64,000 nt of DNA from a virus. Both the position numbers and the translations under genes were made by a program. The notes below the pieces were generated by a model that worked only from the letters and a program-made list of their open reading frames with translations, did not search any database and was not told the DNA's origin. Positions 1 through 64,000 of this stretch are shown piece by piece; position 1 is the first letter of the stretch; the number at the start of each line of letters is the position of its first letter. The stretch is from the IMG/VR virus record IMGVR_UViG_3300032360_000001, positions 1 through 64,000 of that record. The stretch is one strand, 5' to 3'.

Positions 1-640
1 GTAACTATCGGTCCCCGTAATGTAGACCGTTCCAGTTGCATAACTGGTGGTTCCTGTTACATAAGCCGTCCCGGTTACGTAGCTGATACCCGAGGCATAT
101 ACGGTCCCGGTTGCGTAGGTTATGCCTGTGGCATAAGTTGTGCCAGTTATATAACTGACCCCTGTGGTGTAGATATTTTCTCCGGTTATGTATTGGGTTC
201 CCGTGGCATAGGTCGTTCCCGTCGCGTAGGTCGTCCCCGTTGCGTATATTGCGCCGGTTGCGTAGGTCGTTCCAGTTACGTAACTGATCCCCGTGGTGTA
301 AATGTTTTCGCCTGTTATGTATTGGGTTCCCGTGGCGTAAGCGGTGCCACTTATGTATTGAGTCCCCGTGGTATAAGCTGTACCCGTTATGTGCTGGGTT
401 CCCGTGGCGTAAGTTATACCCGTCGCGTAGGTGGTCCCCGTTGTGTAGATTGTACCCGTGGCATAGATCGTGCCCGTCGCATAGGTTGTTCCTGTGGTAT
501 AGACCGTACCCGTTGCGTAAGTTGTTCCAGTTGCGTATGTGTTGCCTGTAGAGTAAGTGATTCCTGTTGCGTAAATGTTACCCGTTGCATAGACTATGCC
601 TGTAGAATAGGTCGTGCCCGTTATATATGCGGTACCTGTT
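1..640 (-). repeat. Coding tandem repeat, mostly 18-bp/6-aa units TG-x-x-Y-x, about 35 copies, continuing off the window
   Basis: Translation reads TGTAYI TGTTYS TGIVYA TGNIYA TGITYS TGNTYA TGTTYA TGTVYT..., with occasional 7-aa units; codons are synonymously diverged. Confidence 0.9.
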
Positions 641-3600
641 ATTCTGCTATTGTCTCCGGTTATCCTAACGTCATTCCCGCTTATGTAGTTTGTTCCCCCG
701 GTTATAAAAAATTGTTGTCCAGATACTGTATTTGCACCGTCTGTAATAAATACAGTCGTACCGGTCACATCTGTATATGTCGAATCGCTTATCGACACTG
801 TCCCAAAGTTGTCAAGGTCAATATTCGAACCTGTTATATACGTGGTGGAATTGGGCTGAGCAACCACGCTTACCAAGGCTCCAGAAACATAACTATTTCC
901 GACGGACAGCATGGAAAGAGTTGAGTCGTCTATGTTTGCGTTTCCGAAAGACTGTACGATACTATCTTTAAGCTCATTTATTTCGGTGTTTAAACTATTA
1001 ACATCAATCGTTCCCCCCGACACGTAGGTGTTACCATCCCCCGTGATGGTCACGGTACTGCCCGTTATGAAGCCGTTATTAATAGTTACAAATCCAGTTA
1101 CGAAATTCTGATCTCCAGATACGGTTATATCAGAACCGGTTATGAAAAGGTTCCCGCCGGTGTTATATACTTTGTAATTTGTGCCTGTTAAATTGACAAC
1201 GCCGCCGGATTGATTATATATGCCTATTCCGTCCCCCGTAATTCCCATGCTAGCTCCGCTCTGCATACCTGATACGCTAAGCGTCTCTACTCCGGTTATA
1301 AGAATAAGACCAGTTATATTATTAAATATACTAGTACCCCTGTAGATTCTTGGAGAGCCCCCTTCTAGGTTGAAATTTTCAATTACATTATCTGCAATTG
1401 TTTCCACTACGGCTCCCGCGGCCACGGTAATATTGTCAGAATCAGTTACGGTGACGGTGCTTCTGTCGATCTCTGCGCTTTCCGTAATCACGCTGCTCAC
1501 TGTGTTGCTATTTGCAGTTAATCCTGTTACAATTATTTGATTACCCGTAACTGACTGGATAACCCCCCCGGTTATATAATTTATGTCGCCGGTTACGCTC
1601 ATGTATGCACCATCCTCATTAATGAGCATATTGTATGTCGTATTTGTGCCCCCAGTAATACTTACATTACCGCTTTGGAGAAGCGCGCTTGTTGACCCGC
1701 CTGTTACATATAAATCACTTCCGCTTTGTACTGTTATGGTATTGACTCCTCCAGTAACCCCTATTCCTACCCCACTGAATATACTGGCTCCACTTTGCAC
1801 GAAAATGTGACTGCCAGTGACAAAGTTCGTTTGCCCGCTTAAGTTGACAGTTGACCCTGTTACAAACACAGACCCAGAGTTTGCCGTGATTGATCCCGTC
1901 GAATTCTGGAAACTTATATGCGCAGCGTTGGTCATTACCGCGCTTATGTTGCCTCCACTGGTTGCCATCAAGTTTCCTGATACCGTGGCGGTACCAGAAG
2001 TAAACAAATTTGTCCCTCCTGTTATGTTAATTGGTTGTTCTTTTGCAGAATAGAATACACCCGTGGAACTAGTCACGCTAATATGCTCTCCGCTAAATAC
2101 ACCCGTAGAATTTGATACGATCACTCTCCCCCCCGTTGCGTGAACGTTTTGTGATTGTCTTATATCAAAATTAATACCCGTAGCATCTATTCTTCCGGTG
2201 TGCAGGGTCAGCGTATTAGAATCGAAAAAGTTTCCACTAAAATAAAGAACACCAGTATCAAATTCTATATTTGTGGTGGAGCCTCTTCCGCTCACAATTA
2301 AACTGTTTATTTGGTGACCTGTTATGTTTACGGTCTCACTGTCGTTTGCAAAAATTGTTTCGGGGCCTTCTACGGTGACAAGCTGCGCGCTGTTTATTGA
2401 TCCTGCATTTCCGGTAATGTTTACCGTCGTTCCAGTAAGGCTTGACAAGGAGAAAGACGCGTTAGCGGTTATGTTCGCTGTCCCCGTGAGCGACGCATTG
2501 ACTGTCCCTCCTGTTACGTTTATGGTCGGACTTGTGCCGGTTATGAACGCCGTTGCTCCATCATTTATATTAAACGCGCTAGTGCTTAGAGTCGTACCGC
2601 TTATAGTCCCTAATATCGAAATGTCTGTTCCCGAAATATACTTTATTACCCCGTCGCCTGTATTGTAAATTACATTCGAGGTTCCACTTATACTTGTCGA
2701 TCCAGTGGGGTAAATAGTATTTACCGAATTGTAAATTTGTACACCATCCGTAGAGACGGTATGCGTACCACCAGTCATGGTAACATTTCCTGTTATCGTG
2801 TGGCCTCGACCCCCGGTTATATATACCCTTCCCTGACCGGTATTGGCATATATGATTATATCTTCTCCCCCAGTGATGTAACTCACTGTTCCCTCGTTTG
2901 CCACAAACACATTTGGTGCCAGCGAATAAGCCTTCACCTCAGAACCGGGCTCGTTGAATAGGTTCGTGGCGGTAGCTAAAGCTTGGTTATAAATGTGGGT
3001 TGAGACACCAGAGTACTCGTTTCTTACTGAAGATACAGAGCCGGTTATGCTTACATCGCTGTCGTATATATTATAGTTTTCTATCTGTAACTCGTCTACG
3101 CTACCCGTGAATTGGATCGCTGTCCCGGTTGACAAATCAGTCATGGTCAGATTCTGGCCAGATCCGGTCATGAACAGATTTATATTATACTGAATTGGTG
3201 TCGGGACTATAGTGTCAGTAAATTGCCGTATGAGTATCTCTTCCGCTACGTTTGGCGTTTGAGAGAAGACCACCCCCGTAAGATTGTCTATTGTGTAGTC
3301 TGTTGTCGGGGTTAGCGTCGATCCATCAAGAGAGACCCAAACGTTTTTAATGTTGTCTTCTGTTAATTCAAGGTGGAATGCATTTGTTACCCCATCTCCC
3401 ACGTGAGATGCGGACCCAGCTACATTTCCAACCCCTGTTCCTTCCCCGAACCGTAGAGTCAAGTCTCTTCTTACTCCAGAAAGGTCAAACTGTATATTGG
3501 TTCCTGTTATATTTTGAAAAAGATATTCTGCTGCAGGCAAGACCTCATCATCGTTAATGAAAAATTGAGCCCCCGATCCAGACAGGAACATTTTATTGTC

Positions 3601-6600
3601 CCTAATCAAAGCATAGTTTCCAGTATTTCCAAACTCAGATACCCGTAATGCCCCACCTGATATTTCCAAGTCTCTTTGCGGTACTACTATGGAAGTAAGC
3701 CTTCTGTAATTTTCATAAACATTATCTTGCGAAAGCGCTCCAGAATATAAGTGAACATTCTTTAGGAGCCCCTTGATGTGCTTTGTCGTGCTCGAGTTCG
3801 TTAATATATGAAAATCCTTTATGGGCACGCTTGGGTCTACGTAATCAATAGTTTTTGATCCTACGCTATCCGAGCTAACAAGAGCTCCATCTAGGTATAA
3901 GCTGTGAGTACTTCCATCCCAAGTTGTGTTAACAACGGAATACTGTCCGGTCTCTACTGGGTCGGTAAATAATGTAGATGATTTATCATCTGGATCTCCT
4001 CCCTCGTTAAATGTTACCTTTGAATAAAATCTCTTGTTTACGTCGAAGGTTATCTCATAGGATGCCGCTACCGTACCATGAGTATTGGGCACCTGTATAA
4101 GCGGGTCTCCAACCGTTCCTCCTAACTCTAGTGGCATAAACATGACCCCAAGAGTAAATGTTTCCGGCTTCAGGTCGTCTGTTATCGGAATTATTGCGTG
4201 CTGATCAGTTCCATCAAATTCAAGAGTGTTAGTAATTAATGCTGGAGAATTATAAAGTGTCGCGTCGTGGTTGTAGGTAGTGAGGTCTTGCCAAGTTCCG
4301 TCGCCGGTATAACTGTTTTTCGTTTCGGCGCTTAGGTGAAGAAGTTTATTCTCTAGTATTATTGCCTTGTGAAGCTTGTGCTCTATTGTGTCTTCTATGG
4401 GTACTGAGTCAACAAAGTATCTTCCAGACACGTTGACGTTATTTTCTACAACCGTATCCCCCAACACGGTTAATTTACCATATACGGTGGTGTCACCTTC
4501 GTATACTATGAAATCTCCAAGCTGACTTGACTCTGCGCCGATCTGATCGGTGGTTACTCTGACCTTAAAGTCCTGCGGGAACGTAACTAAACCTGAAGGA
4601 ACGAGTCCGGTTAAGTATGTTCCACCTGCGCCGTCATCAAGCTTGGCCCATATGGGTGAACTATATACATCACCATCTAAATTTGATATAAACTGAAAAT
4701 CAGAAGCGTGATGAAGCATTTCTCCATAGACATAAACTACCGTTTTTCCGACCACCCCCTCTTTCGGGTCGAAACTCGTCATTGTTGGAGACTTAATAGC
4801 ATTTAATAGGCCCAAAGAACCCATGTCCGCATTGGAATCTGACGAAAATGCTGATTGAGCAAATAGTGTTCCGCTTGCGTTTCCTGTGCCCGCTGGGATT
4901 GGAAAGTCAGAAGGAATCTGAAAATATAAATTATTGTATTCTTTGTTCGCTAAACTACTACTGGCGTCGTACTGGTCAAAATTCGATATTCCATACCCAC
5001 TGTCTCTCATAAACAAACCAGTTACGTTTGCCAATCCAGTGCCGTATAGCCTTATTTGTTGGCCGCGGTATCCACTTGTGGGTTCCGTAAATCCTACGGC
5101 TAATATTTCTGGCTCAATTATAATTGGAAGCCTGAATAATAAATCGTTTCCTAATCTTTGGTAAGTTTCCGTACCTGTCCATCCGCTATAAAAGCTTCCT
5201 TCTTTCTTGTGGATGTTTGTGGTTCCGGCTGCCCCACTCCAGTAGAATAAGTCCTCGGCGGTTACTTGTCCGTCTTGGTTTACATCAACCGTATCGTAGA
5301 ATCTTGGTGTCCCTGCTATGTTTTCTCTATATAATTGCCTAAGTGGCTTAGCAAAGCTCTGTTCGAAAATTGTTTGGCCACTTTTGTATACGGTGTCTTC
5401 GTCTAACCAGAAGAATAAAAATCCTGTTCCTACGAAATTGTCTGATATTGTTATTGGTATGTTATATAGGCCGGTTTTCTTCACGCCCTCGTCTCTTAGC
5501 CCGCTTGTATGTATGTGTCTTCTTATCTCTGCATTCCATATGTGCCCTAATGGATCGGAGTTATCTAGCAACTCGAATGGACTGTTCGGAATGAAGTAAT
5601 CCCCCAGATTAAACCAAGTGGCCTCGCTTCCGTCTTGAAAAAGCAGGTCTTGTCTCGTGCTGAATTTACTAAGAAACTCTATTTCTCTGCTTCCCGCATC
5701 TTCTTCTCCGGGGTGAGCTAACCCTGTTCCGCTAATTCCTATGGCATTAATGAAGGTTTTTTCGGCGTTTATTCCCGAGACGTATAGTGTTTGTCCTACT
5801 CTAATTGTCGTTGCTGAAATGCCAGATATAGCTGGGTACGCAGTTATATTTGTCGACAGGTCCTGATAGTCAGTTACAGTAAGGTCAATATCCGCCTTGT
5901 CTCGCCTTGACGTAAATAGCCTCGCGTCTTCGAGAAGGCAAGCTGGAATTTGAATCTCTACATACTCCGCGCCATCTGCCCCATACTTATATACATCATC
6001 TCCGTTTAATGGTTTTATGTAATCCCACGTTGGGTGCTTGTTTAGTCTGACTTCGGCAGCTGCATCAAAAACTCCTCCGCCTACTCCCCCTCCTTGAGTT
6101 TTCAAAAAGGATGGGCCTTCTTCCGCTGATGAAAATGACCCTACCCCACTAGAGATATTCGACATATCCATATGTCCACTTGAATACCCCTGAAACCAAT
6201 ATTTGGACTGATGAGTATCTGACCCACTTAGTATTATCGAATCCCCGTATATGCCTGTCCCGGGTTGAGCAAGATCCAGTGACACTACTTCGAAAACCTC
6301 TATTGGCAAAACGCTTTGCGCGTTTGTAAATTCGCCCATGAGCATGGGCTTGCCGTCTTCTGCGTCTATGGGTACTCTTATGTTTAATCCCGTCTTTGGA
6401 AAATCAAATCCCGTCGGCTCGAGTAAGGAATAGTAACTGTCCGGGGATACCGCCACTGTTGTCTGGGTATCATTTTTCCCCGTAAACCTTACCCCTGTAA
6501 CCAACTCCAAATTCGCACCAGATATTTTTAGGAAGTCGCTTCTTGCAACTAAGTCCGGATAATGACCACTGTAAAATATGCTATCTGGTATTGTCTGAAA

Positions 6601-8340
6601 CCTTTCCGTGGTGGTTACCGTTCCACCTGCTGCGGATACCCTTATTGGGGCTTCGAGTTCGCGATACAAATAATCATTAGTTAAGTAAGTGTGCTTCGGC
6701 GGTATTTCAAAACTTATTCCAGTTCCCCTTGACCCCAGAGTAGAGTAGGTCGTTACCGGTGTATTACCATGGTAAATTGATAGTAAGTTTACCAAGCTTG
6801 TTCCGCTTATTATCACTGTGCTTTCGTGTGCTCCAGAAGTAGGAGAAAATCCAGAAATTTCTGGTTCAGCAAAGAACCCGAAATACTGCCCCTCTGGACT
6901 TGTGGATTTTCCGACGCTGTTATCCACAACTATGGCGAAGTTGGAATCTTCAGACAAACCGGGAACGTACACGCTCATTACCTGAAGGCCAGTATCGGGA
7001 GTACCCTCTATTCCCGATATGCTTGCTGATATATTCCCAGAGAAGCCTCCGTGATCAACCAACCCACTAAAATATACAGCCGTTTCGGAATCATCAAAGA
7101 ATCCGCTACCAGTTATGTCTATTTTGTTTCCTTTAAAATCGCTTTTCGGTGAAAATCCTTTTACAAACGGGGGGTACTTTATGTATAAAGAGTCTTGTCC
7201 AGTTACAGATCCCCTTGGGGTTTCTATTACTATGTCGCAGTCTCTGTATCTTCCCGTTCCTGTTGGCAGGGTAAAGTCTATTTGGGTGTTGCTTTTGTTC
7301 GTTCCGTATGATATTACTAGCGAGTTAATTAAGTTTTCTTTATGATCTCCGTCTCTTTGCCCTGTTGGGTAGACATACAAGCCTGTAGTGTTGCCAAAAA
7401 ACTCTCCAGACATCGTTACGTAGTCGCCTCGATCACGTACTATGGAATGATCCCGATTCCCTCCATGGCTGCCCGCGGGTTTGCCAGTAACTGGAGTTAC
7501 TGACGATATAACGGGTGGCCCGGGAATCACATAAAAATCAATCCCGCTAGCATGATAACCCCCAAGTGAACTTCTTATTGACAGAAGACCTGAGTTCGCG
7601 CTTGAGGGTATCTTACCGGTTAGCCCTGTCGTTCCTACTAGCCCAAATCCGGTCTCTGCCCCATTGAAATCCACCAACCAACGGTTATAGTCTTGACTAG
7701 ACGAGTCGGTTGACGCCCTTACTAAAGCCCCTGTTACGAAGTTTTCTCCAGAAATTACGACATCATCAAATGGCTGCTCTCCCCCTCCGGGTCTATGCCT
7801 CTCCCCAGAAGAGGGTTGAACCCCCGTGATTATTACGTTTGTTTTCATCGTGGGGTACGTAGCACTCAGCCCGCTTTGCCCCACTATTTTCAAAGGTCCA
7901 TCTATATGCCCATAAGGGACAGTGAGTGGCAGAAAATTTATATCGACCATTCCGCTGTGCACGGTTGTCGCCGGCAATTGCCCTGTGCCAAAAAATGCCC
8001 CAGTAACCCCCGACAACGCTTGACCACTCACGCTCATTTGTGATCCGGGGACTGGCCTTTCCGTGGTTACCCCTAAAATTTGGGGCATTGGGACAAAATA
8101 TTCGCTTGCAGTTCCTGTTTGCTTCCTAAGTGTAGAGCCTACCTTTGGGTTCCCCCATTGAGCGGCTGATGGAATTGTGGCAATTAATAGCTCTTCATTA
8201 ACCCAATCGAAATTAGCAAAAACATAGTCTATCCCGCCGATGGTATCCGCATTAGGTTTATAGGGGAAAGAGACGCTGTCGATTTGGACAAACCCCTGCC
8301 CTTCGATCCTAACTGTCTGGCCTATTATTCCTGATGACAT
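1..8340 (-). CDS. Giant tail fibre/adhesin, >2780 aa, 3'-truncated by the window edge (about 10 IPT/TIG domains, LamG domain, beta-helix, hexapeptide repeats)
   Basis: ATG at 8340 (MSSGIIGQTVRIEGQGF). Every stretch I translated, down to base 1, is open in this frame, and the ORF track lists no minus-strand ORF here, as expected if there is no stop codon. It contains IPT starts (PPFVKGFSPKSDFKGNKIDITGSGF, EPEISGFSPTSGAHESTVIISGTSL), a LamG domain at ~4350-3710 (LLHLSAETKNSYTGDGTWQDLT...LEFDGTDQ) and TGxxYx repeats below ~640. Confidence 0.9.
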   Translation of the reverse strand, partial: MSSGIIGQTVRIEGQGFVQIDSVSFPYKPNADTIGGIDYVFANFDWVNEELLIATIPSAAQWGNPKVGSTLRKQTGTASEYFVPMPQILGVTTERPVPGSQMSVSGQALSGVTGAFFGTGQLPATTVHSGMVDINFLPLTVPYGHIDGPLKIVGQSGLSATYPTMKTNVIITGVQPSSGERHRPGGGEQPFDDVVISGENFVTGALVRASTDSSSQDYNRWLVDFNGAETGFGLVGTTGLTGKIPSSANSGLLSIRSSLGGYHASGIDFYVIPGPPVISSVTPVTGKPAGSHGGNRDHSIVRDRGDYVTMSGEFFGNTTGLYVYPTGQRDGDHKENLINSLVISYGTNKSNTQIDFTLPTGTGRYRDCDIVIETPRGSVTGQDSLYIKYPPFVKGFSPKSDFKGNKIDITGSGFFDDSETAVYFSGLVDHGGFSGNISASISGIEGTPDTGLQVMSVYVPGLSEDSNFAIVVDNSVGKSTSPEGQYFGFFAEPEISGFSPTSGAHESTVIISGTSLVNLLSIYHGNTPVTTYSTLGSRGTGISFEIPPKHTYLTNDYLYRELEAPIRVSAAGGTVTTTERFQTIPDSIFYSGHYPDLVARSDFLKISGANLELVTGVRFTGKNDTQTTVAVSPDSYYSLLEPTGFDFPKTGLNIRVPIDAEDGKPMLMGEFTNAQSVLPIEVFEVVSLDLAQPGTGIYGDSIILSGSDTHQSKYWFQGYSSGHMDMSNISSGVGSFSSAEEGPSFLKTQGGGVGGGVFDAAAEVRLNKHPTWDYIKPLNGDDVYKYGADGAEYVEIQIPACLLEDARLFTSRRDKADIDLTVTDYQDLSTNITAYPAISGISATTIRVGQTLYVSGINAEKTFINAIGISGTGLAHPGEEDAGSREIEFLSKFSTRQDLLFQDGSEATWFNLGDYFIPNSPFELLDNSDPLGHIWNAEIRRHIHTSGLRDEGVKKTGLYNIPITISDNFVGTGFLFFWLDEDTVYKSGQTIFEQSFAKPLRQLYRENIAGTPRFYDTVDVNQDGQVTAEDLFYWSGAAGTTNIHKKEGSFYSGWTGTETYQRLGNDLLFRLPIIIEPEILAVGFTEPTSGYRGQQIRLYGTGLANVTGLFMRDSGYGISNFDQYDASSSLANKEYNNLYFQIPSDFPIPAGTGNASGTLFAQSAFSSDSNADMGSLGLLNAIKSPTMTSFDPKEGVVGKTVVYVYGEMLHHASDFQFISNLDGDVYSSPIWAKLDDGAGGTYLTGLVPSGLVTFPQDFKVRVTTDQIGAESSQLGDFIVYEGDTTVYGKLTVLGDTVVENNVNVSGRYFVDSVPIEDTIEHKLHKAIILENKLLHLSAETKNSYTGDGTWQDLTTYNHDATLYNSPALITNTLEFDGTDQHAIIPITDDLKPETFTLGVMFMPLELGGTVGDPLIQVPNTHGTVAASYEITFDVNKRFYSKVTFNEGGDPDDKSSTLFTDPVETGQYSVVNTTWDGSTHSLYLDGALVSSDSVGSKTIDYVDPSVPIKDFHILTNSSTTKHIKGLLKNVHLYSGALSQDNVYENYRRLTSIVVPQRDLEISGGALRVSEFGNTGNYALIRDNKMFLSGSGAQFFINDDEVLPAAEYLFQNITGTNIQFDLSGVRRDLTLRFGEGTGVGNVAGSASHVGDGVTNAFHLELTEDNIKNVWVSLDGSTLTPTTDYTIDNLTGVVFSQTPNVAEEILIRQFTDTIVPTPIQYNINLFMTGSGQNLTMTDLSTGTAIQFTGSVDELQIENYNIYDSDVSITGSVSSVRNEYSGVSTHIYNQALATATNLFNEPGSEVKAYSLAPNVFVANEGTVSYITGGEDIIIYANTGQGRVYITGGRGHTITGNVTMTGGTHTVSTDGVQIYNSVNTIYPTGSTSISGTSNVIYNTGDGVIKYISGTDISILGTISGTTLSTSAFNINDGATAFITGTSPTINVTGGTVNASLTGTANITANASFSLSSLTGTTVNITGNAGSINSAQLVTVEGPETIFANDSETVNITGHQINSLIVSGRGSTTNIEFDTGVLYFSGNFFDSNTLTLHTGRIDATGINFDIRQSQNVHATGGRVIVSNSTGVFSGEHISVTSSTGVFYSAKEQPINITGGTNLFTSGTATVSGNLMATSGGNISAVMTNAAHISFQNSTGSITANSGSVFVTGSTVNLSGQTNFVTGSHIFVQSGASIFSGVGIGVTGGVNTITVQSGSDLYVTGGSTSALLQSGNVSITGGTNTTYNMLINEDGAYMSVTGDINYITGGVIQSVTGNQIIVTGLTANSNTVSSVITESAEIDRSTVTVTDSDNITVAAGAVVETIADNVIENFNLEGGSPRIYRGTSIFNNITGLILITGVETLSVSGMQSGASMGITGDGIGIYNQSGGVVNLTGTNYKVYNTGGNLFITGSDITVSGDQNFVTGFVTINNGFITGSTVTITGDGNTYVSGGTIDVNSLNTEINELKDSIVQSFGNANIDDSTLSMLSVGNSYVSGALVSVVAQPNSTTYITGSNIDLDNFGTVSISDSTYTDVTGTTVFITDGANTVSGQQFFITGGTNYISGNDVRITGDNSRITGTAYITGTTYSTGIVYATGNIYATGITYSTGNTYATGTTYATGTVYTTGTTYATGTIYATGTIYTTGTTYATGITYATGTQHITGTAYTTGTQYISGTAYATGTQYITGENIYTTGISYVTGTTYATGAIYATGTTYATGTTYATGTQYITGENIYTTGVSYITGTTYATGITYATGTVYASGISYVTGTAYVTGTTSYATGTVYITGTDSY

Positions 8341-8342
8341 GC

Positions 8343-9452
8343 TTACCTTATTCTAGTTATTTGTATAGTAGAAGATAAAGACTTAAATGCCATAGTTGAT
8401 GCATTAGCGTTGTCTCCATTCTTTAAATATATTGTCCCGTCGGCTCCAGCTGTTTCCTCTGGAACTGTGAATCTTATTAAATTGTCGTTAACATATTGAC
8501 ACTCAAACAACTCAAAACTACCAATCCATACATCTGGATAGCTTAAAAAATTTATTCCACTTATGTCTATCGTTTCTCCCGGTGCTCCACCCGTGGGTCC
8601 CCACCCTTCTCCACCATTATCTGGGTGGTCTACTTCTTTCCCTGTTATTTTAGCTAAAAAGCTTGGAGCGTCTTGAGTTACCCGTATTGAGTTTTTTGCA
8701 AAACTTTGATTATCTGCTTGTATATTTTTTACATTTGTAAAGCCCCTAGCCTCGTAGTACACCTGTCTTGACAATGTTTCTCTGTCTCTTAACTCTATCC
8801 CAAGTATCGTGTTTTCCCCTTGCATCCTCATAGCCCCACTTAAGTTATCGATGGTTACGGCTGTTTCTAATTTTTTTGGACCGAAAGAGATGCTGTCTGG
8901 CTTTATGTTATAGAGTCCGGTTCCTGTTACTAAATTATAGACGGGTTTTACGTCCATTGAATAACTGAATGAAGCGTCTACTACCGAAGAGTTGGCGTCT
9001 GTTAGGCCTGTCCCGTTAATCGTCGCGTCTATGAAATTCAGCATGGTTTTGTCTTGACTCGGCTTTTCTGTACTCGGCGTAAACGAGCCTGACCCAAGTT
9101 GGCCTTCAAAATCAAAAAACGCTATCTCCACACTTGCCCGCGCCATGGTGTTGGGTGAGGCGCTTATTCTGTAGCTTGTGAGATGTCCGCTAGGAAAGCT
9201 CATCTGCCCAAAATTTCCTTCTATTCCTATATTTTCTTTATATATTAAATCATGAAAATAATCCTGCCCGGTTAGAACGTATGAAAAAGCCATGGTTCCA
9301 TTTACCGCTTCTGACGCTTGGTAAGAATGAGAGTATTTTTTGCTTGCGAAATACCGCGCTTCTAAGTTGGAATTTATATCAAATGAAAGATTAGCAGCAA
9401 CGAAAGATCGATTGTTTAAAAGTACGGTACAATTTTTATATGTATAAAACAT
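8343..9452 (-). CDS. Tail-tube-fold paralogue (tip/baseplate ring protein) with C-terminal IPT/TIG domain
   Basis: SGHLTSYRISAS and ASFSYSMDVKPVY segments align by eye with the 435-aa tube protein; C-terminal GPTGGAPGETIDISGINF...IRFTVP is IPT-like. Confidence 0.6.
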   Translation of the reverse strand: MFYTYKNCTVLLNNRSFVAANLSFDINSNLEARYFASKKYSHSYQASEAVNGTMAFSYVLTGQDYFHDLIYKENIGIEGNFGQMSFPSGHLTSYRISASPNTMARASVEIAFFDFEGQLGSGSFTPSTEKPSQDKTMLNFIDATINGTGLTDANSSVVDASFSYSMDVKPVYNLVTGTGLYNIKPDSISFGPKKLETAVTIDNLSGAMRMQGENTILGIELRDRETLSRQVYYEARGFTNVKNIQADNQSFAKNSIRVTQDAPSFLAKITGKEVDHPDNGGEGWGPTGGAPGETIDISGINFLSYPDVWIGSFELFECQYVNDNLIRFTVPEETAGADGTIYLKNGDNANASTMAFKSLSSTIQITRIR

Positions 9453-10369
9453 TAATGGTACCTCCTAAGCGTGTACGAGGCTTTTGCGAAATCGTTTGTG
9501 TCTACAGATATGTCCGCGCTTTCTATTTTCATTCCTGAAAAATCAAATTCCATAAAATGCGAAGAAGTGTCGCATAAACCACTTAATGGTTCAATTCTTA
9601 CCCTAGGTGGAGACTCGGCGTCGTATTCATTAAAATATGATCCGTCCTCTAGCTGTCCACTAAATAAAGCCCATCCGCTTTCTCCGTAAAAAGTAACCGG
9701 ATGAGAGTCTGGCCCTTGACCGTCTACATTTATAGAGCAGGTATCTTTAACCACACTCGCGGTCTCCTCTGCGGTTAGAAGTTGTACTTGTTTCGGGTAT
9801 TTTTGCCCCAACACGTAAACTGGATTTATTACCCCCCTAAAATCATAGGAAAAATCATAGACTGGAGCCAATATTGTCCCATCGCTGGCGAGAAGGGACG
9901 TTGTCCAAGAGTGAGCCAAGCCGCTAAAGCTTTCCGCGTACCCTTTGTCAACTATACCTGATCGCTTGATTACCGTACCCGTGGGTGGCACAAACCCCAC
10001 GTATGAAGCGTTAGCTCTGACCAACTCGTTTGATGACACACTTACATTGTAGCTATCTAAGAAGTAGACTCCAGTTACCCCAGCCACGCCTATTACATTC
10101 GGCGGGATATCGTGATAATTTGGGTTTACCGTGTTGTGAACCAAGCTCAAGTAATCTAAAACATTTGCGTAAACCGGATCTTTTTCAACCTCTAAGTAGT
10201 AAGAAAAGCGCACAGCAGCTGCATATTGTCCGTCTGGATCGGATCCTTCCGCGAGGTTTTTGCCCATAGCGCGGACAGCGACAATGGCATTAGAAGTAGA
10301 CAGCGATACCTGCTCGGCCATTACCCCTGTACCGTTTACCACTACATCGCAATTATTGAAAAAAATCAT
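9452..10369 (-). CDS. Tail-tube-fold paralogue (minor tail protein)
   Basis: N-terminus (FNNCDVVVNG) resembles that of the 369-aa neighbour (YKNCTVLLNN); LDSYNVSVSS and FSYDFRGVINPVYVLG match the tube-family pattern. Confidence 0.55.
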   Translation of the reverse strand: MIFFNNCDVVVNGTGVMAEQVSLSTSNAIVAVRAMGKNLAEGSDPDGQYAAAVRFSYYLEVEKDPVYANVLDYLSLVHNTVNPNYHDIPPNVIGVAGVTGVYFLDSYNVSVSSNELVRANASYVGFVPPTGTVIKRSGIVDKGYAESFSGLAHSWTTSLLASDGTILAPVYDFSYDFRGVINPVYVLGQKYPKQVQLLTAEETASVVKDTCSINVDGQGPDSHPVTFYGESGWALFSGQLEDGSYFNEYDAESPPRVRIEPLSGLCDTSSHFMEFDFSGMKIESADISVDTNDFAKASYTLRRYH

Positions 10370-10397
10370 TTACCAAAAACCTTGTGCCTCTTTATCA

Positions 10398-10404
10398 ATT
10401 ACAC
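10398..10404 (-). promoter_or_regulatory. GTGTAAT putative late-promoter motif
   Basis: Same motif recurs in several short intergenic gaps; here about 30 nt upstream of the ATG at 10369. Confidence 0.55.
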
Positions 10405-10410
10405 TGGAAA

Positions 10411-11364
10411 TTAGTTAGTAATTGTAACTAATTGTGGAGTATTGAGGTTTCCGGTCTCGGTCAGAAGGTTCTCTATGTATACCTTATATCTGGCTTGTAT
10501 TTTTAAGTTATTATTAACGTCTACTGAGTAATTTTCACCTACTAAAGTAGCTCCCGTGAAATTAAATTGCGTTATTACTTGATAGGTTTGGTAGTCTTTT
10601 ATTCTAACATCAAAATTCTTAAGTTTTGCTTTGCATGGATACCCCCTGAATGTGCTCCCCGAGTACCCCACGTCAGAGCCATTGACCTCAATTGTGAAAT
10701 CTGCTGTTGCCACCACGGGATAGTCTATTTCCACGGAAAATGGACTCCTTCTTCCTATTTTATAATAATCTTTCCTTGGTATATCTAGCCCCAATGTGAA
10801 ATTATTTACAATATTGGCGTCAAAATCATCCATTGTTATCTCAACGCTTGTCGGGGCACCAATTCTGTATCCCCCATCACCCGGATTATCTGCGAATCCT
10901 GTGGGCGCGGTTTGGGCAACGGTTGAACCAGTTATATACCTCAATTCTTGCACTGCTTGGGCTGGTAGCGACCCAGATGGAATTTTTCCCATATCCCCCA
11001 CTACCCTAAAGGTTCCGTTTACTTCAGGTAATGCGTCGACGGCGCATGATAGGGTGTATCTTGTCAAATACCCCGAATAAAAACTATAAAACCTAGTGGA
11101 ATCTTTCCTATCGTCGGTTATAAACCCATTGAACCCCCCGCTATGTATACATTTCACAAGGGGATCAGTATCCACAACCAGCGTATTGATTGAAAAATCC
11201 CCTATTTGTGGCCCTTGCGGAACTACGATGGAATTTGATTGGCCTATGAATTCAAGCGGCGATTCTGGTATTTGCCAATTATACGATAAGGACTGCGCTC
11301 CATGTACCTGCCCAGACCCTATAAAAACCTCCTGTTTCTCTCTATTGACTATCTTAAATGCCAT
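10411..11364 (-). CDS. Tail-tube-fold paralogue (minor tail protein, closest to the major tube protein)
   Basis: SGYLTRYTLSCAVDALPEV vs tube NGFITSYTTECSVGNFPTV; LDIPRKDYYKIGRRSPFSVEIDYP vs tube LDMAREPINRLGSRFAFSREITFP. Confidence 0.65.
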   Translation of the reverse strand: MAFKIVNREKQEVFIGSGQVHGAQSLSYNWQIPESPLEFIGQSNSIVVPQGPQIGDFSINTLVVDTDPLVKCIHSGGFNGFITDDRKDSTRFYSFYSGYLTRYTLSCAVDALPEVNGTFRVVGDMGKIPSGSLPAQAVQELRYITGSTVAQTAPTGFADNPGDGGYRIGAPTSVEITMDDFDANIVNNFTLGLDIPRKDYYKIGRRSPFSVEIDYPVVATADFTIEVNGSDVGYSGSTFRGYPCKAKLKNFDVRIKDYQTYQVITQFNFTGATLVGENYSVDVNNNLKIQARYKVYIENLLTETGNLNTPQLVTITN

Positions 11365-11430
11365 CGAATACTATTACACTGCATATATTTGGCTACTACG
11401 TGTAAATAAATCAGGAAAAAGGCGTGGCGT
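11365..11430. promoter_or_regulatory. Divergent promoter region with back-to-back GTGTAA motifs
   Basis: TTACAC at 11374-11379 (GTGTAA on the minus strand) and GTGTAA at 11400-11405 (plus strand), between divergently transcribed genes. Confidence 0.65.
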
Positions 11431-11976
11431 ATGGGTACTAACATTTATAATATAGAAGAGTTCAATGCTGGAACAGAATATAAGAAAAACGACATAGTCT
11501 GGTACGACCTTACGGTAAGTTCTAAAACACGCAAATACTATTGGTATGCCTCTGTTCCCGGGGTGCTTAGCGCACCGTCGCTTTCAAACCACCAGTGGGC
11601 GGGAGTAAAATTTGACAGCGTCAAAACCACAACCAACAAGCCGCATTTTTGGTGGAAGCCTTCCTATAATTTTACCATAGAAAATAAACCGAGAGTTATC
11701 CGTCATTCCTATGGAGACGGCTACGAACAAAGAGTTATCGATGGCATAGAAAGCGTTCTGTTAAGAGCCACGATTAACTTCGAGACTAGAGACGCGGCTG
11801 AAGCTAAAGCAATTACCCATTTTTTTCACATGAGAAAAGCTCAGGAATCTTTCCTGTGCATGCTCCCCGCACCGTATAATATTGATAAATTGTATGTCGC
11901 CAGAGATTGGGGCGTGACTTTCAATTTCTATGACAATTATACCATACGAGCAACCTTCGAAGAAGTAACAAACTAA
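11431..11976 (+). CDS. Lambda gpM-like minor/distal tail protein with N-terminal CBM-like extension
   Basis: Signature YGDGYEQRVIDGI and EAKAITHFF...ESF; first gene of the M-L-K-I-J block. Confidence 0.85.
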   Translation: MGTNIYNIEEFNAGTEYKKNDIVWYDLTVSSKTRKYYWYASVPGVLSAPSLSNHQWAGVKFDSVKTTTNKPHFWWKPSYNFTIENKPRVIRHSYGDGYEQRVIDGIESVLLRATINFETRDAAEAKAITHFFHMRKAQESFLCMLPAPYNIDKLYVARDWGVTFNFYDNYTIRATFEEVTN

Positions 11977-11985
11977 CACCATAAC

Positions 11986-13269
11986 ATGTCAAGTGATAAA
12001 AAATTAAGCGATTTCTCTAAGGTCAGAATAGATAAAACAAAACATTCTGCGAAAAAAATTATTAGCGAGATGGGTAGGGTTGCCCCGTCTTCTGTCGTGA
12101 CTCTATACGAAATAGATTTAGAAGATTTGCTGATAGACGAAAACATGCCCTATCTCGAAACTACTTTAGCCGGAGAAGCCGTTTTCAGATTCCACAACAA
12201 CCTAAAGCTTACTAAACAAAAATTATACTGGAAGGGCGAAGAGTACCATCCCTTACCTGTGTACGTGGAGGGGTTCGACAGCAATACGAGGGGCTCCGCA
12301 CCCACCCCTAGAATGAGTATGGTGGCGAATGAAAAAGATGACAACCAATCGATGTTCAGGTCCTTTAAGCTAATGGTAAGACAGCTAGATGATCTAATTG
12401 GCGCTAAGGTAACAAGAGTAAGGACCTTTGCTAAATACCTCGACGTGAAAAACTTTTACGATATTCAACAAGGAGGAGGAAGGGTTACCTTGGGCGACGA
12501 CACTTTAATACCCGAAGGGTTTACGCCAGACCCATTAGCGGAATTCCCTAGGGAAATATTTTTCATAAACAGAAAAAGCGTAGAGAACAAAAATGGATTA
12601 GAATTCGAGTTGGGTTCTTTTATTGATTTTGAAAGTCTAAAGCTCCCAACCAGACTGGTTATTTCAAGGTATTGTCAATTTCAGTATAGGGGAGAGGGTT
12701 GCATTTATGAATACCAGAGCAACGGAGACGTCATGACCGACGACCAACTTATCTCGGCCTTTGGCACGGATAGTACTAACGAACTTAAATTTCCTTGCAA
12801 AGCTCCCCCTATAGCAGACGAAAATGACGAGCTTTTCACAGACGAACTCGACGTAAACTACAACCCACAACAACAGGCAACAGCGTATGATCCTGCTAGC
12901 AGCTATACTATAGGGCAAAATATTTATTTAACTAAAAATGATATAAAATATTATTTTATAGCGAAAGGAACCGTGCCCGCCGCTGAAGGGGGAACTTTAT
13001 CGACAATTCCACCCAACAACAATTACTGGCTGGAAGACAAGTGTTCCAAAACAATAAAAGGGTGCAAATTAAGATGGTCAGACGAGTACAAAAAGCACAC
13101 AGATATACGTGTTTTCGGCGCAGCCACAGATACAATGATTGGCACCTCAACTACCTGCGGCGTCTACTCAATGAGTAACCCATGCGGTGGCTGCGGCACA
13201 AATACGCATGCCGGTTGCTTACCATTTGGGGGTTTTCCTGCCGTCGAAAAACTAGCTGGTGGAGCTTAA
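11986..13269 (+). CDS. Lambda gpL-like tail tip protein (Fe-S binding)
   Basis: DLIGAKVTRVRTFAKYLD, CQFQYRGEGC, DKCSKTIKGCKLRW and terminal LPFGGFP motifs. Confidence 0.9.
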   Translation: MSSDKKLSDFSKVRIDKTKHSAKKIISEMGRVAPSSVVTLYEIDLEDLLIDENMPYLETTLAGEAVFRFHNNLKLTKQKLYWKGEEYHPLPVYVEGFDSNTRGSAPTPRMSMVANEKDDNQSMFRSFKLMVRQLDDLIGAKVTRVRTFAKYLDVKNFYDIQQGGGRVTLGDDTLIPEGFTPDPLAEFPREIFFINRKSVENKNGLEFELGSFIDFESLKLPTRLVISRYCQFQYRGEGCIYEYQSNGDVMTDDQLISAFGTDSTNELKFPCKAPPIADENDELFTDELDVNYNPQQQATAYDPASSYTIGQNIYLTKNDIKYYFIAKGTVPAAEGGTLSTIPPNNNYWLEDKCSKTIKGCKLRWSDEYKKHTDIRVFGAATDTMIGTSTTCGVYSMSNPCGGCGTNTHAGCLPFGGFPAVEKLAGGA

Positions 13270-14006
13270 TGATGAAAGACTACATTAAAAAACATATAAG
13301 AGACCACGCTCTAGAAGAGTCACCCTACGAGTGCTGTGGAATTTTATACCAAGAGGAGGACTCCCTTCGGCTTAAAGCTTTAAGATGTAGAAATATAGCC
13401 GAAAACAAACGCATGATGTTTTCAATTGATCCAAGCGACTACTTGAAAGCCGCGAATTTTGGCGAAATAATTTCCTTTTATCACTCACACATAAACAGTA
13501 GTGAATTTTCTGATTACGACAAAATACAAAGCGAACACCACGAAATAAAATTCATAATGTATAGCCTTAAGAGTCAAAAGTTCAAAGAATACGAACCAAA
13601 GGGGTGTGAGTCTTTTTACATAGGTAGAGACTTTTGTTTGGGAAAAAATGATTGTTATACTTTAGGGCGTGATTACTACAAAGAAGAATTAAATATTGAT
13701 TTGCCAGAAAAAGAAAGGAACTTCGAGTATATCACATCAAACCCAAGTTGGTTTACCGATGGCTATTCCGAGGAAGGGTTTAAAACTGTCCTAGAGGGAG
13801 AAGTTACCGACGGATCTATACTAAAAAAACACGACGCAATCCTAATGAAATGCTATGGAAAGAGGAACCCCAGTCATGGCGCTATTTATGTTGGTAATGA
13901 TTTAATTTTACACCACCAAATAAATTGCTACTCCAGAATCGAAGAGTACAATAAAGAATTTAAAAAAAGAACCACACACGTACTTAGACACGAAAGTCAA
14001 TTTTGA
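13269..14006 (+). CDS. Lambda gpK-like tail assembly protein, copy 1 (JAB/MPN metalloprotease + NlpC/P60)
   Basis: JAB motif ECCG...YHSH...SDYD; NlpC/P60 motif DCYTLGRDYY...HGAIYVGNDLILHH. Start moved from the track's 13182 to the ATG overlapping the gpL stop (TAATG). Confidence 0.9.
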   Translation: MMKDYIKKHIRDHALEESPYECCGILYQEEDSLRLKALRCRNIAENKRMMFSIDPSDYLKAANFGEIISFYHSHINSSEFSDYDKIQSEHHEIKFIMYSLKSQKFKEYEPKGCESFYIGRDFCLGKNDCYTLGRDYYKEELNIDLPEKERNFEYITSNPSWFTDGYSEEGFKTVLEGEVTDGSILKKHDAILMKCYGKRNPSHGAIYVGNDLILHHQINCYSRIEEYNKEFKKRTTHVLRHESQF

Positions 14007-14857
14007 AAATAACAAAAAAAGTCAAAGAAAGCATCAAGAAACATTCCTTGGAAGAATCTCCAAACGAATGCTGTGGTATTGTTTTGAAAAATAATGGTCG
14101 TTTTATTACCAAAAAATGTAAAAATATATCAGAAAACCCCACCTATCATTGCGTCGTCTCCGAAGAAGATTTAAAAAATAAAATTGGGGATTCAGATCTT
14201 TTTGCTATTTACCATTCTCATTTTGATGAAAAAGAGCTATCTTGGGCTGATAAAAACGAAGGCGAAAGATTAAAAACAAACATTATTCTTTATTGCGTCA
14301 AGGATGATTGTTTCGATTCTCACGAGCCAGATGGTTTTGTCGCTCCTTTTGTGGGCAGAGAATGGACTTCGGGTATTACCACATGTATAGATTTGTTGGA
14401 GGACTACTATCGAAAACTCTTTAACATAGGACTTACTGGACACGAAAAATTTTTACTGCCCATAATTGAGGAAGCTCGTAGCGGATCATTATCACGGCTG
14501 GAGGGATCATGCGCCATGTCCTTGTTTTTTAAATCCGCAGAAGATAGCGAGGAAGGAAGACGCCTAAAAAAAATGATTGAAAAGTATAAGAAAATCCCTG
14601 CATATTTAAATTTTCTCAAACACAACGAATTTTATGAAGTTAAAGCTCTCGAAAAACATGACGTAATTTTAACTAAAACTTGGAACGAAAAATGGAACAA
14701 AAAATACAACATATACCATGGAATACACTCTATGGTCTATCTTGGCGACGGCAAGGTATTGCATCACCCATGGAAACAGACCTCAAGAATAGAAAAGCTC
14801 AATACTAATCATAAACTAGCTATAACAAACATTTTAAGACATGAAAAAGCCCGTTGA
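14003..14857 (+). CDS. Lambda gpK-like tail assembly protein, copy 2 (JAB + NlpC/P60)
   Basis: ECCG...YHSH...SWAD; TCIDLLEDYY...HSMVYLGDGKVLHH; TTG start overlapping the upstream stop. Confidence 0.88.
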   Translation: MKITKKVKESIKKHSLEESPNECCGIVLKNNGRFITKKCKNISENPTYHCVVSEEDLKNKIGDSDLFAIYHSHFDEKELSWADKNEGERLKTNIILYCVKDDCFDSHEPDGFVAPFVGREWTSGITTCIDLLEDYYRKLFNIGLTGHEKFLLPIIEEARSGSLSRLEGSCAMSLFFKSAEDSEEGRRLKKMIEKYKKIPAYLNFLKHNEFYEVKALEKHDVILTKTWNEKWNKKYNIYHGIHSMVYLGDGKVLHHPWKQTSRIEKLNTNHKLAITNILRHEKAR

Positions 14858-15533
14858 AATTAAACTCCACGGAAAACTGGGGAGAAAAACAGGAATGAAA
14901 ACTTGGAACTTGCACGTGCAAAGCGTCTCGGAAGCGCTACATGCAATTAATAAACTGTCAGACGGCAAGCTATTCAGACAACTCGGTAGAGAGCAGAAGA
15001 AAAATCAAAAATTTAAAATATTAATTAATGATGAGCCATGGAAATCAGACTCAGATGTTCGACTTGATCGCATATATGACGACGAAGCCGAATCACGAAA
15101 GCAACTAGAACTTATAAATAATTCCGAGCTTAAGATTAAAAACCCCAAGCTAAAAAAAATAGATATAGTTCCCGTGGTTGAGGGGGCGGATGAAGTTTTT
15201 ACTATAATTTTTGCTATTATAATTATTATCGTAGGCTTTATGGTTATAGCAGCAGGCCATGCTGAGATTGGAGCGCAGATAATAATGGCTGGAATTGGCC
15301 TTTTGGCCGCGGGTATAGCAGCATTACTTATGGAACCCCCCGAAATGGACGAACTGAAGAATTTCGAGGGGGCCACATCAGCTTCCTACCTATTTAATGG
15401 TCCAGTAAACATCGTAAAAGAAGGTGGTCCCGTACCCATTTGCTACGGCGAACTTTTATGCGGTAGTCAGACACTTGCCGCTTATTATGATATATACGAC
15501 GTAGAAGCAGCGTCAAGCTCAATAAGTAACTAA
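14841..15533 (+). CDS. Lambda gpI-like tail assembly protein (ubiquitin-like domain + hydrophobic segment)
   Basis: IKLHGKLG...SVSEALHAI, IDIVPVVEGA, a long hydrophobic stretch, then SYLFNGPVN...GGPVPICYGELLCGS. Confidence 0.9.
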   Translation: MKKPVEIKLHGKLGRKTGMKTWNLHVQSVSEALHAINKLSDGKLFRQLGREQKKNQKFKILINDEPWKSDSDVRLDRIYDDEAESRKQLELINNSELKIKNPKLKKIDIVPVVEGADEVFTIIFAIIIIIVGFMVIAAGHAEIGAQIIMAGIGLLAAGIAALLMEPPEMDELKNFEGATSASYLFNGPVNIVKEGGPVPICYGELLCGSQTLAAYYDIYDVEAASSSISN

Positions 15534-15537
15534 TCAA

Positions 15538-18500
15538 ATGAAAAGAAAGCCCAAAATCAAGAAGACGAGATACCCTATCACGCTTGGGCCTAATGGAGAA
15601 ATTCAATTCTTTAAGGGGGGCGGAGGAGGGTCTCAACCAAATCCCAGAGATGTTGTTCACGAGCCGGAAGGAGTAGACACTCCTGAATTCCCTCGTCCAT
15701 CTGATGACGATTCTCAGGGTAAACCCCCGGGTGCGGTATCTCTTTCTACAGTAGAAGTCCTAGACTGCTTAGGCGAAGGCCCCATTGATGGGCTCACTTC
15801 GGGTTATTATCACAAGTCTGGTTACGTAGGAGAAACCGGCTACAGGTTGGTAAAATTTAAACCATACGTGTCTGGTACCGCTGCTCAGATTCAATCCGGG
15901 TGGGCCAGATCCGTATATTATAATGGCATACAGGTCCTATCACAAGCTGGCTATAGGAATTTTCAAAATGTTGATGTGACCCATTCTAAAGGTGAGCCCG
16001 CGGGTGAAAATTTAATATTAGATTCTAATTCCGAGGACACCTTGCAGATTCAAAGGTCTTTAGGGGAAAGACTACGTGGTCCGGAGCTTAAATATAAAGA
16101 TTCAAATTACTCCGCCGACTCCATGATTCTTAAACCCGGGGAGGACAGTCTCGGCAGAAGCGAGGGCCTCCCAAAATACTACAACATAACAAATAAAAGA
16201 TGCACAGCTTTCGTAATGGTTGTACGGGTGTCAATGCTCTCAGAGACCCTAATGACCGGGTCCACAGAGAAAGGCACTAAGACTGGAAAGGGTGACGTAA
16301 AGCAAACCTCCGTCACTTACCGCATAGACCACAAGCCATATTATTCTGACGACACAAAAAACACGGACTTCTTTCCGAGGAATAGCGCAGGCGACGTAGT
16401 GCAACAACCTCTTACTAACGTCACATCAAAAACAATTCGCGGTAAGATTACAGATGGGTATGCGCAGTCAACAAAAATAACTCCCAACCCCACTTCCTTT
16501 GGATCCCAGTACGGGTATTCCGACGTAACGGAAGATCCTGATTTTATAGGCTGGCGTATTGCCGTATATAGGGAGACCTTTGATTCTTTTAGGGGATCTT
16601 TAAGGAATCAAACCTTCGTCGATTCTCTCACTGAAATATACGAAGAAAAATTCTGCTACCCAACCTCCGCGTTTATAAGACACAAATTCAGAGCGGATAC
16701 ATTCGGGCAAGTTCCAGCAAGAACCCACCAGATAAGAGGGCTTCGAGTAAAGGTTCCGAACAACTACAACCCCATTATGCGCACATATGGGGGAATCCTA
16801 GGCGGTACCGCCGCTGGGCTTCCACCGGTGAACGAGGGAGACCCCCTGCTTGACACAACAACCACGGTTTGGGATGGAGACTGGAAGCGTCACGCTGCAG
16901 GCACTGAAGCAGGCAAGCTGAAAAAAGAATGGACAGATAACCCTGCTTGGATTTACTACGACATCATAACAAATAAAAGATACGGTTTAGGAAAATACAT
17001 CGGAGAAGATCGAGTCGATAAATGGTCGATGTTTAAAATCGCACAATATTGTGACGAGCTTGTCCCCAATGGCTTCACAGCGCAAGATTATGATGACGAA
17101 CCCGGTAAAGACTTTGGTGAAGCTAGATTTACAGCAAATATTTACATCGCCAACCAAGAAGACGCTTTTTCCGTAATCAATAATATTGCTAGCGTATTTA
17201 GGGGGCTTACTTTTTATAGCGCCGGTAAGCTTCAAGCAACGCATGATGCGCCCAAGGAACCGACGTACCTATTTAACAATTCAAATGTCATGGATGGCGA
17301 CTTTTTGTACAGTAGTTCCGCTAAGAAAGCCAGACATTCAGTTTGTCTAGTGAGATACAACGACGAAGCAAACAAGTACAAACCCAGCATAGAATATGTT
17401 GAGGACGTCGATTCTATCAAAAAATACGGAATAAGAGTCAAAGATGTAACCGCCTTTGGTACGACCTCAAAAACTCAAGCGCAAAGATGGGGACAGTGGA
17501 CCCTAGCAACTGAAAGGCTCGAAACAGAGACCTGCAACTTTACAGCAGGAATAGAAGGAGCTTATCTTCAGGCAGGTGATATTATTGCTACGTCAGACGA
17601 AAATAGGGGGACATATCAAGACGTAGCTACAAGGAGAAGAGGAGGAAGAGTCCTTAATTTTCAGATTTCTTCTGGTCGTAACATGGACGGTCAACCGAAC
17701 TGGACAGGGAGAGCAGTTCTTGATAGCTCGATATCTGGCTGGATCGATGGTGGTTCTTATTATTCAATACCCGAGGTTGGCCAAAAGGGTGAATTACATT
17801 TTAGCATCGTAACCCCCCCAGCGTATGGTGATCCTTTAACAAGCGATCTTAGTACAAGCGACTTGGCGAATCTTTATAGCAGAAAATCCGCCGTTCAGAA
17901 GCTTAGTTTCAGAAAAGCAGATGCTGGCGTTGGAACATCAGCCAACTTCGTGGGAGAAAGTGGCTGGGCCACCAATGACTTAATGGCCGATGGATCATTA
18001 TCAATTTCTGACTACGATAGAACATCCATTGAAAACCACACTATAATACATTTCACGGGGCTATATCATAACGGAACAAACGTACTCAACGACAAAGACT
18101 ACAACATAACAGGGTTCACGGGGTTACTTTACGACAACAACGGGAACGAACAATTAGCTCCTGACGGTTCCAACTATTCTGGGTTCGTAGAGAACCCGCC
18201 GGACAATTTTCTCTGGGCGGTGGAATACACAGGCGCTTTACTTCAGGGGCACGGCGGTAAACCAGATCGAGAGCTCTGGAAAATCATCGGGGTAGAAGAA
18301 AAAAATAATTTCAAATACGCAGTCCAATGCATTTCGCATGACCAGTCTAAGTTCGATTTTGTTGACAGACAATATGAGCCCCTCGTGGGGGAATCCATAG
18401 GCACCCCAAATGCCCCTACGTTCTCGTCTAATCCATTTACCATTACTCAGCTAGGTAGCCTAACAGCAAAAAAGGTTACGGTTAGATGGAACAAGCCAAG

Positions 18501-20598
18501 CCCTGACACTAATTTGGCTGGCTATAATATTTATATAAAAAGAGACGCCGACTTCGTTGACAGCACTGATTTTCATGAAGATATATGGGGAGCCCACCCA
18601 AACGGTGCATTTTTTAGTAGGTTCGTCCCAGACGAGGGTAGCGCTCCATTCTCATATTTCATTCCATTCCAAAACGGAACATACTATGTAAGGATTTACT
18701 CGGTAAACAAGCACGGAAGATCAGAAGGTAGGAATGCTCACTGTTCGTCTAGCGTAACCGTCAACGGCATCAACCTTATTGAGGATATATCCGTGTCTGC
18801 GCTTTCTTTAGCTGGCGCCACAGATTTATCAGACTTTACACAGCAGGTATCAGAAGCTGCAAATTACGCGTTATCTAACGCCTCCAACCTTCCCGGAAAC
18901 AAGGACGGCTGGCCCTATTATCATCTTGAGAACGCCAACCTAGCTTGGCAATGCGGTTTTGCTGGTGATCCAGCTGAACTAGCAGGACTGGCCCTTCCCC
19001 AAGACTATACATTTAGGCTAACGTTCAGGAAACCATCTGGTCCCGGAAATGATTTCCCAGACGCCTTGATCCATAAGGAAGTTACTGGCCAAACTGCCAG
19101 TGACCTTAATTATTCTCTTTCTTTAGTTGATAATATAGACATTACTTTGCCCGCTAATTACGATTATCCCCCCGTAGGAGGGGAAACAGTCACCCCTCTT
19201 AGAGCACTGGATGTCGTTGTGGAAGCTATAGATTCAGACGGTAACTCTTCTGCCGGAGGTCAAGTTATATATGATGCAGGCGGCAACCTCACTCAGGACT
19301 CCTCTTATGCTGTAAATCCAGCTGGATATGATATATTATATATTCAAAATACACCCGCAAGTGGAGTAAGATTAAGTCGCCGAATTGCAGAAGGGCCCGG
19401 CCAAGATTCAGAAAACTGCTTACACGCAAACACTGCCGATTACTGCACAGACCAATGGTTAAACGCCGACGGAACCCTGAATTTCATCCTTAAAAAAGAT
19501 ATCCCGGGGCGCGTTACTGGGCAAGCTGATATCTCAAATGCCGCCTTCTTAATTTCGAGAAGTCACTTTACCACCGCTGATATACCGACGATGCTCCAAG
19601 ACGGCCTTATAGATGACGATGGAAGCCTTGGCGGCGACAACTCAGCAGAACTGAAGAGTCCATACAAGCTCAATTTGAGTAACGAGACGTATCTCATTAT
19701 GGGGGAAGGGTTTACCTCCTCGACGGATAACTCACTCACCGTACCAACCCCGTTCCAGAACATTCAATCCGAGAGTACTGTAGGAGATGTTGGAGCATTT
19801 ACGCACCTTTATATGGGGGTTGCGTTTGTTGATCATTTTTTATCGGAAGCAGGAAAACAAAAGCCCACCAAAAAAGATTTAGTTAAAAAATTATTATGGG
19901 GCGACGAGTTTTCCGATAACGTTGTCAAGATTGGAGCGAGAAACGCCTTCTTAGCTGGCTCTTTATCGTGGAGAGCTTGGGCAGTCGTAAACGTTAACTG
20001 GGATTGCGCTACAGATCTTGCCTATCACCTAGGAGGGTTCGATACAATCACCCTTGTGGATTACGCGGGAGATTATCAAATAAGAAGAGCTTGGAGCACC
20101 GGGGGTAAAAGCCCACAAACAAAATATAACTTCACAACAATCCAAGCATACAGACAAGCTCGCAAATTTACATTTACTACGCCACAACCAACAGATCAGT
20201 ATGAAATAGTTGTTTGGTTTTCTTCGACGCCCAAATGGAGAAGGCCAACTGAACAATACCAAGCAACAGACAGAATCCCCGTTTATGGGAATGACTCATC
20301 TCTTTCTCCAAATATGCAAATACTCACAAAGGATGGCGTTCTCCAAAAGACAACAACCCACTTCACTCTCAAAGACTCTGCGCTTGGAGGCTTCGGTCAA
20401 GGCAGCAGGCCAGTACAAGGAAATCTTTTTGTTGGTATCTTACTCGGCGCGCCTTTCCCGCCGGGAGGAGAAAACCTTGGTGGATTTGGCCAAATAAGTT
20501 CTGATCCAGTTTTCGATTACAATTTCGATACTTGGGACACGACAAAAGCAACCAAGTACGGACAAGACCAAGATATTGATACTTACACATTAAGTTAA
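15538..20598 (+). CDS. Lambda gpJ-like tip attachment/central tail fibre protein, 1686 aa
   Basis: LDCLGEGPIDGL, RGLRVKVPNNY, WTDNPAWIYYDIITNKRYGLG, IAQYCDELVP, FN3-like domain (VTVRWNKP...GYNIY...YYVRIYSVN). Confidence 0.92.
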   Translation: MKRKPKIKKTRYPITLGPNGEIQFFKGGGGGSQPNPRDVVHEPEGVDTPEFPRPSDDDSQGKPPGAVSLSTVEVLDCLGEGPIDGLTSGYYHKSGYVGETGYRLVKFKPYVSGTAAQIQSGWARSVYYNGIQVLSQAGYRNFQNVDVTHSKGEPAGENLILDSNSEDTLQIQRSLGERLRGPELKYKDSNYSADSMILKPGEDSLGRSEGLPKYYNITNKRCTAFVMVVRVSMLSETLMTGSTEKGTKTGKGDVKQTSVTYRIDHKPYYSDDTKNTDFFPRNSAGDVVQQPLTNVTSKTIRGKITDGYAQSTKITPNPTSFGSQYGYSDVTEDPDFIGWRIAVYRETFDSFRGSLRNQTFVDSLTEIYEEKFCYPTSAFIRHKFRADTFGQVPARTHQIRGLRVKVPNNYNPIMRTYGGILGGTAAGLPPVNEGDPLLDTTTTVWDGDWKRHAAGTEAGKLKKEWTDNPAWIYYDIITNKRYGLGKYIGEDRVDKWSMFKIAQYCDELVPNGFTAQDYDDEPGKDFGEARFTANIYIANQEDAFSVINNIASVFRGLTFYSAGKLQATHDAPKEPTYLFNNSNVMDGDFLYSSSAKKARHSVCLVRYNDEANKYKPSIEYVEDVDSIKKYGIRVKDVTAFGTTSKTQAQRWGQWTLATERLETETCNFTAGIEGAYLQAGDIIATSDENRGTYQDVATRRRGGRVLNFQISSGRNMDGQPNWTGRAVLDSSISGWIDGGSYYSIPEVGQKGELHFSIVTPPAYGDPLTSDLSTSDLANLYSRKSAVQKLSFRKADAGVGTSANFVGESGWATNDLMADGSLSISDYDRTSIENHTIIHFTGLYHNGTNVLNDKDYNITGFTGLLYDNNGNEQLAPDGSNYSGFVENPPDNFLWAVEYTGALLQGHGGKPDRELWKIIGVEEKNNFKYAVQCISHDQSKFDFVDRQYEPLVGESIGTPNAPTFSSNPFTITQLGSLTAKKVTVRWNKPSPDTNLAGYNIYIKRDADFVDSTDFHEDIWGAHPNGAFFSRFVPDEGSAPFSYFIPFQNGTYYVRIYSVNKHGRSEGRNAHCSSSVTVNGINLIEDISVSALSLAGATDLSDFTQQVSEAANYALSNASNLPGNKDGWPYYHLENANLAWQCGFAGDPAELAGLALPQDYTFRLTFRKPSGPGNDFPDALIHKEVTGQTASDLNYSLSLVDNIDITLPANYDYPPVGGETVTPLRALDVVVEAIDSDGNSSAGGQVIYDAGGNLTQDSSYAVNPAGYDILYIQNTPASGVRLSRRIAEGPGQDSENCLHANTADYCTDQWLNADGTLNFILKKDIPGRVTGQADISNAAFLISRSHFTTADIPTMLQDGLIDDDGSLGGDNSAELKSPYKLNLSNETYLIMGEGFTSSTDNSLTVPTPFQNIQSESTVGDVGAFTHLYMGVAFVDHFLSEAGKQKPTKKDLVKKLLWGDEFSDNVVKIGARNAFLAGSLSWRAWAVVNVNWDCATDLAYHLGGFDTITLVDYAGDYQIRRAWSTGGKSPQTKYNFTTIQAYRQARKFTFTTPQPTDQYEIVVWFSSTPKWRRPTEQYQATDRIPVYGNDSSLSPNMQILTKDGVLQKTTTHFTLKDSALGGFGQGSRPVQGNLFVGILLGAPFPPGGENLGGFGQISSDPVFDYNFDTWDTTKATKYGQDQDIDTYTLS

Positions 20599-20600
20599 TT

Positions 20601-21560
20601 ATGCAAATTTTAGTTATATTTTTTAATCCCGAGAATAAAAATGAAGCTCCTCGGTCTGAGATGCACATTCTAAGGCCCGGGCAAGACGTCGACTTCCTTT
20701 TTCACTACACCCTCGATACCAATAAAAAGTCGATGGACGACGTTCTTCACGCTACGGTTGTTGATTCAGGAGAGAAAGTCATACCTGAATTTTACTTGCC
20801 ATGTCTCGTCTATGATCGCCCAACAGATTCCGTAAAGTGGGATTCCGCTAAAATGATAGAATTAAATTTTAATTATTGGATGCCGCAAAGAAGGGAGCTA
20901 CTCAGGGATTTGGATATTCAATTCATGCGGGCTCTAGAAAAAAATGACGAAAAAGAAAGAAAAATAATAGTTACCAACAAAGAATTCCTAAGAGATTTGC
21001 CGAACTTTGTACTCACAAAATGGGCCGAGACCCTTGAGGTTGTAAAAAGCAATGGAGAGTGGACGGGTATATCTCAGAACGATTCTAGATTTAGCCAAAG
21101 AGATGGTCAAATTTATTACAAAGGTACACCCGTCGGTTTAGTCGATTCCTTCGATGCGTTTACCACCTCTCAACAGAGATTCTACGTAGAGCTTTTCAAC
21201 CAAAGATACAGCAGACAAGACGCCTTAAGATTTACGCCATTCCACAATATTTTAATCGTGGATATTCTGAGTGGCGGGTCAGGCTACACAACCTCACCGA
21301 CTATAGAGTTTCAGTGCGAATACGCTGGGGCTATGCCCCCTAAATGTCAATGTGTGATAGAAAACGGTTCGTTAACCGAGGTCATAGTTATAACACCCGG
21401 ATGCGGATACATAGAAGACCCCAAGCTTATCGTGTCCAAACCGACTTCGCCTAATGGCAAACAAGCCGTTGTTTCCGCCAAGGTTTATAATAGAGTCATA
21501 CAAGAATACCCTAGTTTCACACAGGAAGAACTAGAAGACAGATTACCCAAAGAGTTTTAA
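20601..21560 (+). CDS. Tail-associated protein: fibre-assembly-chaperone-like helical motif plus GSGY beta domain
   Basis: RRELLRDLDIQFMRALE...KEFLRDLP resembles tail fibre assembly chaperones; ILSGGSGYTTSPTI / ITPGCGY repeats are typical of phage structural proteins. Confidence 0.5.
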   Translation: MQILVIFFNPENKNEAPRSEMHILRPGQDVDFLFHYTLDTNKKSMDDVLHATVVDSGEKVIPEFYLPCLVYDRPTDSVKWDSAKMIELNFNYWMPQRRELLRDLDIQFMRALEKNDEKERKIIVTNKEFLRDLPNFVLTKWAETLEVVKSNGEWTGISQNDSRFSQRDGQIYYKGTPVGLVDSFDAFTTSQQRFYVELFNQRYSRQDALRFTPFHNILIVDILSGGSGYTTSPTIEFQCEYAGAMPPKCQCVIENGSLTEVIVITPGCGYIEDPKLIVSKPTSPNGKQAVVSAKVYNRVIQEYPSFTQEELEDRLPKEF

Positions 21561-22453
21561 TCCGTTTTTTCTTTTAGGCTTTTGATTTCTTTTTCGAGCA
21601 TACTTATTTTCTTATCTAAAACTATCATAGCCTTATTGTATACCAACGGCACAGACAAACTATTCTCTAGCATCAATGGTACCCCGCAATTAGGCGTAAA
21701 GTCTACTATAAGTTGAAAATGCTCCGACCATTTTGTCATAGAAACATAAGTGGAATTTAAAATCAATTTATGTTTTTTACAAGAAAGCTTACCCCCAAGG
21801 ACATTAGGAGGAAGACTGTTCGAAAAAATTACCCTCCAACCTCCTTCTGCAACCTCCAGTAAGGTAACCTCCCTTGTCATCGCGGACCTATAATCCGTTG
21901 TCTTATATACTAAGGCTAGTTCTGCGCCTTTTCCTGAACCACCTTTCGGTTCCCAGCCCAATGAAACTTGCTCCGGTGGAGATTCCCAATATTTCCCGCA
22001 ATCAGAAACTTTAACTTTTTTAATACAGCCATCTTCGTCTACCTCGATTACTTCAATTATTGCATGGCTTTTTTCTTCACTTATTACATCTTCCGCTGGC
22101 ACACCGTCGTCTACGGCAAAAGTGTCGCCCTTTGAGTATCCTTCTCCCTCATTCATTATGTTTACAGAGGTTGAGAGCTCGTACTCTTTGTATGAAACTT
22201 CCACTAGGTCTCCCGCGACCAATCCCATGGCGTCTTCATTTTTTACGAAAACCCTATCTGGTATTATTGTTTCGAAATCAAGTATGCAAAAAAACGGCTC
22301 CATTTTTGCTATTTGGTACATCTCATTGTCGCCATAGAACCTTATGTAAGACCCGGCCCTTGCGTGTGTTGGCGCGTGAAATCTTGATTGGCAGATAACC
22401 GTGTTACCGCCTTCTTTTACTGAGCCCCGATTATAAATTGATTCTTTTGCCAT
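21557..22453 (-). CDS. Putative tail structural protein (GxGY beta domain, C-terminal coiled coil)
   Basis: 298-aa ORF directly downstream of the TMP; IMNEGEGYSKGD and VSDCGKY motifs; stop overlaps the convergent gene (TTAA). Confidence 0.55.
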   Translation of the reverse strand: MAKESIYNRGSVKEGGNTVICQSRFHAPTHARAGSYIRFYGDNEMYQIAKMEPFFCILDFETIIPDRVFVKNEDAMGLVAGDLVEVSYKEYELSTSVNIMNEGEGYSKGDTFAVDDGVPAEDVISEEKSHAIIEVIEVDEDGCIKKVKVSDCGKYWESPPEQVSLGWEPKGGSGKGAELALVYKTTDYRSAMTREVTLLEVAEGGWRVIFSNSLPPNVLGGKLSCKKHKLILNSTYVSMTKWSEHFQLIVDFTPNCGVPLMLENSLSVPLVYNKAMIVLDKKISMLEKEIKSLKEKTD

Positions 22454-22481
22454 TTTCTATTATATCCTTATTTAACTTAAT

Positions 22482-25400
22482 TTATCCCTTTTTATACAAT
22501 AAACCTCCCGGCCTCTGTTCCTCGACTATTGTCTGCAGAACAACCCCCTGCATTAACTCTGCAAATCTTTCGTGTTTGTCTGCGTCGTCTTCTCCATCTT
22601 CACCCGCGCCTTCGTTCCCGCCTTCTGAGGATGACGACGCGGTTGCTTCTGCTGTACCGTCGCTGTTTACATTAACTGTTACCGCAACGTTGTTTGTTAT
22701 CTCTTGATTTACACCACCAGTGCCATCCTGAGTGCCGTTTTGCTCTCCAGCGCGTTTTTCTCTTTGTTTTTCGTCTGTTTCTTTATCAACTGTATCTCTT
22801 ATTGATTGAACTATATCAACCAATTGCATGAGAGAATCCGTCATTCCTTCGGCTCCCTGCCCCACATTTAGACCTAAAGCGCCACCAGTTGCGGAAGCGA
22901 TAGGAGAGGTGGGGGCAAATTGAGATTGCCTTCCAACCATTCCCCCCTCTGCAAACCTTGCAACTTGACCTCCATGTTTTGCTATGTCGTTGTACTTGAG
23001 GAGCGCGTTTGCTCCGCCGGGGAATTGATCAACTCCCTCCTTGCTGATCACAAACTCTCCCCTCGTAAGTAAGGCTTTAATTGTGTCCTCGCCGGGAGGT
23101 CCATCCGCGTCAGTTATTAGTCCTCCTTGGGCTTTTCTTGGTACAGGAAACCCGCCCATGTTGCCGCCGGGCTTCAGCATCCGCCCAAGCATGTCCTCGT
23201 TTTCGTTCATGCCCTCCAACTGGTTTCTTCTTACCGTCGCCGCTTCTTTACTTCTTGCCCACCCGAGCTTAATTGCTTTAAGATTTGCTCTTTCTTTGTC
23301 GTTCATCCCCCACACATTATTAGCGTTCTTCTCAAGAAGGCCCGGGTGAAGAGCTTGGCTGTTTGCAAGGAAGGCTTGCTTACCCGCTTGGACATGTCGT
23401 AATTTATCTGCGTGGGCCTTGGCAGTCTTTTCGGCCAATGCGCGTCTTGGCCCTCCGGGCTCGCTTTCATTTATAACGTCGGTCCACTTATCTATACCTC
23501 TCTGCGCCTTATTCTCTTCCTTAACCCACTGCTTGAGTTGCGTTTCGGTTCCGTGAAATGCAATGCTTTGTTCCGCGGCTGTTATTTCTTCGGGTTTTAG
23601 GTGTTTCTTCCACCGGTCTAATGCAGCCTGCTGAACCGCGGGATCGCTGCTGTTCAAGGCATTCTGTTCCGCCTTGCCCAGCCCCTTAATTTTCGCGTAG
23701 GATGTTATAGCAGCCGTTGCTGCTGCTGTTCCGGCAGTCAGGGCTAATTCCTCTTTTTCCAAGCCCATGCCCCAGCCTATAAGGGCTGTTGATCCGCCTG
23801 CTATTACCGACGACCCTACGGGGCTATCCGCCCATTTCATTTTCTTCGCCCACGAGTCATGCGCTGCTTGATTGACATAATCTCCTGCCTTTACCCCTTG
23901 CGGCGCGCCGTCCATAGACTTAAATTGAGCCGGATTGTCCGCGACTTGTTGATCCGTACCATATTTTTTATTTGCTGATTGCGACTTGGCCGCTACTCCA
24001 ACCTGCACCGCTGCGACAGCAAACTGAATCCACGCCGACGTGAGCATCTGTTTCTTTTTCGTCTTGAACTCGTCCCATTGTTCTTTTCTATTTTCGTATT
24101 CTTCTTTAAGGTAGATTTTATAATCAACGAACATCTTCCTTCGTTTCTCACGCATCTCATTCTGCTTGTTATTTTTGTCTCCCATGGCATACGCGCTCAT
24201 TTTGTGATCCACGAAAAATCTTCCTAATGATGGTTTGTCGGGGTCATTCACAGCGAATGCGTTTGTCCCCCCGTATTTAAATCCTTTCCCAAATCGTTCT
24301 TCCACCACCTCGGCAACACGCGTCATGCCTTCACCCGGCATATTTCCAGAGTTATACCACTTTTTATCTTGTGTTGCTATGCCTTCCATTTTAAATCCAC
24401 CGGGAGAGCCCTGCCATGCTTCCGCAAGGTTATCCCCGTATTTTTCATTCAGGCTTGGTGGGTTCCTCTCTCCAGTCTCCTCTCCTTCGCTCTCTTGATT
24501 TTCTTCAGTCGCCTCGTTGGCTTTCTGAATTAGTTCCTCATCAACTTCGCCACCTTCTTCCATGCGTATTCTTCCCGCCTCTATGTCCTTAAAATACTGG
24601 ACGCCATTATCTTTTACTGCTTTCTGGGTCATCACCATTTCGCCCTTTTTCAGATACACCGGTACGTCATCTGTCGTTCCCGAGCCAGCGGTAATCAATC
24701 CTCCTCTTTGTCTTCGTTCAGGAGCCACTCTTCCCCGACGGGTGGGCAAGCCGCGATCACTGCGCTGCTTATCATTAGCTCTGGATTGCCACTCTGTGGT
24801 GTAATCAGGTCTCCACATCCAAAATGGACCTATATTTTGCGTCATGGCCGTAGGCTTCATTCCACTGTTAAATTCTGTGCCCATTGGTATCTGCCAAGAT
24901 TTATACCATTCTTCATCTGAATCTAATAAACCTGATTGCCGCTGGCCGGGCACAGTTACTCCTCTTGCTAGTCTTTTATCTGTTGCTGATTGTTCTAGGG
25001 ATTTTTTCCATACATTTTGAATGTCTTCGCGTGCACCGATCCACCCGTTAGTCGCATTGCCCAGAACATCGCTTCCGTAATGCGTTCTGTATCGCTCTGT
25101 AACGGCGCGTGCCGCATCACCCCCGCTGAGCCAAGTATTCATGTCGTTAAACCCCTGTGGGCTTTGTTGGAATACCGACAGTCTTCCGGATAAATGCCAA
25201 TTATCGTTATCCGCGTCGCCAATGGCGCTAAATTGTTGTGCTTGTCTGACGTTTCCGGAAGTGGGCTTGAATCCCCCCGGCGCACCCTGCCACGCGATAT
25301 CTCTCATGCTAATCTCGCTTGCCGTCGTCGCTTCTCCCGGTTGTGCGGCGCGCCAACTAAATCCCCTCCTCGTCGGCGCTTGAACCCACCACGCGCCATT

Positions 25401-28400
25401 TCTCACCTCAGCTGGATATCTGGAACCGCCAACCGATATTCCGTACCCAGTAGAAATGCCGTGCCTTGTTCTTGATGCTTGATTATTGTATCTATTTCTC
25501 ATTGCGTCCCCAACGGCAAACACAAGATCTGGGTGCTGTGGTCCGACTTCTGAAAATATTACCCTAGCTACGTCTTTATCTACAGCTGACGGGTGTACTC
25601 CCCACGCTGCAAAGTCTGGGGTTTCTTCTCTTTGGAAATATCTTCCTCGATTCCTCATCGCGTTGCGATGCGCTGCTGTCGGCGGGCCTATTCTGGCTAC
25701 TCCACCACGATCAATATTACCCCCCACTAGAGTGCTTGCTTCTGGCCCCCGCGTATATCTATATCCACCGGGAGAAACGCCGTGTGCTCCACGTGTTGCT
25801 CTCACGCGTGGAGCAGCCATGTGGCCGTGAATTCCGGCGCGATATCTTTCCGTAGCTAACGCTAATCGATTGGGGCCGGCAGCAGTAGCATTGTAGGTGT
25901 CTCGCCAAAAGTCACGGAGTCTATTATTCCATGCTTGGTGTTTCGGTAGCAATGTCTGGTTACGGCCAGTAGCAGGAATTTCAAGTGCTGATTGTCTTCT
26001 AAATTGATTCGGAACAGAGCCCCCACCTCTGGGATTCCAAACAAAACCGCCTGCGCCATATTCTACGGGCTGCATTGTGCCATATATAGTTGACATCTTA
26101 TTAAACTGCTCCCACCACCCTTGCCTAAAGCCCGGGAACGGTTTCCCATCAAGCATACCCGGTCTTTTGTCTGCTTCCGGATTGAACAAATGTTCCCCTC
26201 CCGGTATAAGAACAACGTCATTTGGCTTAAGGAATTTACTAATATCAGGTTTCCCCCCGGCTCTCGTCTTTAACGCTTTCATTAATTCCGGATTGGCCGC
26301 CGCCAGTGCCGCAGAAATAGTAACTCCATTTGCGCCCATGCTGATTGCCTTGGCGGTAGTCATTTCTTCTCGGTATTGCTGACCTATAGAGGTAAGACCT
26401 TCTCCCACCTTTACCACGTGACCTAGTCCCTTTCCGGGAATTATTTCGTATCTTGACGGAAAACCTTCATTTTCGTCGAAAAATTTGTTTTTAGGATCCA
26501 ATTCCCATTTAGCCTCTGGATCGAAGCCCCCTGTATGCGGCAAGCCAGTATATGGATGCACCTCCACTTCAGCGCGGTTCTTCGATTTAAAATGTTTTTT
26601 GGTCAAAAACCCGCTGGGTGCCCTACCTTTCCACCCGGCTTTGGACATGCCAGAGTAGCCCACCACCATACCTAATGCCTCTCTAGTCTTCTTGTCGCCC
26701 TCGATTCTGCTTGGTACTGGAACTCTGTGTGGCCCTTTGGGCTTAGGATTTATTGGCGACCTCCGTGCTCGTTCTTCCGTCAGTGTTGATCGACGTGTCG
26801 GGGTCGGTATACCTTTTTTCTTTCGGAATAATGTTAATGCCTCAGTAGTAGCGGCTCCAGCGTAGCCGTCAATCTTGAGAGGCTTAATCTGACCGGCTTT
26901 AGGATTTGGCGACATGAGACCCATGCTGGTTAAATGTTTATTAAGAGCTCTTTGTTGATCTTTCCTTTCGCTCTCGCCGGTGAAGAACGCGTTAATGCCA
27001 CCCCCTTGCTCACCAGCGGCCCCCGGAAAATTTGTCATATCCTGACCCCATAATCCCGTATAGCCTCCGCTCTTTATGCTAAACCATTCGTTTAATACTC
27101 CAAAAGCTTCTGGTTCAATCCACCCGGCAGCCATCATGTCATTCGCTACGCCGGGTTGCATACCGTTTTCCCATTCCGAAAAACCGGCTGGGTGCATCAG
27201 CTGACTCATTCTTTTTCCCGGTTTTAATTTAATCTTTTCGGCGTGACGAATCATCTTCATGTAAGCTGACTCAAATGTATCGTTCTTTGTAAACCCAAAT
27301 CTTTCTATATTATTTGGATCTTTTATCCAATTTAATATGTGGGAGTTATTAGCCAACTTCTTTATATAATTCTTGTCTAATTTTGGTACTTTCGCCCTGA
27401 ACGTGTCTCTAGCCGTTACTACGCCACCCGCACCGAATTGTGGTACGTCCCGATCCGGTCCACGACGTAGGTTTTCTAATTCCTCCATCAGATCTAGATT
27501 TAGAGGAAGCGCATTACCCTTGTTCTTACGGGGGTCGGGCCCAACCCCTGCCCCCCATCCGCGTTTATTGAGGGCCCAAGGTGCTGGGTGAACGCCTTCG
27601 GGCCATGGGTCACCACCCAACGGCATGCCAAATGGACCAAATCCCGCATCCCTCATCCCATCGATCTCGTTCTCACGATCAAGCATGGCCAGATGGTCAG
27701 CTAATTGTTGTTGGCGTACTGGATCATCTTTCCTTGCTCCCCCCCACTCAGCAGCGGTTGGCCCAAAGGCGTTGTTACCTGAGGAGCCGCCTACACGGCT
27801 GAAGCCGCGACGACGCGGGTCCACGCGGTCCCAAAACGGCAGTTTATCGTTGAATTTGCGCGCCGGTGAGTCGCTCCATGGATAAGCAGTACCAACGATA
27901 CCACCATCTCCAAATCTTGGAACCCCCTCCCCAAGACCGGGCATCGTTGAATTCCGGTCCCTCAGGTCCGGCCTAGGAAGACCCGTGGCGGGATCAATCT
28001 CAAACGGCCATGGTATCTGTGGTGGCATTGGCGTGCTTGGGCCTTGTTGCCGGTTTCGGCGCGAAGGTATGCGATGCATACCCTTTGGGAGTGGCGCAAA
28101 GGGGTCATTCCACCATCTGCCCTGACCGGGATCAGGTTCCAAACCCATTGCACTTGTAGGTGAGTCGGGGCTTCCAACAGGCAGCGCATTTGGCGCTTGA
28201 ATAAATTTATTGTACCACGCGTTTCCCTTCCCCTGCATAAGACGGTCCTTCAAAAGTCTTTTATGAAGAGCGTAGTTTTCACTCCATCTATGCTGCGATC
28301 CAATCCCTATTTTATCCAACTCCGAAATGGATGCCGAGATCTTTGGATCCATTAGCAATCCCGAAGTGCCCATTTCTGTAAATATTCTTTTGTTATAATC

Positions 28401-31400
28401 TCCTATATGGGGTATAAGTTCGGGCATGGATTCATCCAGTAACTCTTTCTCACTAAGAATATGGCGTGGGTTCTGCGTTTGCCTTTTCATGAGGAACTTG
28501 TATATTCTGCTTGCTTGCGAATTGCCCTGATGAAAAGCCCCCATGTTATCGGCCTGCTCAAACTCACCGATGAGGCCCTTCTCCTTCATAAACGAGTGGA
28601 ACCACAATCTCTCGCTCATCATGCCGGGGGTGGCCCTATCTTTGGTCCTGTTCGAAGTCGAAGTGTGCCGAGTTTGAGTACCTATCCTCTGCCCAAACAT
28701 AGTTCTAGGTATCTCCATACCCGGCGGCGCAAACATCGCAACCCCCCTGTTGCTAGAGGAGGCAGCGCTCCTCATTTTGTTTTCGGTCCGGAATTCCAGA
28801 TTGATCCTAGCCATGCGTTTTTTCTCGGCTTCTAATTCGGCCCTCTTCGCCAGAGCCTCCTTAGACAAGTTATACCATTCGTCACCTCTGGGTATTTCAG
28901 TGGATAGATCACCCCTCCCAGACTTTATGAGCGCTTCTCTTAAACCTTCTTCTGTCATGGGTCCCCGCTTGTGGAGGGGTTGACCAAAGAAACCCTTACT
29001 TGGAATTTGTCCCGTAATTTGAAGCATTTGTCTTTGCTGGATCTTCTTCTCCCAAGCATTTTGATATTGCGTAACGGGACCTCCGTCTTGATAAACCTGT
29101 GGGTTAGCCCATCCGGATTTATTTTTTCTCCACCACTGATTTAGATGAGCAAAGGCTAAAGGGTTTCTCTCTTGAAAGATTTGTAGCTCTTCTCTGGCGG
29201 CTATCTCTCTCTCGTTAAGACGAGCCGGAAATCCCGCTATGGGCAAGCCGTTAACGCCAATTCGTTCCGCGAATGTCAACAATGTGTGCTCTTTCTCATG
29301 ATCGTAACCGCCCTCGGCAATGTTTCGCCTCATATTGCGCATCTTTTGCGAGGCAAGGTCCTTGGGGGTACCCTTGTGACGAAATGGATTACCCGGAATT
29401 CCAATTTCCCGTCTGAATAATTCTTGCATCTCCATTTGGGATTGCACCTCATGAAACGCTGGCGGAGCTTTGTCAAAAGCAAATTGTCCGTGCTCACCGC
29501 CGGGATTGCCCGGCGCACCGGGCAAAACTTTCACTCCCCTTAATGGGTTCCGGCCCAAGTTTAAATTGCCGCCAAGCTGCTGGCCGCCGCCCCACCCCGG
29601 CATAAGTGGTTGCTGCTGCGCCCAAGTATTTGGGTGCCGCCAAGGATTTTGAGGCACCGGACCACCTTGTTGGAACATCCTTCCTTCATTTATCTCGCGT
29701 AAATGACCCAGCACTCCGGGCTTTCTGACTTCGCTTTTTCTGACTATGAATTCTCCGCCCTCTGCTTCGAGCTTAATGCCTCCCCTCGAGTGAGAAGGAC
29801 CATGAAGCTCTCCACCTGACTGTTGTTGCGGTAAGCTTGGCCTCCCATAGTTTCCAAAGCCACCGCTCATCAAGTTCCCCATAAATCTACCTATCGTAGC
29901 GTTATAGAACGCTTGGTTTATCATCTTTAAAAAACCTCGAGCCCACGCTTTCGCCGTCTCGGTGGCGCTTTCGCCCTCTACTGCAAAAGCTGCCCAACCG
30001 TCTGCGAAAGACGAAATCATTCCTTCTCTTATCTCAATCATGTCGTCGAGGACCCTTTCCTTCCATCCTCTTGACATTGCCTCACCCTTCTCAAACGTGT
30101 CCGCTCCAAACGCTTCCCAGACACCTATTTTTCCCGTTCTTAGTTGCTGACGGGTTATATCCTGTTCTCTTTGGTATGTATCTGCAGGTGTTCCTATGCC
30201 CGCTGCTTCTTCTAGTCTGGCTTGTTTTGCTGCTAGCCTTAATTGAACCTCTGTCAGTTTTTTTGTTGAGTTTAATAATTCTTTGAATTTTTTGGGGTCA
30301 TCCATTATGGACAAACTCATTGTTGTATTCGCTATCTGCGTGTCGAGTGCCTCCATCCTCTTCACGTGCTCTGCGGTTACAAATCTTTTTTGTATTTCTA
30401 TAGCTGCCTGAGTTACCGATCCCCAGTTATCGATAATTACCTTTTGAGCATTCAGCGCATCTGTGTGTGATTGTTTTGCTTTTCTTAATTCATTTTCAGC
30501 ATCTTTTCCTGCGTTTATAATGTTTATGTAGTCAGCGTATGTTGCGTTATGCGCGTCGAGTTGATTTGTTTCATTTTTTCTTGCTAACGCTGACGCTTCG
30601 GTTGCTGCCTCCAGATCATCGTTGACCTTCTTAAGCTCTTCTTTAGTATCGTCGCTCTGCTCCTTCCTTAGTATTACAGCTTTCTCGTTAAGCAACCTAA
30701 CCACATTATCCTCCGCGGTCTTCTTCTCATTAGCCGTTACCCCCAACGCCGCATCACTTTTCTCAAAATCTTTGAATTTCGCTGTCCGCATCATGTGGGC
30801 CTTTAAAACATTTGCTTCCGCCACCTTACTCTCTGCGAGAGCTTCTTTTCTTCCCCCCGCGGCTGCTTCTTTTTCAATGGTCAAAATTTTCTCCATCTCT
30901 CTCTTGAGGTTCCGCTGCTGGGTTTCCCCCACTCTTGATGGTGAAATCGCGCTAAATGTCTGCGCGGCAAATGCGCCACCCGGCTGTGATGTCCTTGGGC
31001 TGCGCATCTGTTGCAATAGGTTTTCCCTCGGTAAGCCCTCTTGTCTTATAAGCTCCTGATCGAGCTCGAAAGGAGACATGTCTTGCAAATCTTTTGAGGA
31101 AATACCAATTGCTTTAGAGAACTTTTCAAGCGCGGCACTGGCTTCGAGCAAAGCGTCTCTTTCTGCTTGTAAAGAGTCAACAAGCCCCTTAGACTGCTCG
31201 TTTGCTGCCTGATTTAGAGCTATTTGGTCCGCGGCTGCCTTTGCTCTTGGGTCAGTAATCTCGCTGGGAAGTAGCGCCGCGCCACCACGCGCCTCTATGG
31301 TTTTTTGGAGCATGGCCGATTGGTCTGTTCTTTCTTTTATAGCCCTCTGTTCTAAAGCTGTTCTTAATACCACCGCATTATGCCGCGCTCTTATGTTTCT

Positions 31401-34400
31401 GTCCCCAATTTTCGACTCTGCCACTAGCAGCCGCTTTTGCACTTCGGTTAGCTTCGATTCAATCAGCGTTCTCTGAGCGTATAAAGCCTTTAATTTGTCT
31501 TGTGCTTTGCCAGCCTCAATCGTTCTGTTTTTTATTTTTTCTTCTATTGCCGCAATCTCCTTAGCGTTGTCTGTTATTTTTTTCTGGGCTACATTCGCCT
31601 TGTGTATTTCGTTATGGTATGCTACGCCTTCTTTAAATTGTTTGTCGAGTTGTGCAGCAATTTTCTTTTGTTGATTGGCGGTGAGTTTCTGCCCCAGCGT
31701 GTGTTCAATACTATATTGGGCCGGGATATTCATTTTGTCCCCAGCATTAATTCTATTAATGTTTGCAATTTGGGGATTTGCCCCTTTTAAATTGTCTAGA
31801 GAGACTCCGTAGGTTTGCGCAATTGCATTAGCTGTATCGCCACCCAGTATTGTGTGCTCCCGCGCTGCCGTAAATCCAAGTGCCGGTGGCCCCCCGACAT
31901 TTCCGCCGGGTGCTGTTATCATCCGTTGATGAGCCTTGCCCTGACTTAGATTAGTCAAAAATCTGTACGCCATGTCTCGCTTATCACCAAACGTGGCCGG
32001 GTCGTTTTGCATACCTGAGATTTTCCATATACTACCGGGGCCCAGCATTGAGTGTTCGTAGTCACGGGTGCGGTCCGGGGTGAACACCCCCCCTTCTTTT
32101 CTCACTGCTGCCCGTCGCCACAAGGCATCTTGGTTCAGTTTACCGCCAAACAAACCCCCTTCGAAAGTACCGGGTGACAAACCCTCGGGGCCCATGCCTG
32201 TGACCTTGCCAGCAATGTCCGGCATCGCGTCCTTTAGCTTATCCATCCATTGCCCCCCAACTCTTTTTGCCACGTTGACCTGTTGAGGCCCCCTGAAGGC
32301 CGCAAGCAGATTCTGATTTATGAAAACGTTGGCCATCTCCATCGTGTGCCTACCTAGCGTTCTTGCCATAGCAGATGCTTTCTGCGTGGCGGCGGTTTGG
32401 ACCCGTTTGACGGCGGACATATCTTTGTTCGCAGCTTCTAAACCTTTTTCTAATTCTTGGAAAGGCAGATCGCCCAAAAACGGTGCCAATTTATGAATTT
32501 CATCAATCATTTCCGCGTTGTCGCCCATTAACCGTTCCGCGGCTTGTCGCGCTATATCATGTATTTTATCCGAGCCAGTCTTCAGCTTAGTTAGGTATAT
32601 AACGCTTGCCCTTCCGCCGGGGTCGCTTACCTCTGGAGACGCTTTCTCTACGTCCTTCATCATTTTATCTATCTCGCTAGGATCAGGAATATTCTTAAAC
32701 GCTTTATCCGGGTCGATACCTAAAAGTTCCTTTACGCTTGGTAATCCGCTTCTCGGCCCCTGATAGCCTTTATTTCCTCTTAAGAATGATCTTCCGTATT
32801 TACCAAATGTTTGTCTAGCCATTGTGGTAAGTGGCTGAGTAGTTTGTTCTGTTCCTCTTCGTACTTGACCAGCAAGCATACTACCCGGAATAAGAGGTGG
32901 GGGTATTGGTGCTGATGTAGTTTGTTTCCTGAGGTCAAAAAGTTTGTCTCTTAGTAGTCTTGAGCTAGACCTTCCCTCTATTTCATCCATTGCCCTTTTG
33001 TATTGCTCCGGCAACAGATGGAGTGCGTTTTTTATTTCTTCTCGTTGACTTTTTGAAACAGTTTCGTCGGATAGTATAGCTTCAAGTATGTTAGTGAGAA
33101 CATTTATAACTATATCTTCTTTATTATTAAGAGCATTTTTTGTGTCTTCGTTTTCGCTTGAATTAAGTTTACTCAAGGCGTCTATCGATTGCTGTATAGC
33201 TAATAAAGGAGTTTCAAGCGGGTCTGCCGATATCGCTAATTCGGTATCTGCAAGCTCGTCAATGGTAGCATTAAGAATTTCCATGCCGTTTGAGAAATTA
33301 TCTGCATAGTCTGCAAAACTGTTCAAGGCATCGCTGATATTATTCCCAACATCCATGGTGTTGACTGAAAAAATCCATTCCTTCATGGTATTTTCAGCCG
33401 CCTTGGAAAACGAATTTGTCCATTCTTTCACTGCATCCACAGTGCCGCCACCTTTAGGCCTGTCCGGAACACCCCCTCCAAGATCTATCGTTGATGACCT
33501 GAATGGTTTAAGCTCCTTTATCTGCTTGCTCAAAAGAGCCGCTATCTGTTCTGCTAATTTTTTATCTACTACAATCCCTTTGTTTGGATCAATAATTGCC
33601 TTAAGACTGGCTTGAAACGCATCTGTTATTGTGTCGAATTGTTCTAAGAGCGGTTTAATATCCCCCTCCCTCTCAAAGAAGCCCTCCTCGTCACCGGTTC
33701 TTAAAGCCACGCCTTCTAAGACCTTTCTGATCCGAGCCTCTTGACCTTCGAACTTGTCTAGAGCAGCCTTAATCAACTTAGCCTCTGAGACGTCTACTGT
33801 CCTCCCCTCCTTAAAGGTCTTTTGAAAATTAGTAAATAGCAGCTTCCCTGCGGAGCGGTAATCCTCCATCATGTCGCTGACCCCGACCATCATGCCCTCA
33901 TATTCGCCTTGCTCCAGCGGCTGTTGTACCCTAATGAGTGGTATTTCATTATAATAAGACGCATCGGTTCGCCCACCACGCTGCTGCGTCTGATCCCATG
34001 TTTCACCGCCACCAATGCCGGGTGAGAGTACTTGTCGCGTTCCTCTGGTATATATCTGACCCGGTTGACTCGGGTGAACTCCGATCACGGCTGTTTGTAT
34101 AGCCAATAATGCTGTAAGAAGTTTCTTCGGGTCGCTCTGCAATTCATACGCTTCGAATCCCTTTTTGCCCGGAAGTAGAGCTACGACATCTGTCAACTTG
34201 GATAGTGCAGATATCATGTTCGGCTGCCAATTTCCGGAGTCTCCCTCGAAAACCATATCCTTTAAATCTTTTGTTAATATCTTTATCGCCTCAGAAGGGC
34301 TGGCGGAGGTTCCCATCCATGTCTGGGTTTTTTCCCAGTCATTTAAGTCCAATGGCAGAGTACCGCGCACCCTAGTCTCACCCGTGGGCAACTCCGTTCT

Positions 34401-37400
34401 TTCAATTAGTCCCTGCTCCTCTGTTACTTCACTTATTCTAGCGAAGGACCTCAGCAAGGCTTCCTGTGCTCTTACGAGGGATATCTTCATCTGACTGTCC
34501 TGCGGGACATTTGCATCAGTTAAAGTGGATTTATACGCCTCAAAGGCGACTGTCATTTTGCCTACGTCCTCAGCATTTCCGCCAGTTCGGACCCTCTCCA
34601 TGAATTTTGCCATATTTATGTCAAAACTACTATCCTTCACTTCCTGTTTCGACACAGCCCAAACGTCCATCTTCTCCGTAATGTTTTCCCACGTCATAGA
34701 CTCTCCCGGCAAAAGGCTCCCAGCCGCCGCGTCAATGTGCTTTACAAGCCAAGTATTTGCCTTGTGCAAACTCCATAGAATTCCACCTTTATCAAAGATT
34801 TCCTCATGTTGTGGAGGGACCATCGAGAATTTAGTGCCCTTGCTCAAGTTGGCCATCATATCCTCGGCACCGGCTGTTTTACCCTCTAAAGAGGCGAAGG
34901 CCTTTTCTTGGTTTATTCTAGTATGCTGCAGGCTTTGTTCTCCCCTAAATACCTCTACCGCCTGCATGAACCCTGTGTTCGCCTTGGACATGATTTCGCC
35001 CATTTTTGACACGGCCCCAGTCATCGCAGTGTCTATCGCGGCTTTATAAACTTGATCATTAGTTCTTCGCTGGTTTGCCCCGAATTCCTCTGCTGCCATT
35101 GCCGCGCTGCCAAGTTTTTCATTTGAAACTATAAGATCGTAATTACTGCCAATAAGTAAAGCCGTTACGTCAACATTTGCACCCAGACTCTCCACCAACA
35201 TGTTTCTGTTTTTGAACTCGGCCTCTAGAAGTTTAGCTTTATATGCTCGTTCTTCTGACGCAATTTTTGACAAATTAGCTGAGTCCATAACCTCCGCCAT
35301 CATTCCGCCTTGAGCAGAATTCATGCTTTCTATTATACTTTTCCCTATGTCTGGATTAAAGTTGCTATTAATGACTCTACTTACGTTTTCCGGGCTCATT
35401 CCAAGGGCCTCTAAAGCGTCGGGGGCTTCTGCCCTAAAGGTTCTTTCCAGAAGGCTCTCTTTCATGGCCTTACCTATGCCATTTGCGAAATCAAATCCCA
35501 TTTTTTCCAGATCTCTTAGCCCCTGCATCTGCATCATTGCCGCTTTTGACCTCTCGCCCCTAGTTGGAAGCCCCGCCACAGTCGTTAACTTCTTCAAGGC
35601 GTCAATAATGCCTCCTCCGCCAAAACCTCCCCCCGCTGTCATGGATTCCTGCAGGGTTCTTCTTCTTTGAAACGCCCTGTTCGATTCTGCAATTTGATTT
35701 TGAATTATCAGAAGCCTATTTGATTGGGCAAGATTTAAATTGTTTTCTTTTATTTCGTATTCTGCTTTGGAAAGTGCATCTTCTAGTTTTCTACCCTGCT
35801 CTCTTCCGACCCCCCCTTCCTTGTCATTGATTATTCCTCTGTATATATCCGCGGCAAGATCAGCTGGGCCGACTATCATTTGCCGCGCCAAGACTTGAAG
35901 TTGCTGCAATCCGCCGGGCAAGCTTCCCCCTGCGCTGCTTTTTTCCATGGTCATCTTAAGGATTGCGTCGTGAAATCTTTTTTGCAACAGGGTATTTTTT
36001 AAGGTGTTAGTTTCTATATTCTTGAGTATATTGCCGGCAACTCCAAATCTTTCCCTGCGTTCCCTACCAATCGTTTCGTCCCCCGTTACGGCACTTGATA
36101 ATTCCTTGCTCACTTTCTGACTGTGGTCAAAGAGAGATTTTGATACATTCATTAAATGTTCAAATGAATTTGATATTTGTGATAACCTATAGTTTAGATC
36201 AGCCGTAGCTAGTGCCATTCTTTCTATCGATTCTACAGATTTTGAAGTTTCTGCTTCGAGCTCTTCATACCCTCGGGCTTGAGCCATTATCTGCGGTATA
36301 AGACCTTGATTTTCTTCTCCAAGCGCTTCTATCATGTCTGCGGCTTCTTTAGCTCCAACGCCCATTTCTTCAAGCTTAGCCGTTAGATCAGCGCCGGATT
36401 TACCCATGAGTTCCCAACTCTTAATTCCTTTTAATTCGAATGCAGAAGATAAGGTTTTCGCCAAGTCCTTCATTACTCCTCTTTGCGCTGCGCCGCCTTC
36501 CCCCGCTTTCGCCGCTAATACGCCCATCGAACCTTTCTTTTCCTGCATGGAAATAGTTTCCTGCACTTTAGCCATGGCTTCTCGCATTTTGCTTTCATCA
36601 CCAGCAGCACCAATTAGCTCTCTCCTTAGTCCCGCATCCTCGATTTGCATGAGTTGTTCTCTCATTTGTCTGCGCATCATCCCCGTTTCGGCAGGACCAG
36701 CGCCCCTATTAAACATGCCGGTTAATCTCCCCTGCAGTTTAATATATGCCTCCGCGCCGAGTAAGGCTTTCTTTCTCGCCTCCGTCTCTTTTTGAATAGC
36801 TTTCGCGTAGTCTTCCGCTGTTTTCTTGCTGGCTTTTTGATGGTCCATGAACGCCAGCCCGGCACCAATAGCTAAGCCCGCTGCCGCGCCCCAAGGACCG
36901 CCAATCATTGCGCCAGTTCCGGCCATCCCTGCCGCGGTGCCAACTCCTCTAACTTTTGCTTTCTCTGCTCTTTCTTCTGGGGTTTCGCCTTTGCCTCCAA
37001 CAAATTGTTCGGCCACTCCAGCCATCATTTGAATACCTATTCCCAGCCCAAAGCCTTTTTGTTTGATCCACTTACTCGCGGCACCTTTCGTGTCCGGTTT
37101 TAGTGCTGCGGCCTTTTCTGCCGCTTTTGCTTCTGCGTGTTTTGCGGCGGCTACTTTCCTTGAGGTCGTTGCCATTTTCTTGTCCATCGCCCAAATTTTT
37201 GCTTGAGCGGCGGCCTTTTTTTCGTTTGCTGCGTTTGCTCGATCAGCAGCGCGGGCTTCAGCCTCTCTCGCCTTTTGAAGAAGTAAGGTTTTTTTGGTTA
37301 GGTCCTTGGCTGCTTTATCGCCGGAATGTTCGCCGACGGATCCCCTTGGGGTTCTTCCTGAAGTATCTACGGATTGTGAAATTATTTTACCAGCTTGGGC

Positions 37401-40400
37401 GTGGCCTTGTTGTCTTAGCTTTTCGATTTTTGCATTGTATGCTGGGGTGTGTGGAAGACCAGTAGAAGGATTTATTCCGGGAACGCCACCAACGGTGCCT
37501 CGCTCTGCGCGTAACCCAGTCATTCCTAGTCCCGCTGGTCCGGAATGCGCCATTCCAGCGCCTCGCGGCCCCGGGGTACCGTGCATTATTGCCCTGTTCA
37601 CTTCTCTTCGAACTATTCTATCTGCTGCTTTTTGCTGCGCCGCTTCAGCTTGCTTTACGCCTCCCGTTCTCTCCCCCCCCGGAGTGGTTCTCGTTCCGAA
37701 TTTGGCCTCCATTCGGCTCTTGGTCGCCTTCTGAGCGTCGCGCCCATGCTCCTTGACCTCCGTTTGTAATCTAGTTTTTTCTTTTTGTTGGGCTTTTCGT
37801 GCTCTTTCTTGTTTTTTAGCGGCTGCTTTCGCTTTTTTCTTTATATCTTTTTGTTTTTCGTGATCCGCCTTTTGATCGGCCAGCATTTTTGTTTCTTGAG
37901 CGCTGTCTCCGCCCATTTGCATCATCATTCCTGCCATCATCATTCCTGATGTCATGGCCATGTAATCAACGCTATCTGCAGCATAGTTGGGTATGTAACC
38001 CCCACTTGCCCTCGAGCCCGCTTTAGCTGGGTCTGGGTGAGATCTAACAGCTTTAATTAGATCCGCCTTTGTCCGTTCATCTCTCTTATTTCCTACCGCC
38101 AAACCTTTGTATTCTGGAGTATCTATGGAAGCTGCATAAAGTTGATTTTCGGGTAACCCGGTGGCTTTCTTTTCCCTTCTAAACGCATCCGCTAGTGCAT
38201 CGCCTTTGCTGAAACTAGGAATGAGCCCTTGGCCAGCTGGATTAACCTGCCCCCAATTACTGCCATAATTTACTATTCGGGGCCGTATATTCATATCTTT
38301 GCTTGCACCTCTTAGTGCCGCGTAATATGCGTTTGCCCGTGAGTCTTCATAGAACTTTGCGTTTTGTAAATGTGGGCGTTCAAAAATTTCATAGGCCTTC
38401 TTCTGGTGAGTTTTCTCTATCCCTTTGGGGTATTTTCTGCTTCCAGTAGCTATTACTTCCCTGTATGGAATTTTTTGGGCTTTTAACCAAGTCTGAATAT
38501 ATGGAATTGAATCTTCCCCTCTTGCGGTTAAAACCGTCATTGGCTCTTTATTTTTTGAGGCTGCCTTCGCTAATTTAGTTGGTACCATATGACCGACAGA
38601 CCAACCATGCCACGTATCCCCTTCTCGCATTTTTCTCATACCTGTTGGGGTGGTAACCATCCCTTTTGGAGGTACTCCCAACGTCCCATCAAAATCAAAA
38701 ATGTTTCCCTTTCCGCGTCCACGGGCTGCGGCTGCCATCGATCCTCCCCGCATTAAATTAGGAATGAAACCTTGGGCCGCACCAAAATGCGTCATTAGTT
38801 TATCATAATTCGATGCCGATGGACTCCCTTGAAGGATCTTCATTATATCCTTACCAAAAATATCTTTTATTTGTGTAGCGCCTTTGGCCCCCTCAAGCGT
38901 AACTTCACTTTGGGAAACTCTTTGCATTCTTTGGAAGTCTGCCGTTTTTGCGGTATCTATATAGTTATCTAATTTTGTTAGATCGCCCTGCAACTTCTGC
39001 GGACTGTGGAATGTGCCGGCTTTATCTTTGTAGCCGCCGCGGGCAATATTCTTTTCTATTCCTGTCCGTAAAAAATGCAATAGTCCGCCCTCTTTACCCG
39101 AGTCAGAAGAGAATAACGATTTGTACGACAGGCTTCCTCTGGCGTCTCTGCCGGACATCCCCGCATGAAAACTTGGTTTGAATTCAGCAGGTCCAATTAT
39201 TTTCCCCCCTTTTATAGCTATTGCATCTAGAATTGTTTCTCCTTGCCCCCCCTTTACATTGCTAAACGGCAGAAGTTGATGGCCGCTACCACGACCAACA
39301 AGGGCTTTTTCTATTAAACTAGAATGAGTTAATTCCGCTTTTGCAAAAAATGAGCCTTTAGCAGCGGGGTTGTTACCTAGCACCTCCATTGCCCTTTCTC
39401 TTGCCCCCAAGAATGACCGTGCTGTCCCGCTTGGGTGGTATACTATATCTTGTGCTATACGCGACGCGTTACCCGCACCCCCAACTGAATCGACGAAGCC
39501 CTTGTACGCCGTCTTACCAACCGCCGGAGATAATAGATCATTGTAAAATCGTTTTGCAACATCGCTTGGCATTGTAGCTCTCGCAACTGCTACTTCTCCT
39601 ATTTCTCCTAACGCTATTTTTCCCTTTGCGGCTGACACACCATGACCCGATATTGCATGATCATAAGCGGTCCTTAATACGTTTTTTTGCCCCTTAGGAA
39701 CCTTGGGTCCGGATTTATGGAATCTCCCTATTCCGAAACTTTCTAAAGAAGCGGCTGCTCCTTTTCCGGGCATGGCTACTGTACCCAACCCCAGTTTGCC
39801 TCGACCAAATAAAGAAAGCATCGCTGGGTTGGCGAAATTTGGAACTGAATAAGGATCGACACCAGTTTTGGCCATTGATTTTTCTCTATGTTGCCTACCG
39901 GCCTTCGAGTGCTGTGGTGGATTAATGAATGGCTGAGCAAAGCCGGGTACATGTTTAACCTGTTCTTTTGAGTTGTAGGTCATTGTTCCAAGCCCGGGCA
40001 TTTTCATTTGTTTTATGGCTCCTGCTTTGTACCCGCCTTCTGCTGCGCTTATTATTTCACTTACAGCGCTTTCTCTCTTGTTAAAATTCGGTATGTGTCC
40101 CCGCGCCGAGTGTTTGGGCGGTCTACCCCTCATATACGCCGGTGCCTGTACTTGTCCTGCACCACTTACGGTTACCCCGCCCTTTACCATCATGCCAGCC
40201 ATTCTTGCGGCAACCTTCTCCATGTTCTGCATCACAAGGGTCTCTTGCTCGAGCATAGCGATTATTTCTCTTTCTACCTGCACTCTTGCTTGCGATGACT
40301 GCGCTGCTCTTGCTATAAGTTGTGGCTGAGCTTCCAATATTTTGGCTATTCCTTCTTGCAAGCTTTTTTGTTGTACAGCAGCGGTGTTCAAACCCATGAA

Positions 40401-41771
40401 TTGGGCTCCTGATTCCTTGACGAATTTTGCTAAATTCATTCCAAGTTTTCCAAGGAATCCAGTTAATAAAAGAAGTCCCGGGCCTTGCAAGAAATTTCCA
40501 ATTCCGGACAACATTCCTTGCGCAATTTTTCCCCCCACATCTTTCGTGTCCTTTTCGTTTATGTCGCCTAAAACTTTTTGCATAACTCCAACCACCCTCT
40601 CTGTGACTGGTCTTAACGTTAGGTCTCCTACTTTCTTTGCTGCCTGCGTGGCTAGAGCCATCGTCTTTTTTACTTGAGCGTCGAGAGTTTTGTTGAGCAG
40701 TTCATTTCTTAATATCGCTTCGTTTGTCGATCCCGTCGATACCTTAACGGCTTTATCGTAAATCGAATATTCTTGTCCAAGGTCAGAGAGTATCGCTCTT
40801 AAGTTATTCATTTGGAATACGCCAGCAGTAACCTCAGCAGTATGAGCTTGTTGAGCCTTAGATAGCGTAGGAAACTTTTTGGCCAAATTGCCAAGAACAT
40901 TCATTGCGGGCATCATTTGCCCCTCCAAGTCTCTCACCTTCACCCCTAATTCTTCCAAGAGATTAAGAGTGTCTTTTCTTTGGATTCTTGTAAATATACT
41001 TTTTAACGCGTTACCAATAACGGGACCACCACGGGCCGTTGTTTGCTGAACGGAAGCTGTGATTGCAAGAAGTTGATCAAAGGATACGCCAACGTCCTGA
41101 GCGGTACTTCCCACACGCCTCATGGATTGAGCTAAATCATCTGTGCTTACGGCAAATGCCGCATCCACATTGGCAAGCTTATTAATTACCTGAGTAGAAC
41201 TTAATGCCTCCCTATTGAACGTATTTAATGCTGCCGTTAAGGAAGAAACTGATGCCGCCGCATCCATACCGGAAAGTCTCGTAAGAATGAGGGCGTCGCT
41301 TGTTCTCTGAAGCGTCTCTTCGGTTGACAAACCTTGCCTAGCTAATTCTGTCGCTGCTTCAGCTACAGTATCGAAACTTTGTGCCGTTTTTTGCGCTATT
41401 GTGAAAAGGCTGTTTCCGAACTTTGCGAGGCCTCGATCTGTTTGTCCTAAAATTACATTGACATCCTGAAGTCTTTTCTCGACCTCAATAGTACTTTTAA
41501 GTAAAAATTCAAATGCCCTTTGGACTTGAAAAATCGCCCCAGCAGAAGCTCCAAACGCTAAAACACGCGCATTTGATGCTTCGAGTGATCTTGTGAATTC
41601 ATTTGTGGCACCAGTGATTTTCCCAAGGGGCCTAGTAAATTTCCCAGAGTCAACGCTAACGTTAACCCCTCGCCTTTCTACTTGGGTAATAGCGCTGTTT
41701 ATTTGCCTTAAAGTGGCTTGTAGTGACGCGCTATCTAACCTTGTTCCTAGTGTGATAAAACTATCCGCCAT
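22482..41771 (-). CDS. Giant tape measure protein, 6429 aa (TP901-family core, with embedded HAD, nuclease-like, LysM, PG-binding and SleB-like domains)
   Basis: N-terminal TP901-type domain (AATELARQGLS...AFAVSTDDLAQSMRRVGSTAQDVGVSFDQLLA...IGNALKSIFTRI), long helical tracts, a Gly/Ala hydrophobic segment at ~37060-36845, and position after the tube and chaperone genes. Confidence 0.93.
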   Translation of the reverse strand: MADSFITLGTRLDSASLQATLRQINSAITQVERRGVNVSVDSGKFTRPLGKITGATNEFTRSLEASNARVLAFGASAGAIFQVQRAFEFLLKSTIEVEKRLQDVNVILGQTDRGLAKFGNSLFTIAQKTAQSFDTVAEAATELARQGLSTEETLQRTSDALILTRLSGMDAAASVSSLTAALNTFNREALSSTQVINKLANVDAAFAVSTDDLAQSMRRVGSTAQDVGVSFDQLLAITASVQQTTARGGPVIGNALKSIFTRIQRKDTLNLLEELGVKVRDLEGQMMPAMNVLGNLAKKFPTLSKAQQAHTAEVTAGVFQMNNLRAILSDLGQEYSIYDKAVKVSTGSTNEAILRNELLNKTLDAQVKKTMALATQAAKKVGDLTLRPVTERVVGVMQKVLGDINEKDTKDVGGKIAQGMLSGIGNFLQGPGLLLLTGFLGKLGMNLAKFVKESGAQFMGLNTAAVQQKSLQEGIAKILEAQPQLIARAAQSSQARVQVEREIIAMLEQETLVMQNMEKVAARMAGMMVKGGVTVSGAGQVQAPAYMRGRPPKHSARGHIPNFNKRESAVSEIISAAEGGYKAGAIKQMKMPGLGTMTYNSKEQVKHVPGFAQPFINPPQHSKAGRQHREKSMAKTGVDPYSVPNFANPAMLSLFGRGKLGLGTVAMPGKGAAASLESFGIGRFHKSGPKVPKGQKNVLRTAYDHAISGHGVSAAKGKIALGEIGEVAVARATMPSDVAKRFYNDLLSPAVGKTAYKGFVDSVGGAGNASRIAQDIVYHPSGTARSFLGARERAMEVLGNNPAAKGSFFAKAELTHSSLIEKALVGRGSGHQLLPFSNVKGGQGETILDAIAIKGGKIIGPAEFKPSFHAGMSGRDARGSLSYKSLFSSDSGKEGGLLHFLRTGIEKNIARGGYKDKAGTFHSPQKLQGDLTKLDNYIDTAKTADFQRMQRVSQSEVTLEGAKGATQIKDIFGKDIMKILQGSPSASNYDKLMTHFGAAQGFIPNLMRGGSMAAAARGRGKGNIFDFDGTLGVPPKGMVTTPTGMRKMREGDTWHGWSVGHMVPTKLAKAASKNKEPMTVLTARGEDSIPYIQTWLKAQKIPYREVIATGSRKYPKGIEKTHQKKAYEIFERPHLQNAKFYEDSRANAYYAALRGASKDMNIRPRIVNYGSNWGQVNPAGQGLIPSFSKGDALADAFRREKKATGLPENQLYAASIDTPEYKGLAVGNKRDERTKADLIKAVRSHPDPAKAGSRASGGYIPNYAADSVDYMAMTSGMMMAGMMMQMGGDSAQETKMLADQKADHEKQKDIKKKAKAAAKKQERARKAQQKEKTRLQTEVKEHGRDAQKATKSRMEAKFGTRTTPGGERTGGVKQAEAAQQKAADRIVRREVNRAIMHGTPGPRGAGMAHSGPAGLGMTGLRAERGTVGGVPGINPSTGLPHTPAYNAKIEKLRQQGHAQAGKIISQSVDTSGRTPRGSVGEHSGDKAAKDLTKKTLLLQKAREAEARAADRANAANEKKAAAQAKIWAMDKKMATTSRKVAAAKHAEAKAAEKAAALKPDTKGAASKWIKQKGFGLGIGIQMMAGVAEQFVGGKGETPEERAEKAKVRGVGTAAGMAGTGAMIGGPWGAAAGLAIGAGLAFMDHQKASKKTAEDYAKAIQKETEARKKALLGAEAYIKLQGRLTGMFNRGAGPAETGMMRRQMREQLMQIEDAGLRRELIGAAGDESKMREAMAKVQETISMQEKKGSMGVLAAKAGEGGAAQRGVMKDLAKTLSSAFELKGIKSWELMGKSGADLTAKLEEMGVGAKEAADMIEALGEENQGLIPQIMAQARGYEELEAETSKSVESIERMALATADLNYRLSQISNSFEHLMNVSKSLFDHSQKVSKELSSAVTGDETIGRERRERFGVAGNILKNIETNTLKNTLLQKRFHDAILKMTMEKSSAGGSLPGGLQQLQVLARQMIVGPADLAADIYRGIINDKEGGVGREQGRKLEDALSKAEYEIKENNLNLAQSNRLLIIQNQIAESNRAFQRRRTLQESMTAGGGFGGGGIIDALKKLTTVAGLPTRGERSKAAMMQMQGLRDLEKMGFDFANGIGKAMKESLLERTFRAEAPDALEALGMSPENVSRVINSNFNPDIGKSIIESMNSAQGGMMAEVMDSANLSKIASEERAYKAKLLEAEFKNRNMLVESLGANVDVTALLIGSNYDLIVSNEKLGSAAMAAEEFGANQRRTNDQVYKAAIDTAMTGAVSKMGEIMSKANTGFMQAVEVFRGEQSLQHTRINQEKAFASLEGKTAGAEDMMANLSKGTKFSMVPPQHEEIFDKGGILWSLHKANTWLVKHIDAAAGSLLPGESMTWENITEKMDVWAVSKQEVKDSSFDINMAKFMERVRTGGNAEDVGKMTVAFEAYKSTLTDANVPQDSQMKISLVRAQEALLRSFARISEVTEEQGLIERTELPTGETRVRGTLPLDLNDWEKTQTWMGTSASPSEAIKILTKDLKDMVFEGDSGNWQPNMISALSKLTDVVALLPGKKGFEAYELQSDPKKLLTALLAIQTAVIGVHPSQPGQIYTRGTRQVLSPGIGGGETWDQTQQRGGRTDASYYNEIPLIRVQQPLEQGEYEGMMVGVSDMMEDYRSAGKLLFTNFQKTFKEGRTVDVSEAKLIKAALDKFEGQEARIRKVLEGVALRTGDEEGFFEREGDIKPLLEQFDTITDAFQASLKAIIDPNKGIVVDKKLAEQIAALLSKQIKELKPFRSSTIDLGGGVPDRPKGGGTVDAVKEWTNSFSKAAENTMKEWIFSVNTMDVGNNISDALNSFADYADNFSNGMEILNATIDELADTELAISADPLETPLLAIQQSIDALSKLNSSENEDTKNALNNKEDIVINVLTNILEAILSDETVSKSQREEIKNALHLLPEQYKRAMDEIEGRSSSRLLRDKLFDLRKQTTSAPIPPPLIPGSMLAGQVRRGTEQTTQPLTTMARQTFGKYGRSFLRGNKGYQGPRSGLPSVKELLGIDPDKAFKNIPDPSEIDKMMKDVEKASPEVSDPGGRASVIYLTKLKTGSDKIHDIARQAAERLMGDNAEMIDEIHKLAPFLGDLPFQELEKGLEAANKDMSAVKRVQTAATQKASAMARTLGRHTMEMANVFINQNLLAAFRGPQQVNVAKRVGGQWMDKLKDAMPDIAGKVTGMGPEGLSPGTFEGGLFGGKLNQDALWRRAAVRKEGGVFTPDRTRDYEHSMLGPGSIWKISGMQNDPATFGDKRDMAYRFLTNLSQGKAHQRMITAPGGNVGGPPALGFTAAREHTILGGDTANAIAQTYGVSLDNLKGANPQIANINRINAGDKMNIPAQYSIEHTLGQKLTANQQKKIAAQLDKQFKEGVAYHNEIHKANVAQKKITDNAKEIAAIEEKIKNRTIEAGKAQDKLKALYAQRTLIESKLTEVQKRLLVAESKIGDRNIRARHNAVVLRTALEQRAIKERTDQSAMLQKTIEARGGAALLPSEITDPRAKAAADQIALNQAANEQSKGLVDSLQAERDALLEASAALEKFSKAIGISSKDLQDMSPFELDQELIRQEGLPRENLLQQMRSPRTSQPGGAFAAQTFSAISPSRVGETQQRNLKREMEKILTIEKEAAAGGRKEALAESKVAEANVLKAHMMRTAKFKDFEKSDAALGVTANEKKTAEDNVVRLLNEKAVILRKEQSDDTKEELKKVNDDLEAATEASALARKNETNQLDAHNATYADYINIINAGKDAENELRKAKQSHTDALNAQKVIIDNWGSVTQAAIEIQKRFVTAEHVKRMEALDTQIANTTMSLSIMDDPKKFKELLNSTKKLTEVQLRLAAKQARLEEAAGIGTPADTYQREQDITRQQLRTGKIGVWEAFGADTFEKGEAMSRGWKERVLDDMIEIREGMISSFADGWAAFAVEGESATETAKAWARGFLKMINQAFYNATIGRFMGNLMSGGFGNYGRPSLPQQQSGGELHGPSHSRGGIKLEAEGGEFIVRKSEVRKPGVLGHLREINEGRMFQQGGPVPQNPWRHPNTWAQQQPLMPGWGGGQQLGGNLNLGRNPLRGVKVLPGAPGNPGGEHGQFAFDKAPPAFHEVQSQMEMQELFRREIGIPGNPFRHKGTPKDLASQKMRNMRRNIAEGGYDHEKEHTLLTFAERIGVNGLPIAGFPARLNEREIAAREELQIFQERNPLAFAHLNQWWRKNKSGWANPQVYQDGGPVTQYQNAWEKKIQQRQMLQITGQIPSKGFFGQPLHKRGPMTEEGLREALIKSGRGDLSTEIPRGDEWYNLSKEALAKRAELEAEKKRMARINLEFRTENKMRSAASSSNRGVAMFAPPGMEIPRTMFGQRIGTQTRHTSTSNRTKDRATPGMMSERLWFHSFMKEKGLIGEFEQADNMGAFHQGNSQASRIYKFLMKRQTQNPRHILSEKELLDESMPELIPHIGDYNKRIFTEMGTSGLLMDPKISASISELDKIGIGSQHRWSENYALHKRLLKDRLMQGKGNAWYNKFIQAPNALPVGSPDSPTSAMGLEPDPGQGRWWNDPFAPLPKGMHRIPSRRNRQQGPSTPMPPQIPWPFEIDPATGLPRPDLRDRNSTMPGLGEGVPRFGDGGIVGTAYPWSDSPARKFNDKLPFWDRVDPRRRGFSRVGGSSGNNAFGPTAAEWGGARKDDPVRQQQLADHLAMLDRENEIDGMRDAGFGPFGMPLGGDPWPEGVHPAPWALNKRGWGAGVGPDPRKNKGNALPLNLDLMEELENLRRGPDRDVPQFGAGGVVTARDTFRAKVPKLDKNYIKKLANNSHILNWIKDPNNIERFGFTKNDTFESAYMKMIRHAEKIKLKPGKRMSQLMHPAGFSEWENGMQPGVANDMMAAGWIEPEAFGVLNEWFSIKSGGYTGLWGQDMTNFPGAAGEQGGGINAFFTGESERKDQQRALNKHLTSMGLMSPNPKAGQIKPLKIDGYAGAATTEALTLFRKKKGIPTPTRRSTLTEERARRSPINPKPKGPHRVPVPSRIEGDKKTREALGMVVGYSGMSKAGWKGRAPSGFLTKKHFKSKNRAEVEVHPYTGLPHTGGFDPEAKWELDPKNKFFDENEGFPSRYEIIPGKGLGHVVKVGEGLTSIGQQYREEMTTAKAISMGANGVTISAALAAANPELMKALKTRAGGKPDISKFLKPNDVVLIPGGEHLFNPEADKRPGMLDGKPFPGFRQGWWEQFNKMSTIYGTMQPVEYGAGGFVWNPRGGGSVPNQFRRQSALEIPATGRNQTLLPKHQAWNNRLRDFWRDTYNATAAGPNRLALATERYRAGIHGHMAAPRVRATRGAHGVSPGGYRYTRGPEASTLVGGNIDRGGVARIGPPTAAHRNAMRNRGRYFQREETPDFAAWGVHPSAVDKDVARVIFSEVGPQHPDLVFAVGDAMRNRYNNQASRTRHGISTGYGISVGGSRYPAEVRNGAWWVQAPTRRGFSWRAAQPGEATTASEISMRDIAWQGAPGGFKPTSGNVRQAQQFSAIGDADNDNWHLSGRLSVFQQSPQGFNDMNTWLSGGDAARAVTERYRTHYGSDVLGNATNGWIGAREDIQNVWKKSLEQSATDKRLARGVTVPGQRQSGLLDSDEEWYKSWQIPMGTEFNSGMKPTAMTQNIGPFWMWRPDYTTEWQSRANDKQRSDRGLPTRRGRVAPERRQRGGLITAGSGTTDDVPVYLKKGEMVMTQKAVKDNGVQYFKDIEAGRIRMEEGGEVDEELIQKANEATEENQESEGEETGERNPPSLNEKYGDNLAEAWQGSPGGFKMEGIATQDKKWYNSGNMPGEGMTRVAEVVEERFGKGFKYGGTNAFAVNDPDKPSLGRFFVDHKMSAYAMGDKNNKQNEMREKRRKMFVDYKIYLKEEYENRKEQWDEFKTKKKQMLTSAWIQFAVAAVQVGVAAKSQSANKKYGTDQQVADNPAQFKSMDGAPQGVKAGDYVNQAAHDSWAKKMKWADSPVGSSVIAGGSTALIGWGMGLEKEELALTAGTAAATAAITSYAKIKGLGKAEQNALNSSDPAVQQAALDRWKKHLKPEEITAAEQSIAFHGTETQLKQWVKEENKAQRGIDKWTDVINESEPGGPRRALAEKTAKAHADKLRHVQAGKQAFLANSQALHPGLLEKNANNVWGMNDKERANLKAIKLGWARSKEAATVRRNQLEGMNENEDMLGRMLKPGGNMGGFPVPRKAQGGLITDADGPPGEDTIKALLTRGEFVISKEGVDQFPGGANALLKYNDIAKHGGQVARFAEGGMVGRQSQFAPTSPIASATGGALGLNVGQGAEGMTDSLMQLVDIVQSIRDTVDKETDEKQREKRAGEQNGTQDGTGGVNQEITNNVAVTVNVNSDGTAEATASSSSEGGNEGAGEDGEDDADKHERFAELMQGVVLQTIVEEQRPGGLLYKKG

Positions 41772-41792
41772 GGCCTTTTCTGTTTTTATTAA

Positions 41793-41798
41793 TTACAC
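41793..41798 (-). promoter_or_regulatory. GTGTAA putative late-promoter motif upstream of the TMP
   Basis: GTGTAATTAATA about 22 nt before the ATG at 41771, inside a 34-nt gap. Confidence 0.6.
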
Positions 41799-41805
41799 TA
41801 AAAAA

Positions 41806-42831
41806 TCAGTGCCCATGTAACTTTATAAGTTCCTCCATATTAAGTGATCCTCCCTTTTTCATAGCCTCTTGAGCTAAGTCGACGAACTTCTCTCCTTCAT
41901 CTATGGCTCCAAGTTTATTCATTTCGTCCTTGGATGCACCCACTATTGAGCTTCCGCCCACGTTACCGGAGTCCTTAACCTTATCAAACGCAGCTTGAGA
42001 CGCCTTGCTGGACTCATACCAGTCTATAATGGCATCTGGGTCATCCATTATGTCGTGTGGGGGCTTGTTTTTTGAATCTTGAAGTATCGATTTGAAATAT
42101 TTTGCATGACCAAAAAGTTCAGCCTGATAAAAGGTCAAGTTTACCGCCGCCTTACCGAAGAATGTCATCGGGTTATCATCACACAAATAAAAGAAATTAA
42201 GAAAAAAGCCCGATAAAGCTATCTTTTTTAGATTTCTTGGAAAAAATGGCTCCATTTTATTATTGTAAAGAGTAACTAAATAAAAAATATCCTGAGTGCT
42301 TAACTCGTCGAATTCTTCCTCAGAGAGCAAATGCTCAGAACATTCGGGGTTTTTAAATAATGATTGAAATATATAGTGTTCGTTTGATTTTTTTGAGCTA
42401 TAAGAGTTACAAGTCATCCCTATAAACTCTGACCTTCTGTTCTCTTTTATCTGTATTTCGCCTTCTGTTTCTCTTATTTGGTTAGTTAGTTGATTCTTGT
42501 CTTTCTCTAAAAAAAGTTTGGATTTGTTTACTTTTAGTTGTTTAACCCAGCTTCTTAGTCCATCCAACTCATTGTCTTGTTGTTTCGTCCAATCCCCCTC
42601 TTTATGGAGGTACTCAAGCTTGTCTTCTTCTGTTGGTAGTCCTTCTTTTTTAGCCTCTTCGTAGTACCTATTTTTTATTTGATCCATGCCGGCAGCGTCA
42701 ATAGTACCGAGGTGTTTGATGTGTGTGCTTTTATATTTTTTGTCTTCAGTCTTAGAGTAGCCGTTTATTATATCAGCATAAAGAAGCCTCAGCGAGGCGC
42801 TATTCATTCTTTCTTTCTCTTTGTCGTTCAT
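41806..42831 (-). CDS. Putative tail assembly chaperone (GT-like position)
   Basis: Immediately upstream of the TMP; helical and charged; similar to the 317-aa neighbour. Confidence 0.6.
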   Translation of the reverse strand: MNDKEKERMNSASLRLLYADIINGYSKTEDKKYKSTHIKHLGTIDAAGMDQIKNRYYEEAKKEGLPTEEDKLEYLHKEGDWTKQQDNELDGLRSWVKQLKVNKSKLFLEKDKNQLTNQIRETEGEIQIKENRRSEFIGMTCNSYSSKKSNEHYIFQSLFKNPECSEHLLSEEEFDELSTQDIFYLVTLYNNKMEPFFPRNLKKIALSGFFLNFFYLCDDNPMTFFGKAAVNLTFYQAELFGHAKYFKSILQDSKNKPPHDIMDDPDAIIDWYESSKASQAAFDKVKDSGNVGGSSIVGASKDEMNKLGAIDEGEKFVDLAQEAMKKGGSLNMEELIKLHGH

Positions 42832-42837
42832 ATGTAT

Positions 42838-42863
42838 AAAAAAACCCCCACCTTAGGCGGGGG
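42838..42863 (-). terminator. Intrinsic terminator between the two chaperone genes
   Basis: Minus strand CCCCCGCC-TAA-GGTGGGGG followed by T7; ends 6 nt before the ATG at 42831. Confidence 0.75.
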
Positions 42864-42885
42864 AGTTCAGGTTAGTTTTCCATTA

Positions 42886-43839
42886 TTACTCTGTATCTTG
42901 TTGCTCCGTAGGTTCTTCAGGATTATTATCATTCTTAGGATCTTTTTTTACGGAAGCTTTCTTTTTTGTTTTTTTGCTTTTTTTAGGTTTGACCTCGGGT
43001 TCTTCTTCCTCCGGTTTCTCTTCGCTCACTACGTTCTCAAGGACTATATCTTGCATTTCTTTGGCTATTTCTTCAGCTGGGAGTTCTTCTTGTGCGTCAA
43101 GGTCTTCTTCTTGTAGGCCTTGTTCCCTAAGCATGGCGTCGAACTCTTCTTGCGTGGATGCCCTACCCACAAACCAAAAACTTACAAAGTACGTAAGTCT
43201 TTGAATCACAGTATTTATAAAAATGTCTTCCTCTTCGCTTAATTCGTCATATACGGCAAGTCTATCTTCAAACGTTTTGCCGGGAAAATATGCGTTATTG
43301 TCATCCCCATATGACAGTTGTAAAATCCACCATAAGATGGTTTTATTTCTGGCCCTAACTTCCGCTGTCTGTTCATACAGACTCTGCTGTTCCATCTCAA
43401 ATTGGGTCAGGGTACTTCGTGACTCCGTCAATTCCTTTTCTAGTCGCGCCATTTCGTCCCGGTCTTCTTCGGACAAATTTTCTTCGTCTTTTATTAATAG
43501 CTTTTGATATTCGTCTGTTCTTCTGTAGAAATCTAGGTATAAGTTGCCATATCTTTCTATTTCTCCGTCGCTTAAAGAGCCGCCGTCGTTTTCGTACCTT
43601 TTGGCTAGAAGGGCCTTTGTGAGTAATCCAGCCTTAATGCCCTTGGAAAGCTCTATACCGTAAAATAACTCGGCCTCGTCATAAAGGGACCTAGTGGGTT
43701 TTCTCAGGAAAAATTGATGTTTGACCTTCTCATCTACGCTTTTTTCCGTGGTTACCTTCTCGCCTTTTTCGTTAGTGGTAGTGTCCTTCTTTACGACGGA
43801 CTCTACTTTAGTTACTGCAAATTCATATAGTTTTTTCAT
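42886..43839 (-). CDS. Putative tail assembly chaperone (G-like position), acidic/Lys-rich tail
   Basis: Lies between the tube and TMP genes; FFLRKPT motif, coiled coil and low-complexity C-terminus. Confidence 0.6.
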   Translation of the reverse strand: MKKLYEFAVTKVESVVKKDTTTNEKGEKVTTEKSVDEKVKHQFFLRKPTRSLYDEAELFYGIELSKGIKAGLLTKALLAKRYENDGGSLSDGEIERYGNLYLDFYRRTDEYQKLLIKDEENLSEEDRDEMARLEKELTESRSTLTQFEMEQQSLYEQTAEVRARNKTILWWILQLSYGDDNNAYFPGKTFEDRLAVYDELSEEEDIFINTVIQRLTYFVSFWFVGRASTQEEFDAMLREQGLQEEDLDAQEELPAEEIAKEMQDIVLENVVSEEKPEEEEPEVKPKKSKKTKKKASVKKDPKNDNNPEEPTEQQDTE

Positions 43840-44081
43840 AACTTTAGTTCAATATCAAATTTTTCTAAATTTTCCTCAATTTCCCTTATGGTGTCATTCC
43901 CGTAGTCAAGAATTCTTTTTCTTATTCTTTGAAACTCTTCCTCTGGAATATCATAGCCAGCCTTTTCTAAATCTTCTAAAATAAAAAGATAATTTTTATA
44001 AAGATTGACTACCTTACGGCGTAATTGAAATACTAAGAAGTCCTTGGACTTTTCGTCCCCTTTGTTCATGTCTCCATGCAT
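43836..44081 (-). CDS. Small hypothetical protein (alternative start 44069)
   Basis: 81-aa helical ORF whose stop overlaps the next ATG (ATGA); preceded by a GTGTAA motif. Confidence 0.7.
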   Translation of the reverse strand: MHGDMNKGDEKSKDFLVFQLRRKVVNLYKNYLFILEDLEKAGYDIPEEEFQRIRKRILDYGNDTIREIEENLEKFDIELKL

Positions 44082-44108
44082 TCCTTTTAACCTTTTTCCT
44101 GCAAAGAT

Positions 44109-44114
44109 TTACAC
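44109..44114 (-). promoter_or_regulatory. GTGTAA putative late-promoter motif
   Basis: Lies just downstream of the tube-gene terminator and upstream of the 81-aa ORF. Confidence 0.55.
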
Positions 44115-44137
44115 ATTTTAACCACAACCTGTAAAAT

Positions 44138-44164
44138 AAAAAAACCCCCGGTTTGCACCGGGGG
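44138..44164 (-). terminator. Intrinsic terminator after the major tail tube gene
   Basis: Perfect stem CCCCCGGT-GCAA-ACCGGGGG (GNRA loop) followed by T7. Confidence 0.9.
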
Positions 44165-44193
44165 CTGGTTAAGGTTTAGTTGCTTAATTCGGC

Positions 44194-45501
44194 TTAGGAA
44201 TCAGCACTCGCGTCTCTCTGCATGGAGAGATATCCAGTCGAGATACCACTCATATACAGGCCTTGGTTCTTCTGGTTCGGTCCACCAACCTGAGTTGCGA
44301 ACTCGAGAGTCACACTCTTGTTGCTGCCGATATCCGAGCTAAACGCTTGGCTATTCACTTTGCAGTTCTTCAACCAATACTGGGCGAAGACATCCTTTGC
44401 GGTTCCATCAGTAAGCGTGCCGGGGCAGCTTGTAGGACGCAGAAGGTTAACTACAATATCGTAAGAATCATCACAATTGATGATATCCGACAAACTACCA
44501 GTGGTCAGATCGGCCACCAGAGCGTCAATCGAGCAGGTCACGGACATCGGGAATGTGATCTCACGAGAGAACGCAAACCGGCTTCCGAGTCTGTTGATTG
44601 GCTCTCTTGCCATATCTAGACTGATGTTGTAGCTTTGGATCTTAGCGTGTGCCTTGGAATCCATATTTCCGAGGTGTGCACCGGGAGCATCGTAGTTGTC
44701 TTGATCCGCAGTCACTGAATCAAAGAGATGTCCAGATAATGAGACGGACTCTCTATCAGCTTTCGCGAAGGCGAAGGTGATGTCTCCGGGGCGCAGGGCG
44801 CTTGTGGACATAATGCCACTGTCGGCGCTACCTGTGGTAGTCGGAAGAATGTACTTGAAATGCTCGAGTCTTGTTCCACTTTCGGGCTTCACCGCGGGGC
44901 TTGCGCCACTCACGCCGCTCTCGAAAGTCATGTTAAGACCCTCAACATTTACTGTAACGGTTGGGAAATTACCCACTGAACACTCTGTGGTGTATGAGGT
45001 AATGAATCCATTTCCAATTCCAATTACAAACTCGTAATCGCCTTCGATTGCGATAGCATCTTTTTCGGGTCCAAGATCTCCGACGGCGTCAACGCCCTCA
45101 CCAACAGTCTTGATGAAGTAGTTTTTCTCGTCATTAGTCTTATTAAGAATCCCAGAAATGCAGCTAGCATGTCCATCCGTAACAAATCCAAGATTCGTTT
45201 CGTTTTCCATGGTCGCTAGAATGTAGCTGAAGTCCAATGCTACCGTTGGAGTGTCCATTACAACTCTGTCGATAGCAGCCAATTCGCCAAACTGGTTAAT
45301 GTCTGTGCGCGGTATATTAAACGAATAGTTAGCGGTCTGAATTCTGTGCAACTGCCTTACTTGGTTTCCAGACGGATGCAGCGGAGGGCTGATATATCCT
45401 TCTGCTCCAACGGCAGTTTTGTCAGTAAAGAAGCCACTAACAGCCGGTGATTGACTCACATAAAGAGCCTCACTTTGATAAATAACTCTGTTTCTTGCCA
45501 T
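44194..45501 (-). CDS. Major tail tube protein (internally duplicated two-domain type)
   Basis: Position between the terminator-like gene and the chaperones; strong SD (AGAAAGGA) and own terminator; internal repeat RIQTANYSFNIPRTDINQFG / KIQSYNISLDMAREPINRLG. Confidence 0.8.
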   Translation of the reverse strand: MARNRVIYQSEALYVSQSPAVSGFFTDKTAVGAEGYISPPLHPSGNQVRQLHRIQTANYSFNIPRTDINQFGELAAIDRVVMDTPTVALDFSYILATMENETNLGFVTDGHASCISGILNKTNDEKNYFIKTVGEGVDAVGDLGPEKDAIAIEGDYEFVIGIGNGFITSYTTECSVGNFPTVTVNVEGLNMTFESGVSGASPAVKPESGTRLEHFKYILPTTTGSADSGIMSTSALRPGDITFAFAKADRESVSLSGHLFDSVTADQDNYDAPGAHLGNMDSKAHAKIQSYNISLDMAREPINRLGSRFAFSREITFPMSVTCSIDALVADLTTGSLSDIINCDDSYDIVVNLLRPTSCPGTLTDGTAKDVFAQYWLKNCKVNSQAFSSDIGSNKSVTLEFATQVGGPNQKNQGLYMSGISTGYLSMQRDASADS

Positions 45502-45560
45502 GATTTATAATCCTTTCTTTTTATTACATATTTTTTAGTTTATAGGGAAAACTTTTTTTG

Positions 45561-46475
45561 TTATTGTAGATCCTGATTTCTATTTGCTTTTCGAGGGTAC
45601 CTAGGTTTTGTAACCTCAAAGTCAATTACACCATTAAAGACATCCGGGTTTAAATTATTTACCTTAACGTTCACATCTCTAGAAAATTTGGAAATTCCTA
45701 CGTTTTCTATGAAAATGTAACTGTTTTCTTCATAACTCGCTTTCTTCCCGGTATAGCTCCAAGGCACGCCGCTTTTATAGTCGCCAAGAGTGTTGTAAGG
45801 CATATCCCCTGTACCAAACAACGTAAAAAATGTTCTTACTTTGTCCCTCATTATGGAACAAACCGCATCTAAGTTAAATTGATTATCAGCCAAGACTACC
45901 GCCCTTAGGTTTATGGTTGTCATGTCGTACCCACCAAATGCTAATGGCTCGCTGTGGGAGCCGTTATATCTTAAGAAAATAGCTGGATAGGTTATCGCGT
46001 TAGGAGCCAAGCCTGTTTGTATTTCTGCGGTTCTAGGCCTTAGGTTGAACTTCGTCTCAAAAAGCAATTTTTCTTCTGGCTCGTTAGTTAGATATACATT
46101 AAAATCTTTTACGGCATAATCACCACTTATCCTCGTCTCGGGGGATGTTATTTGTGTTCCAAAATAAACTTGTCCCTGCTCGTAATTTATGCCGCTAAAA
46201 TTATTTGTTCCTGTTCCTATAAGGGAACCATCTAGGTAGATTCCTGTAGGAATCTGCACTGTCGTGTTGGCAAATGCCGCGCCGGTTCCTGTTATAGAAA
46301 AATCACTCACAAACTGTTTGAACGGAGCGCCATATGTATACAGGTTATTATGCAGACTCTGCACGGGATAAAACCAACTAGAGGTATCTGTAAATGCTTC
46401 ACCTTCTCTAAGCAGCGTGTGGTCAAACCACAGCAAGAAGCTGGACATCACTCTATTGTCAAATTGTGCTTTCAT
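45561..46475 (-). CDS. Putative tail terminator/completion protein
   Basis: Directly upstream of the tube gene; YPAIFL...LAFGG...INLRAVVLAD pattern; call rests mainly on synteny. Confidence 0.55.
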   Translation of the reverse strand: MKAQFDNRVMSSFLLWFDHTLLREGEAFTDTSSWFYPVQSLHNNLYTYGAPFKQFVSDFSITGTGAAFANTTVQIPTGIYLDGSLIGTGTNNFSGINYEQGQVYFGTQITSPETRISGDYAVKDFNVYLTNEPEEKLLFETKFNLRPRTAEIQTGLAPNAITYPAIFLRYNGSHSEPLAFGGYDMTTINLRAVVLADNQFNLDAVCSIMRDKVRTFFTLFGTGDMPYNTLGDYKSGVPWSYTGKKASYEENSYIFIENVGISKFSRDVNVKVNNLNPDVFNGVIDFEVTKPRYPRKANRNQDLQ

Positions 46476-47063
46476 TTATCTTCTAAAATTTAAAAAGAAC
46501 GTTCTCAGTAACGAGCTTACGTATTTAGTGGGCCTATAGGCTCCTCCCCTGTATGATGTTTTTGCCTGTAAACCTCCTCCTGACCTACTTCCGATTGCCC
46601 CCATCAGCGCTAAATAGTTTCCCAACCCGCTCATTCCTCTCTCTACGCCCCTTACCCAACTTTTCCCAAGCCAGCTTAGATATGTCGCCGCTTCAATTTC
46701 TTCGATAGTTGGGCCAGTTACTCTAAATTGAAAGTCTACCCCGGTATTCCTTTTAACTATCTTTGGCGACATAATATTGATTCGGTAACTATTTAGCATC
46801 TCTCTTAGCGTAGCCATTGGATTTGTTCCTTCTTGAAAACCTATGAAGCTAAATAGATTTCCTACCCCTCCAAGCGTACCAGAGATGTTTCCTCCCCCGG
46901 CTCCGCCTTCTAACTCTTGAGTAATTGAGTGGCTTTCGAATTCAGTTATCATCTCGCTCTTTGACCGGTTGAACTTTCTTTTAGCTTCCATTTTAACCCT
47001 TTCAGGAACCTTATTCAAGTTCTTTATGATCCTTCTTTTGACTTTTATTGGGTTTATTCTCAT
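46476..47063 (-). CDS. Putative neck/tail completion protein (HK97 gp10-like position)
   Basis: Basic, Gly-rich 195-aa ORF between the stopper-like and terminator-like genes. Confidence 0.5.
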   Translation of the reverse strand: MRINPIKVKRRIIKNLNKVPERVKMEAKRKFNRSKSEMITEFESHSITQELEGGAGGGNISGTLGGVGNLFSFIGFQEGTNPMATLREMLNSYRINIMSPKIVKRNTGVDFQFRVTGPTIEEIEAATYLSWLGKSWVRGVERGMSGLGNYLALMGAIGSRSGGGLQAKTSYRGGAYRPTKYVSSLLRTFFLNFRR

Positions 47064-47503
47064 TATGCGGTAAATTGTAGATGGAAAACATAGAGCTTTA
47101 TTCCGAAAAAATACTTCACAGATTCTTCAGTCATTAGCTGAAAGTCTTTTCCGTCTATCGTAATCTTTTCTGTTTTCCCATCTTTTATGTAGTCTTTTGT
47201 TTCTTCGTCAACTTTTACTCTTACGTCTCCAGCGAAATAGGTTAAGTTAACGTTTTCCATTTCGTCTGCGTCCTGCCTGTCTTTGTATAGAACCATACAA
47301 TCAAAATCTTGGGACACCGGAGAATATGTATAGTTAACCTGATCAGCTGGCTCGCCGTAGCCATGCAGAAAATCAGTGTTGATTTGTTTTATTATCCTTT
47401 TAGGAGCCTTGTGCACCGTGATCGACCTCTTGAAAGTATCAAACAGGTTCTGGAAGTCGCCGGTAAACGAATCAATCTCCGTAGCTGAAACTAAACTCGC
47501 CAT
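47063..47503 (-). CDS. Putative head-closure (stopper) protein
   Basis: 146 aa, beta-rich (GDVRVKV...KITIDGKDFQL); synteny. Confidence 0.55.
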   Translation of the reverse strand: MASLVSATEIDSFTGDFQNLFDTFKRSITVHKAPKRIIKQINTDFLHGYGEPADQVNYTYSPVSQDFDCMVLYKDRQDADEMENVNLTYFAGDVRVKVDEETKDYIKDGKTEKITIDGKDFQLMTEESVKYFFGIKLYVFHLQFTA

Positions 47504-47505
47504 AA

Positions 47506-48015
47506 TTAGTATTTCCTAATTCTCGTATATTCTCTATTCGGAAGTACATGTGATGACTGATCATCGTCCCCTGCCACCTGCAATGGTTGCACGTCGTTTA
47601 GCTTGTATTGCCCCACCATGCGCTCCAATTCCGCTTGACTTGAGGATCGTATGCCTGCGTAGAGTTTTGCTTGTTCGTTTTTGTTAATTTTTCTAATTGA
47701 TGACCCGTCTGAAGACAAAGCGATAACCGCATCTGAGGTTGCTGCGGATAATACGCTCCTCAGCTTGTTGTCGTAATAGTGTATTTGATACATTTTTTTG
47801 AGTATGCCCCCCTCATTAATACCTATTACGGTTGCTGTGCCATTAATGTCCCTCTCTATTTCATAAGAGGACTGATTGATTGCATAGCTAGTATTCAGAT
47901 AGTTATTCAACGCGCCGATGTTTGTACGTACCCAAAATGATATGGCGGCTATGCCTAGGTCTGTCGGGCTTCCTAATTCTCTGTGGATTTGGTCTGCAAT
48001 GTCAACGGCTTTCAT
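47506..48015 (-). CDS. Putative head-tail adaptor
   Basis: Helical ~169-aa ORF with SSDGSSIRKINK; synteny. ATG at 48015 preferred to the TTG at 48018. Confidence 0.55.
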   Translation of the reverse strand: MKAVDIADQIHRELGSPTDLGIAAISFWVRTNIGALNNYLNTSYAINQSSYEIERDINGTATVIGINEGGILKKMYQIHYYDNKLRSVLSAATSDAVIALSSDGSSIRKINKNEQAKLYAGIRSSSQAELERMVGQYKLNDVQPLQVAGDDDQSSHVLPNREYTRIRKY

Positions 48016-48024
48016 CAATTAACA

Positions 48025-48030
48025 TTACAC
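48025..48030 (-). promoter_or_regulatory. GTGTAA putative late-promoter motif
   Basis: TTTCCGGTGTAAT about 10 nt before the adaptor ATG; same TTTCC(A/G)GTGTAAT context as at 10398-10410. Confidence 0.55.
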
Positions 48031-48040
48031 CGGAAAGAGC

Positions 48041-48292
48041 TCAACTAATCCATTGTTCTGTAAAATATGGAAATTTACCGTCAGAAACCCTTCTCCCGGG
48101 CTGATCGTACCTTATTGAACCCAGTCTGTCTATGTCCAACCTTCTTGTTCTAGCCCTGACATCTCTCTGCAAGGGCCACCCGGGGTGTATTAGTTCCCCC
48201 CCACGAGCAGAGCAGATCTTTTTGCCGGGGTCACCATCCCATTCCACCGTACAGTTAGTTTTGAGTAGGTTTACGCTGTCATAGTAGGGCAT
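48041..48292 (-). CDS. Hypothetical protein, 83 aa
   Basis: Fills the gap exactly; GTGTAAATA at 48306-48298 upstream. Confidence 0.6.
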   Translation of the reverse strand: MPYYDSVNLLKTNCTVEWDGDPGKKICSARGGELIHPGWPLQRDVRARTRRLDIDRLGSIRYDQPGRRVSDGKFPYFTEQWIS

Positions 48293-48306
48293 GCTCTTAT
48301 TTACAC

Positions 48307-49056
48307 CTATTCATAACCAAAAATTTCGAAATCTCTTTTATATATGGATTTAACCATGTCTCTTGTTTTTTTGTTATAGTAAGTAGTATATATTTCATGC
48401 TTGGTAGCGTTTACCTTTTTGAACAGGAGCTCTTCATCGTATTCTACTTTTAGATTATCCAATAGCGTAGCCAAGTCCGTGGAGAAGTCTTCAAATCTAC
48501 CTAGAAAATCTACCATTAATTTGCCCCTGCTGTTGCAAATGAATTTATATTGGGGCTTGTAGAATGGCGAATTCAAAAACCAGTCGAGAGACATGTAATT
48601 TTCTACAGCACCACGGATATCCGGCTCTCCTCTTTTTTTATATAGAAACCCAACAAAGTCCTCAAACCTAGAAAAATATTTATATCCCAGCCAAAAATAT
48701 ACAGAAACAACCCTGTCAAGTGGGTTTCTAACAAAAGCAAATTTATAACATCTGTTGAATAAGGCTTTATCCACCTGCCCGAACTCTAGTATCTGTCTGT
48801 ATGTTAGGTGCTGCAGTTCGTAGAGGGATCTGCGTGATTGCCCCTCTCTGTGTTTCATAATAACGAGTGCTCCGCTGGAGTCATACCAATGTCCGTTTCC
48901 ACGCCGATCCTCTATCTGCACGAATCCGAATAATTTTTCAATTGCCATCCTTGGGTCATCCCCGCCAAACTTCATGCCGAGTATATTCTCCACTTTTGAT
49001 CCGCCGGTTTTAGGGACATGAATAAAGAGGAGTTCCTTTTCTCTATTAATTGGCAT
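48307..49056 (-). CDS. Carbohydrate sulfotransferase (Sulfotransfer_2 family)
   Basis: PAPS-binding motifs FIHVPKTGGS and FAFVRNPLDRVVS; DFLGRFEDF; terminal YKRDFEIFGY. Confidence 0.9.
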   Translation of the reverse strand: MPINREKELLFIHVPKTGGSKVENILGMKFGGDDPRMAIEKLFGFVQIEDRRGNGHWYDSSGALVIMKHREGQSRRSLYELQHLTYRQILEFGQVDKALFNRCYKFAFVRNPLDRVVSVYFWLGYKYFSRFEDFVGFLYKKRGEPDIRGAVENYMSLDWFLNSPFYKPQYKFICNSRGKLMVDFLGRFEDFSTDLATLLDNLKVEYDEELLFKKVNATKHEIYTTYYNKKTRDMVKSIYKRDFEIFGYE

Positions 49057-49059
49057 ATC

Positions 49060-50172
49060 TTAGTAACCTATATCCCAGTCGATTGTCTTGATTCTTTCTC
49101 TATCCCAGCCACGTATGTCGTCTAGGTAATCGTTCATGTTCCAGCCATTAGAAATATTAGCGATAGGGATGTTTGCTATCGTTTCTTTTTTGTGCTCGAG
49201 CCCATATCCATTAAGCCAACTCTTAAATCCTGAATGATTTAAAAACTTGTTAAGGCCATTATTTTGATCGACGCAAAGGCACGCAGCGTGACGCAAGTCG
49301 ATATTACATATATCTACGTTAGTCGGGTCGTCTTCGTCCAGCCAACATTGGTGGTAATCTTTACCAAGTATATCTTTTAGTAGCCATATGTCGTGGTTTT
49401 CAAACGAGCAATACCTTCTCCATTCTTGTTTAAAGTTGTTTTGGTCGCTTGGCAATATCATACCGCACCCATTATCCGCTCTTACGTCGAAACGTTGGGT
49501 TATGTGCCATGATTCTTCTTCGGAAATTATATCCCTAATTTTATGTTTGTTGCTGGTTTCTGTGTAAGATTCAAAATTGTGAATGTCTCTATTAATAATA
49601 TGGACTAATTCCTTGAACCTGTTAACAGGAGCTTCTAGCGGGACTTTAGCTAGGCTACCCTTGGGAGCAAATAAATCACAGAACCAGTCTCGATCAGATT
49701 CTTTCGCCTCAACCAAATGTTCGTGTTCACATTCAAGTGGGAATTTCCACATGACGCTACGCAAGAATCCTTTACCATGTTGTTCGGGGTCTCGATCCTT
49801 ATCACAAGCCACATACTTCATTTCAGACGTAGTAAAACAACGATGGATAAGATTGCATTCTGGTTGCTGCATCTCGACAAAAGCGTGGGGCTTAGGAAAA
49901 TCTAAACCAAATTCAGTTTTTAGATTTGCTATGGCCTCATTGATATTGTTAACGAGCTCCTGCTTTCTTGCTAAAATCTTTTCTGCGGGCCAATTTTCTT
50001 TGTCATATGTTAAGGGGGTGTGTCTCCAGTACCCAGTTTTGGTGTCCGCTAATTTCTTACCATACTTTTTTTGTTCTTGAAATAATTCGCAGAATGCTTC
50101 GGTAAAATCATTTTCAATTATGTTCGCTTCCAATTCGGACCCGTTATTAAATTTCATGTACAGTTTCTTCAT
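49060..50172 (-). CDS. Hypothetical protein, 370 aa
   Basis: Long ORF tightly packed in the operon; no recognised motif. Confidence 0.75.
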   Translation of the reverse strand: MKKLYMKFNNGSELEANIIENDFTEAFCELFQEQKKYGKKLADTKTGYWRHTPLTYDKENWPAEKILARKQELVNNINEAIANLKTEFGLDFPKPHAFVEMQQPECNLIHRCFTTSEMKYVACDKDRDPEQHGKGFLRSVMWKFPLECEHEHLVEAKESDRDWFCDLFAPKGSLAKVPLEAPVNRFKELVHIINRDIHNFESYTETSNKHKIRDIISEEESWHITQRFDVRADNGCGMILPSDQNNFKQEWRRYCSFENHDIWLLKDILGKDYHQCWLDEDDPTNVDICNIDLRHAACLCVDQNNGLNKFLNHSGFKSWLNGYGLEHKKETIANIPIANISNGWNMNDYLDDIRGWDRERIKTIDWDIGY

Positions 50173-50174
50173 AG

Positions 50175-50894
50175 TTAAAATGCATATTTGAATCTATCAA
50201 TATCCTCTTCGTAGTGTTTTCCTACATCGTCTATCAATTTTTGATTAGTATAAAAGTCTTTGTAGGTTTTGCCGCTTTTAGCTAACTGTTTTTGTTCCCA
50301 TGGAACCTCGTCAATGGGAGCTCCGATAATACCCGCTACGTGCTTCAAATCTTTTTCGAATGTTTCCAATCTACCAATAAAATCATAGTCAGATATACGC
50401 GTCTTTCTTTTTTTATCTTCAAGTTCAAATAAGCGTATTAGACGACATTGGCTCATCCAGTGACAATTTGTTTTAGCATGTTGCTCCTCAATGTTAATAA
50501 CAAAGTCAGCGAAAGCGTCAAAAGTTGGAGGGTCTTCTCTCGAAGAGATAAGCTCAGTCATTTGCGGTATAGTTAATCTCTTTTCGTTAGCCCATTTCTT
50601 GTTTTGCCGCACTGCCCCGGGGTAGCCAGCGTTGGTTGATTCAAGATATTTAAGAAACTCGTAGTAACCAGAGACCAGTCGAGACCATGGGTTTCTCACA
50701 AAACTAAATATATAATAATCTTTTGGAATGATTCCGCTGCGCTTCTCCCACTCATTGCGGAGTGTACTCCCGCCGGAGTCATGCCACTTAATTGGCTGCA
50801 CATCGAGAAGATCTGCGAAATAATGACACACCGACGTTGAACCGCTCTTAGGGACGTGTTGATACCCACACTTATATTCGTCAATTATTATCAC
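50175..50894 (-). CDS. Carbohydrate sulfotransferase (Sulfotransfer_2 family), second copy
   Basis: HVPKSGSTS, FSFVRNPWSRLVSGY, HWMSQ, YDFIGRLETF, YEEDIDRFKY. Confidence 0.9.
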   Translation of the reverse strand: MIIIDEYKCGYQHVPKSGSTSVCHYFADLLDVQPIKWHDSGGSTLRNEWEKRSGIIPKDYYIFSFVRNPWSRLVSGYYEFLKYLESTNAGYPGAVRQNKKWANEKRLTIPQMTELISSREDPPTFDAFADFVINIEEQHAKTNCHWMSQCRLIRLFELEDKKRKTRISDYDFIGRLETFEKDLKHVAGIIGAPIDEVPWEQKQLAKSGKTYKDFYTNQKLIDDVGKHYEEDIDRFKYAF

Positions 50895-51945
50895 GCTTAT
50901 ACTCTGTTAAATTTCCAAGATCCACGATAGGATCGTTAAAAATTGGATTTTGTAAAATTTTAATAAACTCATTAAATTCCGGGTGATTCTTTCGCCAAAC
51001 CGCTTCTTTTTTAAAGCCTCTTTTACTGAAGGCTCCCCAGTTTATTATACGTGAAAAATATACGCTGTCTACTTTATATTTTTTTCCTATTTCTACAACC
51101 AAAGGCATTTCTTTGTAGTTGCCTACTTGCGTAACGACATCCAGCCTTAATTTTTTAACTTTGTTTTGCTGCCTTAGTTCAGAAATGAATTCTAGATTGC
51201 GATGTAATTGGTCCCAATCTCCCCCACGCCTGATAACATCATAAGTTTCCTTTGTTCCCGCGTCAATTGAGATAATGACGGTATTGATGTTGTTCTGAAT
51301 TTTTTTCATTTTATCCCAGTATTTGGGGGTAAACATCACGCCATTAGTTTGAAGATTGAAAAAGACCCTAGGGAATTTCGCGCCATCTATATTAAATAAT
51401 AATTCTCTAAATAGCTTTGAGCCAAATGGGTCACCCGAGCCAGTCACGTTAACCAAGCAATACTCATTATGAGGTTTACCAAATACTTCTTTTATAATTT
51501 CATTTTGAATTTCTAAGCTCTTTTCGTATGCGGAGCCGCAAGTATTACTGATTTTATCTGTTCTGCAACTGGGGCAACTCAAATTACAAGAGTAATCATA
51601 ACACAAATTATAAAATTTAGGCCTTAGGTCGTCTATAATTTTATTGTCAACGATTTCCTTGAAGCGGGGCTCAACTTTTTCTTTTTCGGGTAGGGAATCG
51701 TTTTGTATGAGCGGGCACAGGCCCCAGTTGCAATACTTAAAACTTCCGTCATGAATGCTTGTTCTTATTTTTTTTGCTACGTCTGAATTAAACACTTCCT
51801 TAACGGAGTTGTTCTTATCTATCTTACCGGCGTGGTGAGGCAGCCATGAGAAGCAGCAAAGCGAAACCTTGCCATCGGGGGCAACCTCGAAATGCTCAAA
51901 CGGCTTAGAACAGAACTTATTCTTTAAGCTGCGCATGCCATTCAT
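50881..51945 (-). CDS. Radical SAM protein with N-terminal SPASM/twitch-like Cys cluster
   Basis: CNLSCPSC (CxxxCxxC), GSGDPF, LQTNG, ISIDAGTKETY; N-terminal CSKPF...LCC...CNWGLCP. Confidence 0.88.
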   Translation of the reverse strand: MNGMRSLKNKFCSKPFEHFEVAPDGKVSLCCFSWLPHHAGKIDKNNSVKEVFNSDVAKKIRTSIHDGSFKYCNWGLCPLIQNDSLPEKEKVEPRFKEIVDNKIIDDLRPKFYNLCYDYSCNLSCPSCRTDKISNTCGSAYEKSLEIQNEIIKEVFGKPHNEYCLVNVTGSGDPFGSKLFRELLFNIDGAKFPRVFFNLQTNGVMFTPKYWDKMKKIQNNINTVIISIDAGTKETYDVIRRGGDWDQLHRNLEFISELRQQNKVKKLRLDVVTQVGNYKEMPLVVEIGKKYKVDSVYFSRIINWGAFSKRGFKKEAVWRKNHPEFNEFIKILQNPIFNDPIVDLGNLTEYKRDNN

Positions 51946-52783
51946 GAATCTCTTTTATGTTCGGGATCTTTTCGTAGTGATTTTTTTGGTGTTGTTTCGT
52001 TTCGGGGCTTAATGCGCTTGTAATTATTTCATTGTCTATATACTCCAGCCCAATAAATTCTAGTACGTTTTTGAAAAAGCTTACGCGTTCTTCTAACCCA
52101 ATAGAGGGCCCGAGAAAGTCTTCATAACACACATCAAGATATTCAAGGCTTTTGAACTCCAAATAGGTTGGATATGTTTCACTTAGTCTGCTCATCTTTT
52201 CATACTCCGCCCCGACCCAATTCATTGGGATCGGTTCGTATTCGGTAGAGTCAACTACTTTTCTGTTATCTTTGTCAAGGGCGTGCCATATTCCTTCCTG
52301 CTTAGCTGCCCCTTTTGAGAGTATGATATCAAGAATACCCTTCCTATGTGCGTATAATATTTTTATATCATGATCCGCCGCGTAATCAAGTATAATTTTA
52401 TTATTCTGTATTGAAATTACATCATGTAAGTGCTTTATACCATGAAATTTTGCATAGAATTCATCAAGTAGTTTATATATTTGGCCCGCGGTTAATTTTC
52501 TGATTACGGTTACTCCACCTTTTTTATCAAGGACGAGTTTATGTAGCAGGCCAGCTTTTTCGAAGCAGCGCGCTATGCTATGACCGTCTTGCTTGTTTAA
52601 ACGGGGCTTTCTTAGGGGGTTATTCAATGGCTCATCTATAAAAAGGCTATTTGCTAAGTGTTGGCTGCTGCCCGGATCGGGAGGCGCTGCCCGATTACAG
52701 TTAAGGAGCATGGTATTTCTAATGCAATGGGAAAGTGTCGTTGTTCCCGTTCTAGCACCACCGAATATCAATACTTTGTTCAT
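51917..52783 (-). CDS. Sulfotransferase (Stf0/NodH-like)
   Basis: GGARTGTTTL 5'-PSB loop, EPLN, HRKGILDIILSKGAAKQEGIWH, VCYEDF. Confidence 0.8.
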   Translation of the reverse strand: MNKVLIFGGARTGTTTLSHCIRNTMLLNCNRAAPPDPGSSQHLANSLFIDEPLNNPLRKPRLNKQDGHSIARCFEKAGLLHKLVLDKKGGVTVIRKLTAGQIYKLLDEFYAKFHGIKHLHDVISIQNNKIILDYAADHDIKILYAHRKGILDIILSKGAAKQEGIWHALDKDNRKVVDSTEYEPIPMNWVGAEYEKMSRLSETYPTYLEFKSLEYLDVCYEDFLGPSIGLEERVSFFKNVLEFIGLEYIDNEIITSALSPETKQHQKNHYEKIPNIKEIHEWHAQLKE

Positions 52784-55059
52784 AGGCTTTTGTATATCTC
52801 ACTTTCTTCGAAGGTCGCCCTAAAATGTTCTTGAGATATTTTTTTTCTGATCTCGCAATTTTTAAGGTATTTATGAGTTTCCCCAACAAGATCTAAATTC
52901 TCTGCTTTTCTCGCGCACTCCTCTAATGAATCATAATATAATGGATAATCCTTACCTAGGTATTCCATCACCGCAGGCAATGGATTAACAAGGAGCGGCG
53001 TTGCCCGCGCAATGCACTCTATCACTGCATTATTTGCGCTAGAATCATAAAGATCTAAAAAAACTATATTTTCAGAAAGAAGTATATCATAGTCCTCGTT
53101 GGAGAGGGAGCTACTTGTCTCCGTGTTGTCTATGTATTTTTGTTCTATTTCTATCTTATATATACCTTTTTCTTTCTGCAGCATCCCGTTTATTACCTCA
53201 AGCGGCCTAGCGGAAGAATAGGGTATCAACCTAAGCTTGGTGTATTGATTGCCTTGCGCGATTGGCACCGAATAAATGGAGTTCAGTTTCCTTAACCAAT
53301 AACCAATGTTTACTATTCGTTTGTTTTTATTTTTTAAAAATTTATCATAGTCGAAAAGAGTTTCGGGTATTTCTGTTGGATGAATGAGTGAGCATACCGT
53401 TTTTCCCGTCGTTTCCCTTAGGTACTTTGCGTGGTACTCTGATAACGTGAACAACCCCGCACAATGCTCTAGGCTTTCTTGGAACTCGTCTCCCGCGATA
53501 ATGTTCTGCAAGGAATACTTGTTGAAAAACCAAGGGGGCATGTTTTGTGGGTTATGGAAAAATCCGATCCAAGGAATCTTGTAGGGTATAACTTTTTTTT
53601 CTCTCCTGTGTTCTTCTAAGTGCCAAGCGAAATTATTCTCCAAGAAGCCGTCCAACAGAACTCCATTTTTATTGTGCAAAGAAGTTAACGCGCCCACGGC
53701 GTATCTCCAGCCGCTCCTATGGGAATCGAAAACGGTTTGTAAGCCTAAGTTTATTTTCCCCTTGGGGTTTGACGCTCCGAACTTAAAGTTCTCCTGTCTC
53801 CCTCCCCACCCACTATCTATTTGCTTTATGAATTCTAATATTTCTTTGTGTTTTTTGTTTTCGCTATTGGTTAGAAATTTAATGGTTTTTGATTTTAACC
53901 TTTTGTTTTCGACGTTAAGCCTCGCGTGTTTTTGTAAATTTTGATTTTCTACCGCGTGCACATGGATACTCTTGGGCTGAATTTTCGAGCTAAAGCTTTT
54001 TCTCCAAAACCCTATATTATGAAGCTTGTCAAAAAGCCCGACGTCGAACTTTTCACATATCTGATTCATGCATTCTTGTTCAAAAAAATCAGAATTATTT
54101 ATATAAGCATCTTTCCAGAAATTTGGTAAATCCGAGTCCGCACAGAACACGTATCCCGCGTTAAAGAACCCATAGTCAATAGAGTTGCCCGCGTCAGACG
54201 AACCCGCCTTATGATAGTGTGGAGACAGAAAAATATCTTTATCAAATTTCTCCTGAAGGGAATCTAGCACAATCATATCACTGTCCAAAAAGAATACATT
54301 ATCATGATTCTCTAGCGCGTAACTCATGCAATCCATTTTTTTTATAATACATTCTGGGCGATGGTAATCATTTTTTCTTTCGAAATTATATTTCTCATTT
54401 ATAGAGTCTAGAGTTTTTTGTTCCATTTCGGCCCTAAAGAAAACATTACCCAAGTCCAAATTTAGACAAGATAGGAAGTACTCGGTTTCTTTATCGCAGA
54501 CAACATATATAGGCTCATCATGGAACCCCCTTAAGCTTTTGATTAAAATCGCCGACTCTTCTTTCACTTCTTTCGTTGCCACGAAGCAAAAGCTTTGTAT
54601 CTTGTGGTCAATTTCCGAGGAGCCTTTCCCTTCAAAAATTAACTTGTATGGATATTCCTTTTCGTAGATATCCGCTATCTTGTCTATAGCTTTATAAGCA
54701 GACGTTTCGTCTTCGGAATGTTTAAGCTTTATTGGGAAAAGCGTACTTGCAGAAGTGGTGTGCCGCTTTATTGTTTCGAAAGCCTCTCGGTCTTCTGAGT
54801 AGTCTGCGACAAAGAAAATCCATTTTTTACCAAGCATTTGTTCTTCTATGTCGTTCAGAAGTTCCGTGGTCTCTTCCGCGTTGCTTGCTGTATATAGACA
54901 GACCCTAAACTTGTCCGTTAAGTGTGATTTCTCGGTTTTGTTTAAAATAGATTCAAAAATTTTTGAATTTTTGGGTCCAAGTGTGCCGTCGCTTAGTCTG
55001 CGTAAGCCAATCTTCACCTCCCCTAGGGTTAGCGTGTCTGCTGTCTCTAGAGAGTCCAT
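52780..55059 (-). CDS. Multidomain glycosyltransferase (GT-A DxD domain + GT-B-like C-terminal domain)
   Basis: FFLDSDMIV...YGFFNAGYVF...FFEQ is GT-A/GT8-like; C-terminal HRSGW...WIGFFHNP...DSSANNAVIECIARATPLLVN...EYLG resembles a GT-B nucleotide-sugar-binding region. Confidence 0.8.
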   Translation of the reverse strand: MDSLETADTLTLGEVKIGLRRLSDGTLGPKNSKIFESILNKTEKSHLTDKFRVCLYTASNAEETTELLNDIEEQMLGKKWIFFVADYSEDREAFETIKRHTTSASTLFPIKLKHSEDETSAYKAIDKIADIYEKEYPYKLIFEGKGSSEIDHKIQSFCFVATKEVKEESAILIKSLRGFHDEPIYVVCDKETEYFLSCLNLDLGNVFFRAEMEQKTLDSINEKYNFERKNDYHRPECIIKKMDCMSYALENHDNVFFLDSDMIVLDSLQEKFDKDIFLSPHYHKAGSSDAGNSIDYGFFNAGYVFCADSDLPNFWKDAYINNSDFFEQECMNQICEKFDVGLFDKLHNIGFWRKSFSSKIQPKSIHVHAVENQNLQKHARLNVENKRLKSKTIKFLTNSENKKHKEILEFIKQIDSGWGGRQENFKFGASNPKGKINLGLQTVFDSHRSGWRYAVGALTSLHNKNGVLLDGFLENNFAWHLEEHRREKKVIPYKIPWIGFFHNPQNMPPWFFNKYSLQNIIAGDEFQESLEHCAGLFTLSEYHAKYLRETTGKTVCSLIHPTEIPETLFDYDKFLKNKNKRIVNIGYWLRKLNSIYSVPIAQGNQYTKLRLIPYSSARPLEVINGMLQKEKGIYKIEIEQKYIDNTETSSSLSNEDYDILLSENIVFLDLYDSSANNAVIECIARATPLLVNPLPAVMEYLGKDYPLYYDSLEECARKAENLDLVGETHKYLKNCEIRKKISQEHFRATFEESEIYKSL

Positions 55060-55298
55060 TCTGAGCCGTTAATTATTTCTAAAAATTCTTGGTGAGAATA
55101 CTCTTTTCTTCCTATCAAATCTTTTGTAATTTCAAATATAAAGTTGGGCTGCTCTCCCTTGTATTTTACAAATGTTTTGCTCCGGTCTATAGAATACCTC
55201 ATTGTTGATGGGCTGCTTTGCAGGACATCTGCGAAATCGATATAGTCTATTTCATCCGCGTCTAGTATAACATATTTTACGTCTTCTCTTAATCTCAT
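55047..55298 (-). CDS. Small phage protein, possibly an accessory of the LamG/fibre genes
   Basis: 83-aa ORF (IDFADVLQSSPSTMRYSIDRSKTFVKY...EYSHQEFLEIINGSEW) overlapping the next gene. Confidence 0.65.
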   Translation of the reverse strand: MRLREDVKYVILDADEIDYIDFADVLQSSPSTMRYSIDRSKTFVKYKGEQPNFIFEITKDLIGRKEYSHQEFLEIINGSEWTL

Positions 55299-55314
55299 TG
55301 TGTTTTTCTTTTAT

Positions 55315-56364
55315 TTAATGATTTGGGTGATTTGGGCCAATAGCGCCGCCTTGACGCCATGGGTAATATATATGATTTAGTGCTAAGTAGTTTTGTCTTA
55401 ATTCTGAGTGTTTTAGGGCTCTATCATAAACTAAAATGTGACCGACCCCGCCGTTTAGCGCGTAGTTTACCGACCCCAAGAAACCTTCATACTCTTCCGC
55501 CATCGCCATGGCGATTATCGACTGCGTTCCGCCAATAACCCCGGCAGGAACCATTTCTCCTCCGTGATTTGTGCCGGCTTGACAATTCGATCCCGGAATT
55601 AACCTTTGATAAACTCCATTTACATACAAAGTAATTCTATCCTTGTCCTGATAGGAACTTTCACCCTCGCCTATGATATTCCCCGTTTCTTTCACTAATG
55701 AAAACATATACCATTTATTAAACTCAAGCTTCTGTCCGATTGAACGGCGAGCACTAAACATTGGCATCGAGAATTGTAACGGGTCTCCGCAGAAGAGGGC
55801 AATTCTCATGCCTTGGGAGTCATTGTCCTCCATGATTCCAACTGAGCATCCGCCGTTGGAGTAGTCGTTCATGGCACCAACCCCAATGAGACCCTGCTGT
55901 CTTACACACGCCCCCTTGGACCCCGGGAATGAGCTTGTGAAACCCCAGATATTTAAGGTAAAATCACCTGCCGCGTTAAGCGTGAAATTATCTGAATACC
56001 CCCCATCGCATTGGTGTAAATGATTATCGATTCCATCCCCTACCATATACCCTTCGGAGGTAGTCGTCGGTCCTTCAAAATCGGGTGCCCCAGATTCTCC
56101 AGCTGGCGTCGTCTCCATGCTAATAAGACATAAATCCTCTCCCCCCTCCACTAAATTCTCGTATACATCTCCCCCATTTGAATCGTCGTAAGAATCGCTA
56201 TTGTTCGGGTCAAAGTGGCCAATAAGATTTTTGCTTATGAGCCCTCCGCTATCTCCACCTTCGCCTACGCTTTTTGGCCTGAACCAATCGTCAGAGACAA
56301 TTGAGCTAGACTTCTGCCCCAGTGCTCGTAACCAAGCAGTGCTTTTCCAATCTGTTATATGCAT
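55315..56364 (-). CDS. LamG/concanavalin-A-like lectin domain protein
   Basis: LIGHFDPNNSDSY, GDGIDNH, FTLNIW, KWYMFSLV, ITLYVNG, GHILVYDRALKHSELRQNY. Confidence 0.85.
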   Translation of the reverse strand: MHITDWKSTAWLRALGQKSSSIVSDDWFRPKSVGEGGDSGGLISKNLIGHFDPNNSDSYDDSNGGDVYENLVEGGEDLCLISMETTPAGESGAPDFEGPTTTSEGYMVGDGIDNHLHQCDGGYSDNFTLNAAGDFTLNIWGFTSSFPGSKGACVRQQGLIGVGAMNDYSNGGCSVGIMEDNDSQGMRIALFCGDPLQFSMPMFSARRSIGQKLEFNKWYMFSLVKETGNIIGEGESSYQDKDRITLYVNGVYQRLIPGSNCQAGTNHGGEMVPAGVIGGTQSIIAMAMAEEYEGFLGSVNYALNGGVGHILVYDRALKHSELRQNYLALNHIYYPWRQGGAIGPNHPNH

Positions 56365-56366
56365 CC

Positions 56367-57314
56367 TTAATCCTGTATCCCGTATGCCGCTAAGACCCCG
56401 CTTGGAAGCGTATTGTGCTCATGAGGAGAAATCCCCGGGCCCCCTGTACCAAAGCAAGTAAAAACAAGCATGCCTGTTTTCCCAGAGTGAAAAGCTACAG
56501 GTTTTTCTCCTATGAATGAGAATTCATTCATGAAGCTCACGTTGTTACCCGTTGGACAGGTCACCATTATCGTGGCTGCTGCGCCAGTTGTAAACCCGGA
56601 CATATTAAATCCAGTTATATCTCCCGTCACCATCATCTGTGAAAACGAGTGCTCAAAGCTTCCCGTAAATCCGCTTTGTTCAATCATGCCAATTCCGCTA
56701 TCTTCCGAATTTGTTCCTCCGCTATAAATATGGTGACCCGTGTAGCCACCACCCCCTCCGCCGCCTCCGCCACCCCCGGCGCTGGCGCTATTATTTCCGC
56801 TTATAATTAATCTGCCCGTGTCACCTGTGATAATAATATTTCCGGCACCACTTAGGCTTCTGAATCGAAAAATACTTGTTCCATCTTCCGTTACGCCTAT
56901 ACCGCTGAATACGCCGCTTAGGCCCGTGGCCGAGTCATCAGTGCCTATATTGTGTCCCGTTGGAGATGGTTTTCCGGTGAAGTCTATCACCAAATCTCCT
57001 GTGTAGCCAGTAATCTGTATACCGCTACCACCCACCATTGATTTAAAAAGAAAAGTATTCTGAACTTTCACTATGAATAGCCCTGAGCCGCTTACGCCAT
57101 CGCCGCTCACATTCCTCACCTCCGCCAGCTGGTTTGTGGAGGCAATGTCGCCGCTAATCATAAACCTATCTCCCTCCGAAGAAATAAATATTCCGTCCCC
57201 CGGGCTTCCTATTTTGAAAATATTCTCATAATCAGTATGAGCTCCGCCTTGTTCCCATCCTGATGTGCTTATTTGTTTTACAAATATTTGCTTATTTTTC
57301 TTTCCTAGATCCAT
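56367..57314 (-). CDS. Gly-rich short fibre/spike protein
   Basis: Two FKSMVGGSGIQIT / FRSLSGAGNIIIT fibre motifs and a poly-Gly linker; C-terminal domain shared with the 1750-aa fibre. Confidence 0.7.
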   Translation of the reverse strand: MDLGKKNKQIFVKQISTSGWEQGGAHTDYENIFKIGSPGDGIFISSEGDRFMISGDIASTNQLAEVRNVSGDGVSGSGLFIVKVQNTFLFKSMVGGSGIQITGYTGDLVIDFTGKPSPTGHNIGTDDSATGLSGVFSGIGVTEDGTSIFRFRSLSGAGNIIITGDTGRLIISGNNSASAGGGGGGGGGGGYTGHHIYSGGTNSEDSGIGMIEQSGFTGSFEHSFSQMMVTGDITGFNMSGFTTGAAATIMVTCPTGNNVSFMNEFSFIGEKPVAFHSGKTGMLVFTCFGTGGPGISPHEHNTLPSGVLAAYGIQD

Positions 57315-57362
57315 CTTCTTCTTCTTATTTTAGATATTAAATTGCGTTCTTGCTAATTATTT

Positions 57363-58361
57363 TTAGATAGTAAAGGTATCATTCGGGTCTTCTACAAAGA
57401 ATTGATTTTTTTCCCCGCTGTGCCTGTTGTAGTCTTCTCTTGTCGCTATATAATTTTGTATAATTCTGTTAATTCCTATGTTCCCGCTATATATCATAAT
57501 TTTTCCGAACTTCGCGCCTGATCTAGCATACTCATAGCTCCTTTCAATGACCTCTGCTTCCACTTCGTATTGCGAGTAGCTTGCACCTATGTATATCGGG
57601 GTACTATCGCCGTTTATCTCAAAGGGCCCGTTATCATTCTTAAGGGGTTGGATCTTACCGTCGACGGCCATCGTCCAACTCCTCGCGGCGTTTTCAATGG
57701 TCCTAGTGCCATCTTGTCCATACGCAACGAAATACCACCTCTCTTTTTCTATTGTCTTGAGATATGTTTTGGAAGTTGTTCCCCCCGCATTTTGTCCAAA
57801 GTCGTAATTATATCCCGTCTGAAATGCATACGCTGCGACTCCACCCCAGCTTAAGCTGGGTGACTGTGGCCCGCAGCTAAATATCATACTGCCGCTGCTG
57901 TTCCAAGATTGCTCAGGAAAGTTTACCCACATGCATACCGTCCAAGAACCTGCAAAATTCAAATTAAGGCCTGTCTCTTCGCCGTAGCTAAGCGACTCTG
58001 TGGGCCCCAAATAATCATCTACCCCATCTGCCTCAAAATAACGAGTAAGTCTAAAATCTGCCGAGCCGCTTGTCTCGCTATGGAAACCCGCTCCATTTAC
58101 ATACCCGCTGTTGTAAGACATCCCGTTATGGATAACTAAATGAGGATATTCATCGCTAACAAGATTCTTGTATTCCGCACCTACAACAGTACTTGTATCA
58201 TTTGGGGCAAAATATCCAACTAATTTTGTGCCATCAATTGGCGCTCCCAATTTTCCTCTCTCCGCCCTCCCAAGCCCCGGTAAAGGAGTCCCGTCACCAG
58301 AAAATATTCCTGATGGTATGCTTCCAATAAGCGCGCAATTCCGTGGCTGTGTAGAGAACAT
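57363..58361 (-). CDS. LamG/concanavalin-A-like lectin domain protein, second copy
   Basis: LVGYFAPND, YFEADGVDDYL, WTVCMWV, RWYFVAY, GKIMIYSG...IIQNY. Start moved to the ATG at 58361, just after the upstream stop. Confidence 0.85.
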   Translation of the reverse strand: MFSTQPRNCALIGSIPSGIFSGDGTPLPGLGRAERGKLGAPIDGTKLVGYFAPNDTSTVVGAEYKNLVSDEYPHLVIHNGMSYNSGYVNGAGFHSETSGSADFRLTRYFEADGVDDYLGPTESLSYGEETGLNLNFAGSWTVCMWVNFPEQSWNSSGSMIFSCGPQSPSLSWGGVAAYAFQTGYNYDFGQNAGGTTSKTYLKTIEKERWYFVAYGQDGTRTIENAARSWTMAVDGKIQPLKNDNGPFEINGDSTPIYIGASYSQYEVEAEVIERSYEYARSGAKFGKIMIYSGNIGINRIIQNYIATREDYNRHSGEKNQFFVEDPNDTFTI

Positions 58362-58362
58362 G

Positions 58363-61300
58363 TTAAAGCGTGTAGTCTGATTCGGCCCAATGACACACAC
58401 AAGAGCCGGTAGTACTACCATACGCGGTTATCGTTAACATTCCGACTTTTCCTATTTCTAAGGTATGAGGCTCAATTCCTATAAAGCTAAAATTGTTTCC
58501 GCTTAAGAACCTAAAGTAATTCTCACCCACAGAATAAGCATCTACCGCGGTAACCTGAATCGTTATTGAGCGCCCCGCTTCTATGTTCACCAAGTTAAGT
58601 CCGTGAGCATGGTATGATAAATTAAACTTCTTTAAATTGCTGCCGGCCATATTAATATTGAAACTGGAGCCCCCTGCGCCTATAGCGTATGGATCTGGTG
58701 CCCACCCCGTAGACTTGAATTCACCCAAGTCTTCTACGCATTGATTAACCTGTCCACAGAATGTCAAATCTCCCACGGAGGAGCCAGCGTCATGGACATC
58801 AAATATTGTTTCACCCGCGTCATCTGTTATGCTCAAGCCTGATACGAGGGTCCCAGATTGTCCAGAGAACAAAGTGGTTTGAAGAACTGGTGAGGTTACT
58901 TTAGCGTTGGAAAGAGTTGTTTGTCCTCCCTCTTCGCTTTCGGTTGATATAGATATCTCTCCTTCGCTGGTTGCCCTTAGTGTCGTAGCCTCTGACGCTG
59001 AATCACCAGAGAGCCTTAGGTCAGCTAAGGTATTGGGAGAATAACCCGTTACGGGTGTTCCGCTTAGTGTTACTTCGTTTCCTGTTTTGGGCGCGCTTAT
59101 CCTAAGGTTATGATCGTTATCGAATCCTATATGTACTGCACCGCTCATGCCTACGCCAGACATTACCAAACTGTTATTGTTTAAATATAAACTATTCCAA
59201 TATAAATCAGGAGTACCAAGATCTGCTCCTCCATCCCACTGAGGAGAAAAGTGCATACAATTCTCGTGCAGGAAAATTCCATGGAAAGATGTGTCTACTG
59301 CCGGCGATCCCATGTAATCTGACCATGAACCTAATGTATCATAGTAGCCAGTTGGTGAAGTTATTATCCCATTACCGCCCTCAAACGTCATTGGGTCATA
59401 CGTGCCAACACTTATTTTTGCGGGGGGATGGCCCAACGCACCCGTGACATGTATTCCTCGGGTTTCTAAATTATTAATATACCCGTAGTCCGCGAGAACT
59501 TCGAACCACCATTTACCATTTTCAAAATTTCCGGGCTCGAAGCCTTCTTCGCCTTTATCACCAAGGCTATAAGCTCCGCTTTGGTGGGGAATTAAACTTC
59601 CGCTGGAATAAATGTCTCCCCTCACATCCAGCGTTCCAGACATGCCGGTGAGCAGTTCCCACGCTTGCGTTGAGCCAACCTCCATCCCGAAGAATTCCCC
59701 AACGCCTATTGAGTTAGAACGCGTAAAGCACCCGCAAACCGCTTCGTAAGCCAGCCCTTGCCAAAGCGCATTTGAACCAGACAATGAACCGGGACCAAGG
59801 CGGTCTCCCTCCAGACTCAGGACAATATCGCCACCATGGAATTGAAATGCGCCAGTATATCCTGTGGCCGGAGCTCCTGCGCCGCCACCGCCGCCTTCTC
59901 CAGCAGCGCCTGATCCCCCTGAGGGGCCTGCTGGAACGAAAGAGACTACGGTTTCCCCGGAATGAGTAAACACGCCTCCATCAACATCTCGGACAGTGTT
60001 ACTTGACGAGGATTTCCATGTAACTCCTACGCTATGATGGTAACCATGGTACGCAGGCTCGCCAGTAATCAAAAATGCAGCCCAATTTACATTGACTTTA
60101 TCTCGATGGAATAATTTTAATATGCCTCTATTTGCTACATCACCATAGTTTCCAAAATCATCAAGCCACTGAGAGGCATCTCCCCCGCGATAATTAGTAT
60201 GAGATATATCTATGCCCGACGTATCACGCATATCATCATTCGGGGTCACAAGCTTAAGCCCGCTGGTTCCCGGTCCCTCGGACCAAAGAGCTTCTGAATA
60301 CCCGCTATTAAAATAGAAACTAAAACTATATCCCCCGAAATCTCCGGTTGCTCCCGTTGCTCCCGTAATACCCGCCCCCGTGGCCCCCGTGACCCCTGTA
60401 GCGCCAATGCTCCCTACCTGCCCGGTGGGGCCAGCAGGAACAAAAGAGATCACGGTTTCCCCGGAATGAGTAAACGGGAAGTTCTCCTCCGAAGAGGTTC
60501 TCCATGAAGCTCCTATGTTTACCCAAGGTGCTGACGTTTTGGGCATGTTGTAGCGAACCGTGGGATTACCAGTAATCGTAAATGACATCCAATTTTCATT
60601 TACTTTATCTCTTGTAAATATTTTTAATATACCTCTATTTGTTTCGTCACCATAACTTCCAAAATCTAGAAGCCAACCAGAAACGGCACCTCCGCGATGA
60701 TTAAAATAAGATACATCTATGCCTGTCGTGTCGGGTGGAATAGCTGAGGCGAAGAGCTTAAATCCGCTGTCTCCCGGCCCATCAGCCCAATGAGCCGCTG
60801 TGTACCCGCTGTTATAATAGAAACTGAAACTGTCTCCACCGAAGTCTCCTGTTCCCTGCCCCGCCGCGCCTGTAGCGCCTGTAGCGCCTGTGGGTCCCGC
60901 TACGGTACTATCTGCGCCGGCTGGTCCCTGTATGCCTTGCGGTCCTTGCGGTCCAACTTGCGCATAAGACATTATTACCGGTTCTCCACTAAAAAAGGCT
61001 CCAGTATAGCCAGTGTAGGCCATCCCAGAAGAGACCCCCGTAACGGGTATTATGTTGTACCCTGTTATGTTATTTCCGGTTTGGAACGGGTCTCCCGAGT
61101 GGTGCACGATAGATCCAGTTATTTTATAAACTACAAATTGCGAAGAACCGGTTGCGCTATAGATTCTTAGTCTTCCTTTTATGTCTCCATCTGCATCGTC
61201 ATCAAATGACTGTACCCATCCCGATATATCTATCATATCGATTTGCTGATCGTCTACGTGTATACCTGAAACTTTTAGATAATCTATGCCAGAAGGTAGA

Positions 61301-63615
61301 GCACGATTATGTGGAGCCTGAGCAAAACCTAAGTACCCAGATCCGGGGTCTTGATATCCACTATTTGCATACCCAGAGTTGAACCAGAACATCATGCTGT
61401 CGCCACCAAATTGTCCTGTCGTGCCCGTATGGCCCGTGGCCCCGGTTGCGCCTGTGGCTTGTATATCTAATGGGCCTATATTCCCCGGAAGGTCGGTAAG
61501 AAAATAGACCCCAGTTCCAAACCCGCTTACTCCCGTAATAGATATGCCCGTCGCGCCTGTGACCCCCGTTGCTCCAACTGGTCCCGGATGTCCCGGTGCT
61601 CCGCTAGCTGCTGGCGCAAAACTTACGGACACTTCTTCAAGGTTCGTAAAGGAATCGCTATGAGCTATATAGTGAACATTAAGTTGTTTAGCGCCGCCCA
61701 AGTCGGTGTTGTCTGTTGCTATTCTAAATATGGCCCATTTTTCCGCAGTGCTTGTGTCAAAAATTTTGAATCTTGAGCCTGTTACGTGGTCGAAAGAACT
61801 AATCCAGTCGATTACTGAATCTCCTCCCCTTTCCAGATTGTCAATAATAACCTTCTGGACGTTTGGATAAGTTGTAGTATCAAACCTTATGTTCCCATTT
61901 CCGGGATCGGCAACACTCGTGTCAGTGCTCCAATTAAAATTAAAAGTATCTCCGCCAACAAAGCCTTGGATTCCTTGGTCTCCTTGAATCCCTTGAGACC
62001 CCTGAATGCCTTGGACCCCTTGAGGACCTGTGCTTCCCAGACCTCCCGGCATTCCAGAGATTCCCGTAGTTCCTTGTATGTTTATTGGCCCTAGAACGCC
62101 TCCTCCGGAGACAAAGAAGCTTGTCCCTGTCCCACTGCCACTTACGCCTGTAATGTGCGGCCCTATGGGTCCTACGGCCCCCGTGGCCCCCGTGGCCCCG
62201 CTTGGTCCTTGGATTCCCTGAATTCCTTGGTCACCTTGGTCGCCTTTGTCGCCTTTGTCGCCTTGGGCCCCTTGGGGACCTGTGCTTCCTAGACCTCCCG
62301 GCATTCCAGAGATTCCAGATAAGCCAGATAAGCCAGATGGGCCCTGTATATTTATTGGGCCAAGAGTTCCGCCGCCAGATAATAAAAAGCTTACCCCTGT
62401 TCCGCTCCCGCTTATGCCGGTGATTCCAATACCACTAGTTCCGGCGGCTCCTTGATCTCCCTGATCACCTTGAGCGCCCCCCGGCCCTGTCGGTCCAGTA
62501 TCCCCTTTCGGCCCTTGCGCTGCTGGCGCAAAAGTCATTGCCACTTCTTCGTCTGCGACAAAAAGATCGCTATGGCCTATATAAGTGACATTAATTTGAG
62601 TATAACCGACCTTCGCGGTGTTGTCTGAAACCACCTTGAAAACCGCCCACTTCTCTGCGTCGCTGGAAGAAAAAACTTTTACTCTTGATTGATAAACGTC
62701 ATCTAAGGAATTGACCCAGTCAGATATTGAGTCTCCACCCTTTTCTAAATCATCGACGTATATTTCGGTTGTGCTTGTGGGGCTAGAATTCCCAAATTTT
62801 AAATATCCATTTCCGGGGTCTGCATCTATTGTATCCGTACTAAAATAGAACTGAAAAGTGTCTCCACCGACGAGACCTTGATCTCCTTGACTGCCTTGTG
62901 GTCCCGTTGGTCCCGTACCCCCGGCGTCGCCTTGTGGCCCCGTGTCGCCTTTTAACCCTGATATCCCACTAACGCCTGTTGCACCGCTTGGTCCTTGTAT
63001 GTTTATTGGCCCGAGGATGCCTCCTCCGGAGACAAAGAAGCTTGTCCCTGTCCCACTGCCACTTACGCCTGTAATGTGCGGTCCTATGGGTCCTAAAGCC
63101 CCTACAGCCCCCGTGACCCCCGTGGCCCCGCTTGGACCCTGAATACCTTGGTCGCCTTGGTCGCCTTGGTCACCCTGAACGCCTTGAATGCCCTGTTCCC
63201 CCTGCATTCCAGAAATACCCGAAATGCCAGTAGCCCCAGAAGGGCCCTGAATGCCCTGCATTCCAGAAATACCCGAGGCTCCTGTAGCTCCACTCGGACC
63301 CTGAATGCCTTGGTCGCCTTGGTCACCCTGAGAGCCTTGTTCTCCTTGCATCCCAGAAATACCAGAGACTCCAGTCGCTCCACTTGGACCAACTGGGCCA
63401 GTGCCAGACAGGCCTGATATACCCTGCATACCAGATATGCCAGATGGTCCCGGAGGACCTTGAGGACCAACCATGATAACCTGCGCTTGATCAACCTTGG
63501 CGCTGGTTACCGTAGCAGAAGATGAAGATTGCTCTATGGAAGCGCCTATAGAAGTTGCAGCTTCTACACTTGCACTTGTCTGCGTAAGCTGTACGGATAC
63601 TTCCTTTTGAGCCAT
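58363..63615 (-). CDS. Collagen-like fibre protein, 1750 aa, with five tandem globular domains
   Basis: Long G-X-Y tracts (GDQGDQGIQGPSGATG) alternate with domains that start GG[DY][TS]xxFx[FYW] and end in FAPAA, FVPAG or YAQVG. Confidence 0.88.
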   Translation of the reverse strand: MAQKEVSVQLTQTSASVEAATSIGASIEQSSSSATVTSAKVDQAQVIMVGPQGPPGPSGISGMQGISGLSGTGPVGPSGATGVSGISGMQGEQGSQGDQGDQGIQGPSGATGASGISGMQGIQGPSGATGISGISGMQGEQGIQGVQGDQGDQGDQGIQGPSGATGVTGAVGALGPIGPHITGVSGSGTGTSFFVSGGGILGPINIQGPSGATGVSGISGLKGDTGPQGDAGGTGPTGPQGSQGDQGLVGGDTFQFYFSTDTIDADPGNGYLKFGNSSPTSTTEIYVDDLEKGGDSISDWVNSLDDVYQSRVKVFSSSDAEKWAVFKVVSDNTAKVGYTQINVTYIGHSDLFVADEEVAMTFAPAAQGPKGDTGPTGPGGAQGDQGDQGAAGTSGIGITGISGSGTGVSFLLSGGGTLGPINIQGPSGLSGLSGISGMPGGLGSTGPQGAQGDKGDKGDQGDQGIQGIQGPSGATGATGAVGPIGPHITGVSGSGTGTSFFVSGGGVLGPINIQGTTGISGMPGGLGSTGPQGVQGIQGSQGIQGDQGIQGFVGGDTFNFNWSTDTSVADPGNGNIRFDTTTYPNVQKVIIDNLERGGDSVIDWISSFDHVTGSRFKIFDTSTAEKWAIFRIATDNTDLGGAKQLNVHYIAHSDSFTNLEEVSVSFAPAASGAPGHPGPVGATGVTGATGISITGVSGFGTGVYFLTDLPGNIGPLDIQATGATGATGHTGTTGQFGGDSMMFWFNSGYANSGYQDPGSGYLGFAQAPHNRALPSGIDYLKVSGIHVDDQQIDMIDISGWVQSFDDDADGDIKGRLRIYSATGSSQFVVYKITGSIVHHSGDPFQTGNNITGYNIIPVTGVSSGMAYTGYTGAFFSGEPVIMSYAQVGPQGPQGIQGPAGADSTVAGPTGATGATGAAGQGTGDFGGDSFSFYYNSGYTAAHWADGPGDSGFKLFASAIPPDTTGIDVSYFNHRGGAVSGWLLDFGSYGDETNRGILKIFTRDKVNENWMSFTITGNPTVRYNMPKTSAPWVNIGASWRTSSEENFPFTHSGETVISFVPAGPTGQVGSIGATGVTGATGAGITGATGATGDFGGYSFSFYFNSGYSEALWSEGPGTSGLKLVTPNDDMRDTSGIDISHTNYRGGDASQWLDDFGNYGDVANRGILKLFHRDKVNVNWAAFLITGEPAYHGYHHSVGVTWKSSSSNTVRDVDGGVFTHSGETVVSFVPAGPSGGSGAAGEGGGGGAGAPATGYTGAFQFHGGDIVLSLEGDRLGPGSLSGSNALWQGLAYEAVCGCFTRSNSIGVGEFFGMEVGSTQAWELLTGMSGTLDVRGDIYSSGSLIPHQSGAYSLGDKGEEGFEPGNFENGKWWFEVLADYGYINNLETRGIHVTGALGHPPAKISVGTYDPMTFEGGNGIITSPTGYYDTLGSWSDYMGSPAVDTSFHGIFLHENCMHFSPQWDGGADLGTPDLYWNSLYLNNNSLVMSGVGMSGAVHIGFDNDHNLRISAPKTGNEVTLSGTPVTGYSPNTLADLRLSGDSASEATTLRATSEGEISISTESEEGGQTTLSNAKVTSPVLQTTLFSGQSGTLVSGLSITDDAGETIFDVHDAGSSVGDLTFCGQVNQCVEDLGEFKSTGWAPDPYAIGAGGSSFNINMAGSNLKKFNLSYHAHGLNLVNIEAGRSITIQVTAVDAYSVGENYFRFLSGNNFSFIGIEPHTLEIGKVGMLTITAYGSTTGSCVCHWAESDYTL
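62072..63094. repeat. Near-identical ~100-bp direct repeat pair (~62072-62173 and ~62993-63094) inside the collagen fibre gene
   Basis: Both copies contain CCTCCTCCGGAGACAAAGAAGCTTGTCCCTGTCCCACTGCCACTTACGCCTGTAATGTGCGG. Confidence 0.85.
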
Positions 63616-63625
63616 TTATCGTTCC

Positions 63626-64000
63626 CTACTGTAGTGATATTGTCACTTCTGGAACGACATTGAAATACCCCCTTACCACCTTTTCAGCTTCCCAATCGCC
63701 AGACGCAATAGGAACAGTCCTATATCTTTCGACATCATACACGCCTTGTACCACGGGCACGCCAGAGGTATCGGTTGGCCTGATGTAAACGTCAATAAAC
63801 CCGCTTGCGCCAAGGGTGGCATCAGAGTCGTTTCCAGAAATTACCTTTGGATTTAGATTTAACAGTGTACCAGTGCTTCCATACCCCATTCGGGCAACAC
63901 CCCTCGCTGAATATCCGCTTAAATTTACTGGATTTTCGTCTGAATCTGTGACCTTAAATCTGAGATCTAAAGTGTCTCCCTGCACGAGGGTAATGTCATA
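63626..64000 (-). CDS. BppU-N-like fibre/baseplate attachment protein, 5'-truncated by the window edge
   Basis: Frame stays open past the track's GTG to base 64000 (YDITLVQGDTLDLRFKVTDSDENPVNLSGYSA...GVYDVE...VVRGYFNVVPEVT). Confidence 0.65.
   Translation of the reverse strand, partial: YDITLVQGDTLDLRFKVTDSDENPVNLSGYSARGVARMGYGSTGTLLNLNPKVISGNDSDATLGASGFIDVYIRPTDTSGVPVVQGVYDVERYRTVPIASGDWEAEKVVRGYFNVVPEVTISLQ

What the first reader, a model, noticed from the sequence alone, without database searches (positions are those of the whole stretch)
22482..41771. Tape measure protein organised as a motif-delimited polyprotein carrying enzyme cargo (best candidate for a new system)
Seen: about 15 copies of one short motif family in two clusters. 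N-terminal cluster: SARGHIPNF (~40090), YSVPNFA (~39840), AAQGFIPNLMRGG (~38760), AGQGLIPSFSKG (~38215), ASGGYIPNYA (~37990). C-terminal cluster: QQSGGEL (~29815), MFQQGGPV (~29665), VYQDGGPV (~29080), VPRFGDGGIV (~27905), VPQFGAGGVV (~27430), EYGAGGFV (~26050), RRQRGGLI (~24700), RMEEGGEV (~24550), VPRKAQGGLI (~23125), RFAEGGMV (~22945). Recognisable globular domains sit between successive motifs, while the helical ruler region (~37900-29850) appears to lack them. Known: TMPs are ejected into the host, lambda gpH and T5 pb2 are proteolytically processed, and single FAxGG motifs occur near many TMP C-termini. Inference: the motif is a cleavage or loading signal and a recombination joint, making the TMP a cassette-loaded effector magazine, with cytoplasm-type enzymes in the N-cluster and wall-acting domains in the C-cluster.
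Basis: partly seen in the sequence, partly recalled or inferred. Interest (0 to 1): 0.9.

Follow-up and report, generated by a model that had tools for sequence, protein, structure and literature searches.

The report
Giant tape measure with cassette joints
A marine phage encodes a 6,429-residue tail tape measure protein in which swappable protein cassettes are separated by one short conserved peptide, and that peptide resembles the place where phage T5 is known to cut its own tape measure protein.

Summary
All 15 reported peptides lie in one 6,429-aa ORF (22482-41771, minus strand) with a TP901-type tape-measure core.

The G-[FLY]-[IV]-P-N-[FY] motif defines a family of uncultured giant tape measure proteins. 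It occurs 250 times in 26 proteins, against 1.7 expected.

Homology blocks end at the motifs: 36.5% of block ends lie within 5 aa of one, against 2.2% at random. All three large indels between this protein and its two nearest relatives run exactly from motif to motif. One cassette, HAD-like by motif pattern only, recurs in two other tape measure proteins and is again motif-flanked.

The N-terminal (IPNF) and C-terminal ([FY]xxGGxV) forms are halves of one composite motif, found 16 times against 0.46 expected. The GG form also flanks the conserved C-terminal module of lambda gpH. T5 pb2 is cut, by published mass spectrometry, inside SFVPR|AEGGMM.

Codons differ between copies, so selection acts on the peptide, not on a DNA joint.

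Not supported: Pfam recognises none of the ten inter-motif segments. The N=cytoplasmic, C=wall-acting split is contradicted by one relative.

Best reading (about 0.5): the motifs are processing joints of a multi-cassette carrier. The scan noted this stretch once before (e1-6113911).

The parts
22482..41771 (-). Tape measure protein ORF, 6,429 aa (21.6% of the 89,345-bp virus record)
   Evidence: PF10145 E 1.8e-32; TIGR01760 E 7.4e-36
40836..41396 (-). PhageMin_Tail / TP901 core match, aa 126-312. The conserved core block C0 spans aa 1-~554.
40083..40109 (-). Type-A motif 1, SARGHIPNF (aa 555-563)
   Evidence: 24.2 bits
39852..40082 (-). Conserved module M1 (aa 564-640). It recurs after the core, and before the C-terminus, of relatives.
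   Evidence: 16 phmmer hits, E 1e-13 to 1e-31
39831..39851 (-). Type-A motif 2, degenerate, YSVPNFA (aa 641-647)
   Evidence: 3.1 bits; positional homology
38781..39830 (-). Cassette K1 (aa 648-997), orphan. The only homologue found is in P0003-type tape measure proteins.
38742..38780 (-). Type-A motif 3 with GG tail, AAQGFIPNLMRGG (aa 998-1010); a composite form
   Evidence: (24.3 bits)
38238..38741 (-). Cassette K2 (aa 1011-1178). It has the HAD-like motif set DFDGT / TVLTAR / KK / FYED. It is absent from P0003 and present, motif-flanked, in P0041 and P0042.
   Evidence: no Pfam or PDB support
38202..38237 (-). Type-A motif 4, AGQGLIPSFSKG (aa 1179-1190)
   Evidence: 19.3 bits
38010..38201 (-). 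Conserved module M2 (aa 1191-1254), the last unit of the N-terminal array throughout the family
37980..38009 (-). Type-A motif 5, ASGGYIPNYA (aa 1255-1264)
   Evidence: 26.4 bits
29826..37979 (-). Motif-free middle ('ruler'), aa 1265-3982. It is rich in helix-forming residues.
31722..31853 (-). LysM domain inside the ruler (aa 3307-3350)
   Evidence: E 2.9e-07
29805..29825 (-). Type-B motif QQSGGEL (aa 3983-3989)
29679..29804 (-). Lambda-type module copy 1 (aa 3990-4031; ...GGEFIVRKSEV...)
29655..29678 (-). Type-B motif MFQQGGPV (aa 4032-4039)
29097..29654 (-). Cassette aa 4040-4225. It is absent from P0003, which keeps both flanking motifs 7 aa apart.
29073..29096 (-). Type-B motif VYQDGGPV (aa 4226-4233)
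27924..29072 (-). Cassette aa 4234-4616. It is absent from P0002, which has a single motif at the junction.
27894..27923 (-). Composite motif VPRFGDGGIV (aa 4617-4626)
27417..27446 (-). Composite motif VPQFGAGGVV (aa 4776-4785)
26040..26063 (-). Type-B motif EYGAGGFV (aa 5237-5244)
24693..24716 (-). Type-B motif RRQRGGLI (aa 5686-5693)
24567..24692 (-). Lambda-type module copy 2 (aa 5694-5735; ...KKGEMVMTQKAV...)
24543..24566 (-). Type-B motif RMEEGGEV (aa 5736-5743)
23115..23144 (-). Composite motif VPRKAQGGLI (aa 6210-6219)
22959..23114 (-). Lambda-type module copy 3 (aa 6220-6271; ...TRGEFVISKEGV...). It aligns to gpH 740-796.
   Evidence: E 0.025 against two sequences
22935..22958 (-). Type-B motif RFAEGGMV (aa 6272-6279). 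This is the closest match to the T5 pb2 R|AEGGMM site.
22485..22934 (-). Acidic C-terminal tail (aa 6280-6429)
13182..14006 (+). gpK-like protein 1: Prok-JAB plus NlpC/P60, with an intact HSHx7Sx2D motif. It is a candidate processing peptidase; that role is inference only.
14003..14857 (+). gpK-like protein 2: Prok-JAB, with an intact HSHx7Sx2D motif
41806..42831 (-). 341-aa protein of no known family, conserved directly upstream of the tape measure gene in the family. It is a candidate assembly chaperone or partner.
42886..43839 (-). 317-aa protein of no known family, also conserved upstream of the tape measure gene in the family

Best explanation
The ORF is a real, giant TP901-family tape measure protein (TMP) of a marine siphophage. 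Its layout is: conserved core (aa 1-554), an N-terminal array of modules and swappable cassettes (aa 555-1264), a motif-free ruler of about 2,700 aa, a C-terminal array of cassettes interleaved with three copies of the lambda-gpH-type C-terminal module (aa 3983-6279), and an acidic tail.

Every unit is bounded by one short peptide joint. The full form of the joint is about G-phi-[VI]-P-x-Ar-x-x-G-G-phi-V. The N array keeps the first half (GF[IV]PNF). The C array keeps the second half ([FY]xxGGxV).

Shown here: the joints are selected as peptide, and cassettes are gained, lost and exchanged exactly at them across a large uncultured family.

Inferred mechanism: the joints are proteolytic processing sites. 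As in T5 pb2 (cut at SFVPR|AEGGMM, which frees the C-terminal enzyme piece that stays in the tail until ejection), each joint would let a cassette be separated from the ruler during tail maturation or after ejection. T5 would then be the one-cassette case and this protein the multi-cassette case.

The peptidase is not identified. The two gpK-like JAB metallopeptidases in the tip module are candidates for the GG form.

My probabilities: modular architecture about 0.9; cleavage at the joints about 0.5.
For: Identity: TMP core and lambda-like tip genes gpM/L/K/K/I/J nearby.

Motif frequency: 250 copies in 26 proteins (128,307 aa) against 1.68 expected, with a maximum of 7 in 200 shuffles.

Block ends: 36.5% of 2,678 homology-block ends lie within 5 aa of a type-A motif, against 2.2% at random. 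For the GG type the figures are 14.6% of 288 ends against 2.4%.

Indels: 3 of 3 large indels against P0002 and P0003 run from motif to motif. One of them leaves an empty slot with two motifs 7 aa apart.

Architecture: conserved, with 1-11 mostly unique cassettes per protein.

Cassette K2: recurs at 51-52% identity in P0041 and P0042, motif-flanked on both sides.

Peptide-level selection: synonymous codons differ between copies.

Composite motif: 16 observed against 0.46 expected.

Lambda gpH: the top matrix hit is RLMRGYATGGYVGT at 13.3 bits, above all 300 shuffles. That module occurs in 1,047 phage records.

T5 pb2: cleavage after R1127 (PMC10038345, passages read) lies in SFVPR|AEGGMM. This is the only xxGG-phi-phi in 1,219 aa, next to one of only two phi-[VI]-P tripeptides. 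Only 3 of 1,199 positions share both features.

Lambda processing: gpH loses a ~14-kDa C-terminal piece, the site and the enzyme are unknown, and the piece stays with gpI (PMC12617516, passages read).

Candidate enzymes: two JAB-domain genes with intact metal motifs.
Against: No cleavage data exist for this phage or any family member, and none is cultured: 0 matches among 50,697 phage records for module M2, for the C-terminus, or for a 2,563-aa relative.

The T5 site scores only 4.1 bits with the family's GG-type matrix. That is the second-best window, but below the 95th percentile of shuffles (7.1). The T5 site is one residue shorter than the composite, and my two-feature test was defined after I had seen the site.

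The ~14 kDa lost by lambda gpH fits a cut near aa 710-730, which is 5-25 residues upstream of FATGG.

The type-A matrix does not detect the GG-type copies.

No peptidase with fitting specificity is known for the IPNF form. JAB was found in only 3 of 5 related records, all of them fragments.

The motif occurs in no other protein of the phage.

Four marine metagenomes show no cassette-skipping variants.

That the cassettes are folded enzymes is unproven. Several C-array segments are rich in Pro, Gly and aromatic residues and may be disordered.
Confidence: 0.5

Rival explanations
1. The joints are docking sites (short linear motifs) that are bound, not cut. The binder could be a phage assembly chaperone: the two conserved proteins of no known family directly upstream (317 and 341 aa) would hold each cassette unfolded for loading into the tube. 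Or it could be a host periplasmic chaperone or prolyl isomerase that refolds cassettes after ejection. The core [FY]-[IV]-P-N-[FY] resembles WEYIPNV, the phage-display peptide that binds the SurA P1 domain.
For: The invariant Pro-Asn in a linker rich in Gly, Ser, Lys and Pro suits a recognition turn.

The up317 and up341 proteins are conserved immediately upstream of the TMP in every related locus that holds upstream DNA, at 28-94% identity. They match no Pfam or PHROG family.

WEYIPNV binds SurA P1 with Kd 1-14 uM (PMC11401910, passages read). P0001 has GGYIPNYA.

Tandem motifs without a cassette persist in P0003, P0019 and P0020, as independent binding sites would.
Against: The SurA likeness was recalled and then checked only as a string. 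The TMP motif lacks the first aromatic of Ar-X-Ar-X-Pro.

The host is unknown. The single genome hit is a 7.7-kb contig binned to a Flavobacterium MAG.

No binding could be tested. This reading does not explain why the experimentally mapped T5 cut lies in such a motif.
Confidence: 0.25
2. The segments are not cargo but length units of the ruler. The motifs are structural register marks (turns or strands that keep the TMP chains aligned), so gain or loss of units only tunes tail length.
For: TMP length sets tail length (established knowledge, recalled).

Family members range from about 1,770 to 7,751 aa.

Most cassettes have no recognisable family.

Parts of the C array have a composition that suggests disorder.
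Against: Cassette K2 keeps a four-part HAD-like catalytic pattern invariant in 5 of 5 homologues at 51-89% identity.

Relatives carry VanY (P0026, aa 3280-3362) and a PolyA_pol-family domain (P0015).

The arrays differ in composition from the helix-rich middle.

The long middle part, the obvious ruler, has no motifs at all.
Confidence: 0.12
3. The motifs are conserved because they are DNA recombination joints: shared nucleotide sequence at which cassettes are exchanged.
For: Indels run from motif to motif, and one motif copy is lost or gained with each cassette.
Against: The 5 type-A and 10 type-B copies use different synonymous codons at nearly every position. Pro is CCG, CCA, CCT or CCC; Gly is GGA, GGT, GGG or GGC. 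No long DNA identity exists between copies, so what is conserved is the peptide.
Confidence: 0.03

Closest known systems
Phage T5 tape measure protein pb2 (pb2* + pb2C)
   Same: The TMP is cut during tail assembly between the channel-forming part and a C-terminal enzyme piece. That piece stays in the tail and is expelled into the periplasm (PMC10038345, passages read). The cut site SFVPR|AEGGMM carries both halves of the motif seen here. The stretch before it aligns weakly with module 3 of this protein (E = 1).
   Different: T5 has one site and one 92-aa piece. This protein has 15 joints and about ten cassettes or modules. The T5 site is one residue shorter and has Arg where the family has an aromatic residue. 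Its matrix score is not significant. T5 has no IPNF-type N-terminal array.
Lambda gpH (gpH* + gpHC)
   Same: The C-terminal module HFATGGF...GEFVFTKE...GYATGGYV is flanked by two GG-type motifs. This protein has three such modules. A ~14-kDa C-terminal piece is cleaved off, and its end binds gpI (PMC12617516, passages read). The neighbouring tip genes M, L, K, I and J are the same set.
   Different: Lambda has one module and no cassettes or enzyme domains. Its cleavage site and its protease are unknown. This phage has two gpK-like genes, and its tip genes lie on the opposite strand.
TMPs with embedded wall-hydrolase motifs (mycobacteriophage TM4-type Rpf and peptidase motifs; Bacillus phage Stills TMP with LysM and lysozyme)
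   Same: Enzyme or binding domains are carried inside a TMP and delivered at infection. The mycobacteriophage case is recalled and was not checked here.
   Different: Those are single insertions without a repeated delimiting peptide. The Stills TMP has no motif copy.
Polyvalent proteins and polymorphic-toxin-like cassette systems; lumen-loaded cargo of contractile injection systems
   Same: Giant virion-delivered proteins with variable enzymatic modules, exchanged between relatives. This comparison is recalled. My literature searches listed no paper that links it to tape measure proteins.
   Different: Here the carrier is the tape measure itself, the modules are mostly orphan sequences, and each is bounded by one conserved 6-12-residue peptide.

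Membership tests
TP901-family phage tail tape measure protein (PF10145 / TIGR01760) | Match to the family core model above the curated cut-off | tested here: met
   PF10145: 113.3 bits (cut-off 33.2), aa 126-312. TIGR01760: 123.9 bits (cut-off 28.8). Nine PHROG TMP families match.
TP901-family phage tail tape measure protein (PF10145 / TIGR01760) | Gene sits in the tail module next to the tip or baseplate genes | tested here: met
   gpM, gpL, two gpK, gpI and gpJ homologues lie at 11431-20598. They are on the opposite strand, about 1 kb beyond the TMP stop.
TP901-family phage tail tape measure protein (PF10145 / TIGR01760) | Determines tail length | not testable with these tools
   No virion or micrograph is available, and no cultured relative was found.
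Proteolytically processed TMPs (lambda gpH, T5 pb2) | Conserved C-terminal module flanked by [FY]AxGG-type elements | tested here: met
   There are three copies in P0001. The family matrix puts its top gpH hit at aa 773-786, above all 300 shuffles.
Proteolytically processed TMPs (lambda gpH, T5 pb2) | Sequence like the mapped T5 cleavage site at the joints | tested here: inconclusive
   SFVPR|AEGGMM shares phi-V-P and xxGG-phi-phi with the joints, and only 3 of 1,199 positions in pb2 have both. The matrix score is only 4.1 bits, below the 95th percentile of shuffles.
Proteolytically processed TMPs (lambda gpH, T5 pb2) | Cleaved fragments present in virions | not testable with these tools
   This needs virion proteomics.
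Viral polyprotein | Several functional units in one ORF, separated by a conserved junction peptide | tested here: met
   The function of most units is unknown.
Viral polyprotein | A cognate protease that cuts at the junctions | not tested
HAD phosphatase (cassette K2, aa 1011-1178) | Four catalytic motifs in order (DxDxT; T/S; K; [DE]D) | tested here: met
   D37, D39, T41, T93, K135/K136 and E153/D154 are invariant in 5 of 5 homologues. This is a read of the pattern only.
HAD phosphatase (cassette K2, aa 1011-1178) | Significant match to a HAD family model or to a solved HAD structure | tested here: not met
   No HAD family in Pfam at E <= 1. The profile against PDB gave a best E of 0.6, to unrelated chains. 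phmmer against 1.84 billion representatives gave only TMP hits. The fold could not be predicted.
SurA client motif (Ar-X-Ar-X-Pro) | Two aromatic residues spaced Ar-X-Ar before Pro | tested here: not met
   The consensus is x-G-Ar-[VI]-P-N-Ar. The first aromatic is missing. Only the Y-I-P-N core matches WEYIPNV.

The most novel reading that the evidence does not exclude
The composite peptide G-phi-[VI]-P-x-Ar-x-x-G-G-phi-V is a general processing signal of tape measure proteins. It marks the T5 pb2 cut. It predicts the still-unknown lambda gpH cut, next to FATGG (about aa 731-736) or YATGG (about aa 780). In a large group of marine phages it has been multiplied into arrays. Those arrays turn the tape measure into a magazine of exchangeable, mostly orphan effector proteins, released in order during infection: C-array first at the wall, N-array last ahead of the DNA.
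Probability: 0.35. Interest if true: 0.9.

Novelty: new variant of a known kind. Interest (0 to 1): 0.8.

Why it matters
How tape measure proteins are cut, and by what, has been open for lambda since 1974. A 2025 structural paper still calls the site and the enzyme unknown. A shared motif that contains the one mapped site (T5) gives a concrete, cheap prediction for lambda and other phages.

Separately, a family of TMPs with up to 20 motif-bounded slots, filled with mostly orphan sequences, would be a new route for phage-delivered proteins and a large pool of unknown functions. Those functions could include wall enzymes, nucleotide or RNA enzymes, and perhaps counter-defence proteins. The joints would also be natural splice points for engineering cargo into phage tails.

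Tried and rejected
Sequence searches that found nothing:
- phmmer of aa 1-1300 and of aa 3901-6429 against PDB: 0 hits at E <= 1.
- Profiles of K2 and M2 against PDB: only chance or repeat-driven hits.
- Pfam on ten separate segments: nothing better than E = 0.15.
- NCBIfam: only the TMP core and a LysM-like match.
- Word-based searches for shorter homologues of aa 545-1270 and of aa 4786-5685: only other TMPs or one fragment.
- tblastn of M2, of the C-terminus, and of a 2,563-aa relative against 50,697 phage records: no match.

Ideas I tested and dropped:
- M1 and M2 are homologous. hhalign gave a probability of 0.06%.
- The neighbouring radical-SAM enzyme modifies the motif. It is present in only 2 of 5 related records, all fragments.
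- The motif is shared with head proteins as a head-protease site. It occurs in no other ORF of the genome.
- up317 and up341 are joined by stop-codon read-through. Several stops and a terminator hairpin lie between them.
- The joints are intein, 2A-like or glycosylation-sequon signals. I rejected these on sequence grounds without a test.

Population data: four marine runs cover the whole gene and show no cassette-skipping joint at a motif. No RNA holder was listed.

Literature: searches for the motif strings, for TMP with polyvalent protein, for TMP with cargo, and for TMP with polyprotein listed no paper describing motif-bounded TMP cassettes. These cover only the held library. S5G and table S3, which show the R1127 mapping, were not seen.

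Full report
**What is there.**

The stretch 22482-41771 is one uninterrupted minus-strand ORF of 6,429 codons. It takes up 21.6% of a single-contig virus record of 89,345 bp.

Its first ~550 residues are a TP901-type tape measure core:
- PF10145, 113 bits.
- TIGR01760, 124 bits.
- Nine PHROG tape-measure families.

Lambda-like tip genes lie about 1 kb beyond its stop on the other strand: gpM, gpL, two gpK-like, gpI and gpJ. Two proteins of no known family (341 and 317 aa) lie directly upstream.

The sequence recurs in marine metagenomes. Eight runs hold at least half of the sampled words, and two of those may be the source. Four of the runs cover the whole gene at near identity.

**The observation.**

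A matrix built from 240 motif copies in relatives, excluding this protein and its two closest kin, gives four N-terminal copies 19-26 bits. No shuffle of the protein exceeded 16.3. The fifth copy, YSVPNFA, is degenerate (3.1 bits), but it sits where relatives have DPYASGGFVPNF. The matrix finds no further copy in aa 1265-3982.

The GG-type pattern is looser, and about 2.5-fold enriched in the family.

**A family-wide feature.**

A length-matched search returned 25 other TMPs of 3,597-7,751 aa. Searches for shorter proteins returned more, of 2,196-3,325 aa. One viral contig has a ~1,770-aa version.

In the 26 giant proteins, G-x-[IVL]-P-[NS]-[FLYM] occurs 250 times, against 1.68 expected from shuffling. 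The consensus is (A/K/F)-(A/S)-x-G-(F/L/Y)-(V/I)-P-N-F-(A/S), set in flanks rich in Gly, Lys, Ser and Pro.

Splitting the proteins at the motif gives a common plan:
- a core of ~550 aa;
- a conserved ~80-aa module (M1);
- 1 to 11 variable cassettes of ~50-800 aa, most of them singletons;
- a conserved ~70-aa module (M2);
- a long motif-free middle;
- often a second array before the C-terminus.

No cultured phage in the 50,697-record collection has M2, this C-terminus, or a match to a 2,563-aa relative.

**Cassettes change at the motifs.**

- Among all pairwise BLAST blocks between the 26 proteins, 36.5% of 2,678 internal block ends lie within 5 residues of a type-A motif, against 2.2% for random positions. 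For the GG type in C-terminal halves it is 14.6% of 288 ends against 2.4%.
- Against the two nearest relatives there are three large indels, and all three run from motif to motif.
  - aa 4234-4616 is missing from P0002, which has one motif at the junction.
  - The K2 cassette is missing from P0003, again with one motif left.
  - aa 4040-4225 is missing from P0003, which keeps both motifs only 7 residues apart, an empty slot.
- An exhaustive phmmer search with K1+K2 found only four proteins, all TMP-like. K2 lies in P0041 and P0042 at 51-52% identity, with a motif on each side and different neighbours.

**Peptide, not DNA.**

The copies within this gene use different synonymous codons at almost every position. 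So the conserved object is the peptide, and the 'recombination joint' idea fails at the DNA level.

The motif occurs in no other ORF of the genome.

**One motif, two halves.**

Relatives that lack GG-type motifs in their C-terminal array use the IPNF type there instead, and the reverse also holds.

A composite, phi-P-x-[FYLMK]-x-x-G-G-x-phi, occurs 16 times in 40 proteins against 0.46 expected. Examples:
- NGYVPNFAVGGVVA in P0022 and P0023;
- QGFIPNLMRGG, VPRFGDGGIV, VPQFGAGGVV and VPRKAQGGLI in this protein.

Eight of the 54 C-array GG motifs listed have phi-P two to three residues before the aromatic (my count from that listing), against 0.35 expected.

The type-A matrix alone does not find GG-type copies. 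The link therefore rests on the composites and on the complementary use.

**Link to studied phages.**

Lambda. The gpH C-terminus reads ...KFHFATGGFTGTGGKYEPAGIVHRGEFVFTKEATSRIGVGNLYRLMRGYATGGYVG.... The family's GG-type matrix puts its best gpH hit on RLMRGYATGGYVGT, at 13.3 bits, above all 300 shuffles. This protein's three [GG..GEFV..FxxGGxV] modules align weakly but collinearly to gpH 740-796. That lambda module is found in TMPs of 1,047 phage records. A 2025 paper states the following (passages read):
- gpH loses a ~14-kDa C-terminal piece;
- residues 818-849 of the piece sit on gpI;
- residues ~690-817 are unresolved;
- the cut site and the enzyme are unknown.

T5. The cut was mapped by mass spectrometry after R1127, separating the peptidase piece, which stays in the tail (passages read; the supplement was not seen). 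In the T5 sequence this site is SFVPR|AEGGMM. AEGGMM is the only xxGG-phi-phi in 1,219 residues, and FVP is one of only two phi-[VI]-P tripeptides. Only 3 of 1,199 positions have both features nearby.

Against this link:
- The matrix score at the T5 site is 4.1 bits. That is the second-best window but is not significant.
- The T5 site is one residue shorter than the composite.
- I defined the two-feature test after seeing the site.
- For lambda, a 14-kDa piece would start near aa 710-730. A cut just before FATGG would give about 12.2-13.1 kDa.

**What the cassettes are.**

They are mostly unknown. Pfam finds nothing significant in any of ten segments, and PDB sequence and profile searches find nothing.

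K2 keeps an ordered DxDGT / T-A-R / KK / E-D pattern invariant in five homologues. This reads as a small HAD phosphatase, but it has no model-based support.

The C array is richer in Pro, Gly and aromatic residues than the middle, so some segments may be disordered.

Evidence for wall-related content:
- a LysM domain, though it lies in the 'ruler';
- a weak PG_binding_1 hint, E = 0.18;
- VanY in the C-terminal part of relative P0026.

Relative P0015 has a Pfam PolyA_pol domain. Its GG-x-VRD...D-x-D signature lies at ~aa 4873, between motifs in its C-terminal array. This contradicts a strict rule that cytoplasmic enzymes sit in the N array and wall enzymes in the C array.

**Mechanism.**

Shown: a conserved peptide bounds every unit, it is selected as peptide, and units are exchanged at it.

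Inferred: something conserved reads the peptide. I rank the possibilities as follows.
- Proteolytic processing, about 0.5. This rests on the T5 site, on the lambda precedent, and on the fact that each cassette keeps its own joint. The two gpK-like genes both have intact JAB metal motifs. JAB peptidases are known to cut after Gly-Gly (established knowledge), so they are candidates for the GG form. JAB was seen in only 3 of 5 related, fragmentary records.
- Docking without cutting, about 0.25. Candidate binders are the co-conserved up317 and up341 proteins or a host periplasmic chaperone. The Y-I-P-N core equals that of the SurA P1 ligand WEYIPNV. This is a lead only.
- Structural length units, about 0.12.
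- DNA joints, about 0.03.

If the whole chain measured length at 1.5 Å per residue (recalled value), the tail would be ~960 nm. The motif-free middle alone would give ~410 nm. This is inference.

By the usual TMP orientation (C-terminus at the tip, recalled), the C array would leave first and the N array last.

**Novelty.**

TMP cleavage and single embedded enzymes are known. A repeated delimiting peptide, hypervariable cassette arrays, and the tie between that peptide and the T5 cut were not found in the literature I could search.

I file this as a new variant of a known kind. The scan had noted the same stretch once before (e1-6113911), and I treated that note as a lead only.

**Limits.**

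As a result, 'motifs lie between folded domains' rests on two things only. One is the K2 case, where the motif ends 6-17 residues before the DxDGT strand and the next motif starts ~10 residues after the last conserved block. The other is linker-like flank composition.

The host is unknown. The only genome hit is a short contig binned to a Flavobacterium MAG, made up entirely of a TMP fragment with 8 motifs.

Noticed in passing
window 41806-42831 and 42886-43839 (minus strand): Two proteins (341 and 317 aa) with no Pfam or PHROG match are conserved directly upstream of the TMP in every related locus with upstream DNA, at 28-94% identity. They are far larger than usual tail assembly chaperones. 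A terminator-like hairpin and several stops lie between them at 42832-42885, and I saw no frameshift site. The 341-aa protein ends in a conserved KKGGxLNMExLxKLHG.
   Followed up: partly
window 13182-14006 and 14003-14857 (plus strand): Two tandem gpK-like genes, both with Prok-JAB domains and intact HSHx7Sx2D motifs. Only the first also has NlpC/P60. Lambda has a single K gene.
   Followed up: partly
window 11431-22453: The tip genes gpM-gpJ and a 319-aa gene run on the plus strand, converging on the minus-strand TMP. A 298-aa minus-strand ORF of no known family (21557-22453) lies between them.
   Followed up: no
window 31722-31853 (aa 3307-3350 of the TMP): A LysM domain sits in the middle of the otherwise helix-rich, motif-free part of the TMP.
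   Followed up: no
window 48307-55059; related records G001 and G002: An operon of sulfotransferase-like, radical-SAM and other genes lies among the structural genes. The radical-SAM gene has two paralogues (61-63% and 36% identity) in two close relatives, but no match in three more distant, fragmentary records.
   Followed up: partly
P0015 aa ~4873; P0026 aa 3280-3362; P0030 aa 1458-1535: Relatives carry other recognisable pieces inside their TMPs: a CCA-adding/poly(A)-polymerase-type signature (Pfam PF01743 precomputed), a VanY D-Ala-D-Ala carboxypeptidase, and a DUF1269 glycine-zipper membrane segment just after the N-terminal array.
   Followed up: partly
L005 (NZ_JBJXDQ010000198.1, 7,690 bp): A contig binned to a Flavobacterium sp. 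MAG (GC 34.5%) is one open TMP fragment of 2,563 aa with 8 motif copies. It is the only hint of a host group, and it may be a mis-binned phage contig.
   Followed up: no
window 58363-63615 (minus strand): A 1,750-aa protein with six collagen triple-helix repeat stretches (PF01391, E 4e-32), probably a fibre.
   Followed up: no
P0003 aa 3816-3838; P0019 aa 1396-1409; P0020 aa 941-954: Tandem motifs with only 2-7 residues between them, that is, empty slots. This suggests that cassettes can be lost while both joints are kept.
   Followed up: partly
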